DNA from: Betaproteobacteria bacterium
GTDB taxonomy: Bacteria > Pseudomonadota > Gammaproteobacteria > Burkholderiales > SG8-41
Assembly (NCBI GenBank): GCA_016868015.1
Contig: VGIF01000001.1
Span: forward strand, 1 to 61,659
Reading direction: 5' to 3'
DNA length: 61,659 nucleotides
The notes below the pieces were generated by a model. The model was not told the DNA's origin. It saw nothing but the letters and a program-made list of their open reading frames with translations, and did not search any database. The translations under genes and the position numbers were made by a program. Numbering within the stretch: position 1 is the first letter of the stretch; each line of letters opens with the position of its first letter. Below, one piece after another: positions 1-61,659 of the stretch.

Positions 1-81
1 GCCAGCGTCATTTGTTTCATGTCTTGCCTCGTGGCTCGCGAATACGTCCTCCCAATCAGAACGTACCACTGGAATTCGCGT

Positions 82-1194
82 TTACAGAGCAATCGGGGAC
101 TTATTCAGCGCTTCCTTAGCCATGGTGGCGCCGGCTTTTTCCACCAAACCGCTGCCCTGTTGAAGCTCATGCACCGAGGTTTTGATCAGCGCGGCGATTT
201 CCTTGGCCGCACCCGCGCTGCGCTGCGCCAGCGCACGTACCTCGGCCGCCACCACCGTAAAGCCACGCCCCTGCTCACCGGCGCGCGCGGCTTCCACCGC
301 CGCATTCAAGGCCAGAATATTGGTTTGAAACGCGATGCCATCGATGATCGCGACGATGTCGACGATCTGTTTGGAATTCGCGCTGATGCGCGTCATGGTG
401 TCGACCGCTTGCGTCACCTCGGCGTTCCCCTTGATCGCCACATCGCGCGCCTGCGCCGCGAGTTCACGCGCCCGCTGCGCACTCTCGGAATTGCTGACCA
501 CCGCCGCCGCCAATTCACGCAGCGTCACGCCGGTGCGTTGTAAAAACTCACCCTGATGTTCGACGTGGCTCGATAATTGCTCTCCCGCGCCGGCAATTTG
601 TGCACTGCTATTGCCCACCGAGTGCGCCATGCCGCGGATTTTGCCGATGAGTTCGCCCAGCCGCAGGTTCATCTCGTTCAGGGCCTGCATCACCTGGCCG
701 ATTTCATCGCCGCTGTTTACTGCGATCTCGGACGCCAGATCGCCGGCGGCGACGCGGTGGGCGACGTGCACCATGCCCTGCAAAGGCTTCACCACCAAGC
801 GCATCAGCAGCCAGAAAATCGCGCCACAAATCACGAACACCAACACCAGCATCGAAACGTAGGTCCAATGCATGATGCTCCGCTCGCGCTGCTGCGCCAC
901 CGCGGCTTCACCGCGCCTGGCCTGCAATACGCTTTGTAACTCACGCACCTTCGCGGCGTGCGCGGCGCGCGCGGCGGCGTCGTTTTGGCCCGCTTCCAAT
1001 GCCGCGATGCGCGCGCCGTGTGCCGCCTCGATTTGTTGATGCGCCAGATCAAGCGTCGTGGTGTATTCAGTCATGCGATCAAGGTAACCACCCAACTGTA
1101 TGAGGCCCAGGCCGCGGGTGCCGGCGAGCAGGATGATCGCGATCAGCATCAACCCGGCGAGCTTGGTGCGTACGGTAATTTGGCTGAATTTCAA
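82..1194 (-). CDS. methyl-accepting chemotaxis protein, C-terminally truncated (2 TM, HAMP, first arm plus hairpin tip of signalling domain)
   Basis: ORF 82..1317 carries the MCP tip signature [38 protein letters not shown]. Only ~58 aa follow the tip before the stop. Start set at TTG 1194 ([14 protein letters not shown]) because the codons upstream ([12 protein letters not shown]) are read out of the AT-rich repeat. ATG 1317 is the alternative start. Confidence 0.8.
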
Positions 1195-1280
1195 CGCAGG
1201 CTCCGGCGATCTGGGTAGGTATACCCCCAACTTTACCCAAGCGCATTGCGCAGCGCTTGCGTGAAATTGCGCAAGTTTTC

Positions 1281-1314
1281 TTAACTGATTGATTTTATTA
1301 TACTTTTTATATTT
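1281..1314 (-). repeat. AT-rich dispersed element (ATE) copy 1, IHF-consensus core
   Basis: Minus-strand reading is aaatataaaaagtataataaaatcaatcagttaa. Core AATCAATCAGTTA fits WATCAANNNNTTR. Lies between the comEC stop and the MCP start. Confidence 0.7.
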
Positions 1315-3751
1315 CATCCGGATCCGGCACGGGATCGTCCGCGAGCGCGTTTTGCCAATAGCGGCGGTAGTTTGCGCGATGCGGGGTGACCCTGATGGTC
1401 TCGCCAGCCCCCATCAGCAAGGTCACCGCGCCATCGCGGTCGGTGCGATAGACATGGGCGCCGGCCAACAGATAGCGTGCCTGCACGTCCACGTGCGGAT
1501 GGCCGAACCGGTTGCGATAGCCGATCGGATAAATCGCAATGCGCGGATCGACCGCGCGCACGAATTCGGGCGTGGACGAGGTGTTGCTGCCATGATGCGG
1601 CACGATCAGCACTTGCGCGCGCAGCGCGTCGCGCTCGGCGGCAACCAACTGCAGCTCAGCGCGCGCTTCGATGTCGGCCGCAATCAGCACCGCATGCTTC
1701 GCGGTTGCGATGCGCAGCACGCAACTGCGGTTGTTGTCCTTGATCGTGGTATCGGCGTAACTGTCGCGCGGCGGGTGCAACAACTCGAAACGCACGCCAT
1801 CCCAATCCCAGGACTGCCCGGCGAAACAACGTGCCGCGTGCGCCGCTTCGAACGGCAGCGGATCCAGATCGGGCAAGGAACTCAATAACTGCCTCACTGG
1901 CACCGCTTGCAGCACCGAGGAGGCGCCGCCGTAGTGATCGATATCGTCATGGCTCACCACCAGCGCATCGAGCGCCTTGACGCCGCGCGCGCGCAAGTAC
2001 GGCACCACCATGCGGTTACCGGCATCGGCTTGCGGGCCGTACGCCGGCCCCGCGTCGAACAACAACGCATGATTTCGCGTGCGTGCCACCACCGCCAGGC
2101 CGTGGCCGACGTCGAGCACGGTGAGCTGCAATTGCCCCTCCGGCAGCGGTGGCGGTGCGGCCAGGAACAACGGCAAAAACGCGGCGAGTCCGGCCCAGCG
2201 CAACGGAAAACCGCGCGGCAACAACAATATCGCCACGCCGCCAAGCGCAAGCGCAACGCTCCACGGCGGCGGCGCGTGTTGCTGCCACACCGCCGCCGGC
2301 AAGCGGCTCATCCATTCGAGCACGCCGCCGCAGCCCGCCATCACCCCATGCGCGAGTTGCAACACCCAGTCAAACGGCAACACCATGCCGATCAAGGTGA
2401 GCGGCACCACACCCAGGCTCACGACCGGAATCGCCAGCGCATTGGCCAGCGGCGAGATGATCGACACCTGCTGAAACATCGCCAGCAGCGCCGGCACCAG
2501 CGCCAGCGTTACCGCCCATTGCGTCTTGGCCCAGGCGTAAAGCCAATGCGGCCGGCCAATGCGCGCGACACTCACATACAGGATCACCGCCACCGCGCCG
2601 AACGACAGCCAAAACCCCGGTGCCAGCACCGCCCACGGGTCAATCAACACCACCACCAGCAAGGCCACGCTGAGCACCGCGGACGCCGCGCCCAGGCGAT
2701 TCATCCACAGCGCCGCCGCCATCACCGCGAGCATGTAGAGCGTGCGCTGCGCCGGCACCTCAAAACCGGCCAGCAGCGTGTATAAAAAAGCCGCCAGCAA
2801 TCCCGCCAGCACGGCCGCCTTGCGCGCGGGCAGCCGCAGGGTCAAGCGCGCGCTACGCCGCCACAAGGCATAAGCCAGCAGGAACACCAAGCCCGCGATC
2901 ATGGTGACGTGCAGCCCCGAAATCGACATCAAATGGTTTACGCCGGTGCGGGTAAAGGTTTGCCATTGATCGGGGGCAATCGCGCGCTGATCGCCAATGG
3001 CGAGCGCCGCCAACACCCCGGCATAGGCGCGCTCGGGCAAGGCCTGCAAAATTCGCGTGCGCAATTTTTCGCGCGCCGCCTGCACCCAGTACGCGGGCTG
3101 GGCTACCAGCGCGTCGATGCGGCGGCCGCTTTTCGGGCGTACCGTGCCGGTGGCGCGGATATTGCGCTCGATCAGCCATGCCTCGTAGTCAAAGCCATGG
3201 GGATTGGCCGAGCCGTGCGGCCGCCGCCAGCGCACCGTGAGTTGCCAACGTTCGCCCGGCTTGAGCTCGGGCAGCGAACCGCGCTCGGCGTTTTTGGCCA
3301 CACTGCCCCACCAGCTCAGCGCGATACGCCGGGGCACCACGGCATCGGCTGTGATCACCCGTTCCACATCGAAGGTAAAACGCACGCTGCGCTCGTAGTG
3401 TTGCGGCAGACCGGCAATAACACCGACGATTTGCACATCGCGGCCTTCCATCGCGGCCGGCAGCGCATCGGCAAGCCGCCAATCCGCACGCAGCGCCGCC
3501 CACCAAAACCCGCCAACCACACAGGCGAGCGCAAGCAGCGGCACCCAACACAGGCGCCGCGCGCGCGTCAGCCAGGCCAACAGCAGCAGCAGCGGCACCA
3601 GCATCCACCCCGGTGATGACGGCAACGCGGCTTGCAACTGCAGCAGCGCGCTACCCGCGACAAACAGGACAATAAAAAACGGCACGAAGGGTGCACCCAA
3701 AACAAAGGGAAACGGGGACGAGGCGGCGCAAATCCCGCTACAATAATCCAC
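1307..3751 (-). CDS. comEC: DNA internalization-related competence protein ComEC/Rec2 (membrane domain plus metallo-beta-lactamase domain)
   Basis: 814-aa ORF, polytopic hydrophobic N-terminal two thirds. C-terminal MBL motifs [11 protein letters not shown] and [15 protein letters not shown] start at 3751. Confidence 0.85.
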
Positions 3752-4324
3752 ATGTTACGCAAGTATTTGCGGCGTGTGCTGCCCAGTCACGGCACCATAC
3801 GTGACAATCGTTACATTGCCCGCTTCGGCACGCGCCTGCAGCATCACAATCTATGGCATTTGCATCGCCGTTCGGTGGCGGGCGGCGTGGCGGTGGGGCT
3901 GTTCGCGGGGCTGATCCCGGGCAGCAACCCGGTGCAGTTCACCGGCGGCGCATTGCTCGCCGTGGCGCTTAAGGTGAATTTGCCGATTTCGGTGCTGGTG
4001 ACGCTTTATTCGAACCCCTTCACTATTCTGCCGCTTTATTTCCTGGCATTTAAGTTGGGGCAATTGCTGATGTTCTCCGGCAATAGCGAATTGCCATCAC
4101 TGCCCGCGGAGTTCAGCGGTACTGCCTTGTTAAGCCACTTGCCCGAGGCGTTTAACTGGGTAATCAGCGTCGGTAAGCCGCTGCTGCTGGGCCTGCCGTT
4201 GCTGGCAACGATTCTCGCGGCCATCGGCTACTTTGTCACCGATTGGGCTTGGCGCATGGGCGTGTGCTACCAATGGCGCGTGCGCGCGCGTAAACGCGCA
4301 CGGCGCGCGCCGCGCGCGGAATAA
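3752..4324 (+). CDS. DUF2062 family membrane protein
   Basis: ATG at 3752 (MLRKYLRRVLPSH...RFGTRLQHHNLWHLHRRSVAGGVAVGLFAGLIPG), typical of the DUF2062 N-terminus. Divergent from comEC. Confidence 0.7.
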   Translation: MLRKYLRRVLPSHGTIRDNRYIARFGTRLQHHNLWHLHRRSVAGGVAVGLFAGLIPGSNPVQFTGGALLAVALKVNLPISVLVTLYSNPFTILPLYFLAFKLGQLLMFSGNSELPSLPAEFSGTALLSHLPEAFNWVISVGKPLLLGLPLLATILAAIGYFVTDWAWRMGVCYQWRVRARKRARRAPRAE

Positions 4325-4330
4325 TCCGCC

Positions 4331-4353
4331 GCGCGCGGCTTGCATCCGCGCGC
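4331..4353. terminator. GC-rich hairpin between convergent genes (candidate bidirectional terminator)
   Basis: gcgcgcgg-cttgcat-ccgcgcgc: perfect 8-bp stem, 7-nt loop, between the DUF2062 stop (4324) and the Bug stop (4366). No clear U-tract. Confidence 0.4.
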
Positions 4354-4365
4354 AGTCGGGCCGGC

Positions 4366-5367
4366 TTATAACTTCTGAAAGCCGATATCCCGCACCAGCT
4401 TGGCATATTCCGCTGAATCGCGTTTGATAAGCTCGACCAGTTGTTCCACCGTCGAACCCATCACGGTCAGGCCGTCACCGGAGATTTTGTCCTTGATATC
4501 CGGCGAGTTGACAGCCTTGACCACTTCCGCGTTCATGCGTTTGATGAGCCTGGGCGGCACGCCCGCCGGCATCACGATGCTGTGCCAGGTGACGTTGCGA
4601 TAGCCCGGCACCCCCGCTTCATCCACCGTGGGCAGATCCGGCAGCGCCGGATTGCGTTCCATCGCGGTCACCGCCAGCGCGCGCAAGCGCCCGGTTTTCA
4701 CGTGCGGAATCGCCACCAGCGGATTCATCAGAAAAAACTGCACATGCCCCGCCACCAGATCGAGTACCGCTTGGCCGGTGCCTTTGTAGGCAATGGGCAC
4801 CATGTCGATGCCGGCCATTTTGTTGAAGTTGGCGATGCCCAGCACGTTGCCGGTGCCGGTGGTGGCGTAATTCAGTTTGCCCGGCTGGGATTTAGCAAGC
4901 GAGACAAACTCCTTGATGGTGGTAGCCTTCACCGAAGGATGCACCACCACCACATTGCCGCCCTGCGTGAGCTGCGAAATCGGCTGAAAATCGCGCTCCG
5001 GATTGTAGGAAAGCTTGTGGTAGACGTGCTGGTTGATCACAAACCCGCTGTTGGCGGCGATCATGATAGTGTAGCCGTCGGGCGCCGCCCGCGCGCCGAT
5101 TTCAAAGCCGACAATGCCGCCGGCGCTGCCGCGGTTGTCGACGATGAACTGTTGACCGAACGCCTCGGAGAGTTTTGCCGCGAGCATGCGCGACATGATG
5201 TCGCTGGGGCCGCCGGGCACAAACGGCGCGACAAAGCGCACCGGACGCGTGGGATAAGTATCCGGCTTGGCCGCGGCCTTCGCCGCCTGCTGCGCATACG
5301 CGCCAGATACCGCCAACATCAAGCACAAACCGCCCACCACACCGCGTGCAGGTATTGCATGATTCAT
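4366..5367 (-). CDS. Bug-family (TctC-like) tripartite tricarboxylate transporter substrate-binding protein
   Basis: Signal peptide MNHAIPARGVVGGLCLMLAVSGAYAQ, then YPTRPVRFVAPFVPGGPSD, the typical Bug N-terminus. ATG 5367 is preceded by GAGGAG. Confidence 0.9.
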   Translation of the reverse strand: MNHAIPARGVVGGLCLMLAVSGAYAQQAAKAAAKPDTYPTRPVRFVAPFVPGGPSDIMSRMLAAKLSEAFGQQFIVDNRGSAGGIVGFEIGARAAPDGYTIMIAANSGFVINQHVYHKLSYNPERDFQPISQLTQGGNVVVVHPSVKATTIKEFVSLAKSQPGKLNYATTGTGNVLGIANFNKMAGIDMVPIAYKGTGQAVLDLVAGHVQFFLMNPLVAIPHVKTGRLRALAVTAMERNPALPDLPTVDEAGVPGYRNVTWHSIVMPAGVPPRLIKRMNAEVVKAVNSPDIKDKISGDGLTVMGSTVEQLVELIKRDSAEYAKLVRDIGFQKL

Positions 5368-5626
5368 GACACTCTCCTCGATCAAATTGAAGTTACGGGT
5401 GTTGCTCTCCTGGTCAGTTGAATATGAAATTCAAGCTTGCTCGCGCCTTGGAGTGAGGTCAAGGCGCCGCGGTTCCTTTTTGAGCGGTGCGAATCGCCGC
5501 GGGCGGCATCGCTGCATACCCAATTGAATCAATACCCGCATTTGGCAAGCTTCATTGCGTTGCGCAACGTCAAATCGCCTGGTGTATGCTTGCCGCGCTG
5601 AAGTTACCCTAGGCCCTGCCCGCCCT

Positions 5627-6244
5627 ATGCGCCCCAAATATTGGAAACAAGCCACCGCGGAACTCGCCGCGCGCGACCCTGTGATGCAAGGCATGATCGC
5701 GCAGTATCGCGAATTCGCGCTGGGTAGCCGCGGCGATGCGTTTCAAACCCTGGCGCGCGCCATCGTCGGCCAGCAGATTTCGGTGAAAGCCGCGCAAAGC
5801 GTATGGGATCGCTTCGCCGCCGCGCACAGCGCGGTGACGCCAGCGGTGGTGGCGAAATCGAAAACCGAAACACTGCGCGCCTGCGGCTTATCGGGGCAAA
5901 AATCAAGCTACATCCTCGATCTCGCCACGCGCTTCGATCAAGGGCAACTCGATCCCACGCGCTGGAAACGCCTGCAAGACGAAGCGCTGATCGAAGAACT
6001 TACCCAGGTCAAAGGCATCGGCCGCTGGACAGCGCAGATGTTCATGATCTTTAATCTCGCGCGCCCCGATGTGTTTCCGCTCGCCGACCTGGGGCTGCAA
6101 AAAGCGCTGCAACTGCACTACAACCGCGGCCGCACGCTCACCCCCGCGCGCATGCAACGCCTGGGCGAAAAGTGGGCGCCGTGGCGCTCGGTGGCGACGT
6201 GGTATTTGTGGCGCAGCTTGGATCCGATACCGGTTGAGTATTGA
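5627..6244 (+). CDS. DNA-3-methyladenine glycosylase II family protein (HhH-GPD superfamily)
   Basis: HhH motif LTQVKGIGRWTAQMFMIF, followed by PDVFPLADLGLQKAL. ATG 5627 chosen (MRPKYWKQATAELAARDPVM). Confidence 0.8.
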   Translation: MRPKYWKQATAELAARDPVMQGMIAQYREFALGSRGDAFQTLARAIVGQQISVKAAQSVWDRFAAAHSAVTPAVVAKSKTETLRACGLSGQKSSYILDLATRFDQGQLDPTRWKRLQDEALIEELTQVKGIGRWTAQMFMIFNLARPDVFPLADLGLQKALQLHYNRGRTLTPARMQRLGEKWAPWRSVATWYLWRSLDPIPVEY

Positions 6245-6267
6245 AAAAACACTACGCACATCTTTGC

Positions 6268-6334
6268 CACAGATTTCACAGATGAACACAGATTAACTGC
6301 GGAAAAATCTGCGTCAATCCGTGAAATCAGCGTG
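6268..6334. repeat. REP-like palindromic element, family A (CAGAT/CTGCGT type)
   Basis: Arms cacagatttcacagatgaacacagattaac and atctgcgtcaatccgtgaaatcagcgtg are imperfect inverted repeats. Related copies at 11415, 12712 and 39976. Confidence 0.7.
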
Positions 6335-6337
6335 AAA

Positions 6338-6372
6338 TATAAGTATCTGATTTTATTGAATATTTTGAAACA
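6338..6372 (-). repeat. ATE copy 2
   Basis: Minus-strand reading is tgtttcaaaatattcaataaaatcagatacttata. Core has one mismatch (ATCAG). Overlaps the 5' end of ORF 6332..6703. Confidence 0.7.
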
Positions 6373-6703
6373 CAACGAATTCGTCGCCGCGTATCACAGC
6401 GGACGCATTACGGTTAACTTCGAACCCAAAAGCGCGGCGCGTTTTTTGTCGGCGCGTATGTTGTTACCGCTGATGATGTTGCCGGTGCTGGGCATCGGGG
6501 TCGCGTTGGCGTTGATCGGCTGGTTGTGGACGGGGCTTGCGGTGATCGCGCTAGGCATTATTGTGCCGCGCTTGATCAAACGTAGCGCGCCGCATTTTTT
6601 GCTTACACACGCGCTGCAAGATGCCGCGCTCTACGAAGAGCTGCAAACGGCCGGTGTGATGGACATCGTTACCCACGGCGATGCACTTGACGCCGCCTCG
6701 TGA
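6365..6703 (+). CDS. hypothetical small membrane protein
   Basis: GC3-rich ORF with two predicted TM helices (LLPLMMLPVLGIGVALALIGWLWTGLAVIALGIIV). Start uncertain: GTG 6332 and TTG 6356 lie inside the AT-rich repeat, so TTG 6365 was chosen. Confidence 0.5.
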   Translation: MKHNEFVAAYHSGRITVNFEPKSAARFLSARMLLPLMMLPVLGIGVALALIGWLWTGLAVIALGIIVPRLIKRSAPHFLLTHALQDAALYEELQTAGVMDIVTHGDALDAAS

Positions 6704-6716
6704 TGGCGCGCTGCCG

Positions 6717-7397
6717 TTAAGCCGTTTTCAATACCCCATCCACCAAGCGCAAAATGCGATTCGCGCGCGCGGCGATTTCCATGTCGTGCGTGACGATCAC
6801 AAAACTGGTGCCATGCGATTGATTTAGCTGCAGCATCAAATCGAACACCGCTTGCGCGTTTTGCCGGTCGAGGTTGCCAGTGGGCTCATCCGCCAACACG
6901 CACGCCGGTTGTGTCACCAGCGCGCGCGCCAGCGCCGCGCGTTGGCGCTCGCCGCCGGACAACTCCCCCGGCGTGTGTTCGAGGCGGTGGCTTAAACCCA
7001 CCTCCCCCAGCACTTTGCTGGCCGCGGCTTGCGCTTCTTCCTTGGGCATGCGCCGGATCAACAACGGCATGGCGACGTTTTCCAGCGCGGTGAATTCGGG
7101 CAGCAGGTGGTGAAACTGGTAGACGAAACCCAGCGCTTGATTGCGTGTTACACCACGCTCGGCTTCACTTTGTTGGCGGATGTTTTTGCCCAGAATGAAA
7201 ATGTCGCCGCCGGTGGCGGCATCGAGCCCGCCCAGCAAATGCAGCAGCGTGCTTTTACCCGACCCCGAGGCGCCGACGATGGCCACGCGCTCACCGCGTT
7301 TGATTTCCAGATCAATACCGTGCAGCACCGGCACATTGAGCGTGCCTTGCTCGAACGTTTTACGCAACCCGCGGCAGGCGAGGACCACATCACTCAT
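6717..7397 (-). CDS. lolD: lipoprotein-releasing ABC transporter ATP-binding protein LolD
   Basis: Walker [10 protein letters not shown], signature LSGGERQR, Walker B VLADEPT. Overlaps and follows lolC/E. Confidence 0.9.
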
Positions 7398-8634
7398 AAC
7401 GCAGTGCCTCCGCCGGATTCACTTTGGACGCCCGCCACGCCGGGTAAATAGTCGCAATCGCCGCCATTACAAACGAAAACACCGCCGTCGCCACCACATC
7501 CATCGGCCGCAACTCAGAGGGCAATTCGGTGATGTAGTAAATCGTCGGATCGAGAAATCGCAGGCCAAACAAGCGCTCGACGAAACCCACTATCGCGGCT
7601 ACGTTCAACGCCCCCAAAATCCCGAACACAATGCCAAAAAACACGCCGGTGGCGCCGATGATAATGCCCTGGGTCATGAAGATTTTCATCACCCCGCCGG
7701 GCGAGGCGCCGAGCGTGCGCAAAATCGCGATGTCGGGCTGTTTTTCCTTCACCACCATGAACAAACTCGACACCAGGTTAAACGCCGCGATGGCGATAAT
7801 AAAAAACAGCAACAGCGACATCATGCGTTTTTCGATATCGACGGCGCGAAAATAATTAGGATTGACCGTGGTCCAGTCCGACATCAGCGCGTTTTCCGGC
7901 ACCTTGGACAGAAGATCGAACACCACCTCGCGCGAGCGGAACAGGTCGTCGAGCTTCAAACGAACGCCGCTTACTTCTTCACCCATACGATAAAGCCGCT
8001 GCGCATCCTCCAAATGAATGAGCGCGAGCCCCGCATCTATTTCATGGTGGCCGACGTTAAACGTGCCCATCACGGTGAATTGGCGCAAGCGCGGCAGCAC
8101 GCCCGCCGGCGTCACCTGCCCTTGCGGCGCCACCAGCACCACTTTGTCGCCGATATCCACTGCCAGCGCGCGCGCCAGCGCTTCGCCCAAAATAATGCTG
8201 TAGTCACCGGACTTTAACGATTCGATCGAGCCGCGGCGCATGTGGCGCATGAGGTCGTCGACCTTGCCTTCGTGCTCCGGCAGCACGCCGCGCATCATCG
8301 CGCCGCGCACGTGGCTGCCGCTGGTCAACAAGCCTTGCGCGTTGACGTACGGCGCGGTGGCCAGCACGTGCGCGTTGCTACGCGCGATCTTGGCGACGTT
8401 TTCCCAATCACCAAGCCGGTCGCCGCGCCCGGCGATTTGTACATGCGCCACGGCGGAAAGCATGCGTGAGCGTACTTCGCGCTGAAAGCCGTTCATCACG
8501 GAAAGCACCGTGATCAGCACCGTCATCCCCAGCGCAATGCCGATGACGCTGATCAGCGAAATAACCGAAATAAAGCGAGTACGCTGGCGTGCGCGGGTGT
8601 AGCGCAAGCCGATAAAATATTCGTAGGAATTCAA
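7390..8634 (-). CDS. lolC: lipoprotein-releasing system transmembrane subunit LolC/LolE
   Basis: 414 aa, MacB-like FtsX permease architecture (N-terminal TM, large periplasmic loop, three C-terminal TMs). 8-nt overlap with lolD. Confidence 0.88.
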
Positions 8635-8703
8635 GCGGATGATTTCTTTTCGTTGGGTGAAGTGTACTGCAATTCACTAAGGCGCGGGGTAAACTCGCCC
8701 GCC

Positions 8704-9705
8704 ATGCAATTAAGTCTGCACATTCCGCACTTGATTCCGCCGCGCGAAGCGGCTGCGGTGTGGGCGGCGCTGGATGTGCCCTCGCTCAAACGCATGCTCG
8801 CCCGCGCGCGTTACAGCCGCAGTGCGCCGCTGGACGATGCGGCGGTAACGTGCGAAAGCTTCGGTATCGGCAGCGATCGATCGGGCTCAATCGCGCCGCT
8901 CCTCGCGCGTGCCGATGGCGTTAAAGTGGACGACGGTTATTGGCTGTGTGTCACGCCGGCGCACCTGGAAACGCGCCATCATACACTGGTGCTGGCCGAC
9001 CCGGCGCTGCTGCAACTTACCGCCGAGGAATCGCAAGCGCTTGCCGCAACGCTGGCCGAGCACCTGCGCGCCGAGCAGCTCACGCTGCACGCGCCGCGGC
9101 CCGACCGCTGGTACTTGCGCTGCGATCAGCCACCGGCGATCAGCACATCGAGCCTCGCCAGCGTCGCCGGCCACGGCATCGATGCCTTTTTGCCCAAGGG
9201 CGCGGATGCCCTGCGCTGGCACCGGCTGCTCACTGAAATGCAAATGCTGCTGCACGCGCACCCAGTCAACGAAGCGCGCGAAGCCGCAGGGCGCGTGCCG
9301 GTCAACAACGTTTGGATTTGGGGCGGCGGTACGCTGCCTGCGCCTTTCGCTGCGCCGTTTCAATCGGTTTGGAGTAACGATGCGTTGGTGCAGGCGCTGG
9401 CGCGGCACGCGGGCATCGCCACACACCCTGCCGTGGCGCACCTCGCCGCGGCGGAACTGGGCGCGGGTCATCATTGGTGTTCGTATCATGCGCTCACGCC
9501 GCTCATGCGCCGGGGTGATCTCGCCGCATGGGGCGCCGCTGTGATCGCGCTCGATCGCGATTGGTTCCAGGCGTTACGCGCGGGCTTGCGTGCGCGCCAG
9601 ATCACGCGCGCCACGCTTGTCAGCAACACCCTCGGCGCCACCCACCGCTTTGATTTCCGCCATTGGGATGCTGTAAAAATATTTAATAAAATCAAATACT
9701 TATAA
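8704..9705 (+). CDS. conserved hypothetical protein; C-terminus read out of the AT-rich element
   Basis: ATG 8704 (MQLSLHIPHLIPP). GC3-rich throughout. The last codons KIFNKIKYL and the TAA stop are encoded by ATE copy 3. Confidence 0.6.
   Translation: MQLSLHIPHLIPPREAAAVWAALDVPSLKRMLARARYSRSAPLDDAAVTCESFGIGSDRSGSIAPLLARADGVKVDDGYWLCVTPAHLETRHHTLVLADPALLQLTAEESQALAATLAEHLRAEQLTLHAPRPDRWYLRCDQPPAISTSSLASVAGHGIDAFLPKGADALRWHRLLTEMQMLLHAHPVNEAREAAGRVPVNNVWIWGGGTLPAPFAAPFQSVWSNDALVQALARHAGIATHPAVAHLAAAELGAGHHWCSYHALTPLMRRGDLAAWGAAVIALDRDWFQALRAGLRARQITRATLVSNTLGATHRFDFRHWDAVKIFNKIKYL
9674..9705 (+). repeat. ATE copy 3
   Basis: taaaaatatttaataaaatcaaatacttataa, core AATCAAATACTTA is a perfect WATCAANNNNTTR. 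Ends 3 nt before the recJ GTG start. Confidence 0.75.
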
Positions 9706-9708
9706 AAC

Positions 9709-11412
9709 GTGCTCACGATTACCCAGCGCCTCATCGATGCGTCAGCCGCCGCCGCGTTAAGCGCGCAAGGCGTGCACCCCTTGCTTGCCCGGGTCTACGC
9801 CGCGCGCGGCATTGCCAACCCCGCGCAGCTCGACACCACGCTCGCGCGCTTGCACGCACCGCAAGCAATGCTCAATCTCGAGCGCATGGCAGCACTCATC
9901 GCCGATGCGATAGCCGCGCGTGAAAAATTACTGATCATCGCCGACTACGATGCCGACGGCGCCACCGCCTGCGCGGTGGGTTTGCGCGCAATGCGCGCGA
10001 TGGGCGCAACCATCGACTACTTGGTGCCCAACCGCTTCGAGTACGGCTATGGCTTGACGCCGCAGATTGTGCAACTCGCCGCGCGCGAAATAGCGCCAGC
10101 GGTGATTATCACCGTCGACAACGGCATCGCCAGCGTCGAGGGCGTGGCCGAAGCCAATCGCTTGGGCATCAAGGTGCTGATTACCGATCACCATCTGCCC
10201 GGCGAGGCTTTGCCCGACGCGTGGTGCATCATCAATCCCAATCAGCGCGGCTGCGGGTTTCCGAGTAAGCATCTTGCGGGTGTAGGGGTGATGTTTTACC
10301 TCATGATGGCTTTGCGGGCCGAATTGCGGCAACGTCACAACACCTCACGCCTCACGCCTCACGCCTCACCTAATCTAGCCACGCTGCTCGACCTCGTCGC
10401 ACTCGGCACCGTCGCCGACGTGGTGCGGCTGGATGACAACAACCGTATCTTGGTGCAGCAGGGGTTGCAGCGCATCCGCGCCGGGCGCGCGCAACCGGGC
10501 ATTAGCGCCTTATTGCGCGTGGCGGGCCGTGACCCGGCGCGCGCCGGCACCTACGATTTGGGTTTTGCCGCCGGGCCGCGCTTAAACGCCGCAGGGCGAT
10601 TAACCGACATGTCGCTCGGCATCGAGTGCTTGATCACCGACGACGCCGCGCGCGCGCAAGCCATCGCGCACGAGCTCGATGCGCTAAACCGCGAACGCCG
10701 CGCCATCGAAGCCGATATGCAGGAAACCGCGCTCGCCGCGCTGGAACAATCCGCCGATGCAAGCGGCTACACCCTCAGCCTCTACGACGATCAATGGCAC
10801 CAGGGCGTGATCGGCATTGTGGCTTCGCGCCTTAAGGATAAATTCCATCGCCCGGCGGTGGCGTTCGCGCGCGGCAACGACGGCGAAATCAAAGGCTCCG
10901 GCCGGTCGATCCGCGGCCTGCATTTGCGCGACGCGCTCGACCTGGTATCGAAACGCGCGCCGGGGCTGATTTTGCGTTTCGGCGGTCACGCCGCGGCGGC
11001 GGGCTTGACGCTGCGTGAGCCCGATTTTGCGCGCTTTCGCGATGCGTTCGAAGCGGTGGTACGCACCCTGCTCCGCCCCGCGGATTTGGAGCGCGAAATC
11101 GAAACCGACGGCTCGCTGCCGCTGGAACACGCCACGCTCGAAGCCGCGCACGCCCTGCGCGGCGGCATCTGGGGCCAAGGTTTTCCGGAGCCTGGGTTCA
11201 CCGATACTTTTGAAGTCGCGCAGCAGCGCGTGGTCGGTGAACGGCATCTGAAATTGCGTTTGCGGCGCGAAGGGTGTGTGTTCGATGGCATCCTGTTTGG
11301 TCACTGCAATCCGTTGCCGGCGCGCATACGCGCGGTGTATCGCTTTAGCGCCAATGAATACAACGGGGTATCGTCGACGCAGTTGGTGCTGGATCATTGG
11401 GAAACCCCTTAA
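9709..11412 (+). CDS. recJ: single-stranded-DNA-specific exonuclease RecJ
   Basis: DHH motifs IIADYDADGATA, ITVDNG, LITDHH, plus DHHA1 GGHAAAAG. GTG start 9709. Confidence 0.92.
   Translation: MLTITQRLIDASAAAALSAQGVHPLLARVYAARGIANPAQLDTTLARLHAPQAMLNLERMAALIADAIAAREKLLIIADYDADGATACAVGLRAMRAMGATIDYLVPNRFEYGYGLTPQIVQLAAREIAPAVIITVDNGIASVEGVAEANRLGIKVLITDHHLPGEALPDAWCIINPNQRGCGFPSKHLAGVGVMFYLMMALRAELRQRHNTSRLTPHASPNLATLLDLVALGTVADVVRLDDNNRILVQQGLQRIRAGRAQPGISALLRVAGRDPARAGTYDLGFAAGPRLNAAGRLTDMSLGIECLITDDAARAQAIAHELDALNRERRAIEADMQETALAALEQSADASGYTLSLYDDQWHQGVIGIVASRLKDKFHRPAVAFARGNDGEIKGSGRSIRGLHLRDALDLVSKRAPGLILRFGGHAAAAGLTLREPDFARFRDAFEAVVRTLLRPADLEREIETDGSLPLEHATLEAAHALRGGIWGQGFPEPGFTDTFEVAQQRVVGERHLKLRLRREGCVFDGILFGHCNPLPARIRAVYRFSANEYNGVSSTQLVLDHWETP
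10343..10369. repeat. heptanucleotide tandem repeat (CCTCACG) ~3.9 copies inside recJ
   Basis: cctcacgcctcacgcctcacgcctcac, in frame, encodes TSRLTPHASP in a linker just before the conserved LLDLVALGTVADVV. Confidence 0.85.
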
Positions 11413-11414
11413 CG

Positions 11415-11520
11415 CTTCACCGCAGAGGCGCAAAGGCGCAGAGAACCCCCGCAGAGTAATACCAAAACGTTTTTGATTTTCTCTGCGTAATCTCTGCGCC
11501 TCTGCGCCTCTGCGGTGAAG
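11415..11520. repeat. long palindromic REP/MITE-like element (family A variant)
   Basis: Arms cttcaccgcagaggcgcaaaggcgcagaga (11415-11444) and tctctgcgcctctgcgcctctgcggtgaag (11491-11520) are 29/30 complementary, spaced by 46 nt. Confidence 0.8.
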
Positions 11521-11592
11521 TTTCAAGGTTTTCGATGTTCCCATCAGGTATAATCACGCTTTCAAGAAATCACCGCACGAAGTCACAGCTTT

Positions 11593-12697
11593 ATGGAAGC
11601 CGAACGCATCAACGCCCTCGCTAAGCAACTCGCGGATATCGACTCGCGCGCCGCGGAGCTGCGGAGGTATCTTTGACTATGAGACGAAAAAAACCCGTCT
11701 CGCGGAAGTCGTACGGCTAGCGGAAGACCCGGCCGTTTGGGGCGATAGCGGGCGCGCCCAAGCGCTGGGCAAGGAGCGCAAGGCGCTCGAATTCACCGTC
11801 GGTTCGCTCGACACCCTCGCCGCGGGCCTGCGCGACGCGCACGAGTTGTTCGGCATGGCGCGCGATGAAAACGACGACGCCACGCTGCAATCGGTCGCGC
11901 ACGACGCCGACAATCTGGAATCCACCGTCGCCGACATCGAATTTCGCCGCATGTTCGCCGGCGAGATGGACGCCAACAATTGCTTTCTCGATATTCAGGC
12001 GGGCTCCGGCGGTACCGAGGCGCAGGATTGGGCTTCGATTTTAGAGCGCATGTATTTGCGCTACTGCGAAAGTAAAAAATTCAAAGTCGAGCTGCTGGAA
12101 GAGTCCCCCGGCGAAGTCGCCGGTATCAAGAGCGCCTCGCTCAAGGTGAGCGGCGAGTACGCCTACGGCCATTTGCGCACGGAGACCGGCGTGCATCGGC
12201 TGGTGCGCAAATCGCCGTTTGACGCCAACAACCGGCGCCACACCTCGTTCGCCAGCGTGTTTGTCTACCCCGAAGTCGATGAATCGATTGAAATCGACAT
12301 CAACCCGGCGGACCTGCGCACCGACACCTTTCGCGCCTCCGGCGCCGGCGGCCAGCACATCAACAAAACCGATTCGGCGGTGCGTATCACCCACATTCCC
12401 AGCGGCATCGTGGTGCAGTGTCAAAACGACCGCTCGCAACACCGCAACCGCGCCGAGGCGATGGCGATGCTGAAATCGCGTTTGTTCGAGCTGGAGCTCA
12501 GGAAGCGCAACGAAGAAAAACAGGCGATGGAAGACGCCAAAACCGACATTGGCTGGGGCCATCAAATCCGCTCGTATGTGCTCGATCAATCGCGCATCAA
12601 GGATTTGCGCACCAATGTGGAAATCGGCAATACGCAGGCGGTGCTGGATGGTGCGCTGGATACGTTTATTAAGGCGAGTTTGAAGCAAGGGTTGTAA
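11593..12697 (+). CDS. prfB: peptide chain release factor 2, programmed +1 frameshift
   Basis: Frame 0 [27 protein letters not shown] stops at TGA 11674. The +1 frame from 11675 continues [12 protein letters not shown]...SGGTEAQDW...[16 protein letters not shown] (GGQ motif). Confidence 0.93.
11663..11677 (+). promoter_or_regulatory. prfB: RF2 autoregulatory +1 frameshift site
   Basis: ggaggtatCTTTGAc: internal SD-like GGAGG, 3-nt spacer, slippery CTT followed by in-frame TGA and C. Confidence 0.9.
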
Positions 12698-12711
12698 CGA
12701 CGAAAATCTTA

Positions 12712-12885
12712 GACGCAGATTTACGCAGATGAACGCAGATTGACAACTACCATGTCTTTCCCGCGAAGGCGGGAACCCATGCAGTGACTCAAGTGCCGCT
12801 GTGTTATAGGTTCCCGCCTCTTTGGCGTGAAATTCGGGAACGACGTATGGGGTTTAATCTGCGTAAATCTGCGTAAATCTGCGTC
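12712..12885. repeat. nested REP elements: family A arms enclosing a family B pair
   Basis: Outer arms gacgcagatttacgcagatgaacgcagattgac and taatctgcgtaaatctgcgtaaatctgcgtc. Inner gtctttcccgcgaaggcgggaaccca and ggttcccgcctctttggcgtgaaattcgggaacgac. Confidence 0.75.
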
Positions 12886-12906
12886 AAAAAAGAAGTCGGA
12901 GTTTAA

Positions 12907-14382
12907 ATGGACGACACCAACCAAATCATCGAAGAACGCCGCGCCAAGCTAAAGGCCCTGCGCGCCAAGGGCGTGGCCTTTCCCAACGATTTTGTGCGCG
13001 AGCACTATGCCGGCGACATCGTCGCGCAACACGGCGGCACCGACAAAGACGCGCTGGAACAGCAAAACGTCACGGTAGCAGTGGCCGGCCGTATTATGTT
13101 GAAACGCGTGATGGGCAAAGTGTGTTTCGGCACCATCCAGGACAGCAGCGGCCGCATTCAGATTTTTGTTTCCGCCAACGACAGCGGCGCTGACACCGTC
13201 GAAGCGTTTAAACATTACGACATCGGTGACATCGTCGGCGTCAACGGCGCGCTGTTCTACACCAAAACCGGCGAGTTGACGGTGCGCGTGAAAACGCTGC
13301 GCCTGCTCACCAAAGCGCTGCGTCCGTTGCCCGAAAAATTTCACGGCTTGACCGATCAAGAGGTGAAGTATCGCCAGCGCTATGTTGACCTCATCGTCAA
13401 CGAAGACACCCGCGCCACCTTCCGCAAGCGTTCGCTGATTATGCAGGAAACACGTAACTATCTGATTTTAAACAACTATTTAGAAGTCGAAACGCCGATG
13501 ATGCAGCCCATCCCGGGCGGTGCGGCGGCGCGGCCGTTTGTCACGCATCACAACGCGCTCGACATGCAACTTTATTTGCGCATCGCGCCGGAGTTGTATT
13601 TAAAGCGTCTTGTCGTCGGCGGTTTTGAAAAAGTATTCGAAATCAACCGCAATTTTCGCAACGAGGGCATGTCCACGCGCCACAACCCCGAGTTCACCAT
13701 GCTGGAGTTTTACTGCGCCTACATGGCAGTCGGCGGCATGATGGATTTTATCGAGGCGCTGATTCGCCACGTAGCACTCGCCACCGGCTCGACCACAGTG
13801 ACGTATCAAGGCAAGGCAATCGATTTCGCCAAACCGTACGCACGGCTCACCATCCCCGATGCCATCCGCAAATATCATCCGGATATCGGCGAGGACGTGT
13901 TGAACGACAAAATCAAACTTACCGCCAAGTTAAAAAGTATGAATATCGAACCGCGCGCCAACGACGGCTTGGGCGCGCTGCAATTGACGCTATTTGAAAA
14001 CACCGTCGAAGCAAAGCTATTCGAGCCGACGTTTTTGATCGACTACCCAGCGGAAGTCTCCCCGCTCGCACGCCGCAGCGACAAAAACCCGGACATCACC
14101 GAGCGCTTCGAGCTCTATATCGCCGGGCGCGAAATCGCCAACGGCTTTTCCGAGCTGAACGACCCGGAAGACCAAGCCGAGCGCTTCATGGAACAAGTCA
14201 AACAAAAAGACGCCGGTGACCATGAGGCCATGCACTACGACGCCGATTACATCCGCGCGCTGGAATACGGCCTGCCGCCGACGGCGGGCGCGGGTATCGG
14301 CATCGACCGGCTGGTGATGCTGTTGACTGACAGCCCGTCGATACGCGACGTGATTTTGTTTCCGCATATGCGGCCGGAGTGA
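12907..14382 (+). CDS. lysS: lysine--tRNA ligase (class II)
   Basis: 491 aa. Class II motifs [20 protein letters not shown] and [19 protein letters not shown]. Follows prfB as in many proteobacteria. Confidence 0.95.
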
Positions 14383-14443
14383 GCCTGTTTCGTCATGCGT
14401 CAGTCATGCCGCCAGAACCACTTTACGCGCGTTTATAGAACCA

Positions 14444-14671
14444 CCGTTCGCCCTGAGCCTGTCGAAGCCTGTCCTGAGCTCAGTCGAAGGGGGCGATGTA
14501 GCTCACTAGAATGATATTCTGGGTTTACATGCTCAAGTAGACAAATCAAAGGCTGGCGACGCGAAAAGAAAAAAGCCTTAACCCGCGGCGACTGGCAACA
14601 TATCTCACTGCTTGCACGCAACGAAAATTCGCATTCAAGCGTTCGTCCTTCGACAGGCTCAGAACGAACGG
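14444..14671. repeat. MITE-like element with ~25-bp terminal inverted repeats (family D)
   Basis: Left ccgttcgccctgagcctgtcgaag. The reverse complement of the right end is ccgttcgttctgagcctgtcgaag. About 175 nt of non-coding interior. Confidence 0.6.
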
Positions 14672-14691
14672 AGCAATAGGAGCACGCATAG

Positions 14692-16644
14692 ATGGATCAG
14701 CCTCTCTGGCAGCCCTCCGCTGAACGCATCGCCAACACCAACCTCACCACCTTCACCCAATACGTAGCCGACCACTACGGCTGCACCGCTCAAAGCTACG
14801 AAGACCTGCAGCTATGGTCCTGCCGCGAGCGTGAAACCTTCTGGCATGCGATTTGGAATTATTGCGGCGTGATCGGTCACGGGCCGGGTTTTCCGATCCT
14901 GGTGAATCGCGAACGCATGCCCGGCGCGCGCTGGTTCCCCGAAGCACGGTTGAACTTCGCAGAGAACCTGCTGCGACGTAACGACGACACGCTCGCCATG
15001 GTGTTCTGGGGCGAGGAACAAGTATCGGGCAAGGTCACCTGGTGCGAGCTTCATCACGAGGTGTCGCGCCTTTCGCAAGCCTTGCGCGCGCAAGGCGTCA
15101 ATGCCGGCGATCGCGTCGCGGCCTATGTGCCCAACCTGCCCGGTTCGGTGATCGGCATGCTTGCCACCGCCAGCATCGGCGCGGTGTGGTCGTCGTGCTC
15201 GCCGGATTTCGGTGTGCAAGGCGTGCTCGACCGCTTCGGGCAAATCGAGCCCAAGGTGTTGCTCGCGGTCGATGGTTATTTTCACATGGGCAAACGCATC
15301 GACGTGCTGCCGCGCGTGGCGGAAATCGCCTCGCACTTGCCGAGCGTGGAAAAAGTGGTGGTCATTCCCTACACGATGGGCGATCCGCCGCTCGCCGGCA
15401 TTCCACACGCGGTTAACGTGCACGACTTTATGGCGCCGTTCGAAGCGCGCGAGATCGAATTCACGCGCCTGCCGTTCGATCACCCGCTTTATATTTTGTA
15501 TTCGTCAGGCACTACCGGCGTGCCTAAATGCATCGTGCACGGCGCGGGCGGCACGCTGCTACAGCACTTGAAAGAGCAGCAATTGCACACCGACGTCAAA
15601 CCCGGCGACCGGCTGTTTTACTACACCACTTGCGGCTGGATGATGTGGAACTGGTTGATCTCCGGCTTGGCCTCACAGGCAACGCTGATGCTCTACGACG
15701 GCTCGCCGTTCGTGCGGCGCGGGCGCATTTTGTGGGATTTCGCGCAGTCTGAAAAAATCACCATCTTCGGCACCGCCGCCAAGTACATCGACGCCATCGC
15801 CAAATTAAATCTCGAACCGGCGCGCACCCACGATTTGTCGCCGCTGAAAGCGCTGCTCTCCACCGGCTCGCCGCTGGCGCCCGAAAGTTTCGATTACGTC
15901 TACCGCGCGATCAAGCGCGATCTGCATCTCGCCTCGATCTCCGGCGGCACCGACATCGTGTCGTGTTTCGCGCTGGGTAACCCGGCAGCCCCCGTGTGGC
16001 GCGGCGAGATTCAAACGCCGGGGCTGGGCATGCAAGTCGAAGTGTTCGACGACGAGGGTCGCGCGCTTAGGCGCGAAAAAGGCGAACTGGTGTGCACCGC
16101 GCCGTTCCCATCGATGCCGCTGGGTTTTTGGAAAGATGAGGATGGCGGCAAATACCATGCCGCGTATTTCAATGTGTTTCCCAACGTGTGGCGCCACGGC
16201 GATTATCTCGAGTACACCGAGCACGGCGGGCTGATTATTTACGGCCGCTCAGACGCGGTGTTAAATCCCGGCGGCGTGCGCATCGGCACCGCGGAGATTT
16301 ATCGCCAGGTGGAAAAACTCGACGAAGTCGAGGAATCGATCGCCATCGGCCAGGATTGGAACAACGACGTGCGCGTGGTGTTGTTCGTGCGGCTGCGCGA
16401 AGGCATCGCGCTGGATGAGCCGCTCAGCAAAAAAATCATGCAGCAAGTTCGCGATAACACCACGCCGCGCCACGTGCCCGATAAAGTGCTGCAAGTCACC
16501 GACATTCCGCGCACCCGTAGCGGCAAAATCGTCGAGCTCGCGGTGCGCAACGTGGTGCACAACCTGCCGGTGAAGAACGTCGAGGCATTGGCGAACCCCG
16601 AGGCGCTGGAGTTGTTTCGTAATCGCGCTGAGTTGCTGAGTTAA
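14692..16644 (+). CDS. acetoacetate--CoA ligase (acetoacetyl-CoA synthetase)
   Basis: 650 aa. N-terminus LWQPS..RI..TNLT.F and AMP-binding motif [17 protein letters not shown] match the acetoacetyl-CoA synthetase subfamily. Confidence 0.85.
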
Positions 16645-16663
16645 CGCGCCACCAGCGATAAAA

Positions 16664-16696
16664 CGTAAGTATCTGATTTTATTATTTTTTTTAAAA
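16664..16696 (-). repeat. ATE copy 4
   Basis: Minus-strand reading is ttttaaaaaaaataataaaatcagatacttacg. About 70-100 nt upstream of copA, in the opposite orientation. Confidence 0.7.
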
Positions 16697-16763
16697 TTGA
16701 TTTTAGCGCTGCACACTTGGTTTAAATCAATATGGCCCCCATCTAGCGGTAGATAATGCCGCT

Positions 16764-18998
16764 ATGGACAGCACCGCCCCCGTTCAATCCCGTATCGATT
16801 TAGCCGTCACCGGCATGACCTGTGCCGCCTGCGCCGCGCGCATCGAAAAGGTGTTGAACCGCGTGCCGGGCGTGCAGGCAAACGTGAATTTCGCCACCGA
16901 GACCGCGCGCGTGGATTACGCGCCCGACGCCGCCACCACCGAAGCATTGATCCATGCGGTGGAAAAAGCCGGTTACGGCGCGCACGTCAAAAACGAAAAA
17001 TCGCGCGATACGGAACTCAAGGAACACGCCGACGCCTATCGCCGCGAGTGGCGCCGCTTTGTGATCGCCGCGATGCTTACCGCGCCGTTTGTCGCGCAAA
17101 TGGCCGCGATGCTCGTGGGCAAACACGATTGGTTGCCGCCGTGGCTGCAATTCGTGCTCGCCACCCCTGTGCAATTCTGGATCGGCAAACGCTTTTACGT
17201 GGGCGCCTGGCACGCACTGCGCGGCGGCGGCGCCAATATGGACGTGCTGATCGCGCTGGGCACTTCGATGGCGTATTTATTCAGCGTGGTCGTGCTGTTT
17301 GGGGGCTTGCAGCAGCATCTGTATTTCGAGGCGAGCGCGATGGTGATCACGCTGGTGCTGCTCGGCAAATTGCTGGAAATGCGCGCGCGCGCCAAGGCCT
17401 CCTCAGCCATCGAGGAGCTGATGCGCTTGCAGCCCAAAACCGCGACGGTCGAGCGCGACGGCCAACGCATTGAAATCAACGTCGCCGATCTGCGGCTTGA
17501 CGATGTGTTCATCGTGCGCCCCGGCGACAGCGTACCGGTGGACGGCAACGTGCTCGACGGTGATTCCAGCGTCGACGAATCGCTGCTCACCGGCGAGAGC
17601 CTGCCCGCGGCCAAACGCGCGGGCTCGCGCGTTTTTGCCGGCACCCTGAACCAGCAAGGGCTGATGCGTTGCGTCGCCACTGGCGTCGGCGCGCAAACCG
17701 CACTCGCCGCCATCGTGCGGCTGGTGGAAGAAGCGCAAGGTTCCAAGGCGCCAATCCAGCGGCTGGCAGATGTGATCTCCGGCATTTTTGTGCCGGTGGT
17801 GGTGGTGATTGCACTGATGACTTTGGCGGGTTGGTGGTTGTTTGCCGGCAATTTCGCCGCGGGGTTGATCAATGCGGTGGCGGTGCTGGTGATCGCCTGC
17901 CCATGCGCGCTGGGGCTTGCCACGCCCACCGCGATCATGGTGGGCAGCGGCAAAGGCGCGCGCGCGGGCGTGCTCATACGCAATGCGGCGGCGTTGGAAC
18001 AAGCCGGCAAGTTGACCACACTGATCGTCGATAAAACCGGCACGTTGACGCAAGGCAAACCGGCACTCACCGATGTGCTCGCGTTAAACGGCGCGGCCGA
18101 AACCCAGGTGCTCGCCATCGCCGCGTCGCTCGAACAAGGTTCCAGGCACCCGCTGGCGCAGGCGGTAACGGCGCACGCGCGCGAGCACGGCATAACGCTG
18201 CAAACGATAGCCGATTTTCAATCGGTCGCGGGCAAAGGCGTCACCGCCAACATCGCGGGCGAGCCCGCCGCGCTCGGTTCCCCCGCGTTCGCGCGCGAAC
18301 TCGGCTTGGCCTTACCCGAAGCGGATATCGCGCAACTGCAGCGAGCCGGCAAAACCGTGGTGTTCGTTGCGCACTGCGGCAAGGTTCACGGGCTGATCGC
18401 GATCGCCGACCGCTTGCGCCCCTCCACGCCCGCAGCCATCCGCGAGTTGCAGGCGCTTGGCGTCACGCCGCTGATGTTAACCGGCGACAACGCATTAACT
18501 GCCGAAGCCATCGCACGTGAAGCAGGTGTTGCGCACTGGCAGGCCGGTCTCATGCCGCAAGACAAAGCCAGCGAAGTGCAGCGGCTACGCGCCGGCGGTC
18601 AAACCGTCGGCATGGCCGGCGACGGCATCAACGACGCCCCGGCGCTCGCCGCCGCTGACGTGAGCTTTGCCATCGGCGCGGGCGCCGACGTGGCGATCCA
18701 GGCCGCCGACATTACCCTGATGCGCGACGATTTGGTCAGCGTCGCCGATGCGATTAGCCTCTCCCGCGCCACACTCGCTAAAATCAAGCAGAATCTATTT
18801 TCCGCGTTTTTCTACAACGTGCTGGGCATGCCGCTCGCCGCGGTGGGGATGTTGAACCCGATCATCGCCGGCGCGGCAATGGCGTTATCCTCGGTGTCGG
18901 TGGTCAGCAACGCGTTGCTGCTCAAGCGCTGGAAACCCTTAAATGCCGGGCGTCAAGAGTTGGGCGTTGAACGTAACCTCAACACCGGCGCACTTTAA
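16764..18998 (+). CDS. copA: copper-translocating P1B-type ATPase
   Basis: N-terminal [13 protein letters not shown] metal-binding domain, CPC motif [28 protein letters not shown]. Confidence 0.92.
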
Positions 18999-19057
18999 GA
19001 TTTGCGTGTTTTCCCGACGCTCAACGCCAAACGCTCAACAACCATAGGAGCAACAGG

Positions 19058-19273
19058 ATGGAAAACCTCACCCTCGCCATCAAGGGCATGACCTGCATGG
19101 GCTGCGTCGCCAGCGTCACGCGCGTATTAAAGGCGACCGCTGGCGTTAAAGACGCACAAGTGACGTTGCAGCCCGCGCAAGCCCAGGTGCAATACGATGG
19201 CGCGCAGACCAATCCGGCGCAGCTTAAAGCCGCGGTGGAAGATGCCGGTTTTGAAGCGAGCGAGCCGGCTTAA
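19058..19273 (+). CDS. copZ: heavy-metal-associated (HMA) domain copper chaperone-like protein
   Basis: 71 aa with GMTCMGCVASV. RBS aggagc is upstream. Immediately downstream of copA. Confidence 0.8.
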   Translation: MENLTLAIKGMTCMGCVASVTRVLKATAGVKDAQVTLQPAQAQVQYDGAQTNPAQLKAAVEDAGFEASEPA

Positions 19274-19282
19274 ATCAATAAA

Positions 19283-19313
19283 CGCAACTTATTGATTTAA
19301 TCAATAATTTTTC
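19283..19313 (-). repeat. ATE copy 5 (diverged)
   Basis: Minus-strand reading is gaaaaattattgattaaatcaataagttgcg, core AATCAATAAGTTG fits the IHF consensus. Also part of a 10-bp AT palindrome aaatcaataa/ttattgattt between convergent copZ and bamD. Confidence 0.55.
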
Positions 19314-20115
19314 AATTCCAAATTTGCCACCACGGCGCGCGCGGCCGCTGCCGGCCGTGCCGTTTGGTCTTGGGGAAATTTTGCAGCAGCACGCGCTCGG
19401 CGTCATCACGCAGATCCTTCATGCCCAGCGCCTCGTACGCGCGCACCATCAGCAGCAAGCCTTCTTCGTTGGCCGGCGCTTGCGGATAATTTTTTAATGC
19501 AAACTGCACCCGGTTGACCGCCGCGAGATAGGCGCCGCGCCCGACGTAATAGCGTGCCACATGCACTTCGTGCGCGGCAAGCGCGTTGACCAAATAATTC
19601 ATGCGCGCAATCGCATCGGGGGTGTATTTGCTATCGGGGAATTTCACCGCCAGTTCTTTAAACGCATCGAACGCATCGCGCGCGCCCTTGGGATCTCGCT
19701 CGCTCATATCCTGGTTGGTGATAAAACCCGCGATGCCCAAATCGTCGTTGAAGTTAACCAGCCCCTTCAAGTAATACAAATAATCGACGTTCGGATGGTT
19801 GGGGTAAGTCTTGATAAAGCGATCGGCCGTGGCGATCGCGCTGGCCGCGTTTTTGTCCAGATGGTAGGTATAGGCCAGTTCCATTTGCGCCTGCTGCGCA
19901 AAACGGCCATAGGGATAGCGGCCTTCCAGCCGCTGGTAATAGGTAATCGCCTTATCGAAATTGCGGGAATCGCGCGCCGCGCGCGCCTCCGCATAGAGCT
20001 TTTGCGCCGACCAACCCTTGGTTTCGTCCGTGGTGCCACCGCCGAACACCCCGCAGGCCGCGAGCAGCCAGCCCGCCGTAAGGCAGGTGATTACCGATAA
20101 AATACGCCGCATCAT
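19312..20115 (-). CDS. bamD: outer membrane protein assembly factor BamD
   Basis: Lipobox MMRRILSVITCLTAGWLLAAC followed by TPR-like repeats. ATG 20115 chosen. The longer ORF-track extension is Arg/His-rich and overlaps rluD. Confidence 0.88.
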   Translation of the reverse strand: MMRRILSVITCLTAGWLLAACGVFGGGTTDETKGWSAQKLYAEARAARDSRNFDKAITYYQRLEGRYPYGRFAQQAQMELAYTYHLDKNAASAIATADRFIKTYPNHPNVDYLYYLKGLVNFNDDLGIAGFITNQDMSERDPKGARDAFDAFKELAVKFPDSKYTPDAIARMNYLVNALAAHEVHVARYYVGRGAYLAAVNRVQFALKNYPQAPANEEGLLLMVRAYEALGMKDLRDDAERVLLQNFPKTKRHGRQRPRAPWWQIWN

Positions 20116-21072
20116 ATGAGCACCACTGGAAATAGCCCGAAAAATTATAGCCCAAACGCACCGGCCACGCCGCCAACGGTGAGCGCCGTGGTGCCCGCGG
20201 CTTACGCCGGCCACCGCTCTGACTACGCCTTGGCGCAAATGTTTCCCGAACACTCGCGCAGCCGCCTGTGCGCCTGGCTTAAGGCCGGACGCATCACGCT
20301 TAACGGCTTAAGCCCCGCGCCCAAGGACAAGGTGCGGGGCGGCGAAACCGTGCTACTGACGCCACAACCCGACCCGCAAGTCAGCGCGTTTCGCGCGCAG
20401 GATATCCCCATCGACGTGCTGTTCGAAGACCAACACCTGATTATCATCAACAAGCCCGCGGGGCTGGTGGTGCATCCGGGCAGCGGCAATTGGCAGGGCA
20501 CCTTGCTCAATGCCCTGCTGCAGCACGCGCCGCAACTCGCCCACATCCCGCGCGCGGGGATCGTGCACCGGCTGGACAAGGACACCAGTGGCTTGCTGGT
20601 GGTTGCCAAAACACTCGCCGCGCAAACCGCGCTGGTGCGGCAGTTGCAAGCGCACAGCGTCACGCGCGAATACATCGCCGTGGTGCACGGCCTGGTGGCG
20701 CGCGAGGGGCATGTTCAAGCACCAATCGGCCGCCACAAAACCCAGCGCACCAAAATGGCGGTGGTGCCCGGCGGCAAACCCGCGCTCACGCACTATGAAC
20801 CGGTTGCGCATTTCGAGAGCACCACGCAAGTGCGCTGCCGGCTCAAAACCGGCCGCACCCATCAGATCCGCGTGCATATGGCGCATATCGGCCACCCGCT
20901 GGTGGGCGACGCGGTCTACGGCGGCAACCGCAAGCCGCCGGCGTTTGCCCGCCAGGCCTTGCACGCCCATACGCTTCAGTTGCAACATCCCGCCACGCGC
21001 CGCCGGCGCGCCTGGAGCGCCGCGCTGCCCGCGGACATGCAAACCCTGATCGCCACACTCAAAAACACATGA
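20116..21072 (+). CDS. rluD: 23S rRNA pseudouridine synthase RluD
   Basis: S4 domain (LAQMFPEHSRSRLCAWLKAGRITLNG) and catalytic motif GIVHRLDKDTSGLLVVAK. Start may instead be GTG 20179. Confidence 0.9.
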   Translation: MSTTGNSPKNYSPNAPATPPTVSAVVPAAYAGHRSDYALAQMFPEHSRSRLCAWLKAGRITLNGLSPAPKDKVRGGETVLLTPQPDPQVSAFRAQDIPIDVLFEDQHLIIINKPAGLVVHPGSGNWQGTLLNALLQHAPQLAHIPRAGIVHRLDKDTSGLLVVAKTLAAQTALVRQLQAHSVTREYIAVVHGLVAREGHVQAPIGRHKTQRTKMAVVPGGKPALTHYEPVAHFESTTQVRCRLKTGRTHQIRVHMAHIGHPLVGDAVYGGNRKPPAFARQALHAHTLQLQHPATRRRRAWSAALPADMQTLIATLKNT

Positions 21073-21824
21073 AACCACCGCTTCCCGCCTGGATCGTTCC
21101 CGACTGGCCGGCGCCGCCCAACGTCAAGGCATTTATCACCACGCGCGCGGGCGGCGTCAGCATCGGCCCGCACGCGAGTTTTAACCTGGGATTACGTGCC
21201 GACGAGGATGCGCAAACGGTCGCGCATAACCGCGCCATTTTGCAACAGCATTTACCGCAAACGCCCAAGTGGCTGCGCCAAGTGCACGGCACGCTCGTGG
21301 TAGATGCCGACGTGCTCAACCCCGCCGACGAAAGCCCGCAAGCCGATGCCAGCGTCGCATGTAACGCCCGCACCGTGTGCCCGGTGATGATCGCCGATTG
21401 CCTGCCGATACTTTTCACCAACCGCGCCGGCACGCGCGTGGCGGGCGCCCACGCGGGCTGGCGAGGCTTGTCGGGCGGCGTTGTCGCCAATACCGTTCGG
21501 GCGCTGGGTGCGGCGGGCGCTCCGCCCGCCGATTTACTCGCTTATATCGGGCCGGGCATCGGGCCGCGCGCGTTTGAAGTGGGCGCCGATGTTTACCAGG
21601 CGTTCGTCTCGCAAGATGCGCAAGCGAAGGCTGCGTTCGTGGCGCACACGCCGGGCAAGTGGCTCGCCGATTTATTCACGCTCGCGCGGCAAGCGCTCGC
21701 GCGCGCCGGTGTCGGCGCGGTTTATGGCGGGGGCTTATGCACTTATTCCGACCCCGCGCGTTTTTATTCGTATCGGCGCGACAAAATCACCGGGCGCATG
21801 GCGGCGTTTATCTGGCGCGCTTGA
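21069..21824 (+). CDS. pgeF: peptidoglycan editing factor PgeF (YfiH, laccase-domain protein)
   Basis: ATGA overlap with rluD. Motifs DCLPILF, HAGWRG and CTYSDPARFYSYRRD are typical of YfiH/DUF152. Confidence 0.88.
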   Translation: MKPPLPAWIVPDWPAPPNVKAFITTRAGGVSIGPHASFNLGLRADEDAQTVAHNRAILQQHLPQTPKWLRQVHGTLVVDADVLNPADESPQADASVACNARTVCPVMIADCLPILFTNRAGTRVAGAHAGWRGLSGGVVANTVRALGAAGAPPADLLAYIGPGIGPRAFEVGADVYQAFVSQDAQAKAAFVAHTPGKWLADLFTLARQALARAGVGAVYGGGLCTYSDPARFYSYRRDKITGRMAAFIWRA

Positions 21825-21994
21825 TCGTTGGCGGGCCTTCGCGCGCGCCGCGCCGCGCCTGCCAATGGCGGCACGGGGATAACCCGCAACACGCTTTGCA
21901 TTGCGCGCGCACGGCGCATACACTCACGCCCGCCGCAACCGCCACGGGGTATGGGATTGGCGCCCGGCAGCGCGCTTTTGCGGCTTTGCCACTT

Positions 21995-22025
21995 ATAAAA
22001 AATATCAATTAAATCAAATACTTAC
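21995..22025 (+). repeat. ATE copy 6
   Basis: ataaaaaatatcaattaaatcaaatacttac. Its last base immediately precedes the GTG start of yhhQ. Confidence 0.75.
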
Positions 22026-22760
22026 GTGAATACCCTGCCATCTACCCCTGTGCCCGGCGAGCCTCGCCGCGAATACCGCTACTTCAATTACGTGATGGTG
22101 GCATTTGCCACCGTGCTGGTCTGCTCCAACCTGATCGGGCCGGCCAAGATCGCGCAAATCGATTTGCCGCTGTGGGGTGTATTGACCTTCGGCGCGGGGG
22201 TTTTATTTTTCCCGATCTCGTATGTGTTCGGCGACATCCTCACCGAAGTCTACGGCTACTCGCGCGCGCGCCGCGTGATCTGGAGCGGCTTTGCCGCGCT
22301 TGCCTTTGCCTCGATCATGGCGAGCATCGTGGTGGCGTTGCCGCCGGCGCCGTTTTGGCAACACCAGGGCGCGTATGAGGTCGCCTTCGGCACCACCTGG
22401 CGCATCGCGCTGGCGTCGATGATTGCGTACTTCTGCGGCGAGTTCGTCAATTCATGGGTGCTCGCCAAAATGAAACTCTGGACCCGGGGCCGGCATCTGT
22501 GGAGCCGCACCATCGGCTCCACCATCTTCGGTCAAGCGGTGGATTCAGCTCTTTTTTATCCGCTGGCGTTTTACGGCACCGGCATCATTCCCGACGACAA
22601 GCTGCTGATCGTGATGCTGGCGCAATTCACCTTGAAGGTGCTGGTGGAAGTGGTTTTCACGCCGGTGACCTACGTCGTGGTCAACTGGCTAAAGCGCGCG
22701 GAGAACGAGGACTACTACGATCGCGACACGGACTTTAATCCGTTCCACGTCAAAAACTGA
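22026..22760 (+). CDS. yhhQ: queuosine precursor transporter (VUT/YhhQ family, DUF165)
   Basis: 244-aa polytopic protein. FPISYVFGDILTEVYGY and STIFGQAVDSALF are family hallmarks. Confidence 0.85.
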   Translation: MNTLPSTPVPGEPRREYRYFNYVMVAFATVLVCSNLIGPAKIAQIDLPLWGVLTFGAGVLFFPISYVFGDILTEVYGYSRARRVIWSGFAALAFASIMASIVVALPPAPFWQHQGAYEVAFGTTWRIALASMIAYFCGEFVNSWVLAKMKLWTRGRHLWSRTIGSTIFGQAVDSALFYPLAFYGTGIIPDDKLLIVMLAQFTLKVLVEVVFTPVTYVVVNWLKRAENEDYYDRDTDFNPFHVKN

Positions 22761-22779
22761 TGCACCGCGCGCTCGAAAC

Positions 22780-22856
22780 TGGTCAGGGTGGTGGGATTCG
22801 AACCCACGACCTCTTGCTCCCAAGGCAAGCGCGCTACCGGACTGCGCTACACCCTG
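22780..22856 (-). tRNA. tRNA-Pro (anticodon UGG)
   Basis: Hand-folded 77 nt: acceptor CAGGGTG/CACCCTG, D-arm GCGC/GCGC, anticodon arm CTTGC-CTTGGGA-GCAAG, T-arm GTGGG-TTCGAAT-CCCAC, discriminator A, encoded CCA. Confidence 0.95.
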
Positions 22857-22958
22857 ACATGACGCGCATTTTAGCCGATTTGCACCATGTTATGGTCGCC
22901 TCACGGCGAATTGGCCATGGCCATAGGCTAAACTCGGCGCTTTAAATGACGCTCACAC

Positions 22959-24173
22959 ATGACGGATAAGAAAAACTGGCGCACCCCCGGCGTGGTGATC
23001 GCGTGCGCCGGTCTGGCGATGACCATCGTACTCGGCACGCGTCACGGCTTCGGCTTGTATTTGCAGCCGATGACCATTGACCTGAATATCAGCCGCGAAA
23101 CCTTCGCTTTCGCCATCGCGCTGCAAAATTTGTTCTACGGCTTCTCGCAGCCGCTGACCGGCATGATCGCCGATAAATTCGGGGCGGCACGGGTGATGGC
23201 GGCGGGCACCATCGCTTACGCCATCGGCTTGGCGCTGATGTCGTACTCCACCACCGGCATGGAGCTGAACCTTAGCGCGGGCTTGTTCATCGGCATCGCC
23301 ATGGGTTGCTGCGGCTTTAGCACGGTCTACGGGGTGATCGGCCGTACCGTGGCGCCGGAAAAACGCAGCACCGCCATGGGCATCGTCGGCGCGGCGGGCT
23401 CGATGGGGCAATTTTTGATGCTGCCCTACGGCCAGTTGCTGATCAATCACATGGGCTGGCAGCAAGCGCTGCTGATTTTGGCGGTCACCGTGCTGCTGCT
23501 GCTGCCGTTATCGAGTGCGCTGGTGGAGGACAAAAAGGCGCAAGTGCAAAACCAGCCCAAACAATCGATCCCGGCGGCGTTGAAGGAAGCCTTCGGCCAC
23601 CGCGGCTTTATGCTGATGTCGATCGCCTACACCGTGTGCGGCTTTCAGTTGCTGTTCGTGTCGGTGCACTTCCCGGCGTATTTGATCGACCAGAAAATGT
23701 CGGCCACCACCGGCATGCTCGCGCTGGCCTTGATCGGGTTGTTTAATACCTTCGGCAGTTTTACCTGGGGTTGGCTCGGCAGCCGCTACACCAAAAAATA
23801 CCTGCTCGCTACACTCTACTTCACGCGCGCGATGGTGGTGGCCGCGTTTATTCTGACGCCATTGTCGCCGCTGACGGTTTATTTGTTTGCCTCGGCGATC
23901 GGCTTTTTGTGGCTGGGCACCGCGCCCATCACCAGCGCGCTGATCGCGCAGATTTTCGGCGCGCGCTACTTGTCCACGCTTTCCGGCTGCGCCTTCATGT
24001 TTCACCAGGTCGGAAGTTTTCTCGGCGTGTGGCTGGGCGGGCGCATATTCGATGCCACCGGCTCTTACATGCTGATGTGGTGGATTACCATCGCCGCGGG
24101 CATTGCCGCCGCGCTACTGTGCCTGCCGGTGAACGAGCGGCAGATCGTGCGCGGCGCGCCCTCCGCCGCCTGA
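22959..24173 (+). CDS. MFS transporter
   Basis: 404 aa, ~12 hydrophobic segments. MFS-like loop motif between TM2 and TM3 (GMIADKFGAARVM). Confidence 0.8.
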   Translation: MTDKKNWRTPGVVIACAGLAMTIVLGTRHGFGLYLQPMTIDLNISRETFAFAIALQNLFYGFSQPLTGMIADKFGAARVMAAGTIAYAIGLALMSYSTTGMELNLSAGLFIGIAMGCCGFSTVYGVIGRTVAPEKRSTAMGIVGAAGSMGQFLMLPYGQLLINHMGWQQALLILAVTVLLLLPLSSALVEDKKAQVQNQPKQSIPAALKEAFGHRGFMLMSIAYTVCGFQLLFVSVHFPAYLIDQKMSATTGMLALALIGLFNTFGSFTWGWLGSRYTKKYLLATLYFTRAMVVAAFILTPLSPLTVYLFASAIGFLWLGTAPITSALIAQIFGARYLSTLSGCAFMFHQVGSFLGVWLGGRIFDATGSYMLMWWITIAAGIAAALLCLPVNERQIVRGAPSAA

Positions 24174-24186
24174 TGGACGTACGGGC

Positions 24187-25158
24187 TCAATGCGGCTGCG
24201 CCGCCGCGCTGCGCGCGGCTTCCTCGCGCAGCCAGCCGCGAAACGCCGCTACCGCCGGCCGTTCGTCCGCATGCTCATTGGCCGCCATGTAGTAACCGTC
24301 GGGTAACTTCACCGACAGGTTAAACGGAACCACCAGCTTGCCGGAGGCCACCTCTTCCGCCGCTAGCACCGGCATGCTTGCGAGCACGCCCACCGCGTCG
24401 ATCGCCGCCTCGAAGGCCAGCACGGCGTGGCTGAAATGCGGGCCCTTGTGCGAATCGACGTCGGTGACGCCGGCGGCATTTAGCCAGCGCTCCCAGAACG
24501 GTTCGTTATCGTAAAGCTCGCCGGTGTCGTCATGCAGCAGCAGATGATGGCGCAGATCGGCGGGGTCGCGCAGCGGATGCTCGCCGTTCATCAGCTTGGG
24601 GCTGCAAATCGGCGTAATCGACAAATCGATCAGCCGCTCGATTTTCATACCGAGCACATTGCCGCGGCCATAGAGGATGGCCACATCGGAGTCGGAAAGC
24701 CACGCTTCAACGGTGGCACGCTCGGCCACGTCGCCCTTGCCGTCGACACTTACCCGGCGCATGCGCGCGGAAATGCGCACGTCGATTTCCGGATGTGCGG
24801 CGATAAAACGGTGCAGCCGCGGCATCAGCCAGCGCGAGGCAAACGACGGTGCGGCGCTGACGGTTAACGAGCCACCGTTCTGATGGCTGCGCAGATGCGC
24901 CACCGCCTGCGCCAGGCAATCGAAGCCCTCGCCCAGCTTGGGCAAGGCCGCCTTGGCGACATCAGTCAGTTCAAGGGCGCGGTTATAACGGCGGAAAAGC
25001 TGCACGCCGAGGTAGTCCTCTAACGTGCGGATTTGATGGCTGACGGCGGCGGAGGTGACGTTGAGCTCGATGGCTGCTTTTTTGACGCTTAACAAGCGAG
25101 CTGCGGCTTCAAATGCCTTGAGGGAGTTGAGCGGGGGTAGTCGCACGGGCATGGCCAT
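24187..25158 (-). CDS. LysR-family transcriptional regulator (GcvA-like)
   Basis: N-terminal wHTH LNSLKAFEAAARLLSVKKAAIELNVTSAAVSHQIRTLE, plus a substrate-binding domain. Confidence 0.9.
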   Translation of the reverse strand: MAMPVRLPPLNSLKAFEAAARLLSVKKAAIELNVTSAAVSHQIRTLEDYLGVQLFRRYNRALELTDVAKAALPKLGEGFDCLAQAVAHLRSHQNGGSLTVSAAPSFASRWLMPRLHRFIAAHPEIDVRISARMRRVSVDGKGDVAERATVEAWLSDSDVAILYGRGNVLGMKIERLIDLSITPICSPKLMNGEHPLRDPADLRHHLLLHDDTGELYDNEPFWERWLNAAGVTDVDSHKGPHFSHAVLAFEAAIDAVGVLASMPVLAAEEVASGKLVVPFNLSVKLPDGYYMAANEHADERPAVAAFRGWLREEAARSAAAQPH

Positions 25159-25196
25159 ATCCTCTTAAAATTTTCTCAACCGATTTAAAAAAACAT

Positions 25197-25211
25197 ATCG
25201 CTTGATGCGAT
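25197..25211. promoter_or_regulatory. candidate LysR box (T-N11-A palindrome)
   Basis: ATCGCttgatGCGAT, perfect 5-bp arms, ~40 nt upstream of the LysR start in the AT-rich divergent region. Confidence 0.35.
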
Positions 25212-25331
25212 GCAACAAAATAATTAAAGTAATGTCTCTTCGATAGCGGTAATTGATTGAAGTAATTTAATTAATTTGTAATGTTTTAGTGCGAAAATTA
25301 GGCATTAAACAACACCTCGAGAAAAGCTAAC

Positions 25332-25535
25332 ATGGAAAAGACGTTAAGTTTTACGGAAAGTTCAGATTTATTTGCAAGAATTAATCTGTCGGGTTTGTCC
25401 GCTGGTGACCGCATGGAGGCAATCGGTGCTCTGCGCGGCGCGCTAGCGCTGATGACAGTTGTGGAATTCCTGCTCAAGCTCAAGGGCAAAACGCCCCGCG
25501 GCGTGCCGACAAGCGCCGCGCTCAAAGCTCAGTAA
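25332..25535 (+). CDS. hypothetical small protein (67 aa) in a low-GC islet
   Basis: ATG ORF divergent from the LysR gene. No family recognised. Composition is clearly lower in GC than its surroundings. Confidence 0.35.
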   Translation: MEKTLSFTESSDLFARINLSGLSAGDRMEAIGALRGALALMTVVEFLLKLKGKTPRGVPTSAALKAQ

Positions 25536-25621
25536 GCGTTGTCAGCCGGTCAGCGGGCACCTGCACTGGCACGCGGGCAAATGCCTAGGCAGCGCTATTA
25601 AGCTGAACCAGGAATATGCTA

Positions 25622-25656
25622 GTACGTCATTGATTTTATTATGTTTTTTATTTTTT
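25622..25656 (-). repeat. ATE copy 7
   Basis: Minus-strand reading is aaaaaataaaaaacataataaaatcaatgacgtac. Contains the cheB stop and its last Lys codons. Confidence 0.65.
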
Positions 25657-26622
25657 CTTAGTAAGCGGCGTCTTATCCAGCGCGCGCAGTCCGGATAAGA
25701 TCTCGGCGGCAAGCTGCTCGAGTGCCACCTGCCGCGCCACCGCCCCCAGTTCCAAGGCGGCGCGCGGCATACCATAGACCACGCAGCTGGCTGCATCCTG
25801 CGCAAGCGTCATCGCCCCAGCCTGGCGCATTTGCAACAGCCCCGCCGCACCGTCTGCCCCCATCCCGCTCAAAATCACCCCGATCGCGGATGCGCCTGCC
25901 CATTGCGCGACCGAGCTGAACAAATGGTCCACCGAGGGCCGGTGGCCATTGTGCAGCGCATCGTCAGCCAGCTGCGTCACCAGCCCGCTCACGCCGCGCG
26001 TGAGACGCAGATGACGGTTGCCCGGCGCGATATAGACATGGCCGGGATGCAAAATGTCGCCGTGTTCCGCCTCCTTCACCTTTAACGCGCACAAGCTGTT
26101 CAAGCGCATCGCAAAAAGCCGGGTGAACGGCTGCGGCAAATGCTGCACGATGAGTAGCGGCGGCGCCTGCGCCGGCAGGCCGCCCAATACCGTGGTAATC
26201 GCCTCGATGCCGCCGGTGGAGGCGCCTATCGCCACCACCGCGTTGCGCGCTCCCATGCCCAACGGCGCGCCCGTGGGCTGCGGCAGCGCGGGCGTGGAAT
26301 GCATCAAGCGCGCGCGGCGCGCCACCGAGGGCGCGGCAGCCGCGGCAATACGCACCTTGGCCGCTATCTCCGCGGCGAAACGCTGCTCGGCGTCCCCGCT
26401 CACCCGCGCCGAGGGCTTGGTGACGAAATCCACTGCGCCCAGTTCGAGCGCGCGCAGCGTGGCTTCGCCGCCCGCTACGGTCAGGGTCGAAACCATCACC
26501 ACGGGCATCCCGGCAAAATGCCCCACCTGAAGTCTTAAGCTACGCAAAACATCATGCTCAGACCCGGATAGTAAGCGTTTCAGCAGCACGTGCAATTCGC
26601 CGCCCGATAGCTTTTTTTGCAC
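25648..26622 (-). CDS. cheB: CheB-like protein-glutamate methylesterase lacking most of the receiver domain
   Basis: Catalytic domain is intact (AIGASTGG, LIVQHLP, HRPSVD, GMGADGAAG, ASCVVYGMP). The N-terminus aligns only from about residue 70 of E. coli CheB (MPVVMVSTL...LRALELGAVDFVTKP), so the phospho-acceptor Asp region is absent. GTG start. Confidence 0.8.
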   Translation of the reverse strand: MQKKLSGGELHVLLKRLLSGSEHDVLRSLRLQVGHFAGMPVVMVSTLTVAGGEATLRALELGAVDFVTKPSARVSGDAEQRFAAEIAAKVRIAAAAAPSVARRARLMHSTPALPQPTGAPLGMGARNAVVAIGASTGGIEAITTVLGGLPAQAPPLLIVQHLPQPFTRLFAMRLNSLCALKVKEAEHGDILHPGHVYIAPGNRHLRLTRGVSGLVTQLADDALHNGHRPSVDHLFSSVAQWAGASAIGVILSGMGADGAAGLLQMRQAGAMTLAQDAASCVVYGMPRAALELGAVARQVALEQLAAEILSGLRALDKTPLTKKK

Positions 26623-26687
26623 CAGCTTATGGCAACTTCTGGAGCCGGCCGCGAGATACCGCGACGCAATTTAAGCGCATGCAGAGG

Positions 26688-26720
26688 TTAAAAAATATAA
26701 ATAAAATCAAATACTTATAG
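26688..26720 (+). repeat. ATE copy 8
   Basis: ttaaaaaatataaataaaatcaaatacttatag, perfect core. Lies 66 nt upstream of the truncated cheB start and is inverted relative to copy 7. Confidence 0.75.
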
Positions 26721-26780
26721 CTATACGACTGTATCGCACCGACCGCATCACGATGCGCTAAGGATGTGACAGGCAAAAGT

Positions 26781-28208
26781 TTAGTACGCGGGCGCGACGG
26801 CCGCCACCGGCTCCGGCGTGCCGCAGGCCAAGAATTGACCGTGACCCACGCGCGGCTCGGGCTGGCCATCGCGCGCCACCACCACGCCGCGCGACAGCGT
26901 CAGCACCGGCCAGCCGCGCACCGTCAGGCCTTCGTACGGCGTGTAATCGACGTTGTGATGCAGAATGGCGTTGCTGATGCGCACTTCGCGCCCGGCATCC
27001 CAAATCGCGATGTCGGCGTCCGCCCCGATTGCGATGGTGCCTTTGCGCGGATACAAGCCGTAGCAGCGCGCCGGGTCGGTGGCGGTCAACGCCACAAAAC
27101 GATTTAACGAAATGCGCCCGCCATTGACACCGCCAGAAAACAGCAACGGCAGCCGCGTCTCGATGCCCGGTATGCCGTTGGGTATGTAGCGAAACGGTAC
27201 CGCCTTGCCGCCCGGTTTTTTGCCCGCGGGGTCGTCGTAACGAAACGGCGCGTGGTCGCTGGAAAACACGCTGAACAATCCCTCGGCGAGCGCGTTCCAC
27301 ACCACTTGCTGATTCGCGGCGTCGCGCGGCGGCGGACTGCACACGCATTTGGCGCCTTCGTATCCGGGGCCACCCAGATCGTCTTCGGTGAGATACAAAT
27401 ACTGCGGGCAGGTTTCGGCGTAAATGCGCAAGCCGCGCGCGCGCGCCCAGCGAATCTGCTCGATCGCCTCGGCGCCCGACACATGCACGATCAGCACCGG
27501 CACATCGACCAGCTCCGCCATGCTGATGGCGCGATGCGTGGCTTCGCGCTCCACCGCCTGCGGCCGCGACTGCGCGTGATGACGCGGCGCGGTGTGGCCG
27601 GCGCGCTCCAGTTGTTCGGTGAGCCACGCGATGCAATCGGAATTCTCCGCGTGAATCATGGTGAGCGCGCCTTCGCGCCGCGCCAACGCCAACACCTCCA
27701 GCACCTCGCAATCGTTTAACTTCAGATCGTCGTAGGTCATGTAGATCTTGAACGAGGTGTAGCCCTGGCGGATCAACTGCGGCAGTTCCTCGCGCAGCAC
27801 GGTTTCGCTGGGATCGCTGACGATCAAATGAAACGCGTAATCGATCATCGCCTTGCCCGCGGCGCGCGCATGGTAATCATCCACCGCGGCCATCAGGGAT
27901 TGGCCTTTTTGCTGCGCGGCGAACGGAATAACCGTGGTGGTGCCGCCGCACGCGGCGGCGCGCGTGCCGCTTTCGAAATCGTCGGCCATGCACAAGCCAT
28001 TGGGCATGGGCTGGTCGAGATGACAATGCGCATCGACGCCGCCCGGCAGCACCAGCTTGCCGCTCACATCGATTTCTTGCGCCGCGGTGCCGTCGATGCG
28101 CGCGGCGAGCGCGGTGATACGCCCGCCGGCAATGCCGACATCGCATTGCATGGTGTCGGCGGCGGTGGCCACCGTGCCGTTACGCAAAATCAAATCGTAG
28201 GTGGCCAT
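26781..28208 (-). CDS. dihydropyrimidinase/D-hydantoinase family cyclic amidohydrolase
   Basis: 475 aa. LPGGVDAHCHLDQP (HxH), SFKIYMTY (carboxylated-Lys region), MIHAEN, HVS. Confidence 0.85.
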   Translation of the reverse strand: MATYDLILRNGTVATAADTMQCDVGIAGGRITALAARIDGTAAQEIDVSGKLVLPGGVDAHCHLDQPMPNGLCMADDFESGTRAAACGGTTTVIPFAAQQKGQSLMAAVDDYHARAAGKAMIDYAFHLIVSDPSETVLREELPQLIRQGYTSFKIYMTYDDLKLNDCEVLEVLALARREGALTMIHAENSDCIAWLTEQLERAGHTAPRHHAQSRPQAVEREATHRAISMAELVDVPVLIVHVSGAEAIEQIRWARARGLRIYAETCPQYLYLTEDDLGGPGYEGAKCVCSPPPRDAANQQVVWNALAEGLFSVFSSDHAPFRYDDPAGKKPGGKAVPFRYIPNGIPGIETRLPLLFSGGVNGGRISLNRFVALTATDPARCYGLYPRKGTIAIGADADIAIWDAGREVRISNAILHHNVDYTPYEGLTVRGWPVLTLSRGVVVARDGQPEPRVGHGQFLACGTPEPVAAVAPAY

Positions 28209-28234
28209 GCCGCACCCCGGCTAACGGTTAACGT

Positions 28235-28960
28235 TTAACTGACTTCGTCGAACAGCTTGCCCCAGCCCTGCACAACCGCAGGCTTGACGCCCGCCATGCG
28301 CAGCGACTGCCACAGCGCGGTGCTGACGGTGTCGTAAACGGGAATACCATGACGGCGCTCCCATTCGGGCACGCGATGCGCGGCGTTCAGATTCGTGCAA
28401 AAGGTCGATATCACTTTGGGCTTGGCGGCGGCAACGTGCGCCACCATCTCGTCCAACTGCGCCTCGGTCACTTCGGAAAACGAAAAATTATCACGCAGCT
28501 TCAAGTGCTGTTCCGCCACGCATTCGAAGCCCGCGCCGCGGTAAGTGCCGATCACGCGCGCCTGCACCTCGTCCAGATACGGTGTCACCAGCGCAAAGCG
28601 TTGCGCGTCTGTCAAACGCAGCGCCTCGTTTAACGCCAGCACCGAGGTGGTGGCCGGGATGCCGGTGGCTGCGGTGATGCGTTGGCACAAACGCTCGTCG
28701 GCATCAAAACCGAGCCAGCCGCCGGAAGTGCCGTTCCACGCGATAACATCGACCTTGGCGTGCGCCAGCAGCATCGCGGCGTCGAGAATTTTCGAGTCGT
28801 CGAACTGCGCCAGTACGTTGGCATCAAGCGCGATCTCCGTCACCGGGAAGCGCGAAAAATGCGCAGTGACGCCCGGCACCCCGGCCACCATGGCGCCAAT
28901 CAACGGCTCTAAACTCGTGTTGGACGAGGGCGTCAGCATGCCCAGCAAAGTACGTTTCAT
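28235..28960 (-). CDS. Asp/Glu/hydantoin racemase superfamily protein (maleate isomerase / arylmalonate decarboxylase-like)
   Basis: 241 aa. GMLTPSSNTSLEP N-terminal motif and a second Cys region (STFCTNL), typical of this fold. Confidence 0.7.
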   Translation of the reverse strand: MKRTLLGMLTPSSNTSLEPLIGAMVAGVPGVTAHFSRFPVTEIALDANVLAQFDDSKILDAAMLLAHAKVDVIAWNGTSGGWLGFDADERLCQRITAATGIPATTSVLALNEALRLTDAQRFALVTPYLDEVQARVIGTYRGAGFECVAEQHLKLRDNFSFSEVTEAQLDEMVAHVAAAKPKVISTFCTNLNAAHRVPEWERRHGIPVYDTVSTALWQSLRMAGVKPAVVQGWGKLFDEVS

Positions 28961-28969
28961 CAGCGCGGC

Positions 28970-29941
28970 CTATTCGGTTTGAATATTCGCGTCGCGTATC
29001 GCCTTGCCGAAGCGCTCGGTTTCGGCTTTGACGAAGGCGATGAAATCGGCCGGGCTCTTGCTGGTGGTAATCGTCACGCCGCTATCGCCAAGCTTACCCG
29101 CCACGCCGGGATCGCGCATGGCATCGAGCGAAGCCTTGTAGAGCGTGTTCACCACCACTGCGGGCGCGCCGGCGGGCGCGAACAAGCCCTGCCACGAACC
29201 CACCACCATATCAAAACCGCCCTCGCGCATGGTCGGCACATCGGGCAATGCCTTGCTGCGCTCCGGCGCAATAATCGCCAGCATGCGCAGCCGGCCTTGC
29301 TTGGCAAACGGCATGGTCGAGGTGAAGGTGGTGAAGGAAAACTGCACCTCATTGGCGAGCAAGCCTATCGTCGCGGGGCCGGCGCCGCCCTTGTACGGCA
29401 CTTGCGTCGCGGTGGTGCCGGTCATCGACAGGAACATCAGCGCCTCCAGGGTGTTGGCGCTGGAGGGCGCCGCTGCGCCGTAGTTCAGTTTGCCGGGGTT
29501 GGCCTTAAGATGCGACACGAACTCCTTGACCGTCTTGCTCGGGATCGACGGATGCACCACCAGGCTGCCGGGCACGTCCACCAGTTGCGTAATCGGCGAC
29601 AAATCTTTTAGCGGGCGATATTGAAACTTGGTGTAGTACACCGGATTGATCGCCATGGTGCCGACGTTGCCCAGCAGCAACGTGTAACCGTCGGCCGTGG
29701 CGCGTGCCACCACTTCCACGCCGATATTACCGGCGGCGCCGCCACGATTATCAATCACCACCTGTTGCGCGAGACGCGCGGTAAACGCGGGCTGAATGAT
29801 GCGGCCGACAAAATCCGACGCGCCGCCCGGCGCAAACGGAATCACCAGGCGCAGCGGCCGATTCGGGTAATCTTGTCCAACGGCGCTGCCGCACACGGCA
29901 AACAGGGTCGCGGCCAGCGCCGCGGGCTTAAGTTTCAGCAT
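28970..29941 (-). CDS. Bug-family (TctC-like) substrate-binding protein
   Basis: MLKLKPAALAATLFAVCGSAVGQDYPNRPLRLVIPFAPGGASD. ATG 29941 with GGAGGA RBS. Confidence 0.9.
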   Translation of the reverse strand: MLKLKPAALAATLFAVCGSAVGQDYPNRPLRLVIPFAPGGASDFVGRIIQPAFTARLAQQVVIDNRGGAAGNIGVEVVARATADGYTLLLGNVGTMAINPVYYTKFQYRPLKDLSPITQLVDVPGSLVVHPSIPSKTVKEFVSHLKANPGKLNYGAAAPSSANTLEALMFLSMTGTTATQVPYKGGAGPATIGLLANEVQFSFTTFTSTMPFAKQGRLRMLAIIAPERSKALPDVPTMREGGFDMVVGSWQGLFAPAGAPAVVVNTLYKASLDAMRDPGVAGKLGDSGVTITTSKSPADFIAFVKAETERFGKAIRDANIQTE

Positions 29942-30092
29942 GGGGATCTCCTCCAGTGTTGCTGTTGTGAGTTTGCTAACGCCCTGCCGCGCCCCGCGTG
30001 ACGGTGGCAAGCGTGCGTGCGCTCAGCCCTTGACTGATGCGCCCACGCGCGGCAAAACGCCGCGTATTATGCCTCACGGGCACGCACCTGAC

Positions 30093-30132
30093 CAAAAACA
30101 AAAATATCAATTAAATCAAATACATAAATAAC
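30093..30132 (+). repeat. ATE copy 9
   Basis: caaaaacaaaaatatcaattaaatcaaatacataaataac (core TTR is ATA here). In the 465-nt divergent region between Bug and phnD. Confidence 0.65.
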
Positions 30133-30406
30133 AACACATAATCGAGACGAAAAGCATGGTCGGGCGCATCCGCGAGCTCGAACCGATCACACCAAGCTTT
30201 AACCTGTAGTTCACTTTGCCTTCACACCGGTGAGCGCCCTGCGCGCGATGAACCGTGTGCGCCTGATGTTAGCCGGTAAAGGGGTAACGGAAGTGGTACA
30301 CTAAAGCTAAAGCGCGAAAACGCAGCGAAAAAAGCACCATCACGCCATCAAGCCTGCGACATTTTTCGGCTCCACACCCACATGCACTATTGCAAGAGGA
30401 GGCACC

Positions 30407-31417
30407 GTGCGATTTATCGACGCAGCAAAAGGGGGCGTGTACAAGCTGATTTTGACCATGGGGTTGCTGATTTGCGCCACTGCCCAGGCGCAAACCGCGT
30501 GCAGCCACCGCGGCGAGCTGGATCAGCGCTATTGCGACGAAAACAAGGATCTGGTCGCCGATACGCCCAAGGATCCCAAAGCCTGGCAGGATCCGTCTAC
30601 GCTGGTGTTTTCGTATACGCCGGTGGAAGACCCCGCGGTTTACGAAAACGTATTCGCCGACTTTCTCGCCCACCTTTCCAAGGTGACCGGCAAGCGCATC
30701 CGCTGGTTCCCCGCCGAATCCTACGCAGCGCAAGTAGAAGCCATGCGCTCGGGCCGTCTGCACATCGCCGGCGTTGCGACCGGGCCGACGCCCTTTGCCG
30801 TCAACCTGGCGGGATTCGTGCCGCTGGTCGGCATGGAGCGGCGCGGCGACCGCAGCATCGGCTACACGCTGCGCCTGATCACCCAGCGCGACAGCCCCAT
30901 CAAGAGCGTGGCCGATCTGAAGGGCAAGCGTGTTGCTCATGTGTCGCCCTCGTCCAACTCCGGTGACATCGCGCCGCGCGCCTTATTCAAGGCGCTGGGC
31001 GTGGTGCCGGGCAAGGACTACGAAGTGGTGTATTCCGGGAAACACGATAATTCGATCATGGGCGTGGTCAACCGCGATTACGACGCGGCGCCGATTGCCT
31101 CGTCGGTGATCGATCGCATGATCGCGCGTGGCATGTTCAAGGCTGACGCCGTGCGCGTGGTATGGGAATCCGCGCCGTTCCCGCGCACCGCCTACGGTGT
31201 CGCGCACAACCTCGCGCCCGCGCTGCAGGAGAAGATCCGCCAGGCTTTCCTTACCTTTGATTTCAAGGCCTCGGCGCTGTCCAAGGAATTCAAGGATACC
31301 GAACGATTCGCCCCGATCAATTATTTGGAACACTGGCGCGACGTGCGCACCATCCAGCGCGAAACCGGCGTGCGCTACACGCAAGAAGCTCTGTCCAAAG
31401 TCGGCATCAAAGAATAA
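30407..31417 (+). CDS. phnD: phosphonate/phosphite ABC transporter substrate-binding protein PhnD family
   Basis: GTG start after AGAGGAGG. Signal peptide. PhnD-like body ([11 protein letters not shown]..., [14 protein letters not shown]). Confidence 0.8.
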
Positions 31418-31421
31418 CATC

Positions 31422-32258
31422 GTGAACACCGCGACAGCGGCGGGCGCGGCGCCTGTGGGCGCCCCCGCCAGCGCCCTGCTGCGCGTGCAAGACCTGGTCA
31501 AGGTTTATCCGGGCGGCAAGCGCGCACTCGATGGCGTCTCTTTCAGCGTCGAGCGGCCTGAAGTCATCGCCGTTATCGGTTCATCCGGCGCCGGCAAAAG
31601 TACGCTGATTCGCTGCATCAACCGCCTGGTCGAGCCGAGCGCGGGCCGCGTGTGGCTGAAAGAAACCGAAATCGCCGGCCTGCCGTGGCGCGAACTGCGC
31701 CGCGTGCGCCGCCGCATCGGCATGATTTTCCAGGAGTTCAACCTGGTTGAACGGCTCACCGTGATGGAAAACGTGCTATCGGGCCGGCTCGGCTCGGTGG
31801 GATTCATGGCCTCGCTGATGCGCCGCTTTCCGCCGCAAGATGTCTCGGGGGCATTCGCCCTGCTCGACCGCGTGGGGCTGGACGGTTATCACGACACCCG
31901 CGCCGACGCGCTCTCCGGCGGGCAGCGCCAGCGCGTGGGCATCGCGCGCGCGCTGATGCAACGGCCCGACCTCTTGCTGGTCGATGAGCCCACCGCCAGC
32001 CTCGACCCCAAGACCGCGCGCCAGATCATGCGGCTTATCTGCGCGCTGGCGCAAGAGCACAACACGCCGGCGCTGGTCAACATACACGACGTGGCGCTGG
32101 CGCAGTCCTTCGCCAGCCGCGTGATCGGCCTTAAAGCGGGTGGCGTGGTTTTTGACGGCCCGCCCGCGGCGCTCAACGCCGAGGCATTGACCGAAATCTA
32201 CGGCGCCGAAGATTGGAGCCAGACCATACGCCGCGTCAGCGACGAAGATGACGAATGA
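31422..32258 (+). CDS. phnC: phosphonate ABC transporter ATP-binding protein PhnC
   Basis: GTG 31422. [54 protein letters not shown]. Confidence 0.85.
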
Positions 32259-32276
32259 GCAAGGCATGAGCAGCCC

Positions 32277-33083
32277 ATGAGCGCCGCGGCGAGCTACCCC
32301 ACCCACTGGCGAAGGCCGCCCGCTTTTTTCGGCACGCGCCGGCGCTACTGGCTGTTTATCGGTGGCGTAATCCTGTATTTCGCGTGGTCGCTGTCGACGC
32401 TTAACATCGACGTTGAACGCATGCTGGCCGGCTTGCCGCGCGCGCTGGACATTTTCGCGCGCATGGTGCCGCCCGATTTTTCCAAGGGCCAACTGCTGTT
32501 AAAGGGCATGCTCGAAAGCCTGCAAATGGCATTTGCCGCGACACTGATCGGCGCCATACTCGCGGTGCCGCTGGGCATCGCCGCGGCGCGCAACATAGCG
32601 CCGCGCCCGGTCTACCTCGCCGCGCGCGGCTTTATCGTGCTTAACCGCACTTTTCACGAAATCATCATTGCGATTTTTTTCGTCAAGTTGTTCGGTTTCG
32701 GCGCGGTGGCCGGCCTGCTGACGCTGGCGCTGTCTTCGTGGACCTTCTGCGGCAAAATGCTCGCCGAGGACATCGAAAACGTGCGCATGGGCCAGATCGA
32801 GGCGGTGCGCGCGACCGGCGCCGGTTTCGCGCAAACCGTGGTGTTCTCGGTGGTACCGCAAGTGCTCTCGCGCACCGTCGGCGTGCTCATTTACCGGCTT
32901 GACGCCAACGTGCGCCATTCCACGGTCATCGGCATTGTCGGCGCCGGCGGCATCGGCCAGACGCTGTCGGCCTCGTTTTCGCGCTATGACTACGATTTTG
33001 CCGCGGCCATACTGCTTTGCATCGCCGCGCTGGTGGCGCTGGGCGAATGGTTCAGCGACTGGGTACGGAGAAAACTCCGATGA
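32277..33083 (+). CDS. phnE: phosphonate ABC transporter permease PhnE (1)
   Basis: EAVRATGAGFAQTVVFSVVPQVL and STVIGIVGAGGIG, the PhnE signature. Confidence 0.85.
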   Translation: MSAAASYPTHWRRPPAFFGTRRRYWLFIGGVILYFAWSLSTLNIDVERMLAGLPRALDIFARMVPPDFSKGQLLLKGMLESLQMAFAATLIGAILAVPLGIAAARNIAPRPVYLAARGFIVLNRTFHEIIIAIFFVKLFGFGAVAGLLTLALSSWTFCGKMLAEDIENVRMGQIEAVRATGAGFAQTVVFSVVPQVLSRTVGVLIYRLDANVRHSTVIGIVGAGGIGQTLSASFSRYDYDFAAAILLCIAALVALGEWFSDWVRRKLR

Positions 33084-33886
33084 ATACCGCCGCCCGGCGT
33101 TATCCCGAGATCTGGCAGCGGCGCTCGCTGCGCGAGACCATCAGCGCCTGGTTGTGGACCGCCGCGCTCGCCGCCGCCGCGGTGTGGTCGATCACCATGC
33201 TCGATATCGAGTGGGCGTTTTTCAGCGACGCGCACCTGCAGGCGATCGATCTGGCCGAGCGCATGTGGCCGCCGCGCTGGTCGTATCTGCCGGTGATTAT
33301 CGGGCCGCTGATCGAGACCATTCATATCGCCACCATCGGCACCGCCATTGCCTACGTGTTCTCGGTACCGCTCGCCTTCCTCGCCGCGCGCAACACTACG
33401 CTCAACAGCTTCACCTGGGCAATCGGCCGTTCGCTGCTGGTGATCTCGCGCTCGGTCAACACGGTGATCTGGGGGCTGTTGTTCGTGGCGATCTTCGGGC
33501 CTGGCCCGGTCGCCGGCATTGCCTCGGTGGCCGCGCGCTCGGTCGGCTTTCTCGCCAAGCTGGTGGCCGAATCGATCGAGGAAGCGGACCGCGGGCCGGT
33601 CGAGGCCATCGAATCCACCGGCGCCGGCACCGGACAGGTGTATCTGCTCGGCATCCTGCCGCAAGTGATGCCGGTGCTGGTCGGCACCACGGTCTACCGT
33701 TGGGATATCAACGTGCGTGAATCGAGCGTACTCGGCTTCGTCGGCGCCGGCGGCATTGGGCTGCAGCTGTACGCGTCGATCAACCAGTTCGCCTGGCAAC
33801 AAGTACTGGTGGTGCTGGCGGCGATTCTGCTGATCGTGCTGTTAAGCGAAGCGCTTTCCGCGTATATCCGTGCCCGCATCACCTGA
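33080..33886 (+). CDS. phnE: phosphonate ABC transporter permease PhnE (2)
   Basis: ATGA overlap with the first phnE. EAIESTGAGTGQVYLLGILPQVMP and SSVLGFVGAGGIG. Confidence 0.85.
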   Translation: MNTAARRYPEIWQRRSLRETISAWLWTAALAAAAVWSITMLDIEWAFFSDAHLQAIDLAERMWPPRWSYLPVIIGPLIETIHIATIGTAIAYVFSVPLAFLAARNTTLNSFTWAIGRSLLVISRSVNTVIWGLLFVAIFGPGPVAGIASVAARSVGFLAKLVAESIEEADRGPVEAIESTGAGTGQVYLLGILPQVMPVLVGTTVYRWDINVRESSVLGFVGAGGIGLQLYASINQFAWQQVLVVLAAILLIVLLSEALSAYIRARIT

Positions 33887-34790
33887 GCCGGCGCGCGGCG
33901 CCCCCCATATCCACACCGGCATCCACAGCGGGCTGGCGCAGCTCGCGCCGCGCTACGATGGCTACATCATCGACCAATGGGGTGTGCTGCACGACGGCAC
34001 CAGCCCCTACCCGGGCGCGCGCGCCTGCCTGCAGCGCCTGCGCGAGCTGGGCAAGCGCGTGGTGATTCTGTCCAACTCCGGGCGGCGCGCATCCGACAAT
34101 GTCGAACTGATGGCGCGCATCGGTTTCGAGCGCGGCCTGTATGAGCGGCTGATCAGCGCCGGCGAGGACGCGCGCGACGCCATCCAGGCACGCAGCGAGC
34201 CGTTTCACAGCCGGCTGGGGCGGCGCTGTTACGCCTTCACCCAGGACGGCGATACCGGCGTGCTTGACGGCATGCCCATCGAGATGGTGTCTTCGATCGG
34301 CGCGGCGGATTTTCTAATCGTGCTGCGCATGGACGCGACACGGCGCGACCTCGCCGCGCACGAAGACGAGCTGCGTGCCGGCATCGCGCGCAAGCTACCC
34401 ATGATTTGCGCCAACCCCGACCTCTCGCGTGTTTCGCCGCAAGGCATCATCGAGGCGGCGGGCGTGCTGGCGCGCCGCTACGAGGAACTGGGCGGCGCGG
34501 TGTTTTATCACGGCAAACCGCACCCGGCGATTTACCACTCCTGCCTTAAAACACTGGGAACACTGGGCATCGACGACCCGCGCCGCGTGCTGGCGGTGGG
34601 CGACTCCATCGAACACGACATCCTCGGCGCGGCACGCGCCAACATCGACAGCGCATTCATTGCCGGCGGCATCCATTGCCCGGACCTTTGCGAAGCCTGG
34701 GGAAAACCGCCGTCGCTCGATGCATGGCGGCGTTTCGCGGCCGGCGCCGCCGCACAACCGGACCATCTCTTGCCGGCTTTCGTCTGGTAA
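33870..34790 (+). CDS. HAD-superfamily class IIA hydrolase (TIGR01459-like)
   Basis: YDGYIIDQWGVLHDG motif I variant, ILSNSGRR, VGDSIEHDILGA. GTG start overlaps the phnE2 end by 17 nt. Confidence 0.75.
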   Translation: MPASPEPARGAPHIHTGIHSGLAQLAPRYDGYIIDQWGVLHDGTSPYPGARACLQRLRELGKRVVILSNSGRRASDNVELMARIGFERGLYERLISAGEDARDAIQARSEPFHSRLGRRCYAFTQDGDTGVLDGMPIEMVSSIGAADFLIVLRMDATRRDLAAHEDELRAGIARKLPMICANPDLSRVSPQGIIEAAGVLARRYEELGGAVFYHGKPHPAIYHSCLKTLGTLGIDDPRRVLAVGDSIEHDILGAARANIDSAFIAGGIHCPDLCEAWGKPPSLDAWRRFAAGAAAQPDHLLPAFVW

Positions 34791-34854
34791 ACAGGCCTGC
34801 GCGTGACGGCGTCGGTCACCGGGCGCCGGTCGAGTCGGCGCGATCCAATGCAAA

Positions 34855-35055
34855 CTAAAATTCCTTCCACTCGCCATCGTTTTCAGTGCGCGCCAGACGC
34901 TTGGATGGCGCTAACTGCGGCGCGGCGGGCGTAGCCGCAACCGGTTTGATTGGCGGCGACACGACAAAAACCTTGCCCCCCGCGAAAATCGCGAAGTAGC
35001 TGCCGTGCCGCGGCGCGAGTGCCAGGCAATAGATCAGATGCAACGCGAGGATCAC
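34855..35055 (-). CDS. hypothetical small membrane-anchored protein (66 aa)
   Basis: GC3-rich. Hydrophobic N-terminus ILALHLIYCLALA...YFAIFAGGKVFVV, Pro/Ala linker, acidic tail TENDGEWKEF. The GTG start overlaps the upstream mini-ORF stop (GTGA). Confidence 0.45.
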   Translation of the reverse strand: MILALHLIYCLALAPRHGSYFAIFAGGKVFVVSPPIKPVAATPAAPQLAPSKRLARTENDGEWKEF

Positions 35056-35138
35056 GACATCACGTAGTCAGCGGATACTCGGATATCGCGCAGCGGATCG
35101 ACTTTAAACGGCATGGACGCTTGAGCGGGAAGTGCCAT
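35052..35138 (-). CDS. candidate 28-codon mini-ORF (MALPAQASMPFKVDPLRDIRVSADYVMS)
   Basis: ATG 35138 is preceded by GGGAGG at 5-nt spacing. Its stop overlaps the start of the next ORF by 4 nt. Not in the ORF track (too short); translated by hand. Confidence 0.3.
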   Translation of the reverse strand: MALPAQASMPFKVDPLRDIRVSADYVMS

Positions 35139-35254
35139 TGAACCTCCCAACGGCATTTAGGAAATGCTCGTCAACTCAACTTGTGGCCGAGAATAACAGT
35201 TACGGGTGCTGATCAAGCCAAAAAGGCACACGCAGCCCAGGAGAAAAACCGCCG

Positions 35255-36250
35255 CTACTGCACCATGCCCACATCGGTCAACGCGGTTTTAAGCTGCCGA
35301 TACAATGCCGCGAGCTGCTTTTGGGTATCCGCCCGCCCCGCATAAAACGGAATGTAGTGATTTTTAGTGGCGTATTCTTCCCAGATTTTACTCTCCAGCA
35401 CGCGCTTGAATGCCCCCTCCCAAAACGCCGCCTGCTCCGGCGTGATGCTGCGGGTACCGAGCATAAAGCGGATGTTGTGAAATTCGACGTCCAGGCCCTG
35501 CTCTTTCCAAGTGGGTATGTCGCGCAGCACGCCTCCACCGCGCTTGGCGGCTGCGATGCCGAGGATGCGCAGCTTGCCCGCCTGCTGGTTGGTCCACGCC
35601 TGCGCGAACGACATCGACGAGACGTCGATGTGGCCGCCGAGCAACGCCGCGAGCGCCTGCGAATTGCCTTGAAATTGCACCGTCTTTAACAATTTGGGAT
35701 CGGCGCCCATCGCCCTCGCCAGCAGCGCAGTGTTCAGATGCCCGGTGCCGCCGCGGCCGGCGCCAATGGCGATCGACAACGATTGCGGATCGGCCTTTAA
35801 CCTTGCCATCAGGTCACGCCCGCTTTTTAGCGGCGAGTCGGCTTGCACCACCATCGTCATATCTTCGCCGAACAACGTGGCGAGCGGCGTGTAGCTGTCG
35901 AAGTTGGCCTTGGAACGGCCGAGAATATGATTGTTGAGCAGCGTCATCGGCGACAAATATATGCGATGCGCATCACCCGCGTGCTGATCGAAATAATGTG
36001 TCGACACACTGCCGCCGCCACCGGGCTTGTTCACCGCAATCACCGTCGCCTCGACGATTTTTTGCTCGATCAACACCCGCTGCAGCATGCGCATGGTCGA
36101 ATCCAGTGACGAGCCCGCCGCCGATGGGGTGATGATTTCCACCGGTTTGTCCGGGCGCCAGCCGCTTTGTGCGTTCGACAAGAGTGCGTTGCCGGCGAAC
36201 AACAGCGCCGCCGCGTAACCCACCCATCCATGAGCTTTACCCATCATCAT
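35255..36250 (-). CDS. Bug-family (TctC-like) substrate-binding protein
   Basis: 331 aa. Signal peptide then a Bug-like body (PVEIITPSAAGSSLD, AVNKPGGGGSV). Confidence 0.85.
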   Translation of the reverse strand: MMMGKAHGWVGYAAALLFAGNALLSNAQSGWRPDKPVEIITPSAAGSSLDSTMRMLQRVLIEQKIVEATVIAVNKPGGGGSVSTHYFDQHAGDAHRIYLSPMTLLNNHILGRSKANFDSYTPLATLFGEDMTMVVQADSPLKSGRDLMARLKADPQSLSIAIGAGRGGTGHLNTALLARAMGADPKLLKTVQFQGNSQALAALLGGHIDVSSMSFAQAWTNQQAGKLRILGIAAAKRGGGVLRDIPTWKEQGLDVEFHNIRFMLGTRSITPEQAAFWEGAFKRVLESKIWEEYATKNHYIPFYAGRADTQKQLAALYRQLKTALTDVGMVQ

Positions 36251-36380
36251 CTTCGCTGCCTCCGCTATGGTTACTTTATGTTGCTGATGTTGCTAGTGTT
36301 GCTTATACGAGCGCTCGCAGAGTGTGCGCGAAGCGCACTCACGATTCAACTCCCGGTATGCGTATAATCATAAGGGCCCC

Positions 36381-36412
36381 AGAAAAATATATAATTAAAT
36401 CAATTACTTACG
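36381..36412 (+). repeat. ATE copy 10
   Basis: agaaaaatatataattaaatcaattacttacg, core AATCAATTACTTA is perfect. Lies 31 nt upstream of the ACAD ATG 36444. Confidence 0.75.
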
Positions 36413-36443
36413 TTATTATTCCCACATTTGCCGAAGGCCCGCC

Positions 36444-37652
36444 ATGGATTTCAACTTAAGTCCCGAACAACAACGCTGGCGCGATAGCGCGCGCGCTTTC
36501 ACCGAAAAACACATCAAGCCCGAGGTAGTCCGGCGCGATCGTTTGCCCACCGCCGCCGAGCGCATCCCTTGGGATTGGATACGCGAAGCCGATAAGCATG
36601 GTCTGCGCACCCTGGGCGTGCCCAAAAAATTCGGCGGCGGCGGTGTCGACATTTTGACCATGTGCCTAGTGGGCGAAGAACTCGCGGTGGGCGACTTGGG
36701 TTTCGCGGTGATCATGGATCAGTGCTGGAAAATGGCGCATCTGTTCAGCGAAGCCATGAACGCCGAACAGCAAGAACGCTTTATCCCCAAATTTGTCGCC
36801 GACCCCGAAGCCACCACCGCGATCGCGATCACCGAACCGGGCGCGGGCTCCGACCATCAAGGTTATTACGACGCACCCGACATCGATTTCAAAACCACTG
36901 CAGTGCGTGAAGGCGATCACTACATCATCAACGGCACCAAGCGCTACGTCTCCAACGGCTGCATGGCGAAACTTTATTTCGTGGTGGCGCGCACCGACAC
37001 CCGTCAAAGCCTGCGAGAGGGCGGCTCGATTTTCATCGTGCCTTCCGACACGCCGGGCTTTCGCGTGGGCTTTTTCCACGAAAAGAGCAGCCAGCGCCTG
37101 GCCACCAACGGCACCTTTCACTTTGAAAACTGTCGCGTGCCCGCCGCCAACATGCTGCAAGGCGAAGGCTTGTTGGGCCGCTTGCGCAGCGAATACATGT
37201 GGGGCAGCAAGGCCGAAGCGGCCGCCACCGCCTTGGGCGTGGGCCGCGCGGCTTACGAATACGCGCTCGACTACGCCAAACAACGCAAACAGGGCGGCAA
37301 ACGCATCGTCGAACAACAAGCCGTGGCCATGATGCTCGCCACCATGGCGATGAAGCTGGACGCGGCGCGATTGCAAATCTGGAAAGCGGCAACGCTCGCC
37401 GAACGCAAACACCCCGACGCGCGGCCGCTGGGTTTGCTCGCCAAGGTGAACGCGTCGGAAACCGCGTTTGAATGCTGCAAACTCGCCGGCGAAGTGTTGG
37501 GCGGCGCGTCGATCATGTACGAACACCCGGTCGAAAAATACCTGCGCGATGCATCGAGCTTTTTACACTCGGATGGAACCAATCAGCTTTGTTTGTTGCG
37601 CGCGGCGCAAGGGATTGCGGGGTTGGGGGATTCCGCGCTTTACGGGTTTTGA
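36444..37652 (+). CDS. acyl-CoA dehydrogenase family protein
   Basis: 402 aa. ACAD N, middle and C-terminal domain pattern (AITEPGAGSD..., YPVEKYLRDA-like HPVEKYLRDASSFLHSDGTNQ). Confidence 0.88.
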   Translation: MDFNLSPEQQRWRDSARAFTEKHIKPEVVRRDRLPTAAERIPWDWIREADKHGLRTLGVPKKFGGGGVDILTMCLVGEELAVGDLGFAVIMDQCWKMAHLFSEAMNAEQQERFIPKFVADPEATTAIAITEPGAGSDHQGYYDAPDIDFKTTAVREGDHYIINGTKRYVSNGCMAKLYFVVARTDTRQSLREGGSIFIVPSDTPGFRVGFFHEKSSQRLATNGTFHFENCRVPAANMLQGEGLLGRLRSEYMWGSKAEAAATALGVGRAAYEYALDYAKQRKQGGKRIVEQQAVAMMLATMAMKLDAARLQIWKAATLAERKHPDARPLGLLAKVNASETAFECCKLAGEVLGGASIMYEHPVEKYLRDASSFLHSDGTNQLCLLRAAQGIAGLGDSALYGF

Positions 37653-37656
37653 ATCC

Positions 37657-37744
37657 GTAGGGCGGGAGAAACGAAGTGTATCCCGCCGTGCTGCGATGGC
37701 GCGCCCGCGTAACGGCGGGATACGCTACGCTGCTCCCGCCCTAC
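37657..37744. repeat. REP-like nested palindrome, family C
   Basis: Outer gtagggcgggag/ctcccgccctac, inner gtatcccgccgt/acggcgggatac. Confidence 0.7.
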
Positions 37745-37756
37745 CTGTTGCGAAAT

Positions 37757-38848
37757 TCATCGCATCAACGACGCAAGCTTTCCATCCCGATCCGATTGCA
37801 ACTCGGCGACGCGCTGCCCTTCGACAGTCCCGTTGGAAAGCCACTCCAGTGCCGCCTTATGCAACACAAAACGCACGCGCTCATACTGCATAAAATGCGA
37901 TGCACAGCCGACTTTGATGAACACGCGGTTGTCCATGTTCAACCCACTCCAAGTCGGAAAGCGGTTCACGTAGTTATCGAACTCACCCAGCAAAAACAGC
38001 GTCGGCGCCTTGATGTTGCCGATGTTGGCGCGCCAGCCGTAGTTCATGCGATTGGGCGCACGCATGATGCCGCGGCCGTCTGCCGTCCACGTCGCACCTA
38101 AGCCATCTTCTTGCATCAGCGCTTTCCACATGATTTCGCGAATTTCGAGATGCTCGACTTGGCCTTCGCTGCGGCAATCGTTTTCCCAGCGCTCGCCGAT
38201 CAGCCGATCCCAGCTTTGCAGAATCATCGGCGCGCCGGGTTCGGGGAACGGATTGGGCGGCGTATCGCTAGGGAAATACGGCGCCGGGCCGTAGAGCACC
38301 AGCTTGTCGACCTTCTCCGGGTGCATCGCCGCGAAGCCGCCCGCGCGCGGCGTGCCGGTAGACCAGCCGATCAGGCTGATCTTGTCGACCTTGCGCAACT
38401 CCATGATGAATTTAACGACGGTTTCGACTTCGTCGTGCTCGGTGCGGCTGGAAACCAGCTTGAACGGATAACGCGGCTGTGTCACGGCCTTCAACACATG
38501 CGGAATCAGATGATGTTGATGCGCCGGATCGACGTTGGTCGGGTCGTCCATCATCGGCTTGGGCGAAGAGCCATACGCGGTGTGCGTCATCGCAAACACG
38601 TCGTAGCCCGCGCGCGCCAGCACGCGCATGAAGCTGTAATCGCTTTGGTAGTCGAGATCGTAGGCGACGTTCGACGGCGAAAAGCCGCCATGGACGAACA
38701 GCACGACATGCGGTTTGTCACTGGCGGCGACCGACGCGGCGACTTTTTCGCGCAGATGCAGGCCCACGGTTTGGCCGAGGTTGGCTGGCACGGTGGATAC
38801 GTGCGTCACGAAGCGGTCGATGGTTTGGATAGTGTCGTCGGTGAACAT
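37757..38848 (-). CDS. alpha/beta hydrolase fold protein
   Basis: ATG 38848 (MFTDDTIQTIDRF). Nucleophile-elbow-like LIGWSTG and HGGF oxyanion region. The ORF-track extension upstream is read out of a REP element. Confidence 0.75.
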   Translation of the reverse strand: MFTDDTIQTIDRFVTHVSTVPANLGQTVGLHLREKVAASVAASDKPHVVLFVHGGFSPSNVAYDLDYQSDYSFMRVLARAGYDVFAMTHTAYGSSPKPMMDDPTNVDPAHQHHLIPHVLKAVTQPRYPFKLVSSRTEHDEVETVVKFIMELRKVDKISLIGWSTGTPRAGGFAAMHPEKVDKLVLYGPAPYFPSDTPPNPFPEPGAPMILQSWDRLIGERWENDCRSEGQVEHLEIREIMWKALMQEDGLGATWTADGRGIMRAPNRMNYGWRANIGNIKAPTLFLLGEFDNYVNRFPTWSGLNMDNRVFIKVGCASHFMQYERVRFVLHKAALEWLSNGTVEGQRVAELQSDRDGKLASLMR

Positions 38849-38880
38849 GAATTTGAAAATTTTTGGGCGATGCGCCGATT

Positions 38881-38956
38881 GTAGCCCGTAAGGAGCGAAG
38901 CGCATTACGGGAAGGGCGTTCCCCGTATTTCGGACTTCGGCCCGCATACGGGCTAC
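38881..38956. repeat. REP-like palindrome, family C variant
   Basis: gtagcccgta ... tacgggctac, with inner cgcattacggg/cccgtatttcgg-type pairing. Confidence 0.6.
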
Positions 38957-38985
38957 GGGTAAAATCCTCGCTTCAGGAGAATTTG

Positions 38986-39959
38986 ATGCCATCCATATTA
39001 TCCCACGCCGCTGCAATCACCCTCACAAGCCTGGCTGCAAGCGCGGTCTACTCGTAGCCCTACCCCACCAAACCCATACGCATCGTCGTCGGCTTCGTGC
39101 CCGGCGGCGGCAGCGATTTCATCGCGCGCCTGGTGGCGCAAAAAATCAGCGAGCCGCTGGGCCGCCAGGTGATCATCGACAATCGTCCGGGCGCCGGCGG
39201 CGCCATCGGCACCGAGCACGTCGCGCGGCAGCCGGCCGACGGCTACACGCTGCTGATCAACAGCGCGGGGCCCAACGGCATCATCCCGGCGATGACGGCG
39301 AAAAACAGCTACGACCCGCTCAAGCATTTCGAAGCCATCACGCAAATCGTGAACATGCCGTTCCTGCTGGTGGTGCACCCGTCGCTGCCGGTGAAAAATG
39401 TCAGGGAACTGATCGCGCTGGCGCGCGCCAATCCGGGGCAATTGAACTACGGTTCCGCCGGACACGGCTCGACCAATCACCTGGTCAACGTGCAACTGGG
39501 GCTTGCCGCCAACATCAGCATGACGCACGTGCCGTACAAGGGCGTGGCCGCGGCGATGACTGACGTGATCGCCGGCAACATACAAATCATGTCGGGCGAT
39601 CTAGTCACCATTTTGCCGCAAGCGAAAAACGGCAAGGTACGCGCGCTGGCAGTGACTCGATCAAACGCTCAACGCTCACCCCCGACATACCCACCATCGC
39701 CGAATCCGGCGTGCCTGGCTACGACACCAGCGGCTGGTTCGGCACGGTGGCGCCCGCCAACACCCCGCGCGCGATCACCGAGCGTTTGAACAGCGAAACG
39801 ATCAAAGGCATTACCGCCGCCGATGCACGCGAGCGTTTGTCGGCGATGGGCGGTGACGTGGTGGCGAGCAGCATGGCCGACTTCACCGCGTTCATGCGCG
39901 CGGATCACGCCAAGTGGGGAAAGGTGGTGGCTGCGGCGGGTTTGCGTGAAAAACCGTAA
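38986..39959 (+). pseudogene. Bug-family substrate-binding protein gene disrupted by an in-frame TAG and a frameshift
   Basis: MPSILSHAAAITLTSLAASAVYS-TAG(39055)-PYPTKPIRIVVGFVPGGGSDF continues in the same frame. Around 39655-39660 the Bug-like reading (ALAVT / SIKRSTLTPDIPTIAESGVPGYDTSGWFG) moves to another frame. Confidence 0.8.
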
Positions 39960-39975
39960 CCCTTTGCAAACCTTC

Positions 39976-40036
39976 GACGCAGATTTACGCAGATTAACCT
40001 CGAAAACATCTGCGTCAATCTGCGTTAATCTGCGTC
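39976..40036. repeat. REP-like palindromic element, family A
   Basis: gacgcagatttacgcagattaac ... atctgcgtcaatctgcgttaatctgcgtc. Confidence 0.75.
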
Positions 40037-40057
40037 AAAAATTTTTCGTTTTAGAAC

Positions 40058-42034
40058 ATGCAAACCCCATACCCCGCCCTCTTCGCCCCCTACACGCTGG
40101 CCGGCAAGCGCCTCAAAAACCGCATCGTGCACGCGTCGATGACCACGCGAATGGGCGAAAAGGGGCGTGTCAACGAGCGGCTTATCAACTACTACGCCAA
40201 CCGCGCCAAAGGCGGTGCCGCGATGATCGTCACAGAGCCGCTGTCGATGGCGAGCCATCAGCACATTCCGTACAAAATCGTCGTCTACGACGATAGCGAA
40301 CTCGATGGTTTAAAGCGCTGGGCCGATGCGGTGGAGTCGCATGATTGCCGTTTGCTCGGGCAAATTCAAGACCCCGGCCGCGGGCGCCACGAAGCGGGGC
40401 GCAATCCGGAAGCGGTCGGGGCTTCGGCGCTACCCGATGATTTAAGCGGCACCGTGCCGCGACCGCTCACCGTTGCTGAAATCCGCCGCATGAACGATGA
40501 GTTCGCGCAATCGGCGGCACGGCTCAAACGCTGCGGCTTTAGCGGCGTCGAAATTTCCTCCGGCCACGGCCATTTGTTTCACCAGTTTTTGTCGCCGTGG
40601 TCGAACACGCGCGAAGATGAATATGGCGGCGATATCGGTGGACGCACGCGCTTGTTGAGCGAAATGATCGCCGCGTTGCGCAGCGCTTGCGGCCGCGATT
40701 TTATCCTCGGCATCAAGCTGCCGGGGGATGACGGCGTGCCGGGCGGCATCGGGCCCGAAGAGGCCGCGCGCATCGCCGAGCATCTCACTGCGAACAGGCA
40801 ACTCGATTACGTCACCTTTGCGCAAGGCAGCCACGCGCGCTCGCTGGAAATGCACGTGCCGGACGATCACGGGCCGCGCGGTGTTTATCTGCCGCTGTTT
40901 CGCCAACTGCGCCCGGCGGTGAACGGGCTGCCGTTGATCGCGCTGGGCCGCATCACCGACCCCGCCGAGGCCGATGCGGTGATTGCGCGCGGCGACGCCG
41001 AACTGGTGGCGCTCGGCCGCGCGCTGGTGGCCGACCCGGCGTGGCCGTTAAAAGCCGCGCAGGGGCGCGCGCACGACATTCGTTATTGCGTCTCCTGCAA
41101 CAACTGCTGGTACCTGGGCGCGGCGTTTCATCAATCGCTGTGTTGCGACAACAACCCGCGCGTGGCGCACGCCGACGAAGTCGATTACCGGCCCGCACGC
41201 GCGTTAGTCAAAAAACGCGTGCTGATCGTCGGCGCCGGTGTCGCCGGCATGGAAGCGGCGTGGACCGCTGCCGCGCGTGGGCACGCGGTGACCGTGTTTG
41301 GCCGCAGCGCTGAAATCGGCGGCAAGGCGCGGCTGCGCGCGCAGCTTCCCGGCGGCGAGGCATTGAGCAGCGTTTACGATTATCAGCACGCCGCCGCACT
41401 GCGCGCCGGTGCACGGTTCGAATTGGGCATCGAGGCGACGCCCGCCGATATCATCAAGCTCAAACCCGACGCGGTGATACTCGCCACCGGGGCGAGCATG
41501 GTGGCGCCGCGCTGGCTGCCGCGTGATGCGCGCGAACTGGTGCCCGATTTGCGCACGGCGATGCGCGAGCTCGCGCGCATCAAAACGCGGCAACGCGGCA
41601 CCGCGATGATCTACGACATGGATCAATCCGAAGGTACGTACGCCGCCGCCGAGCGCTTGCACCAATTGTTCGAGCGCGTGCTGATCGTCACCCCGCGCGA
41701 TGTCATCGCCGAAGAAACCGCCATGGTCACGCATCAGGGCATCAATCGGCGGCTAAGTAAAAAGGTTATAAAAATCAAATATTTACATGAGATTCGCTGG
41801 AGCGAGTCGATGGCCAGCGGCGTGCTCGAGCTGGTCCATGTTTACAGCGGCGCGATGCTGCGGGTGGCTAACCTTGCGCTACTCGCCTACGCCACGCCGC
41901 GCGCCCCTAACATCGAGCTGCTGGCGCCGCTGCGTGATGCTGGAATTTCCGTACAGTTGATCGGCGATTGTGCGGCGCCGCGCGCCGTAATGGCGGCAAC
42001 TCGCGAGGGGCATGCTGCAGGGCACGCAATCTGA
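40058..42034 (+). CDS. FadH-like NADH:flavin oxidoreductase (OYE domain, 4Fe-4S motif, FAD/NAD(P) domain)
   Basis: 658 aa. OYE-type N-domain. CVSCNNC-x11-C cluster motif. VLIVGAGVAGMEAA dinucleotide fold. Contains an in-frame ATE copy at 41755-41789. Confidence 0.85.
   Translation: MQTPYPALFAPYTLAGKRLKNRIVHASMTTRMGEKGRVNERLINYYANRAKGGAAMIVTEPLSMASHQHIPYKIVVYDDSELDGLKRWADAVESHDCRLLGQIQDPGRGRHEAGRNPEAVGASALPDDLSGTVPRPLTVAEIRRMNDEFAQSAARLKRCGFSGVEISSGHGHLFHQFLSPWSNTREDEYGGDIGGRTRLLSEMIAALRSACGRDFILGIKLPGDDGVPGGIGPEEAARIAEHLTANRQLDYVTFAQGSHARSLEMHVPDDHGPRGVYLPLFRQLRPAVNGLPLIALGRITDPAEADAVIARGDAELVALGRALVADPAWPLKAAQGRAHDIRYCVSCNNCWYLGAAFHQSLCCDNNPRVAHADEVDYRPARALVKKRVLIVGAGVAGMEAAWTAAARGHAVTVFGRSAEIGGKARLRAQLPGGEALSSVYDYQHAAALRAGARFELGIEATPADIIKLKPDAVILATGASMVAPRWLPRDARELVPDLRTAMRELARIKTRQRGTAMIYDMDQSEGTYAAAERLHQLFERVLIVTPRDVIAEETAMVTHQGINRRLSKKVIKIKYLHEIRWSESMASGVLELVHVYSGAMLRVANLALLAYATPRAPNIELLAPLRDAGISVQLIGDCAAPRAVMAATREGHAAGHAI
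41755..41789 (+). repeat. ATE copy 11, inside a coding sequence
   Basis: taagtaaaaaggttataaaaatcaaatatttacatg, core AATCAAATATTTA is perfect. Read in frame as LSKKVIKIKYLH. Confidence 0.7.
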
Positions 42035-42195
42035 CAGCGTCCAAGCCGCGCTTTGGAAAAAGCGCCGATCGCGCATTACCTGAAAACCGGTAATACATTG
42101 GCAAGACCTTGAATTGAAAAATTTTTGTGCATTATTGCACCACCCACATCGTGTACTTCGTGGGATACTGCCCTTGAACGTACGCCACATCCCTC

Positions 42196-42903
42196 ATGAA
42201 TATCGCGCTCCTGGAAGATGACCCGTCGCAAGCCGACTTGATTTTGCATTGGCTTGCCGAAGCGGGCATGCGGTGCACGCATTACGCCACCGGCGCCGCA
42301 TTTCGCGCGGCCATTCTCAGCCAGCATTTCGACCTCATTCTGATCGACTGGACGCTGCCGGATGACGACGGCTTGGCGATCCTGGAATGGCTGCGCGCCG
42401 AGCAGCACAGCAAACACCTCATCATGTTCGTTACCAGCCGCGCCGAGGAAGCTTCGCTGGTACTGGCGCTGCAGCGCGGCGCGGACGACTACCTGGTCAA
42501 GCCGCTGCGCAAAGGTGAAATGCTCGCGCGCGTGCAAGCCCTGTTGCGCCGCGGCGGCTCCAAACCCGCCGCCACCGTCGGGCTGGGGCGGCTGCAAGTT
42601 GACCCGCATAAACAATGCGCCATCATCAATGGCATCGTCATTGACTTAAGCGAACGCGAAACCAAGCTCGCGGTACACCTGCTGCAAAATCACGGCCGCG
42701 TAGTGTCGCATCAGCAACTGCAAGAGCAAGTGTGGCAACGCCGTTCCGATCTGGACAAACGTACTATCGACACCCAAATCAACCGCCTGCGCTCCAAACT
42801 CGGCCTCACCCCGGAAAACGGCTTCAGCCTGTCGGTGGTGTTTCACAAAGGCTATCGCCTCGAACAACTCACCCGCGGCGATCAGGACAGCGACGCGGCG
42901 TAG
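42196..42903 (+). CDS. OmpR-family two-component response regulator (no cognate kinase in window)
   Basis: REC domain with EDD, LILID and VKP residues. C-terminal winged helix (IDTQINRLRSKLG...GYRL). Confidence 0.9.
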   Translation: MNIALLEDDPSQADLILHWLAEAGMRCTHYATGAAFRAAILSQHFDLILIDWTLPDDDGLAILEWLRAEQHSKHLIMFVTSRAEEASLVLALQRGADDYLVKPLRKGEMLARVQALLRRGGSKPAATVGLGRLQVDPHKQCAIINGIVIDLSERETKLAVHLLQNHGRVVSHQQLQEQVWQRRSDLDKRTIDTQINRLRSKLGLTPENGFSLSVVFHKGYRLEQLTRGDQDSDAA

Positions 42904-42955
42904 CGCTGCGCCTTTCCCCTTCCCACAGGCAGGCCAGGGCGCAACGCATTGCGAT

Positions 42956-44101
42956 GTGAACGTGCGGTCGACAACGACCACCGGGATCACGCAAAATCGG
43001 GGTTACGTCCCAAACCCCGAGGAGTTTGCCTTGTACAACGACCCCATCACCCACGCCACACTCGGCGATCAAGCCGCCAGCGGCGCGCGCCGCTATCGCC
43101 GCGTGATCGACGCGCACATGCATTGGTACCCGCAAGAATTCGTCAACCTGATGATCAAAAAAGGCCCGGCCCACGGCGCCCAGATGGGCGAGGATAAAAA
43201 CGGCAACCCGGTGGTGCTGTCGGTGCCCGACTGCACGCAAACCTCGGTGATGCGCAAAACCATGACCAACCTTGATGACATCATTAAGGACATGCAAAAA
43301 CGCAAGTGCGACACCTACGCGCTATCGATGACCAACCCGTTGGTGTATTGGGCGCCCGCGGGCTTCGGCCTGGAACTGTGCGCCGCGCACAACGATGCCT
43401 GCGTCGCCGCGCATAACAAACATCCGGACAAGTTTTACGGCTGCATCATACTGCCGATGCAAGACGTCAAACTCGCCGCGCAAGAACTCGAGCGCATGGC
43501 AAAGTTCCCGTGCATGCGTGCGGTGTTCATCGCCGAACACATCCTCGGCAAAAACCTGCACGAAAAAGAATTCTGGCCCATATACGAGCGCGCCGAAGGG
43601 CTGGGCCTGGCGATCGAACTCACCAACCTCTACCCCACCGGCCCCGAGCGCATGAAGGATTACTTCATGATCAACACGCTGGGTAATCCGCAAGAAGCCG
43701 GCTACGCCGCGATGAGTTTGATCTGCGGCGGGGTGATGGATGCTTTCCCCAAGCTGGAAGTGTTTTTGCCGCACGCCGGCGGCACCTGGCCGTGGCTGGT
43801 GGGCCGGCTCGATCTCGCGCGGCATGTGAGCAAAGAGCTCTCGCACATGAAAAAATCCGGCTACGACTATCTGCGGCGCTTTCACTACGACTTGATCACC
43901 CACGACGCGAAAATCATGCGCAACCTGATCGACCTCGTCGGCGTGGATCGCATCGTCGCCGGCACCGACTTCCCGCAAGGCATGTCGGTCAAGCAGCCAG
44001 TGGATTTTGTGGAATCGATACCGGGCCTCACGCATCAGGAGCGCGAGATGATTTTGTGTGATAACCCGGCGCGGTTGTTGGGCATTAAAACTTCGCTGTG
44101 A
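42956..44101 (+). CDS. amidohydrolase-2 family protein (ACMSD-like decarboxylase/hydratase)
   Basis: VIDAHMHWYPQEF, HAGG, GTDFP motifs. GTG start 42956 is uncertain. Confidence 0.8.
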   Translation: MNVRSTTTTGITQNRGYVPNPEEFALYNDPITHATLGDQAASGARRYRRVIDAHMHWYPQEFVNLMIKKGPAHGAQMGEDKNGNPVVLSVPDCTQTSVMRKTMTNLDDIIKDMQKRKCDTYALSMTNPLVYWAPAGFGLELCAAHNDACVAAHNKHPDKFYGCIILPMQDVKLAAQELERMAKFPCMRAVFIAEHILGKNLHEKEFWPIYERAEGLGLAIELTNLYPTGPERMKDYFMINTLGNPQEAGYAAMSLICGGVMDAFPKLEVFLPHAGGTWPWLVGRLDLARHVSKELSHMKKSGYDYLRRFHYDLITHDAKIMRNLIDLVGVDRIVAGTDFPQGMSVKQPVDFVESIPGLTHQEREMILCDNPARLLGIKTSL

Positions 44102-44197
44102 AGGGTGAAGGGTGAAGGGTGAAGGGTGAAGGGTGAAGGGTGAAGGGTGAAGGGTGAAGGGTGAAGGGTGAAGGGTGAAGGGTGAAGGGTGAAGGGT
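44099..44197. repeat. heptanucleotide microsatellite (TGAAGGG) ~14 copies
   Basis: 99 nt of uninterrupted tgaaggg units. The first unit contains the TGA stop of the amidohydrolase gene. Confidence 0.95.
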
Positions 44198-44255
44198 AGA
44201 ACGACAGCAGATATGCCGAAGTGATTGCCCTCTGAAACCACCGTTCGCCCTACAA

Positions 44256-45209
44256 CTAATCGAGCTTAATCCCCGTTTCGCGCACCAGCTTCGCAAACTT
44301 CGCCTGCTCGGCTTTGATAAAGCGCGCGAACTCTTCCGGCGTGTTGGTCGTTGGCGAGGTGCCTTGCGTCGCCAGCACCTGAGGTAAATCGCTGGTCTTG
44401 GCGATCTTGTTGATCTCGTCCGAGAGCCGTTTGACGATCGGCGCCGGCGTGCCCGCGGGTGCGAGAAAACCGTTCCACAATTCCACTTGCATCGCGGGGC
44501 CGCCGGATTCGGCCATGGTGGGTAAATCGGCGTAGGCTTCAACACGTTTGGCCCCCGTCGTCGCCAACCCGCGCAGGCGCCCCGCGCGCACGTGCGCCAC
44601 TACCGTACCGATGCCGCTAAACGCGATATTGACTTGCCCCGCCAGCAAGTCCACCGTCGCCGGCGCAGCGCCTTTATACGGCACATGGATCAAATTTACG
44701 CCGGCGTTTCTGCCAAACATGAAACCGGCGAGGTGCTGAATGCTGCCGCTGCCGAGCGATGCATAGGTCACCGTGCCGGGTTTGGCTTTGGCGACGTTAA
44801 TCAACTCAGGCACGCTGCGCGCCGCGACTGACGGATGCACTACAAGCACCAGCGGGTTCAAGGTGCAAATCGAAATCGGCGCAAAACCTTTTTCCGCGTT
44901 GTACGGCAGCTTGGCGTACACGTAGGGATTGATGCTGATGGTGGACACGTTGGTTTGGATAAACGTGTAACCGTCGGGCGGCGCCTTGGCGGCGGCTTCC
45001 ATCGCGATGATGCCGGCAGCGCCGCCGCGGTTGTCGACCACGACTTGCTGGCCAAGCGCGTCACCCAAGCGTTGCGCGTAGGCGCGGGCGACGAAATCGG
45101 CGCCGCCGCCGGGCGGGACGGGGACAATCATGCGCAAGGGGCGGGAGGGGAATGTTTGCGCCAAAGCGGCAACCGCTGGCAACCAAACCACGCATACCGC
45201 CATCGTCAT
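44256..45209 (-). CDS. Bug-family (TctC-like) substrate-binding protein
   Basis: MTMAVCVVWLPAVAALAQTFPSRPLRMIVPVPPGGGADF. The ORF-track extension upstream is read out of REP family B. Confidence 0.88.
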   Translation of the reverse strand: MTMAVCVVWLPAVAALAQTFPSRPLRMIVPVPPGGGADFVARAYAQRLGDALGQQVVVDNRGGAAGIIAMEAAAKAPPDGYTFIQTNVSTISINPYVYAKLPYNAEKGFAPISICTLNPLVLVVHPSVAARSVPELINVAKAKPGTVTYASLGSGSIQHLAGFMFGRNAGVNLIHVPYKGAAPATVDLLAGQVNIAFSGIGTVVAHVRAGRLRGLATTGAKRVEAYADLPTMAESGGPAMQVELWNGFLAPAGTPAPIVKRLSDEINKIAKTSDLPQVLATQGTSPTTNTPEEFARFIKAEQAKFAKLVRETGIKLD

Positions 45210-45314
45210 TCTGGCGCAGGCCAGAATCCAGGTTGTACGCCGATGCGCAGCATCAAATTTCAGGCCCCGCGGGGCAAGTTTACCACCTGGATCCTGGCTT
45301 TCGCCGGGATGATG
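45205..45314. repeat. REP family B-like inverted pair
   Basis: gtcattctggcgcaggccagaatcca and tggatcctggctttcgccgggatgatg (the ILACARMT / ILAFAGMM pseudo-peptide type). Confidence 0.6.
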
Positions 45315-45327
45315 GCGTGAAACCAAC

Positions 45328-46287
45328 TTAATCTCCACGACTCAACTTATCGAGAATATACGGCACCGGCTTCCCCGCAAAATGCGCCTCCAAATTCGCC
45401 AGCACCTTGCGCCCGCGCTCCTCGCGCACCTCCAGCGTGTGCGAACCAATATGCGGCGACATCACCACATGATCGAACTCACGAAACACCTGCGGCACGC
45501 GCGGCTCGTCCCAGAACACATCAAGCCCCGCGCCCGCGATGCGTTTCTCGCGCAAGGCGTCGATCAAAGCCGCTTCCTCCACGATCGCGCCGCGTGCCAC
45601 GTTGATCAGAAACCCATTGGGGCCGAGCGCCTGCAGCACCGGCGCCGTGATCAGCCCGCGGGTCTCGGGCGACAGCGGGCAGCACACCAGCAGCACATCG
45701 GCCGCGCGCGCCAGTGCCTCCAGGTTATCGAAGTACGGGTAGCCGACATTTTTCTTGCGCGGTCCGAAGTAACTCACCGGCATGCCGAAGGCTTCGATGC
45801 GCGCCGCCACGAATTGGCCGATGCGCCCAAGCCCGACGATGCCGCAGTGTTTTTTACGCAAGTCGCGGCCGGGCGCGGCGAGCTCTTTTTCCCAACCGCC
45901 GGCGCGGATGTAACGGTCGCCGCGCGTGATGCCGCGCATCAAGTCGATCATCAATCCCAGCGCGACATCGGCCACGACCTCGGTGATGTCGTCCGGCGTG
46001 TTGGCGCAAATAATGCCGCGCGCCTTAGCCGCATCGAAATCGAGACTCGCGCGCGGCGCACCGAAGCTTGCGATGATTTCGAGCTTGGGCAGCGCGTCCA
46101 TGGTTGCCGCGTCGCAGCCGAGTAAGCCCGTGGTTACGGCGCCGCGCACGCGCGGGCCGATCTCGCGCAGCATCGCCGATCTATCGCTCGCGAGCCACAG
46201 CTTGTGCACGATGTAGCGCCGCTCCAACTCCGCAATGGTGGGCGCGTAGGTGCGATGCAAAATCAGAACTTCCGGCTGCTTACTCAT
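45328..46287 (-). CDS. D-isomer-specific 2-hydroxyacid dehydrogenase (glyoxylate/hydroxypyruvate reductase-like)
   Basis: GIVGLGRIGQFVA NAD fold, NVARG, catalytic SPHIGSHT. Confidence 0.88.
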   Translation of the reverse strand: MSKQPEVLILHRTYAPTIAELERRYIVHKLWLASDRSAMLREIGPRVRGAVTTGLLGCDAATMDALPKLEIIASFGAPRASLDFDAAKARGIICANTPDDITEVVADVALGLMIDLMRGITRGDRYIRAGGWEKELAAPGRDLRKKHCGIVGLGRIGQFVAARIEAFGMPVSYFGPRKKNVGYPYFDNLEALARAADVLLVCCPLSPETRGLITAPVLQALGPNGFLINVARGAIVEEAALIDALREKRIAGAGLDVFWDEPRVPQVFREFDHVVMSPHIGSHTLEVREERGRKVLANLEAHFAGKPVPYILDKLSRGD

Positions 46288-46314
46288 GTTCCAGCACCCC
46301 TACAGCCGAAATAT

Positions 46315-46348
46315 CGTAAGTATTTGAATTTATTGTATTTTTTATTTT
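46315..46348 (-). repeat. ATE copy 12
   Basis: Minus-strand reading is aaaataaaaaatacaataaattcaaatacttacg. Lies 28 nt upstream of the 2-hydroxyacid dehydrogenase start and overlaps the ACAD stop at 46342. Confidence 0.7.
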
Positions 46349-47529
46349 AAGCGCTTAAGGATCTTGATGCGCTGCACGGTATCACCGGCGAGATGCGTCC
46401 ACACCATCGCATCGCGCACCAGCTTGTCGGCGCGCGCGTTGGTCATGCGGCCTTCGACGCCATGAATATCCAGATTCAGTCGCGTGACGCGCTGAATGAT
46501 GTCGGTCGAATAGTTCATCACCAACCCGGCGTTGGCTGAATGTTCGCCCGCATCGTGCTGCCACGCGGTGCGCATCACATACGAACGCAGCGCTTCGGTC
46601 AGCATGTGCATCTCGTGAATTTTGAGTTGCACCAATTGATGTTCCATCAAATATTTGCCTGCGCGCTTGGCGGTTTTGGCGTAGCCCATCGCCATTTCCA
46701 CGGCGTCGTCGCACACGCCGAGCGCATTGGCCGCGAGTTCGAGATCGCCGAAAATATCTCCGCCGGTGGTGTCGCCGCGCCCCGCTTTTACCGAGCCGGT
46801 GCCGACCGAGCCGACGATGTTCTCCGGCGGCAGCTTGCAATTTTCAAAAATCAATTCCGCGTTTTGATAAAAACGCCAGCCACGCTTGTTGAACACCTTG
46901 CCGATGCGAAAACCCGGCGTCCCCTTGGGCACCATGAACAGCGTGCCGCCAAGCTTGATGTTCACATCGGGATTACTGCGCGCATCGACGAAAAACAATG
47001 AACCCACGCTGCCGTTGGCAATAAAACATTTTTCGCCGTTCAACACCCAATCCCTACCCTCTTGTGTCGCGCGCACGCGGTAGCCGGCTTTCGGGTCGTC
47101 TTCCGGCGGCATACGGTTATCCGAGCCGGCGTTGGGCTCGGTGATGCCGCGGCCCATCACGTAGCGATGATCGGCGAGGAACGGTTTCAGAAAACGTTCC
47201 TTTTGATCGTCGGTGCACGACATCGAAATCAGATGGCTCCACTTCCAGTTTTGGCTGAACGCTTTCGACATCGCGCTGTCGCCCTTGGCAAGCTCCGCCA
47301 TCACGATGGCTTGCGACACAAAATCGGCGCCGGGGCCGCCCCATTGCTTGGGTACTGCCAGCGTACGGAACCCGAGCTTGGAGCCGGCCTCGATGATGTT
47401 CCAATCCCACGGCTCGAAGCCGCCTTCGATTTGATCGCGCGCGAGCGAGTTCGGGCGCAGCACGTCCGTTGCAAATTTACGCGCCTCTTGTTGCCAGTGG
47501 CGTTGTTCTTCGTTGAGTGAAAAATCCAT
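46342..47529 (-). CDS. acyl-CoA dehydrogenase family protein (canonical catalytic Glu position appears substituted)
   Basis: 395 aa ACAD fold. The C-terminal region reads THLAGDTVQRIK where MCAD-type enzymes have YEGT..IQR (alignment by eye). Confidence 0.85.
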   Translation of the reverse strand: MDFSLNEEQRHWQQEARKFATDVLRPNSLARDQIEGGFEPWDWNIIEAGSKLGFRTLAVPKQWGGPGADFVSQAIVMAELAKGDSAMSKAFSQNWKWSHLISMSCTDDQKERFLKPFLADHRYVMGRGITEPNAGSDNRMPPEDDPKAGYRVRATQEGRDWVLNGEKCFIANGSVGSLFFVDARSNPDVNIKLGGTLFMVPKGTPGFRIGKVFNKRGWRFYQNAELIFENCKLPPENIVGSVGTGSVKAGRGDTTGGDIFGDLELAANALGVCDDAVEMAMGYAKTAKRAGKYLMEHQLVQLKIHEMHMLTEALRSYVMRTAWQHDAGEHSANAGLVMNYSTDIIQRVTRLNLDIHGVEGRMTNARADKLVRDAMVWTHLAGDTVQRIKILKRLK

Positions 47530-47554
47530 GTTTGATCCTTGCTACTTGTTGGCC

Positions 47555-47580
47555 CCCTCGCCCCGCTTGCGGGGAGAGGG
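47555..47580. repeat. GC-rich hairpin / REP-like element between the two ACAD genes
   Basis: ccctcgcccc-gcttgc-ggggagaggg, 10-bp stem with one mismatch, followed by a purine-rich gagagaggagaggag tract. Confidence 0.5.
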
Positions 47581-47616
47581 TTAGAGAGAGGAGAGGAGAT
47601 GAGATATGAGGTTGGG

Positions 47617-48867
47617 TTATGCAGCCTTACGCTGGTAGCCCGCCACCGACTCAGCAATCGCCAGCTTGGCCGCGCCGTCGGCATCCTCCGAATGCGCGAT
47701 GATGAAGCCATCGTTCACGTATTTTTGCAGCGGCATATCGCGCATCACGCCCATTGCGCCGAAACACTCGGCGGCGAGCAGTGTGACTTCGTGCACCGCT
47801 TCGGCGCTGGAGACGCGCGCAATCACGTGCAGCGGCAGTTCCGACACACTGCGCCCGGCAACGGCTTCGGGATGATCCAGCGCCCACGCCGCTTTCCACA
47901 ACATGTTGCGCGAGAGTTCGAGCTTGATGGTGCAATCGGCGATTTTGGTACCGATGGCCTGGTGCTCCATGATGTTGCGCCCTCCCTGGCGGCGCATTTT
48001 GGCGTAATCCACCGCCGCGTCGTAGCTCGCGCGGCCCACACCGATCGCCACCGCGGCCATCGCCACCTGATTGCGCGCCAACAGCTTGCCGTCGGCCAAC
48101 GGACATTGCCCTCCCTTGCCCAGCAGATTCGCCGCGGGCACTTTGCAATCCTTCAGCTCAATCGCCGCTGACGTGCCGTGGTGCCAACGCGTCAGTGTAT
48201 TGCCCGCGCCGCCGAAAGCTTTGATGGTATCGAGCACTTTAAAGCCCGCGGTATCGCGCGGGATCAACAGCGTCGACAAGCCCTGCATGCCCTTGCTACC
48301 CGCGCCGGTGCGCACTTGCACCGCGAACAACTTCGCCAGCGGTGCGTTTGACACCGCTTCGACTCGGCCGTTGATCACCCAGTCGTTGCCTTGCTTCACT
48401 GCGGCCGGCACCACCACGTCGTCGTAATACGCATCGCGATGATACGTCCAGCCCAAGCCCGCATCGGCGGTAGTGCCGGCGAACGCGAGATGATAGTTGT
48501 CATCCTCGACAAACGATTTCAGATACTTACCCTTTTGCTCGGCGTTCATCAGGTTGTCGAACAGCGTGCGTCCGAGCGTGGCGGTGGTGCCGAGGATGGT
48601 GGCGATGTCGACCTCGCCCGAAGCCAACTCTTCCAGCACGATGCAAGTGGTGAGATTGTCCGCGCCCGCGCCGCCGGCCTCTTCCGACAAGGCGAGTGTG
48701 CGGATGCCAAGTTGCGCGGCTTTGGTGAGCAAGTCAGCCATCACCGGTTTTTCAAACGGCTGTAAGCGGTCCGGATGTATCGCCGCAGCTTTCATTTCGC
48801 GCTCGGCAAAATCGCGCAGCGTGTCACGCATTTCGAGTTGCTCCGGGGTGAGCGTGAGATCGTACAT
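47617..48867 (-). CDS. acyl-CoA dehydrogenase family protein
   Basis: 416 aa ACAD fold. The C-terminal IIAHSEDADGAAKLAIAE aligns by eye with IYQIYEGTAQIQRLIVAR, keeping the Glu. Confidence 0.85.
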   Translation of the reverse strand: MYDLTLTPEQLEMRDTLRDFAEREMKAAAIHPDRLQPFEKPVMADLLTKAAQLGIRTLALSEEAGGAGADNLTTCIVLEELASGEVDIATILGTTATLGRTLFDNLMNAEQKGKYLKSFVEDDNYHLAFAGTTADAGLGWTYHRDAYYDDVVVPAAVKQGNDWVINGRVEAVSNAPLAKLFAVQVRTGAGSKGMQGLSTLLIPRDTAGFKVLDTIKAFGGAGNTLTRWHHGTSAAIELKDCKVPAANLLGKGGQCPLADGKLLARNQVAMAAVAIGVGRASYDAAVDYAKMRRQGGRNIMEHQAIGTKIADCTIKLELSRNMLWKAAWALDHPEAVAGRSVSELPLHVIARVSSAEAVHEVTLLAAECFGAMGVMRDMPLQKYVNDGFIIAHSEDADGAAKLAIAESVAGYQRKAA

Positions 48868-48897
48868 AAGTATTTGATTCCTTTAACTATTTTTTAG
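48868..48897 (-). repeat. ATE copy 13
   Basis: Minus-strand reading is ctaaaaaatagttaaaggaatcaaatactt, followed directly by the ACAD ATG. Core AATCAAATACTTA is completed by the A of the start codon. Confidence 0.7.
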
Positions 48898-48971
48898 ATA
48901 AGCCGTGGCGCTCGCGCGGGACAGGCGAAGGCGTGACTATAGCGGGAACGATGGTTTCTGAAAAGGCGCGA

Positions 48972-49436
48972 TCAGTAGTGCGACTTGAAACTAATGGCGT
49001 CGCGATATTTAAGATCTTCAAGATCGATGTACGAGCGCATCGTCGCCTTATCCACCGTGTATTGGATTTTGCGATTGGTTTCATTGCAGGCGCGGATGTC
49101 GATCAGTTCCAGCGCTTCCTTCACCTGCCATTCGTGGGCACCGGCGATGCCCGGCGGTGCGTAAATGATCGAACCGGCTTCGACTTCGAATTCCTTGCCA
49201 TTGACGTCGCGCACCGTGGCGTGGCCGGAAATCACGTAGTAACACGCCTCGATCGGATGCCAGTGTAATTGCTCATAGGTGCCGGGCTTGTAACTCGCGC
49301 GGCCCAGGCGCACGCGGTCGGTCATGAACACTTCGGGCCAGCCGACCAAGCGCGTGTAGGTTTGCCCGTCGGTGACGCCGCGCGAGCCTTGGTAATCTTT
49401 TTCGTTGATGACTTTCAGGGTGGATTCTATTTTCAT
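48972..49436 (-). CDS. cupin domain protein
   Basis: ATG 49436 with GGAGAA RBS. Cupin motifs HWHPIEACYYVISG and PPGIAGAHEW. Confidence 0.75.
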   Translation of the reverse strand: MKIESTLKVINEKDYQGSRGVTDGQTYTRLVGWPEVFMTDRVRLGRASYKPGTYEQLHWHPIEACYYVISGHATVRDVNGKEFEVEAGSIIYAPPGIAGAHEWQVKEALELIDIRACNETNRKIQYTVDKATMRSYIDLEDLKYRDAISFKSHY

Positions 49437-49454
49437 GGTGATTTTCTCCGTCAA

Positions 49455-50243
49455 TTATTCCCCAACAAATTTAGGCTTACGCTTCTCCCGCCAAGCGCGA
49501 TGCGCCTCATCCTTGTCCTTCGACAACTCCAACACTAAAAAGCGATAGGCATCGGTCAACGACGAATCCTGGATGTTGGGGATATCCATGCCACGTGTGA
49601 GCGACTCTTTCATCAAGCTCACCGCAAGCGGCGGCAACCCGGCGATATGTTCGGCGATTTCCTGCGTCTTCGCCTTCAACTCCGCGTGCGGCACCAGCCA
49701 CTGCGCGATGCCCAGGCGGTACGCCTCCTCCGCCTTCAAGGCAAAGCCCATTGCGAGTTTCATACCCATGCCTTTGCCCGCATAACGCGCCACCCGCGTG
49801 CCACCGCCGTAATTGGGAATGATCCCCAATGCCACCTGCGGCAACCGCCATTCGGCCTTGTCGCTGGCGACGATCAAATCACAAGCGAGGCTCACGATTG
49901 CACCCACGCCAATCGCATAGCCGTTGACCGAGGCAATCACCGGTTTGGGAAAATCGCCGATAAAATTCGCCGTGAAGCGCCGCGGCCGGCGGATTTTTTT
50001 GACGAAATTTTTAGCCCCCCCCGTGGTGTGCGTGCTTTCTTTTTTGAGATTCGCGCCCGCCGAAAACGCGCCTGCCGATTCGTCACCCGTCAGCACCACC
50101 ACGCGCACATCGTCGTCGTCGATGGCTTTATCCAGCTCGCGAACGATAGCCACGTTGAAATCATCATCCCAGGCGTTGCGAGTACCGGGACGCGACAACG
50201 TCAACGTCAATATGTGCCCCTTTTTCTGCGCCAATAACGGCAT
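49455..50243 (-). CDS. enoyl-CoA hydratase/isomerase (crotonase) family protein
   Basis: ATG 50243. LTLSRPGTRNAW, FSAGANL, VNGYAIGVG. The ORF-track extension upstream (GSRLRGNDM) is a REP read-through. Confidence 0.88.
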   Translation of the reverse strand: MPLLAQKKGHILTLTLSRPGTRNAWDDDFNVAIVRELDKAIDDDDVRVVVLTGDESAGAFSAGANLKKESTHTTGGAKNFVKKIRRPRRFTANFIGDFPKPVIASVNGYAIGVGAIVSLACDLIVASDKAEWRLPQVALGIIPNYGGGTRVARYAGKGMGMKLAMGFALKAEEAYRLGIAQWLVPHAELKAKTQEIAEHIAGLPPLAVSLMKESLTRGMDIPNIQDSSLTDAYRFLVLELSKDKDEAHRAWREKRKPKFVGE

Positions 50244-50261
50244 GCTAACCCTCCCAGACAT

Positions 50262-50288
50262 GTCGTTCCCGCGAAGGCGGGAACCCAT
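50262..50288. repeat. REP family B, single copy
   Basis: gtcgttcccgcgaaggcgggaacccat, the same unit as at 12754 and 54957. Confidence 0.7.
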
Positions 50289-50312
50289 AACACAGCATCA
50301 CTCGCGCGTGCA

Positions 50313-51728
50313 TTACGCGTTTACCACTTTCTTTTCAATCGATGCGGCAGCACGAACACTCAGCAGCCGCGTAAGTTCATTGGTGTCTGCAACCTGCTCT
50401 ATCCCCAACACCGTATCCCGCACCCGTGCCGCATCACCCCGCGACAATACGCCGTCCGTATTCTGCTCAAACTTCGCGATGATGGATTCCGCCCCTGCCG
50501 GCTCATCCGGCAAAATCTCATCGCGCTCGCGCAAGATGCGCCCATCCTTCAGCTTGACAATCAGTTCCCCCGAACGCGATTTCGGGAACCCCGGATGCGG
50601 ATCGATTTCATACTGAACCTTTTGCGCCAGCGCCAGCAACGACGCATCGGTATACGCTGGCGCTTCGATTTCATTCAAGCCGAACTTGCCGCGCTGCAAC
50701 GCGCACGCCACCGAATACGGCAGGCTGAATTGCGCCGAATAACTGCCGTTAGGCTTAAACTTCGCCTCCAGCGGCTCGCACACCAACGGTATCGCCGCAT
50801 CGGCGATCAGCGCGCGCACCGACTCAACCTTATCGGCGTTCAAAGCTTCCTTCTTGCCTATACGTATCGCCGCGTTCATAAACGCGTGCAACTGATGGCA
50901 GGCCGGATAAAGCTTGATCGACGTGCGCGTGAATTCCCAAGTTTCACCCAAGCCCTCCACTACCATCTCCGGCCGTGCGCTCTTGCCGTGTTCGCCGAGA
51001 AACGCGCTGTACAACCCAAAGCGTCCGTCGTAGGCCTGCAGCGGCCCGACGTAACCGCTTTTGGCAAACGCTGCCGCGGTAATGCCCGACGAGCCCGCCC
51101 AGCCCGGATGCACACGCTTGGTCCACGCGCCTTCTTGCAGCGGCTGCAGCGTGCTGGCGGTGAACGACAGCGCAATGCCTTGCGCCAGCGCGTGTTGCTC
51201 GGCGTTCAACTGCATCAAACGCCCCGCCGCCGCCGTGGCGCCGAACGCGCCGGCAATGCCGGTGGCGTGAAAGCCTGCGTTGACAAAACCACCCTGCGCC
51301 GCTTGCGCGATGCGCGCGCCGATTTCCAAACCCAGCACGCACGCCATCAACGCGTCTTTACCGCTCGCCTTGTGCTGCGCGCCCAGCGCCAGTACCGTCG
51401 GCACGCTGCTCGCCGACAAATGCACCGAACCGGGCAAATAGGTGTCGTCGTAATCGAGACCGTGCACCAAAATGCCGTTCATCACCACCGCGTCGCGCAG
51501 CGCGAGTTTGGCATCGCTGCCAATCACCACGCTGTCGCCTTGGCCCAAACTCGACAGCGCCGACAACGCCACCGGCGCGAATGGGTAACGCGACGCCGCG
51601 AACGCGGTGCCGATGGCATCGAGCATCACCAGCGCGGCGCGTTCGCGCACACCCGCCAGCACGGCTTGCCAATCACAGGCTGCAACGAATTGGGCGGTGC
51701 GCTGAGAGAGCGTCGAGGCGGTGTTCAT
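50313..51728 (-). CDS. MmgE/PrpD family protein (2-methylcitrate dehydratase-like)
   Basis: ATG 51728 (MNTASTLSQRTAQFVAACDW). ~470 aa with the PrpD-like pattern (GLDYDDTY, HPG). Confidence 0.85.
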   Translation of the reverse strand: MNTASTLSQRTAQFVAACDWQAVLAGVRERAALVMLDAIGTAFAASRYPFAPVALSALSSLGQGDSVVIGSDAKLALRDAVVMNGILVHGLDYDDTYLPGSVHLSASSVPTVLALGAQHKASGKDALMACVLGLEIGARIAQAAQGGFVNAGFHATGIAGAFGATAAAGRLMQLNAEQHALAQGIALSFTASTLQPLQEGAWTKRVHPGWAGSSGITAAAFAKSGYVGPLQAYDGRFGLYSAFLGEHGKSARPEMVVEGLGETWEFTRTSIKLYPACHQLHAFMNAAIRIGKKEALNADKVESVRALIADAAIPLVCEPLEAKFKPNGSYSAQFSLPYSVACALQRGKFGLNEIEAPAYTDASLLALAQKVQYEIDPHPGFPKSRSGELIVKLKDGRILRERDEILPDEPAGAESIIAKFEQNTDGVLSRGDAARVRDTVLGIEQVADTNELTRLLSVRAAASIEKKVVNA

Positions 51729-51870
51729 GGGTGGGCTCCGGTCGGGTCGTAAAGCGCAACAAAATTTCTTCTGAATTTTACTGTATTGCACGCACGCCGA
51801 CGTTTCAGGGTTGCGGCGCTGCGCGCCGAACGGTTACGACCTGGCTCCCGGCTTGCACTGGAACGACGAG

Positions 51871-54012
51871 CTATTGTGCGCGCACGATCAACGCATCGAG
51901 CACACGCAATCCCTCGCCCGCCCGATAAACCATCAGCGGATTGATATCGAGTTCGGCTACATCATCGCGAAAATCCGCGGCAAACCACGACAAGCGCACG
52001 ATGGCATCCACCACCGCGTCGCGGTCGCGCGCTGCCGTGCCGCGCACGCCTTCGAGCAATTTTTTGCCGCGTAGCTCGTCGAGCATCTCGTTCGCTTGCA
52101 GCGGCGTGACCGGTGCCGCGCGATAGGCAATGTCTTTTAACACCTCGACAAAAATCCCGCCAAGCCCGACGGCGACGATCGGCCCAAACACCGGATCGCG
52201 AATCACGCCGAGCATCAGCTCTACGCCCGGTCTAGCCATTTCCTGCACCAGCACGCCGTTGATTTGGGCGTTGGGCGCATACGTTTTGGCGGATTTGATA
52301 ATGGTTTCGAACGCTTCGGCAATCGCCACCTTGCCTTCAACACCGAGTTTCACGCCACCCGCTTCGGTTTTGTGTGCGATATCAGGCGAATCGATTTTGA
52401 GCACCAATTTGCCGCCGATTTTCGCGGCGTGGCTCACGGCTTCATCATCAGTCTTCGCCAATACCTCTTGCGTCACCGGCAAGCCATAACACGCCAGCAC
52501 CAACTTAGCTTCGCGTTCGGTGATTTTTTTGCCGAAGGTTTTTAATAACTGCTCTGTCGCGGCTTGATCGATACCCGCCGGCCGCTCGGGTGTCAGCTTA
52601 CCGGACTTGCGCGCTTGCACATACTGCCCGAAATCGTACGCCGCGCGTATCGCGCGCGTGCATGGTGTCGCATCGCGGTACACCGCTACACCTTCCCTGA
52701 TCAAATCGCGCGCGCGATAATTGTTATCATCGGTGCAGCCGCCGATCCACAGCATCGCGGTTTCCTTGCCGCAGTGATTCATGATCTCCACCGTCTGCAG
52801 CAAATTGGCCCGGCTGGGCGAGGGCACGATCGGGATCATCACATCCACACCGGGGTCGGCGGCGATGGTCATCAGCGCGGTGCGGTAAAACTCTTGATTG
52901 CCGGTGGCGGCCGAAGTGAGATCGGTGGGATTGCCGACTTTGCCATAGCCCGGCATCAGTTTCGCCAGCGCGGCTTGCGTGTCATTGGTAAACGCGTTCC
53001 ATTGCAAATCGAAAATTGCGCCGGCATCCGCCAGATTGACCACATTGCCGCCGGTGGGCGCCACCGCGGCCAGCCCGCGCCCCTTGGGCCAGCGCCGCTT
53101 GCGCAGGAACACCGCGGTCTCGTACAACTCGTTGCACTCATTCACGCGGATCAAGCCGTATTGTTTGCACACCGCGTTGACGATGTCGTTGTCGGCGGCG
53201 ATGGCGCCGGTGTGCGAGGCGGCGGCGCGGCTGCCGACCTCGGTGGCGCCAAGTTTCAGAATCACCAGCGGTTTTTCCAGCTCAGCTGCTTCATGCGCCA
53301 ACGCACGGAATTTGTCGCCGCTCTTGATGCCCTCGATCGCCAGCAGCACCACGTTGGTGGTTTCCGAGCGCAGCATGAAGCGCGCGAAATCGAGCGTGTC
53401 GATATCGGCCTCGTTGCCGCAACTCGCCTCGTAGCTGATGCCAAGCCCGTGCTCCATCGCGCGCCACATCACGGTGATTTGACCCAAACCGCCGCTGTGG
53501 CTCACCACGCCGATATCGCCCGGCGCGGCGTACTGGCCTTTCACTGCGGCGGTAGAGGTCATCGCGAAGCGGTCGACAAAATTCACGATGCCATTGCAGT
53601 TGGGCCCCATGAAACGTATGCCGTAATTTCTACCGTGTTCGAGCAAACGCTGTTGCCGCTCGCGCCCTTCCAGCGTGCCGATTTCGTTAAAGCCGCCGCT
53701 GAACACCGTGGCGAACTTCACGCCTTTTTCGCCGCACTCGGTGAGCACGTCGAACACGCGCTCGGCGGACACCACAATGCCGACGTGATCCGGCACTTCG
53801 GGCAAATCCTTGATGTTGGGGTAGCACTTTACGCCGCGTATGTCGGCGAGCCGCGGGTTGATGGGGTAGATATTGCCCTTGAAGCCAAAGCCCATCATTT
53901 GCTGGTAGACGCGTCCGCCGAAGGAGGTGAGGTGATCGGTGGCGCCTACGAGTGCCACGGAGCGTGGCGCCATCAACGGCGTAATATCGTTGGCATTATT
54001 TGCTGCGGCCAT
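51871..54012 (-). CDS. ADP(NDP)-forming acyl-CoA synthetase (CoA-binding, succinyl-CoA-ligase-like and ATP-grasp domains fused)
   Basis: 713 aa. SVALVGATD, GPNCNGIVN, phosphohistidine-loop-like VVSHSGGLG, C-terminal ATP-grasp (LVLKIDSPDIAHKTEAGGV). Confidence 0.85.
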   Translation of the reverse strand: MAAANNANDITPLMAPRSVALVGATDHLTSFGGRVYQQMMGFGFKGNIYPINPRLADIRGVKCYPNIKDLPEVPDHVGIVVSAERVFDVLTECGEKGVKFATVFSGGFNEIGTLEGRERQQRLLEHGRNYGIRFMGPNCNGIVNFVDRFAMTSTAAVKGQYAAPGDIGVVSHSGGLGQITVMWRAMEHGLGISYEASCGNEADIDTLDFARFMLRSETTNVVLLAIEGIKSGDKFRALAHEAAELEKPLVILKLGATEVGSRAAASHTGAIAADNDIVNAVCKQYGLIRVNECNELYETAVFLRKRRWPKGRGLAAVAPTGGNVVNLADAGAIFDLQWNAFTNDTQAALAKLMPGYGKVGNPTDLTSAATGNQEFYRTALMTIAADPGVDVMIPIVPSPSRANLLQTVEIMNHCGKETAMLWIGGCTDDNNYRARDLIREGVAVYRDATPCTRAIRAAYDFGQYVQARKSGKLTPERPAGIDQAATEQLLKTFGKKITEREAKLVLACYGLPVTQEVLAKTDDEAVSHAAKIGGKLVLKIDSPDIAHKTEAGGVKLGVEGKVAIAEAFETIIKSAKTYAPNAQINGVLVQEMARPGVELMLGVIRDPVFGPIVAVGLGGIFVEVLKDIAYRAAPVTPLQANEMLDELRGKKLLEGVRGTAARDRDAVVDAIVRLSWFAADFRDDVAELDINPLMVYRAGEGLRVLDALIVRAQ

Positions 54013-54018
54013 TGCGTT

Positions 54019-54444
54019 TCACTGTTTGTTGCGTAACTGATCGGTAAAGCCACTGGCGCTGCCCACCATCGTCTTCAGTCCATTCTGATTCTCACACCAG
54101 CATTCGACAGTGACATGCGGCCGGCCAGAAACATCCTCGACGCTTTTCACCACCGCGCGCGCGGTCAAGGTGTCGCCCTCGTACACCGGGTTGATGAAAC
54201 TCGCGGAAATCTGGCCACCTTGCACAAAGCCCGCGCCCAGCCACTTCACCATCATTTGCGACACATAGGCGGTGGACATCAGCGCTTGCACCAGCGTGCG
54301 CGGAAAACCTTTTTGCTTCGCCCATTCGAGATCGGTGTGGATCGAATTCGGCCGCACGCCGGAATAACAATCGATCTGTCGCTGCACGATGGTCTTTTTG
54401 AGCGCCGGCAGCGCCGCGCCCGCTTTCAACTCAACGCTTGGCAT
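54019..54444 (-). CDS. MaoC-like (R)-hydratase hot-dog fold protein
   Basis: 141 aa. YSGVRPNSIHTDLEWAK resembles the MaoC hydratase motif. 14-nt overlap with the upstream hot-dog gene. Confidence 0.8.
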   Translation of the reverse strand: MPSVELKAGAALPALKKTIVQRQIDCYSGVRPNSIHTDLEWAKQKGFPRTLVQALMSTAYVSQMMVKWLGAGFVQGGQISASFINPVYEGDTLTARAVVKSVEDVSGRPHVTVECWCENQNGLKTMVGSASGFTDQLRNKQ

Positions 54445-54901
54445 GTTGATGCACCCCCGATTGCGGAAATATCATTTGCGTGAAATTGCCGCGCACCAGC
54501 ACTTGCCCGGTGTCCTCCTCGCGCGTTTCGAACCGGGTGACGATGTAATGGCGCCCGCGCCGCTCGTATTTGTCGATCAACTTTCCATATACGCGCACAT
54601 GCATGCCGACGCGAATCGGCGCCACGAACTCGCAGTGAATCTTGGCGTGTAAGCCCGCGGGCACGATGTATTTGTTGTGGCGCATGAATAGCGCGAGGTT
54701 GCCGAGCAACACCGGGTGCGTGATCTTGCCGTCGTAGGGCGAATCGCGTTCGTTGTCATCGTCTTCGAAATACCACGGATCGTGGTCGTCTACCGCATAG
54801 CCGAAGGTATCGACATCTTCCGGCTTCACCGTGAAATCATCGGAACGAAATTCTTCGCCGATTTGCACCACTTCGTAGGAAATGGTTTTGAATTCGATCA
54901 T
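54431..54901 (-). CDS. hot-dog fold protein (MaoC N-terminal-like, probable non-catalytic partner)
   Basis: 156 aa, single hot-dog-sized. No obvious hydratase motif seen by eye. Translationally coupled to 54019..54444. Confidence 0.65.
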   Translation of the reverse strand: MIEFKTISYEVVQIGEEFRSDDFTVKPEDVDTFGYAVDDHDPWYFEDDDNERDSPYDGKITHPVLLGNLALFMRHNKYIVPAGLHAKIHCEFVAPIRVGMHVRVYGKLIDKYERRGRHYIVTRFETREEDTGQVLVRGNFTQMIFPQSGVHQHAKR

Positions 54902-54956
54902 GTCATTTCACCTCTACGCACATCAAGTTCTTGTCCATCGTTGATCCACCACTGTG

Positions 54957-55035
54957 TCGTTCCCGCGCAGGCGGGAACCCATAACACCGTTTCCACTTAA
55001 GTCAGCCCATGGGTTCCCGCCTGCGCGGGAACGAC
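54957..55035. repeat. REP family B inverted pair
   Basis: gtcgttcccgcgcaggcgggaacccat ... atgggttcccgcctgcgcgggaacgac, perfect 27-bp arms, 25-nt spacer. Confidence 0.85.
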
Positions 55036-55068
55036 ACCAGTCGAAAGTTGTTTTCGTATTCTTATCGT

Positions 55069-56433
55069 TTATCCGGCAAGCAATCCAAGCAATTTCGAGA
55101 CATCACTTGCCGTTTCAAAATTATCAATTAAATCAAATACTTGCGTTCTTTTCGCCGAAGATAGCCGCGCCGCCGTCATGTTATTGAACTTGGCCACCAC
55201 CTCACTATCACTCATCGGATTTTTCGCGTGCCCCTTGGGATAAATCACTTCGTGATCCAACACCGCGCCACCCGTCAAGCGCACCCGCACACGCCCCGGC
55301 GCGGCTTGCGGATATACCGCATTGTGCTTCGCATCCTCCGCCACTTTCACCTTGGCCATCAGCTTCAACATCAGCGGGTCGTGCAAGCGCGCCTGCGAAA
55401 ACGTTTGCGCATTGAACTCGCCGTCGCGCAGCACACTCACCACGCAAAACGGCATGCTGTGGTCCGCGGTTTCGTGCGTGGTCGGCGCCCAGCGGTTGGC
55501 GTCCTTGCCCATCATGTTTACCGCCGCCGCATAGGCGCCGACTTGAATTTCCTCGATGTCGTCAAGCTTCACGCGATCGCGCAGCGCCAGCGCCGCGTAA
55601 ACCGCCGACTGGCCGTGATAACACACCGGCAACCCTTTGATATGCGTTTCACAAATCCAATAACGCCCTTCGGGGATCGGCCAATCGTGGTGGCCGATAA
55701 TCTCCCACAAACCGCCCTCGCCTTCGAACACCGCGCTCGGGCCGGTGAACCCATCTTGCGCCAGCATCGCGGCGAACACCGCGTTGCGCGAGGCGTTGGC
55801 CCCCGCGCAGCCTTTCCAATTCGACAAATGCCCGCGCCGCGCCTGCGCCAGCGTCATGTTCGGCCCCAGCGCCAGCGCGATGGCATTGCCGAGTTGCGCG
55901 CGGTCGAGTTTCAACAAACGCCCCACACCCATCACGCAGCCCAAAATGCCATACACCGGCTGATCCCAGCCCTTGGTGTTGATGTCGATGGCATCGGCGA
56001 AACTGCAATACACGTCGTACGCCAGCACCATCGCTTCAAGCAGCGCTTTCCCATCGCAGCGCGCACTTTCCGCCACCGCCACTAAACCGGAAATCATGTC
56101 GCTCGGATGGCCGCGGCTTTTCCCCAAAAACGTGTCGCTGATGTCGAGCAAGCGCGTCATTACACCGTTGGCGAACGCCGCCGCTTCGGGCGTGGTTTTG
56201 ATGGGGCTGCCCCACACCGTCGCCGGCGCACTGGCACTCGCGCGCTCGGCGGACTTGCGCGCGAGCACGCTGGTCGGGTGATCGTAAGCGGCAATCGCGC
56301 AGGTCAACGCATCGAGCAACCTTAGCTTGGTCGCGTGCAGCACTTGCGGCGGCAGCACGTCGTAGCCTTTTCGCCCGGCGACGTTGAGCAGCAGCGTGGT
56401 GGTTGCATCGAATGACGTTGCGGCTTGATCCAT
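55069..56433 (-). CDS. MmgE/PrpD family protein (second copy)
   Basis: ATG 56433 after AGGAG. PrpD-like body. The C-terminal segment QVFDLIDNFE is encoded by ATE copy 14. Confidence 0.85.
   Translation of the reverse strand: MDQAATSFDATTTLLLNVAGRKGYDVLPPQVLHATKLRLLDALTCAIAAYDHPTSVLARKSAERASASAPATVWGSPIKTTPEAAAFANGVMTRLLDISDTFLGKSRGHPSDMISGLVAVAESARCDGKALLEAMVLAYDVYCSFADAIDINTKGWDQPVYGILGCVMGVGRLLKLDRAQLGNAIALALGPNMTLAQARRGHLSNWKGCAGANASRNAVFAAMLAQDGFTGPSAVFEGEGGLWEIIGHHDWPIPEGRYWICETHIKGLPVCYHGQSAVYAALALRDRVKLDDIEEIQVGAYAAAVNMMGKDANRWAPTTHETADHSMPFCVVSVLRDGEFNAQTFSQARLHDPLMLKLMAKVKVAEDAKHNAVYPQAAPGRVRVRLTGGAVLDHEVIYPKGHAKNPMSDSEVVAKFNNMTAARLSSAKRTQVFDLIDNFETASDVSKLLGLLAG
55115..55145 (+). 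repeat. ATE copy 14, inside the 3' end of a minus-strand CDS
   Basis: tcaaaattatcaattaaatcaaatacttgcg, core AATCAAATACTTG is perfect. Confidence 0.7.
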
Positions 56434-56596
56434 ACCCTGCTCCTGCAATGTTGGCTGTGACGCGCGGATTGAAAACAGTTCTTGAGCTTACCCAAATCCG
56501 CGCCGTCATTGGTGTCAGCGTCCATACCCTGTTTACCCTGCAGGCGCCGGACTCGAATACCGCGCGGATGAGTCTGCCGGTCGATGGCTCGTGGTT

Positions 56597-57337
56597 TTAA
56601 TTCGAGCCTAACAGCAAGCCCTGCTCTTGAACCGGCACCCCGCGCCCCGCTTCGCGCAACGCCGCCCACAGGCTGCAATTCAAATTAAGCAGCACCGGCT
56701 TATTGAATTGCGCCTCCAGCGGCGCCACCGCATGCGTGCTCAGCCAGCGGCCGCCGGGCAACACCAGCGCTTGCGCTTGCGGCGCGGCCTGCAGTGCGCC
56801 ACGGCCCAGGTTGATCGCAAGCTGCATGCCATCGGACGCTTTTAACTGGGCGTTTTCCGCCATGGTGGCGCCGCGCGCCTGGCGGCCGACCACTTCGATG
56901 CCGGTTAATTGGAGATAAGCCGCCACCGCATCATTCAGCGGCTCGTGCCAACGCGTGGCGAGCGCCACTTTTTTGGCGTTCAGATGCTTGGCCGCGGCGG
57001 CAATGGCTTCGAGGTCGGTGTCGAAGGTAACGCCGGTGCGTTTTTTGACTTCGGCTTTCATCGCCAGCACCCGCTCGCGCCCGAGCGCCGCCGACACCGG
57101 CACCCCGGTCAGCACGATGCGATTGGCACCGGCATGCGCGAGCTCCTCGACGTGTTTCCAGAATAGCGGCATCTCATGATCCACCGCCGCTGTTGAATAG
57201 TCGGTGATTTCCAGATTGGCGAGCATCAACATCACGCCATCGGGCGCGAAGCGGTAAAACTGATAGGCGACATTGTCGACTATCGGATGCGGCGTGATAT
57301 AGCCCAGGCGGTACCAGGGTTCGGTCAGTGGTTTCAT
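56597..57337 (-). CDS. Asp/Glu racemase superfamily protein (arylmalonate decarboxylase / maleate isomerase-like)
   Basis: ATG 57337 (MKPLTEPWYRLGYITPHP...), ~246 aa. Paralogous in type to 28235..28960. Confidence 0.65.
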   Translation of the reverse strand: MKPLTEPWYRLGYITPHPIVDNVAYQFYRFAPDGVMLMLANLEITDYSTAAVDHEMPLFWKHVEELAHAGANRIVLTGVPVSAALGRERVLAMKAEVKKRTGVTFDTDLEAIAAAAKHLNAKKVALATRWHEPLNDAVAAYLQLTGIEVVGRQARGATMAENAQLKASDGMQLAINLGRGALQAAPQAQALVLPGGRWLSTHAVAPLEAQFNKPVLLNLNCSLWAALREAGRGVPVQEQGLLLGSN

Positions 57338-57616
57338 GGTGTTGGGGTATTTGAACCCGTCAGGATAAAAGCTCAGTATAAGCGCGTCGCCGCGCCTTGC
57401 GTAATACGGCGGGTCCACCTTAATACCACGCAAACGCCGCGACGATGTAACACCCGAGCCTTCGGGTTGCGCATCGCACACGGCTCAAGCTTTAGCGCCA
57501 TCAACGCGCTGAACATGCCGTTGCGTGCGGACCAGAAAAACTTCAACCTGCCAGCCCCGCTTTCATGCGAGGGCTGCGCCGCCGCCTACGCGCGAGCCAG
57601 CTCGCCACCGTTGGCT

Positions 57617-57649
57617 TAAATAAAATATTCAATTAAATCAAATACTTAC
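57617..57649 (+). repeat. ATE copy 15
   Basis: taaataaaatattcaattaaatcaaatacttac, perfect core. About 90 nt upstream of the cNMP-binding gene. Confidence 0.75.
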
Positions 57650-57740
57650 AAAAATACCTTCCATCAGTGTCAGCGCATCTCTAACGCCATCGAGGTTTGT
57701 GGCAAGCTTGCACCCATCGCGCCAGCACAGGAATCCAGTG

Positions 57741-58235
57741 ATGAACCCGTCACGCGTTGCCGTGCTGCAGAACACCGCCATCTTCGGCGGTGTGCGCGCG
57801 GATATCCTGCAATTCATCCTCGATGCTTCGCCGCAAATCGCCGTAGCCAAAGGCGGGTTCTTTTTCCGCGAGCACGAGCGCGCCGACTCCATGTTCGTGC
57901 TGGAGCAAGGCGAAGCGGCGGTACTGAAGGCGTGGCAAGGCCATGAATATTTGCTGCACCATTTGCACGCCGGCGACTGTTTCGGTGAAATGAGCCTGAT
58001 CGATCTGCAGCCGCGCAGCGCCTCGCTGCTCGCGCTCGAGGACAGCTGCGCGGTCGAGATCGGCAGCGCGACCCTGGCCGAAGTCCATGCACACGACCTG
58101 GCGCAGCTTGCCCTGATCTACATGAACATGGGCCGCGAGGTAAGCCGCCGCTTGCGGGCCATGGACGAGTGCCTGTTTGCCGAGCGTATCAAGCTCATCC
58201 CCGCCAGTGGGCACTATACCTTCAGCCCCAAATGA
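57741..58235 (+). CDS. stand-alone cyclic-nucleotide-binding (CAP effector) domain protein
   Basis: ATG 57741. FGEMSLIDLQPRSASLLA phosphate-binding-cassette-like motif. No HTH domain follows. Confidence 0.8.
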   Translation: MNPSRVAVLQNTAIFGGVRADILQFILDASPQIAVAKGGFFFREHERADSMFVLEQGEAAVLKAWQGHEYLLHHLHAGDCFGEMSLIDLQPRSASLLALEDSCAVEIGSATLAEVHAHDLAQLALIYMNMGREVSRRLRAMDECLFAERIKLIPASGHYTFSPK

Positions 58236-58334
58236 CATACCCTGCGATGGCCCGGCGGCACCGGCCGCGATCACAATGGCGACAATGCCGGTGCGCCGCC
58301 GGCACCTCAACCCGGCAACACAGGAGACCGCGCG

Positions 58335-59201
58335 ATGATTCCCGTAGATGCTCAAACCATGCGTGAAATCGCGCCGCGTTTTAGCGGCGAGTGGGCCGAA
58401 CGGCAAACGCGCATCACCGCAGCGGTTGGCGAAGTGCTCGCGCCCACGCTTGCCGCCTACGCCATCACCACGCGGCTACGCATCGCGCATTTTCTGGGCC
58501 AGACCTGCCACGAAGCCGCGGGCTTTCGCACCACCGAGGAATTCGCCAGCGGCGACGCCTACGAGGGCCGGCGCGATCTGGGCAACACCAAACCGGGCGA
58601 CGGCCGCCGCTACAAGGGCCGCGGCCTGATTCAACTCACCGGCCGCGCCAACTACCGCGACACCGGCAAGGCGCTGAACATTGATCTGGAAAACTTCCCC
58701 GAGCGCGCCGCGCAGCCCGCGCTCTCGCTCAGCATCGCTTGCGAGTACTGGAAAAGCCGACGCATCAATGCCGCTGCCGATAACGACGACCTTATCACCG
58801 TTACGCGCTTGATCAACGGCGGGCTTAACGGGTTGGACGACCGGCGCGAGCGCACCACGCGCGCCAAGGCCGCGATCACCCGCATCGAAGGCCTGATGCT
58901 CGAAGGCACCACGCCACGCAACGCGCGGCCGGTGTTGCGCCGCGGCTCCAAGGGCGAAGCCGTCATTCAGTTGCAGCTTGCGCTGCGCAAGCTCGGCTTC
59001 ATGCTCTCGATCGACGGCGACTTCGGTCCCGGCACCGAAGTGGCGGTGGCGTGGTTTCAGCGTGCACAACGGCTGGATATCGACGGCATCGTCGGGCCCG
59101 GCACCTGGGTGGCGCTGGACATGGCGGCCAAGGTAACCAAGGCAATCAAAGCAACCAAGGCGCAGCATGCATCTGCCGGCCAACGGGTTCAACCTCGCTG
59201 A
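58335..59201 (+). CDS. glycoside hydrolase family 19 (chitinase/endolysin-like) with C-terminal peptidoglycan-binding domain
   Basis: HFLGQTCHEAAGFRTTEEF...YKGRGLIQLTGRANY...INGGLNG is GH19-like. LRRGSKGEAVIQLQLAL..LSIDGDFGPGTEVAV is PG_binding_1-like. No signal peptide. The 3' end runs into the IS remnant. Confidence 0.8.
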   Translation: MIPVDAQTMREIAPRFSGEWAERQTRITAAVGEVLAPTLAAYAITTRLRIAHFLGQTCHEAAGFRTTEEFASGDAYEGRRDLGNTKPGDGRRYKGRGLIQLTGRANYRDTGKALNIDLENFPERAAQPALSLSIACEYWKSRRINAAADNDDLITVTRLINGGLNGLDDRRERTTRAKAAITRIEGLMLEGTTPRNARPVLRRGSKGEAVIQLQLALRKLGFMLSIDGDFGPGTEVAVAWFQRAQRLDIDGIVGPGTWVALDMAAKVTKAIKATKAQHASAGQRVQPR

Positions 59202-59510
59202 CCAGGCGTGTGAGGACGCTCTTTACGACATCGCAACCAGAAACCCGTGCTCAATCGGATTGCGCCCAAGGCGAAGGACTTCACCAACCAGCGCGCCTAC
59301 CGTAACCGCCCGCTCACCGAAGCGGACAAGCTCGCCAACCGGCGCAATTCCTCTGTGCAGGCCAAGGTCGAGCACGTGTTCCGGCCACTGAAGACACTGT
59401 AGGGATTTGCCAAGGCGCGCTATCGCGAGTTAAAGAAGAACGCCAATCGCGCGTTTGCGATGCTGGCGATGGTGAACATTTACAAATGGGATAGGCCGCT
59501 CACGGGATAG
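59167..59510 (+). mobile_element. IS5-family transposase remnant (internally deleted, with stop)
   Basis: N-terminal-type piece GFNLADQACEDALYDI joined to C-terminal-type piece RNRPLTEADKLANRRNSSVQAKVEHVFRPLKTL-stop-GFAKARYRELKKNANRAFAMLAMVNIY. The DDE core is missing. Confidence 0.75.
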
Positions 59511-59538
59511 CTACGTGCAGTGTACGCCTAAAAAAATA

Positions 59539-60606
59539 CTACACCGCTATTGGTACCCTTGGCACCAATATTACTTCGTGGCCCAATACACCAGCCATCG
59601 TCTTGTAAACGAAATCGGGATCGAGATCACGCACAACGAACACCAGCACCGAGCGCCGATCTTGGTCGGGCCAGGCGCTGAGCCTTACCAATGGATAAGT
59701 GACATGCTGCACCCCGTGCAACACCATCGGCAGCGTTTCGCCCACGACATTGAGCAACCCTTTGACGCGCAAGATGCGTTCTCCCGCAAGCGAACATAAC
59801 AGCTTGATCGCCGCCAGCACGCGTTCCGATGCCAGCGGCTGCGAAAAGCGCAGTACAAACGAACGCACGAGTTCATCGTGCGTGGCTTCCGCTTTGTGCT
59901 TTAAGACGGTTTTAACGCCGGTTCTCGGCTGATAAAGGTGCGCTGCGAGCCAACGCGTCACGTGCGTTGGCTCGCGCGATGCGGCGACAACGCTGGTGTC
60001 GAGTAACAACGCAGGCTCGATTGCGCCCAGTACGGCCGGCACGATGGGCGCTGCGGGGTTAAGAACTCGTAAGCGCGCTGTTAGTGCGTTTTGTTGCGCC
60101 GGTTCGGCAAGGTCGCATTTGGTCAAGACAATGCGGTCTGCCACCGCCACCTGTTTGACCGATTCACGATGCGCGTCAAGCTGCTGCATGCCAAACACCG
60201 CGTCTACCGCAGTGACGATGGCATCGAGGCGGTAGTGCTGCATCACGTGCGGATCGCTCATCAGCGCCCGCGCCACCGGCGCCGGGTCTGCGAGCCCCGT
60301 GGTTTCGACAAATACACTGGTAAAACGCGCGATGCCATTGCTTCCGCGGCCAAACAACAATTCCCGCAGCGCGTTCACAAGGTCGCTCTGCACCGTGCAA
60401 CACAAACAGCCATTGGATAACACCGTTACAGTGTCATGCACCTCCCGTACCAGGTGATGATCAAGGCCCACCTCGCCGATCTCGTTGATCAGTACGGCGC
60501 TTTGCGAAAATTCCTCATGGGTAAGCAACTGTCGCAGCAAGGTCGTTTTTCCGCTGCCCAGAAAACCGGTCAGAAGGGTGACCGGGACTAGCGTGGCCGA
60601 ACTCAT
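59539..60606 (-). CDS. COG0523-family G3E GTPase (CobW/ZigA-like metallochaperone)
   Basis: P-loop GFLGSGKTTLL, metal motif GCLCC, and a C-terminal CobW_C-like region. Confidence 0.88.
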   Translation of the reverse strand: MSSATLVPVTLLTGFLGSGKTTLLRQLLTHEEFSQSAVLINEIGEVGLDHHLVREVHDTVTVLSNGCLCCTVQSDLVNALRELLFGRGSNGIARFTSVFVETTGLADPAPVARALMSDPHVMQHYRLDAIVTAVDAVFGMQQLDAHRESVKQVAVADRIVLTKCDLAEPAQQNALTARLRVLNPAAPIVPAVLGAIEPALLLDTSVVAASREPTHVTRWLAAHLYQPRTGVKTVLKHKAEATHDELVRSFVLRFSQPLASERVLAAIKLLCSLAGERILRVKGLLNVVGETLPMVLHGVQHVTYPLVRLSAWPDQDRRSVLVFVVRDLDPDFVYKTMAGVLGHEVILVPRVPIAV

Positions 60607-61124
60607 TCGGACATCCCTGTGCCATAGGCTTGCGCCGGGTCATAGACTTTTTCATCCTCAAGAAAGCGCAAGCGGAAACTCGTACTGCCGCTCGACACCA
60701 CCAACTGGCGAAAAAAGCAGGATCGGTATCCCACATGGCAGGACGCCCCACCCGTCAGCCTTACTTTCAGCAATACGCAGTCCTGATCGTCGTCGATGAG
60801 AATTTGCTCGACTTGTTGCGCTTGCCCCGAACGCTCGCCTTTAGCCCATAATTGGCGACGACTGCGCGACCAGTAGTGCGCATAGCCACTGGTGATGGTG
60901 AGCGAGAGCGCTTGACGATTCATGTAGCCCAGCATCAGCACCTCGCCGGAAACGGCGTCCTGGGTGATGCAGGGAACAAGGCCGCCGTCGCCAAAGCACG
61001 GCATCATGAGAGCACCTTCCTCGATGCTCTGCAGGTCACGGCGTGTCGGAAACGGCAACTCCTGGGCATACCGTTGCGCGACATAGCCCTTGCCATCGGG
61101 GCTTACCTTGAAATAATCCGTCAT
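60603..61124 (-). CDS. hisI: phosphoribosyl-AMP cyclohydrolase (HisI) paralogue with N-terminal extension
   Basis: ATG 61124 after AAAGAGGAG. GLVPCITQDAVSGEVLMLGYMN, WSRSRRQLWAKGERSG, IDDDQDCVLLKV...SCHVGYRSCF (Asp and Cys ligand pattern retained). 4-nt overlap with the COG0523 gene. Confidence 0.8.
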   Translation of the reverse strand: MTDYFKVSPDGKGYVAQRYAQELPFPTRRDLQSIEEGALMMPCFGDGGLVPCITQDAVSGEVLMLGYMNRQALSLTITSGYAHYWSRSRRQLWAKGERSGQAQQVEQILIDDDQDCVLLKVRLTGGASCHVGYRSCFFRQLVVSSGSTSFRLRFLEDEKVYDPAQAYGTGMSE

Positions 61125-61217
61125 GCTTCGCTCCTCTTTCCGAAATCTCGCGAGGTGCCGGGCGGGAATTTGCAAGTATGTTGCATGATGCGGCAAAAAT
61201 CCGCGTAACTGCGCCTG

Positions 61218-61659
61218 CTACAAGGGTCTGGGCTTGGGCTGCGGCTTGAAAATGCGGTAGGACTGGTGACAGGCGAGACACTGGTGTCGCACGTCGGTAT
61301 AAGCTGCATTCAAATCGCCATCCGCCTTTACGGCAGCAGCCAAGTCATCTGCGGCCTTCCGAAAACCAGCAACATGCCGGCCGAATCTTTCCGGGTGCTG
61401 CCAGATTTCCGGCTTCGCGCCATGCTGGCCGATCTCTGTTTCCGTGCCGGGAATGAACAGTGTATCCAGTGTCCTCGCCAAGCCCTGCAGGGCTTGTGCA
61501 TGGGCGAGCAACTGGCCCCTGAATGGCGCGTTATAAATGACCACCGCTTCAATCGCTCGGAAATGCGCAGACTTCGCCAGCATTTGCTGGCGGCGATATA
61601 GCGTGATGCGCTGATGATCCGTGGTGATCTCCAGCGGCTTGATGTGATCCTTGAGATTG
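61218..61659 (-). CDS. cytochrome c' / class II cytochrome c (5' end outside the window)
   Basis: C-terminal haem motif CLACHQSYR. The reading frame stays open to the window edge (hand translation NLKDHIKPLEITTDHQRITLYRRQQMLAKSAHF). Confidence 0.7.
   Translation of the reverse strand, partial: NLKDHIKPLEITTDHQRITLYRRQQMLAKSAHFRAIEAVVIYNAPFRGQLLAHAQALQGLARTLDTLFIPGTETEIGQHGAKPEIWQHPERFGRHVAGFRKAADDLAAAVKADGDLNAAYTDVRHQCLACHQSYRIFKPQPKPRPL

Follow-up and report, generated by a model that had tools for sequence, protein, structure and literature searches.

The H' site of lambda attP is a single site for IHF, a heterodimer whose footprint spans about 35 bp, and works within a recombination/promoter complex. 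It is asymmetric, has about 35 bp constrained, and combines an A-tract, the element W-A-T-C-A-A, a spacer N4 and T-T-R in a 27-nt register. The RIP/RIB repeats of Escherichia coli are dispersed, repeated sequences with an IHF consensus, extragenic and often located at gene ends; RIP lies inside BIME-1, and REPs are mobilised by RAYT. Abundant small repeats with an IHF site are also found in a betaproteobacterial genome, that of Neisseria, where the Correia elements (100–150 bp, with terminal inverted repeats and TA duplications) spread by insertion. A different class of dispersed sequence, the uptake sequences DUS of Neisseriaceae and USS of Pasteurellaceae, has cores of 9–12 bp that occur about once per kb. 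DUS and USS show no orientation bias and unusually even spacing and evolve by accumulated point mutations rather than by insertion (PMC1939737), occur in coding regions at less constrained residues (PMC2817400), and form lineage 'dialects' that track phylogeny (PMC3630211). PMC2817692 cites BIMEs and REPs as repeats to which proteins bind, and PMC2229807 describes small mobile repeats carrying IHF sites.

We analysed a 61,659-nt stretch of DNA (the window) from an uncultured GC-rich group of Betaproteobacteria, in which a near-identical AT-rich sequence of 35 bp is found about every 4 kb. The initial annotation had listed 15 copies of a ~32-bp element, in both orientations and about one per 4 kb. 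The element was present at all 15 positions, with 8 copies on the plus and 7 on the minus strand and a density of one per 4.1 kb (0.26 per kb); the starts given for it were 0–16 bp off the aligned element (30093, for example, for the copy at 30097–30130), and the conserved stretch came to about 35 bp by information content, which lay above background from −11 to +25 around the 18-mer AATNAAATCAAATACTTA, i.e. over about 35–37 bp. A degenerate 16th copy at 13451, in lysS, was missing from that list. Matches to the 18-mer with up to three mismatches numbered 14 in the window against 0.07 expected, and this number was reached in no shuffle. A 34-bp PWM was derived for the element and run over the window, with Markov shuffles as control. 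The 15 copies scored 41–55 bits and stood clear of the next sites (26 and 25 bits), while the shuffles gave about 0 hits; the distribution of scores in the window was bimodal and partly matched copies formed no halo around the full ones. The element is asymmetric, and neither dyad symmetry nor self-complementarity or a hairpin was found in it. The copies are as follows, with PWM scores in bits.

Copy 1, 1278..1311 (−): overlaps the comEC stop, with the likely MCP start about 90 nt downstream; sense, in a co-directional spacer; 44 bits
Copy 2, 6336..6369 (−): between the HhH-GPD glycosylase stop and the ORF 6365 start, antisense to both; 51 bits
Copy 3, 9673..9706 (+): codes the last 10 codons and stop of ORF 8653-9705, with the recJ GTG 3 nt on; 53 bits
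Copy 3b, degenerate, 13451..13484 (−): inside lysS, where the gap from one intergenic copy to the next is largest; 26 bits, or 32 bits with a dialect-neutral PWM
Copy 4, 16662..16695 (−): in the acyl-CoA synthetase/copA spacer (stop to start), antisense; 53 bits
Copy 5, 19281..19314 (−): begins at the bamD stop; convergent spacer with a copZ-like ORF; 41 bits
Copy 6, 21995..22028 (+): between pgeF and yhhQ, sense; 54 bits
Copy 7, 25619..25652 (−): A-tract codes the last cheB codons and stop; convergent spacer; 41 bits
Copy 8, 26688..26721 (+): antisense to cheB and the amidohydrolase gene, between the start of the former and the stop of the latter; 48 bits
Copy 9, 30097..30130 (+): TctC/PhnD divergent spacer; 49 bits
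Copy 10, 36381..36414 (+): TctC/acyl-CoA dehydrogenase divergent spacer, 33 nt before the ATG; 53 bits
Copy 11, 41756..41789 (+): inside FadH-like ORF 40058-42034, in frame, codons 567-577; 42 bits
Copy 12, 46313..46346 (−): overlaps the ACAD stop; sense, with the ATG of the 2-hydroxyacid dehydrogenase gene 26 nt further on; 51 bits
Copy 13, 48863..48896 (−): ends on the ACAD ATG (TACTTATG); 45 bits
Copy 14, 55114..55147 (+): inside the PrpD/MmgE-like gene 55069-56448(−), 3' coding end, antisense; 51 bits
Copy 15, 57619..57652 (+): Amdase-like/cNMP-binding gene divergent spacer; 55 bits

The genes flanking the copies have unrelated functions. A REPIN-like element is located at 54954-55037, near one copy only.

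Ten copies carried a perfect IHF core WATCAANNNNTTR and the other five had one mismatch, exactly as first counted; the window held 11 perfect matches to this core where 0.92 were expected, and 10 of the 11 belonged to copies of the element. The A/T tract reported ahead of the core, as at strong IHF sites, agreed in register with lambda attP H': the A-tract, WATCAA and TTR of the element occupy the same 27-nt register (the H' sequence was verified), with the A-run 15–11 nt upstream of ATCAA in the copies and A6 at 15–10 nt in H'. The extent and the asymmetry of the element fit the heterodimer and its footprint. Variation within the core was confined to the R position (A or G) and the T position (T or A), and swaps of these types are tolerated by proteins that read the minor groove. 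As far as sequence anatomy goes, the core, the A-tract register, the ~35-bp extent and the asymmetry all support the IHF-site reading of the initial annotation. The element differs from H' in forming a genome-wide array of near-identical copies, and in adding conserved ATAC and AATWAA motifs and a T/A dialect. IHF is general across Proteobacteria and its presence in this clade rests on that generality; tblastn with E. coli IhfA and IhfB gave no match in the window or in 310 further loci. A total of 1042 IhfA binding regions was reported for E. coli, and the density of the element is similar to that of these regions (PMC3333857).

We propose that the copies may form a series of sites at which IHF or an IHF-like nucleoid protein docks, with their regular intervals maintained by selection, an explanation to which we attach an even chance. 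Each copy would dock the heterodimeric, DNA-bending IHF or the clade's IHF-like protein, with the A-tract on one arm and W-A-(T/A)-C-A-R, four bases and T-T-A on the other, and on IHF binding the DNA would be bent into a sharp U-turn. Such sites would not be switches for particular genes; they would act through the DNA itself, whichever way they point, and would be kept about every 4 kb along the chromosome. Most would occupy any non-coding spacer within reach, and in stretches that offer none, substitutions would write the site into coding sequence. The suggested role is architectural, in nucleoid folding or at boundaries of supercoil domains or transcription units; promoters nearby might be affected locally as a side effect. 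We infer that IHF is the protein, that DNA is bent at the copies and that the array has such a purpose.

The position of the copies relative to genes bears on a second proposal of the initial annotation, which had assigned 11 of the 15 copies to 5' regions: a shared regulatory cassette. The count itself is true, but it is not specific, since most of those copies also abut the stop of the preceding gene; the copies at 41756 and 55114 sit inside coding sequence and not in 5' regions. Over about 87 copies, taken from the window and from related MAGs, occupancy did not differ between spacer types, and the copies in co-directional spacers were 26 sense and 21 antisense. Convergent spacers were occupied in 29% of cases against 16% for divergent ones (P = 0.17). 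Distances to start codons were not fixed and ranged from −1 to >1000 nt, and 3 of the 16 window copies lay in coding sequence (FadH-like, PrpD-like and lysS). Free orientation together with the use of all spacer types argues for a function at the level of DNA rather than of RNA or a promoter. A promoter, UP element or operator cassette that drives or co-regulates the downstream genes would explain why 11 window copies lie within ~100 nt upstream of a start codon, why a TAnAAT-like hexamer follows just downstream of the element in several relatives, and why the AT-rich tract resembles an UP element; yet such a cassette has very little probability given the near balance of sense and antisense copies, the occupied convergent spacers, the variable distances, the three intragenic copies, the unrelated functions of the flanking genes and an orthologous copy that is flipped (see below). 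Matches resembling sigma-70 promoters (−35/−10 with 16–18-nt spacing) overlapped only 1 of the 15 copies, and three 20-kb scans gave 2, 4 and 5 promoter-like matches, at or below the shuffle means of 6.2–6.6.

The intragenic copies allowed the origin of the element to be followed in alignments. In four gene/lineage combinations such copies replaced homologous codons one for one, without indels. The FadH-like copy showed no indel against 31 homologues, most of them also of 658 aa (LSKKVIKIKYLHEIRW against LSAKGIEVMTLSQPRW); in the PrpD-like gene TQVFDLIDNFE aligned without indel to KSVIEMISGLE of paralogues and homologues, and the LysS alignment was likewise free of indels relative to orthologues. 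The absence of indels indicates that the intragenic copies arose by substitution. Judged from these alignments, the element is a product of point mutation in place, even in essential genes, and not of mobile-element insertion.

Comparison with relatives (~65–72% nucleotide or 58–80% protein identity) gave a similar picture. Five of the six syntenic window sites carried the element in at least one relative, and orthologous copies were 59–85% identical where the noncoding flanks were 12–42% identical, a contrast that speaks for selection on the copies. Orthologous copies were found for copy 1 in L027 (same orientation), for copy 4 in L116 and L316, and for copy 12 in L102 and L187; at the site of copy 2 the orthologous spacer of L027 held the element flipped and at a different place. 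Derived variants were shared between orthologous copies (AAAGGAATC, ATAAGTT and AATAC), which shows their vertical descent. Thus copy 13 shared with L187 the AAAGGAATC variant, which yields a Shine-Dalgarno-like GGA, and ATAAGTT was common to copy 5 and the copy that L314 has at the 3' end of bamD; a counterpart of copy 5 was absent in L116 and was not detected in L316.

The mobile or copied module put forward in the initial annotation, comparable to RIP/BIME or Correia elements, is not supported by these observations. A small inserting element of the RIP/BIME, Correia-like MITE or REP type would account for many near-identical spacer copies, often fitting exactly into the space from one stop to the following start, and for the flipped and repositioned copy in L027, and the genome does contain REPIN-like palindromes, with a Y1 transposase in a relative. 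However, we give it almost no chance: the element is just ~35 bp long and lacks terminal inverted repeats, a hairpin, target duplications and conserved flanks; intragenic copies are codon-for-codon replacements; orthologous copies share derived variants; and a REPIN-like element was found within 80 bp of just 1 of the 15 copies. Retention at most orthologous loci is also the outcome that the initial annotation itself had named as speaking against a dispersed element. The flanks of the copies were of background composition, with no shared palindromes or REP palindromes among them. In contrast to RIP/RIB, then, the element has no flanking REP palindromes and originated by substitution in place rather than as a RAYT-mobilised unit, and in contrast to Correia elements it is short and bears neither inverted repeats nor an insertion signature. 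Membership of the REP/REPIN class, whose members are GC-rich imperfect palindromes that form hairpins, was considered separately and rejected, the element being AT-rich and without self-complementarity.

Some observations count against the IHF reading. IHF is universal, whereas the element is confined to one clade, where its density varies 5-fold (0.05–0.26 copies per kb; relatives further away have 0.0035 per kb); this restriction and variation are not predicted by an ordinary requirement for IHF. Many relatives show a T/A dialect in the core, with AAAAACAA for AAATCAA, in which A takes the place of the canonical T of WATCAA. Finally, the canonical positions were no more strongly conserved than others for which no reading by IHF is known, such as ATAC within the N4 spacer and AATWAA. 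The clade restriction, the replaced T and the conservation outside the IHF consensus would also suit copies that are sites for another clade-specific protein, such as an H-NS-like nucleator or an asymmetric or tandem binder, with a likeness to IHF sites that is partial or incidental. The absence of the element from 573 kb of other betaproteobacterial rluD loci points the same way, as does its left half, TCAATAAAAT, which agrees with the published H-NS high-affinity motif TCGATAAATT at 8 of 10 positions. We nevertheless consider another binder unlikely, because it names no candidate protein and because IHF explains the three-part register, the 35-bp extent and the asymmetry without extra assumptions. 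As to H-NS, its filaments cannot spread on an AT island of 35 bp that stands alone in GC-rich DNA.

The spacing of the copies was more even than chance in the one 62-kb window from which this result is drawn (CV 0.44; P = 0.0006 under a uniform null and 0.003–0.006 under an intergenic-restricted null). Such evenness is also a property of DUS and USS, which the element further resembles in free orientation (8+/7−), origin by point mutation, coding copies and dialects (PMC1939737, PMC2817400, PMC3630211). If a competence receptor preferred DNA carrying the element, biased uptake and homologous recombination (molecular drive) would spread copies by point mutation wherever tolerated, and intragenic copies arising in situ even in lysS, the T/A dialect and the restriction to one clade with variable density would be in line with this. 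comEC, the only pertinent gene seen, is present in the window. Several features make such an uptake motif quite doubtful. The exact H' architecture would be a coincidence, put at ~1% for an AT-rich 30-mer by a hand estimate; the element is longer, with ~30 informative bp, AT-rich and, at 0.26 per kb, about four-fold sparser than DUS/USS; the bimodal PWM scores leave no halo of partial copies; and comEC is widespread. The copies are also mostly non-coding, with 3 of 16 in coding sequence against 35–65% for DUS/USS (PMC1939737). There is a similarly small chance that the element is a new self-recognition or drive motif, the DUS equivalent of an uncultured Burkholderiales clade, or the target of a clade-specific chromosome-organising system. 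Its spread by substitution would then be strong enough to overwrite conserved housekeeping residues, as in lysS, and to hold the spacing at ~4 kb. No system of this kind would have come before it except in Neisseriaceae and Pasteurellaceae, and its 'word' would be AT-rich, IHF-like and ~30 bp long. More generally, should the copies not be IHF sites, their in-situ origin, dialects, even spacing and clade restriction would point to a new uptake-like or clade-specific genome-marking system.

If the copies are docking sites for IHF, the chromosome of this clade would be punctuated about every 4 kb by nearly identical bending sites under selection strong enough to recode lysS and the FadH-like and PrpD-like genes as hosts. 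They would offer an unusually clean natural system for the roles of regular nucleoid-protein sites (domain boundaries, compaction, transcriptional insulation) and a ready-made, sequence-defined marker for experiments on chromosome architecture. On either reading, neither 'transposable repeat' nor 'promoter motif' would be a suitable annotation for the element. Without the intragenic copies at 13451, 41756 and 55114, gaps of 7.0, 9.9 and 8.7 kb would be left, the largest in the window.

All 15 sites listed in the initial annotation carried the element. The window has a G+C content of 60.8%, and a search with AATNAAATCAAATACTTA allowing up to 3 mismatches returned 14 matches in it versus 0.07 expected. 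With a 34-bp position weight matrix (PWM) the 15 copies scored 41–55 bits and the next best sites 26 and 25 bits, and shuffled sequences gave close to no matches. A dialect-neutral PWM (the dialect being T or A at the canonical T of the IHF core WATCAA) detected one further, degenerate copy at 13451–13484 on the minus strand (32 bits); 20 shuffles yielded 0 matches at ≥28 bits. The earlier count of IHF cores also held, with 10 copies perfect and 5 having one mismatch. Perfect WATCAANNNNTTR matches occurred 11 times in the window versus 0.92 expected, and 10 of the 11 were element copies. Eight copies lie on the plus and seven on the minus strand. Cumulative GC skew falls monotonically over the whole contig (1–61659), so the contig is a single replication arm with neither origin nor terminus; no strand bias of element orientation relative to GC skew was found in the window.

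Placement of the copies in the window, each named by its start coordinate
Co-directional spacer, sense: 1278, 9673, 21995, 46313, 48863
Co-directional spacer, antisense: 6336, 16662, 26688
Convergent spacer: 19281, 25619
Divergent spacer: 30097, 36381, 57619
Inside genes: 41756, 55114 and the degenerate 13451

The consensus of the element reads (T)AAAAATATCAATWAAATCAAATACTTAYR, after which come about 8 AT-rich bases; its 37-mer form is ATAAAAATATCAATAAAATCAAATACTTATAAAATAC. We aligned 74 copies from GC-rich genomes that were found through an 18-mer core stretch, so that the flanks were unbiased. Relative to the 18-mer, information content exceeded background between -11 and +25 (about 35–37 bp) and fell to background level beyond these limits on both sides. 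The element lacks dyad symmetry and terminal inverted repeats, forms no hairpin and has no conserved flanks. The A-run, ATCAA and TTA share a 27-nt register with A6, TATCAA and TTG of lambda attP H', a reference strong IHF site whose sequence was confirmed in lambda-like phages. In 38 copies not chosen by the 18-mer, the A-run, the core C-A and T-T-A were (nearly) invariant, the canonical T of WATCAA was T in 24 and A in 14, and the sixth core position was A or G; relatives mostly have AAAAACAA in place of AAATCAA. The core, the register of the A-tract, the length and the asymmetry of the element point to IHF. Since the element is direct and asymmetric, and too dense for a specific regulon, we rejected, after comparison by eye, the consensus sequences of Fur, FNR, ArgR, DnaA, Ter, dif and parS. 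Rfam at gathering thresholds returned only a tRNA, so the element belongs to no RNA family known there, and no larger repeat unit, inverted repeat or REP partner was linked to the element.

We then compared the window with syntenic loci of related MAGs, of which L027 and L102 show about 65–72% nucleotide identity and L116, L187, L314 and L316 58–80% protein identity.

Copies of the window with an element in the equivalent spacer of a relative
1278 and 6336: L027
46313: L102 and L187
48863: L187
16662: L116 and L316
19281: L314

Motif identity between orthologous copies was 59–85% versus 12–42% for the noncoding flanks, and orthologous copies had derived variants in common (AAAGGAATC, ATAAGTT, AATAC). 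This comparison of sequences indicates vertical descent of the element under purifying selection. Turnover of copies was seen as well. The L027 counterpart of copy 6336 is inverted and occupies a different place in the spacer; the copy 3' of bamD is absent in L116 and was not detected in L316, and copy 41756 is restricted to the lineage of the window.

The copies inside genes bear on how the element originates. Copy 41756 lies in frame within a 658-aa FadH-like enzyme, where the alignment showed no gap in 31 homologues (most of them also 658 aa) and 7 of the 11 residues differ from those of the homologues (LSKKVIKIKYLH versus LSAKGIEVMTLS). Copy 55114 is antisense within the conserved C-terminal helix region of a PrpD/MmgE-like protein, and no indel is seen there either. 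The degenerate copy 13451 lies within lysS, and in the relative L316 another stretch of lysS is recoded into the element (VRCKYLFLLTKS versus a 12-residue counterpart). Recoded residues and the lack of indels show that the intragenic copies arose by substitution in place and not by insertion. The proposal of a mobile or copied module fits poorly with these copies, with the lack of terminal repeats and with flanks that are not conserved, and we regard a mobile element as very improbable.

The window is a region of chromosomal housekeeping and catabolism, as judged from GC3-based gene calling followed by a Pfam check, and contains comEC, MCP, recJ, lysS, acs, copA, bamD, rluD, pgeF, yhhQ and cheB together with TctC/Bug genes, ACADs and PrpD-like genes. 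The ends of the element read TAA on either strand, which is why many copies touch a stop codon; some take up an entire spacer. The end of copy 48863 coincides with the ATG of an ACAD gene, and this copy has the variant AAAGGAATC, which is Shine-Dalgarno-like. When the window was taken together with related MAG loci (about 87 copies), 26 copies were co-directional sense, 21 co-directional antisense, 19 convergent and 9 divergent; the element occupied 20% of co-directional, 29% of convergent and 16% of divergent spacers (P = 0.17). Distances to the next start codon in the window and related MAGs ranged from -1 to >1000 nt. The count of 11 of 15 copies in 5' regions is numerically correct, and it is explained by tight gene packing and not by a promoter association. 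Consensus scans for sigma-70 promoters and terminators did not mark the copies: a single weak match to a promoter and a single hairpin beside a copy were all that they gave there, with totals at shuffle level, and by eye no consistent -35/-10 hexamers were seen in either orientation. A promoter cassette is very improbable in our judgement, and the suggested shared regulatory cassette is contradicted by the free orientation, the use of all spacer types, the variable start distances and the lack of sigma-70 marking. Two smaller features were also noted. An unusually AT-rich divergent region (25160–25330) separates a LysR gene (24187–25158) from a small ORF (about 25331–25560); at 25255 it has a sequence weakly resembling the element (25 bits). 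A small unlisted ORF 3' of copA (19054–19261, plus strand) encodes a CopZ-like HMA-domain protein and is kept in L116 and L316; L116 has an additional CsoR/RcnR-like gene where the window has copy 19281.

In this single window the gaps among the 15 copies ranged from 1066 to 6990 bp (mean 4024, CV 0.44). A CV this low had P = 0.0006 under uniform placement and P = 0.003–0.006 when 15 of 52 spacers were drawn at random. Without the intragenic copies 13451, 41756 and 55114 their gaps would be 7.0, 9.9 and 8.7 kb.

In a scan of one genome per species the matches listed were mostly from uncultured Betaproteobacteria and Burkholderiales MAGs, several of which had many matches with flanks fitting the extended consensus; chance matches in AT-rich genomes were also returned.

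Density of the element by the dialect-neutral PWM
Window: 0.26 per kb
L316: 0.19 per kb
L116, L187, L188 and L314: about 0.1 per kb
L190: 0.06 per kb
L311: 0.05 per kb
More distant rluD loci (573 kb): 0.0035 per kb

A metagenome scan with RluD provided relatives of ≤63% identity, almost all without the element and usable as an outgroup; close relatives were not among them. In plasmids and phages, blastn of the consensus gave only chance-level matches in AT-rich replicons. In the viral-contig scan copies occurred singly, for the most part in contigs rich in AT, and an array was found in no phage. The exact 18-mer AATWAAATCAAATACTTA directly adjoins tRNA 3' ends (...CCA|ATAAAATC...) in unrelated Alpha- and Gammaproteobacteria (genomes L006, L014, L032 and L084) and in viral contigs (L201, L219, L226, L280 and L304), with the adjoining tRNA varying (Arg, Val, Lys). 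This 18-mer resembles a conserved IHF-type arm site in integrative elements that target tRNAs.

Free orientation, the use of every spacer type and the intragenic copies suggest DNA-level architecture rather than gene-specific regulation, and we give about an even chance to the element being an IHF site with such an architectural role. We go no higher because the element is clade-restricted though IHF is, to our knowledge, universal, because the canonical T varies, and because conservation extends to positions not known to be read by IHF. Alongside these points we weighed a site of another clade-specific binder, which we consider unlikely. No tblastn match to ihfA or ihfB was obtained in the window and the examined loci, which are partial genomes. 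In density the element resembles the IHF regions of E. coli, for which 1042 IhfA regions were reported (PMC3333857). It comes closest to dispersed repeats that contain IHF sites, for example RIP/BIME-1 and Correia; these, however, have a palindromic or transposon context that the element lacks. In its evolutionary behaviour the element resembles DNA uptake sequences, for which point-mutation origin, copies in coding DNA, dialects, evenly spaced sites and a lack of orientation bias have been described (PMC1939737, PMC2817400, PMC3630211). A motif of that kind we consider somewhat less probable than another binder. Literature searches on the element sequence (AATCAAATACTTA, AAATCAAATAC) and on IHF repeats in Burkholderiales-type genomes returned nothing relevant, and no description of the element was found in the literature searched or in Rfam.

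Other repeats were also observed in the window. A palindromic, GC-rich repeat that resembles a REPIN, TGTCGTTCCCGCG(A/C)AGGCGGGAACCCAT, occurs at 12753–12795, 50261–50293 and 54954–55037; one of these occurrences, some 77 bp away from copy 55114, consists of two perfectly inverted 29-nt arms separated by 26 nt. In the relative L314/L315 a Y1_Tnp (RAYT-like) transposase gene lies between acs and bamD. A second repeat family, (A)ATCTGCGT(A/C)A, has a 10-bp periodicity and two to three tandem units at 6279–6319, 12709–12741, 12847–12890 and 39980–40041, with sites beside copy 6336 and in the spacers upstream of lysS and the FadH-like gene, and may be an operator array for a regulator. The heptamer GTGAAGG forms a perfect tandem array of 14.3 copies (44098–44197) in the convergent spacer between genes at 42956–44101 (plus strand) and 44256–45338 (minus strand). 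Long imperfect hairpins lie directly 3' of the recJ stop (11407–11528, 38-nt arms) and of an ACAD stop (37657–37744, 33-nt arms). A 95-nt 'tRNA-Gln' called by ARAGORN at 37616–37710 had no Rfam support and is probably a false positive. Sequence similar to the hairpin at 11407–11528 is present in two contigs of MAG CAMBGJ01 (L080, L102).
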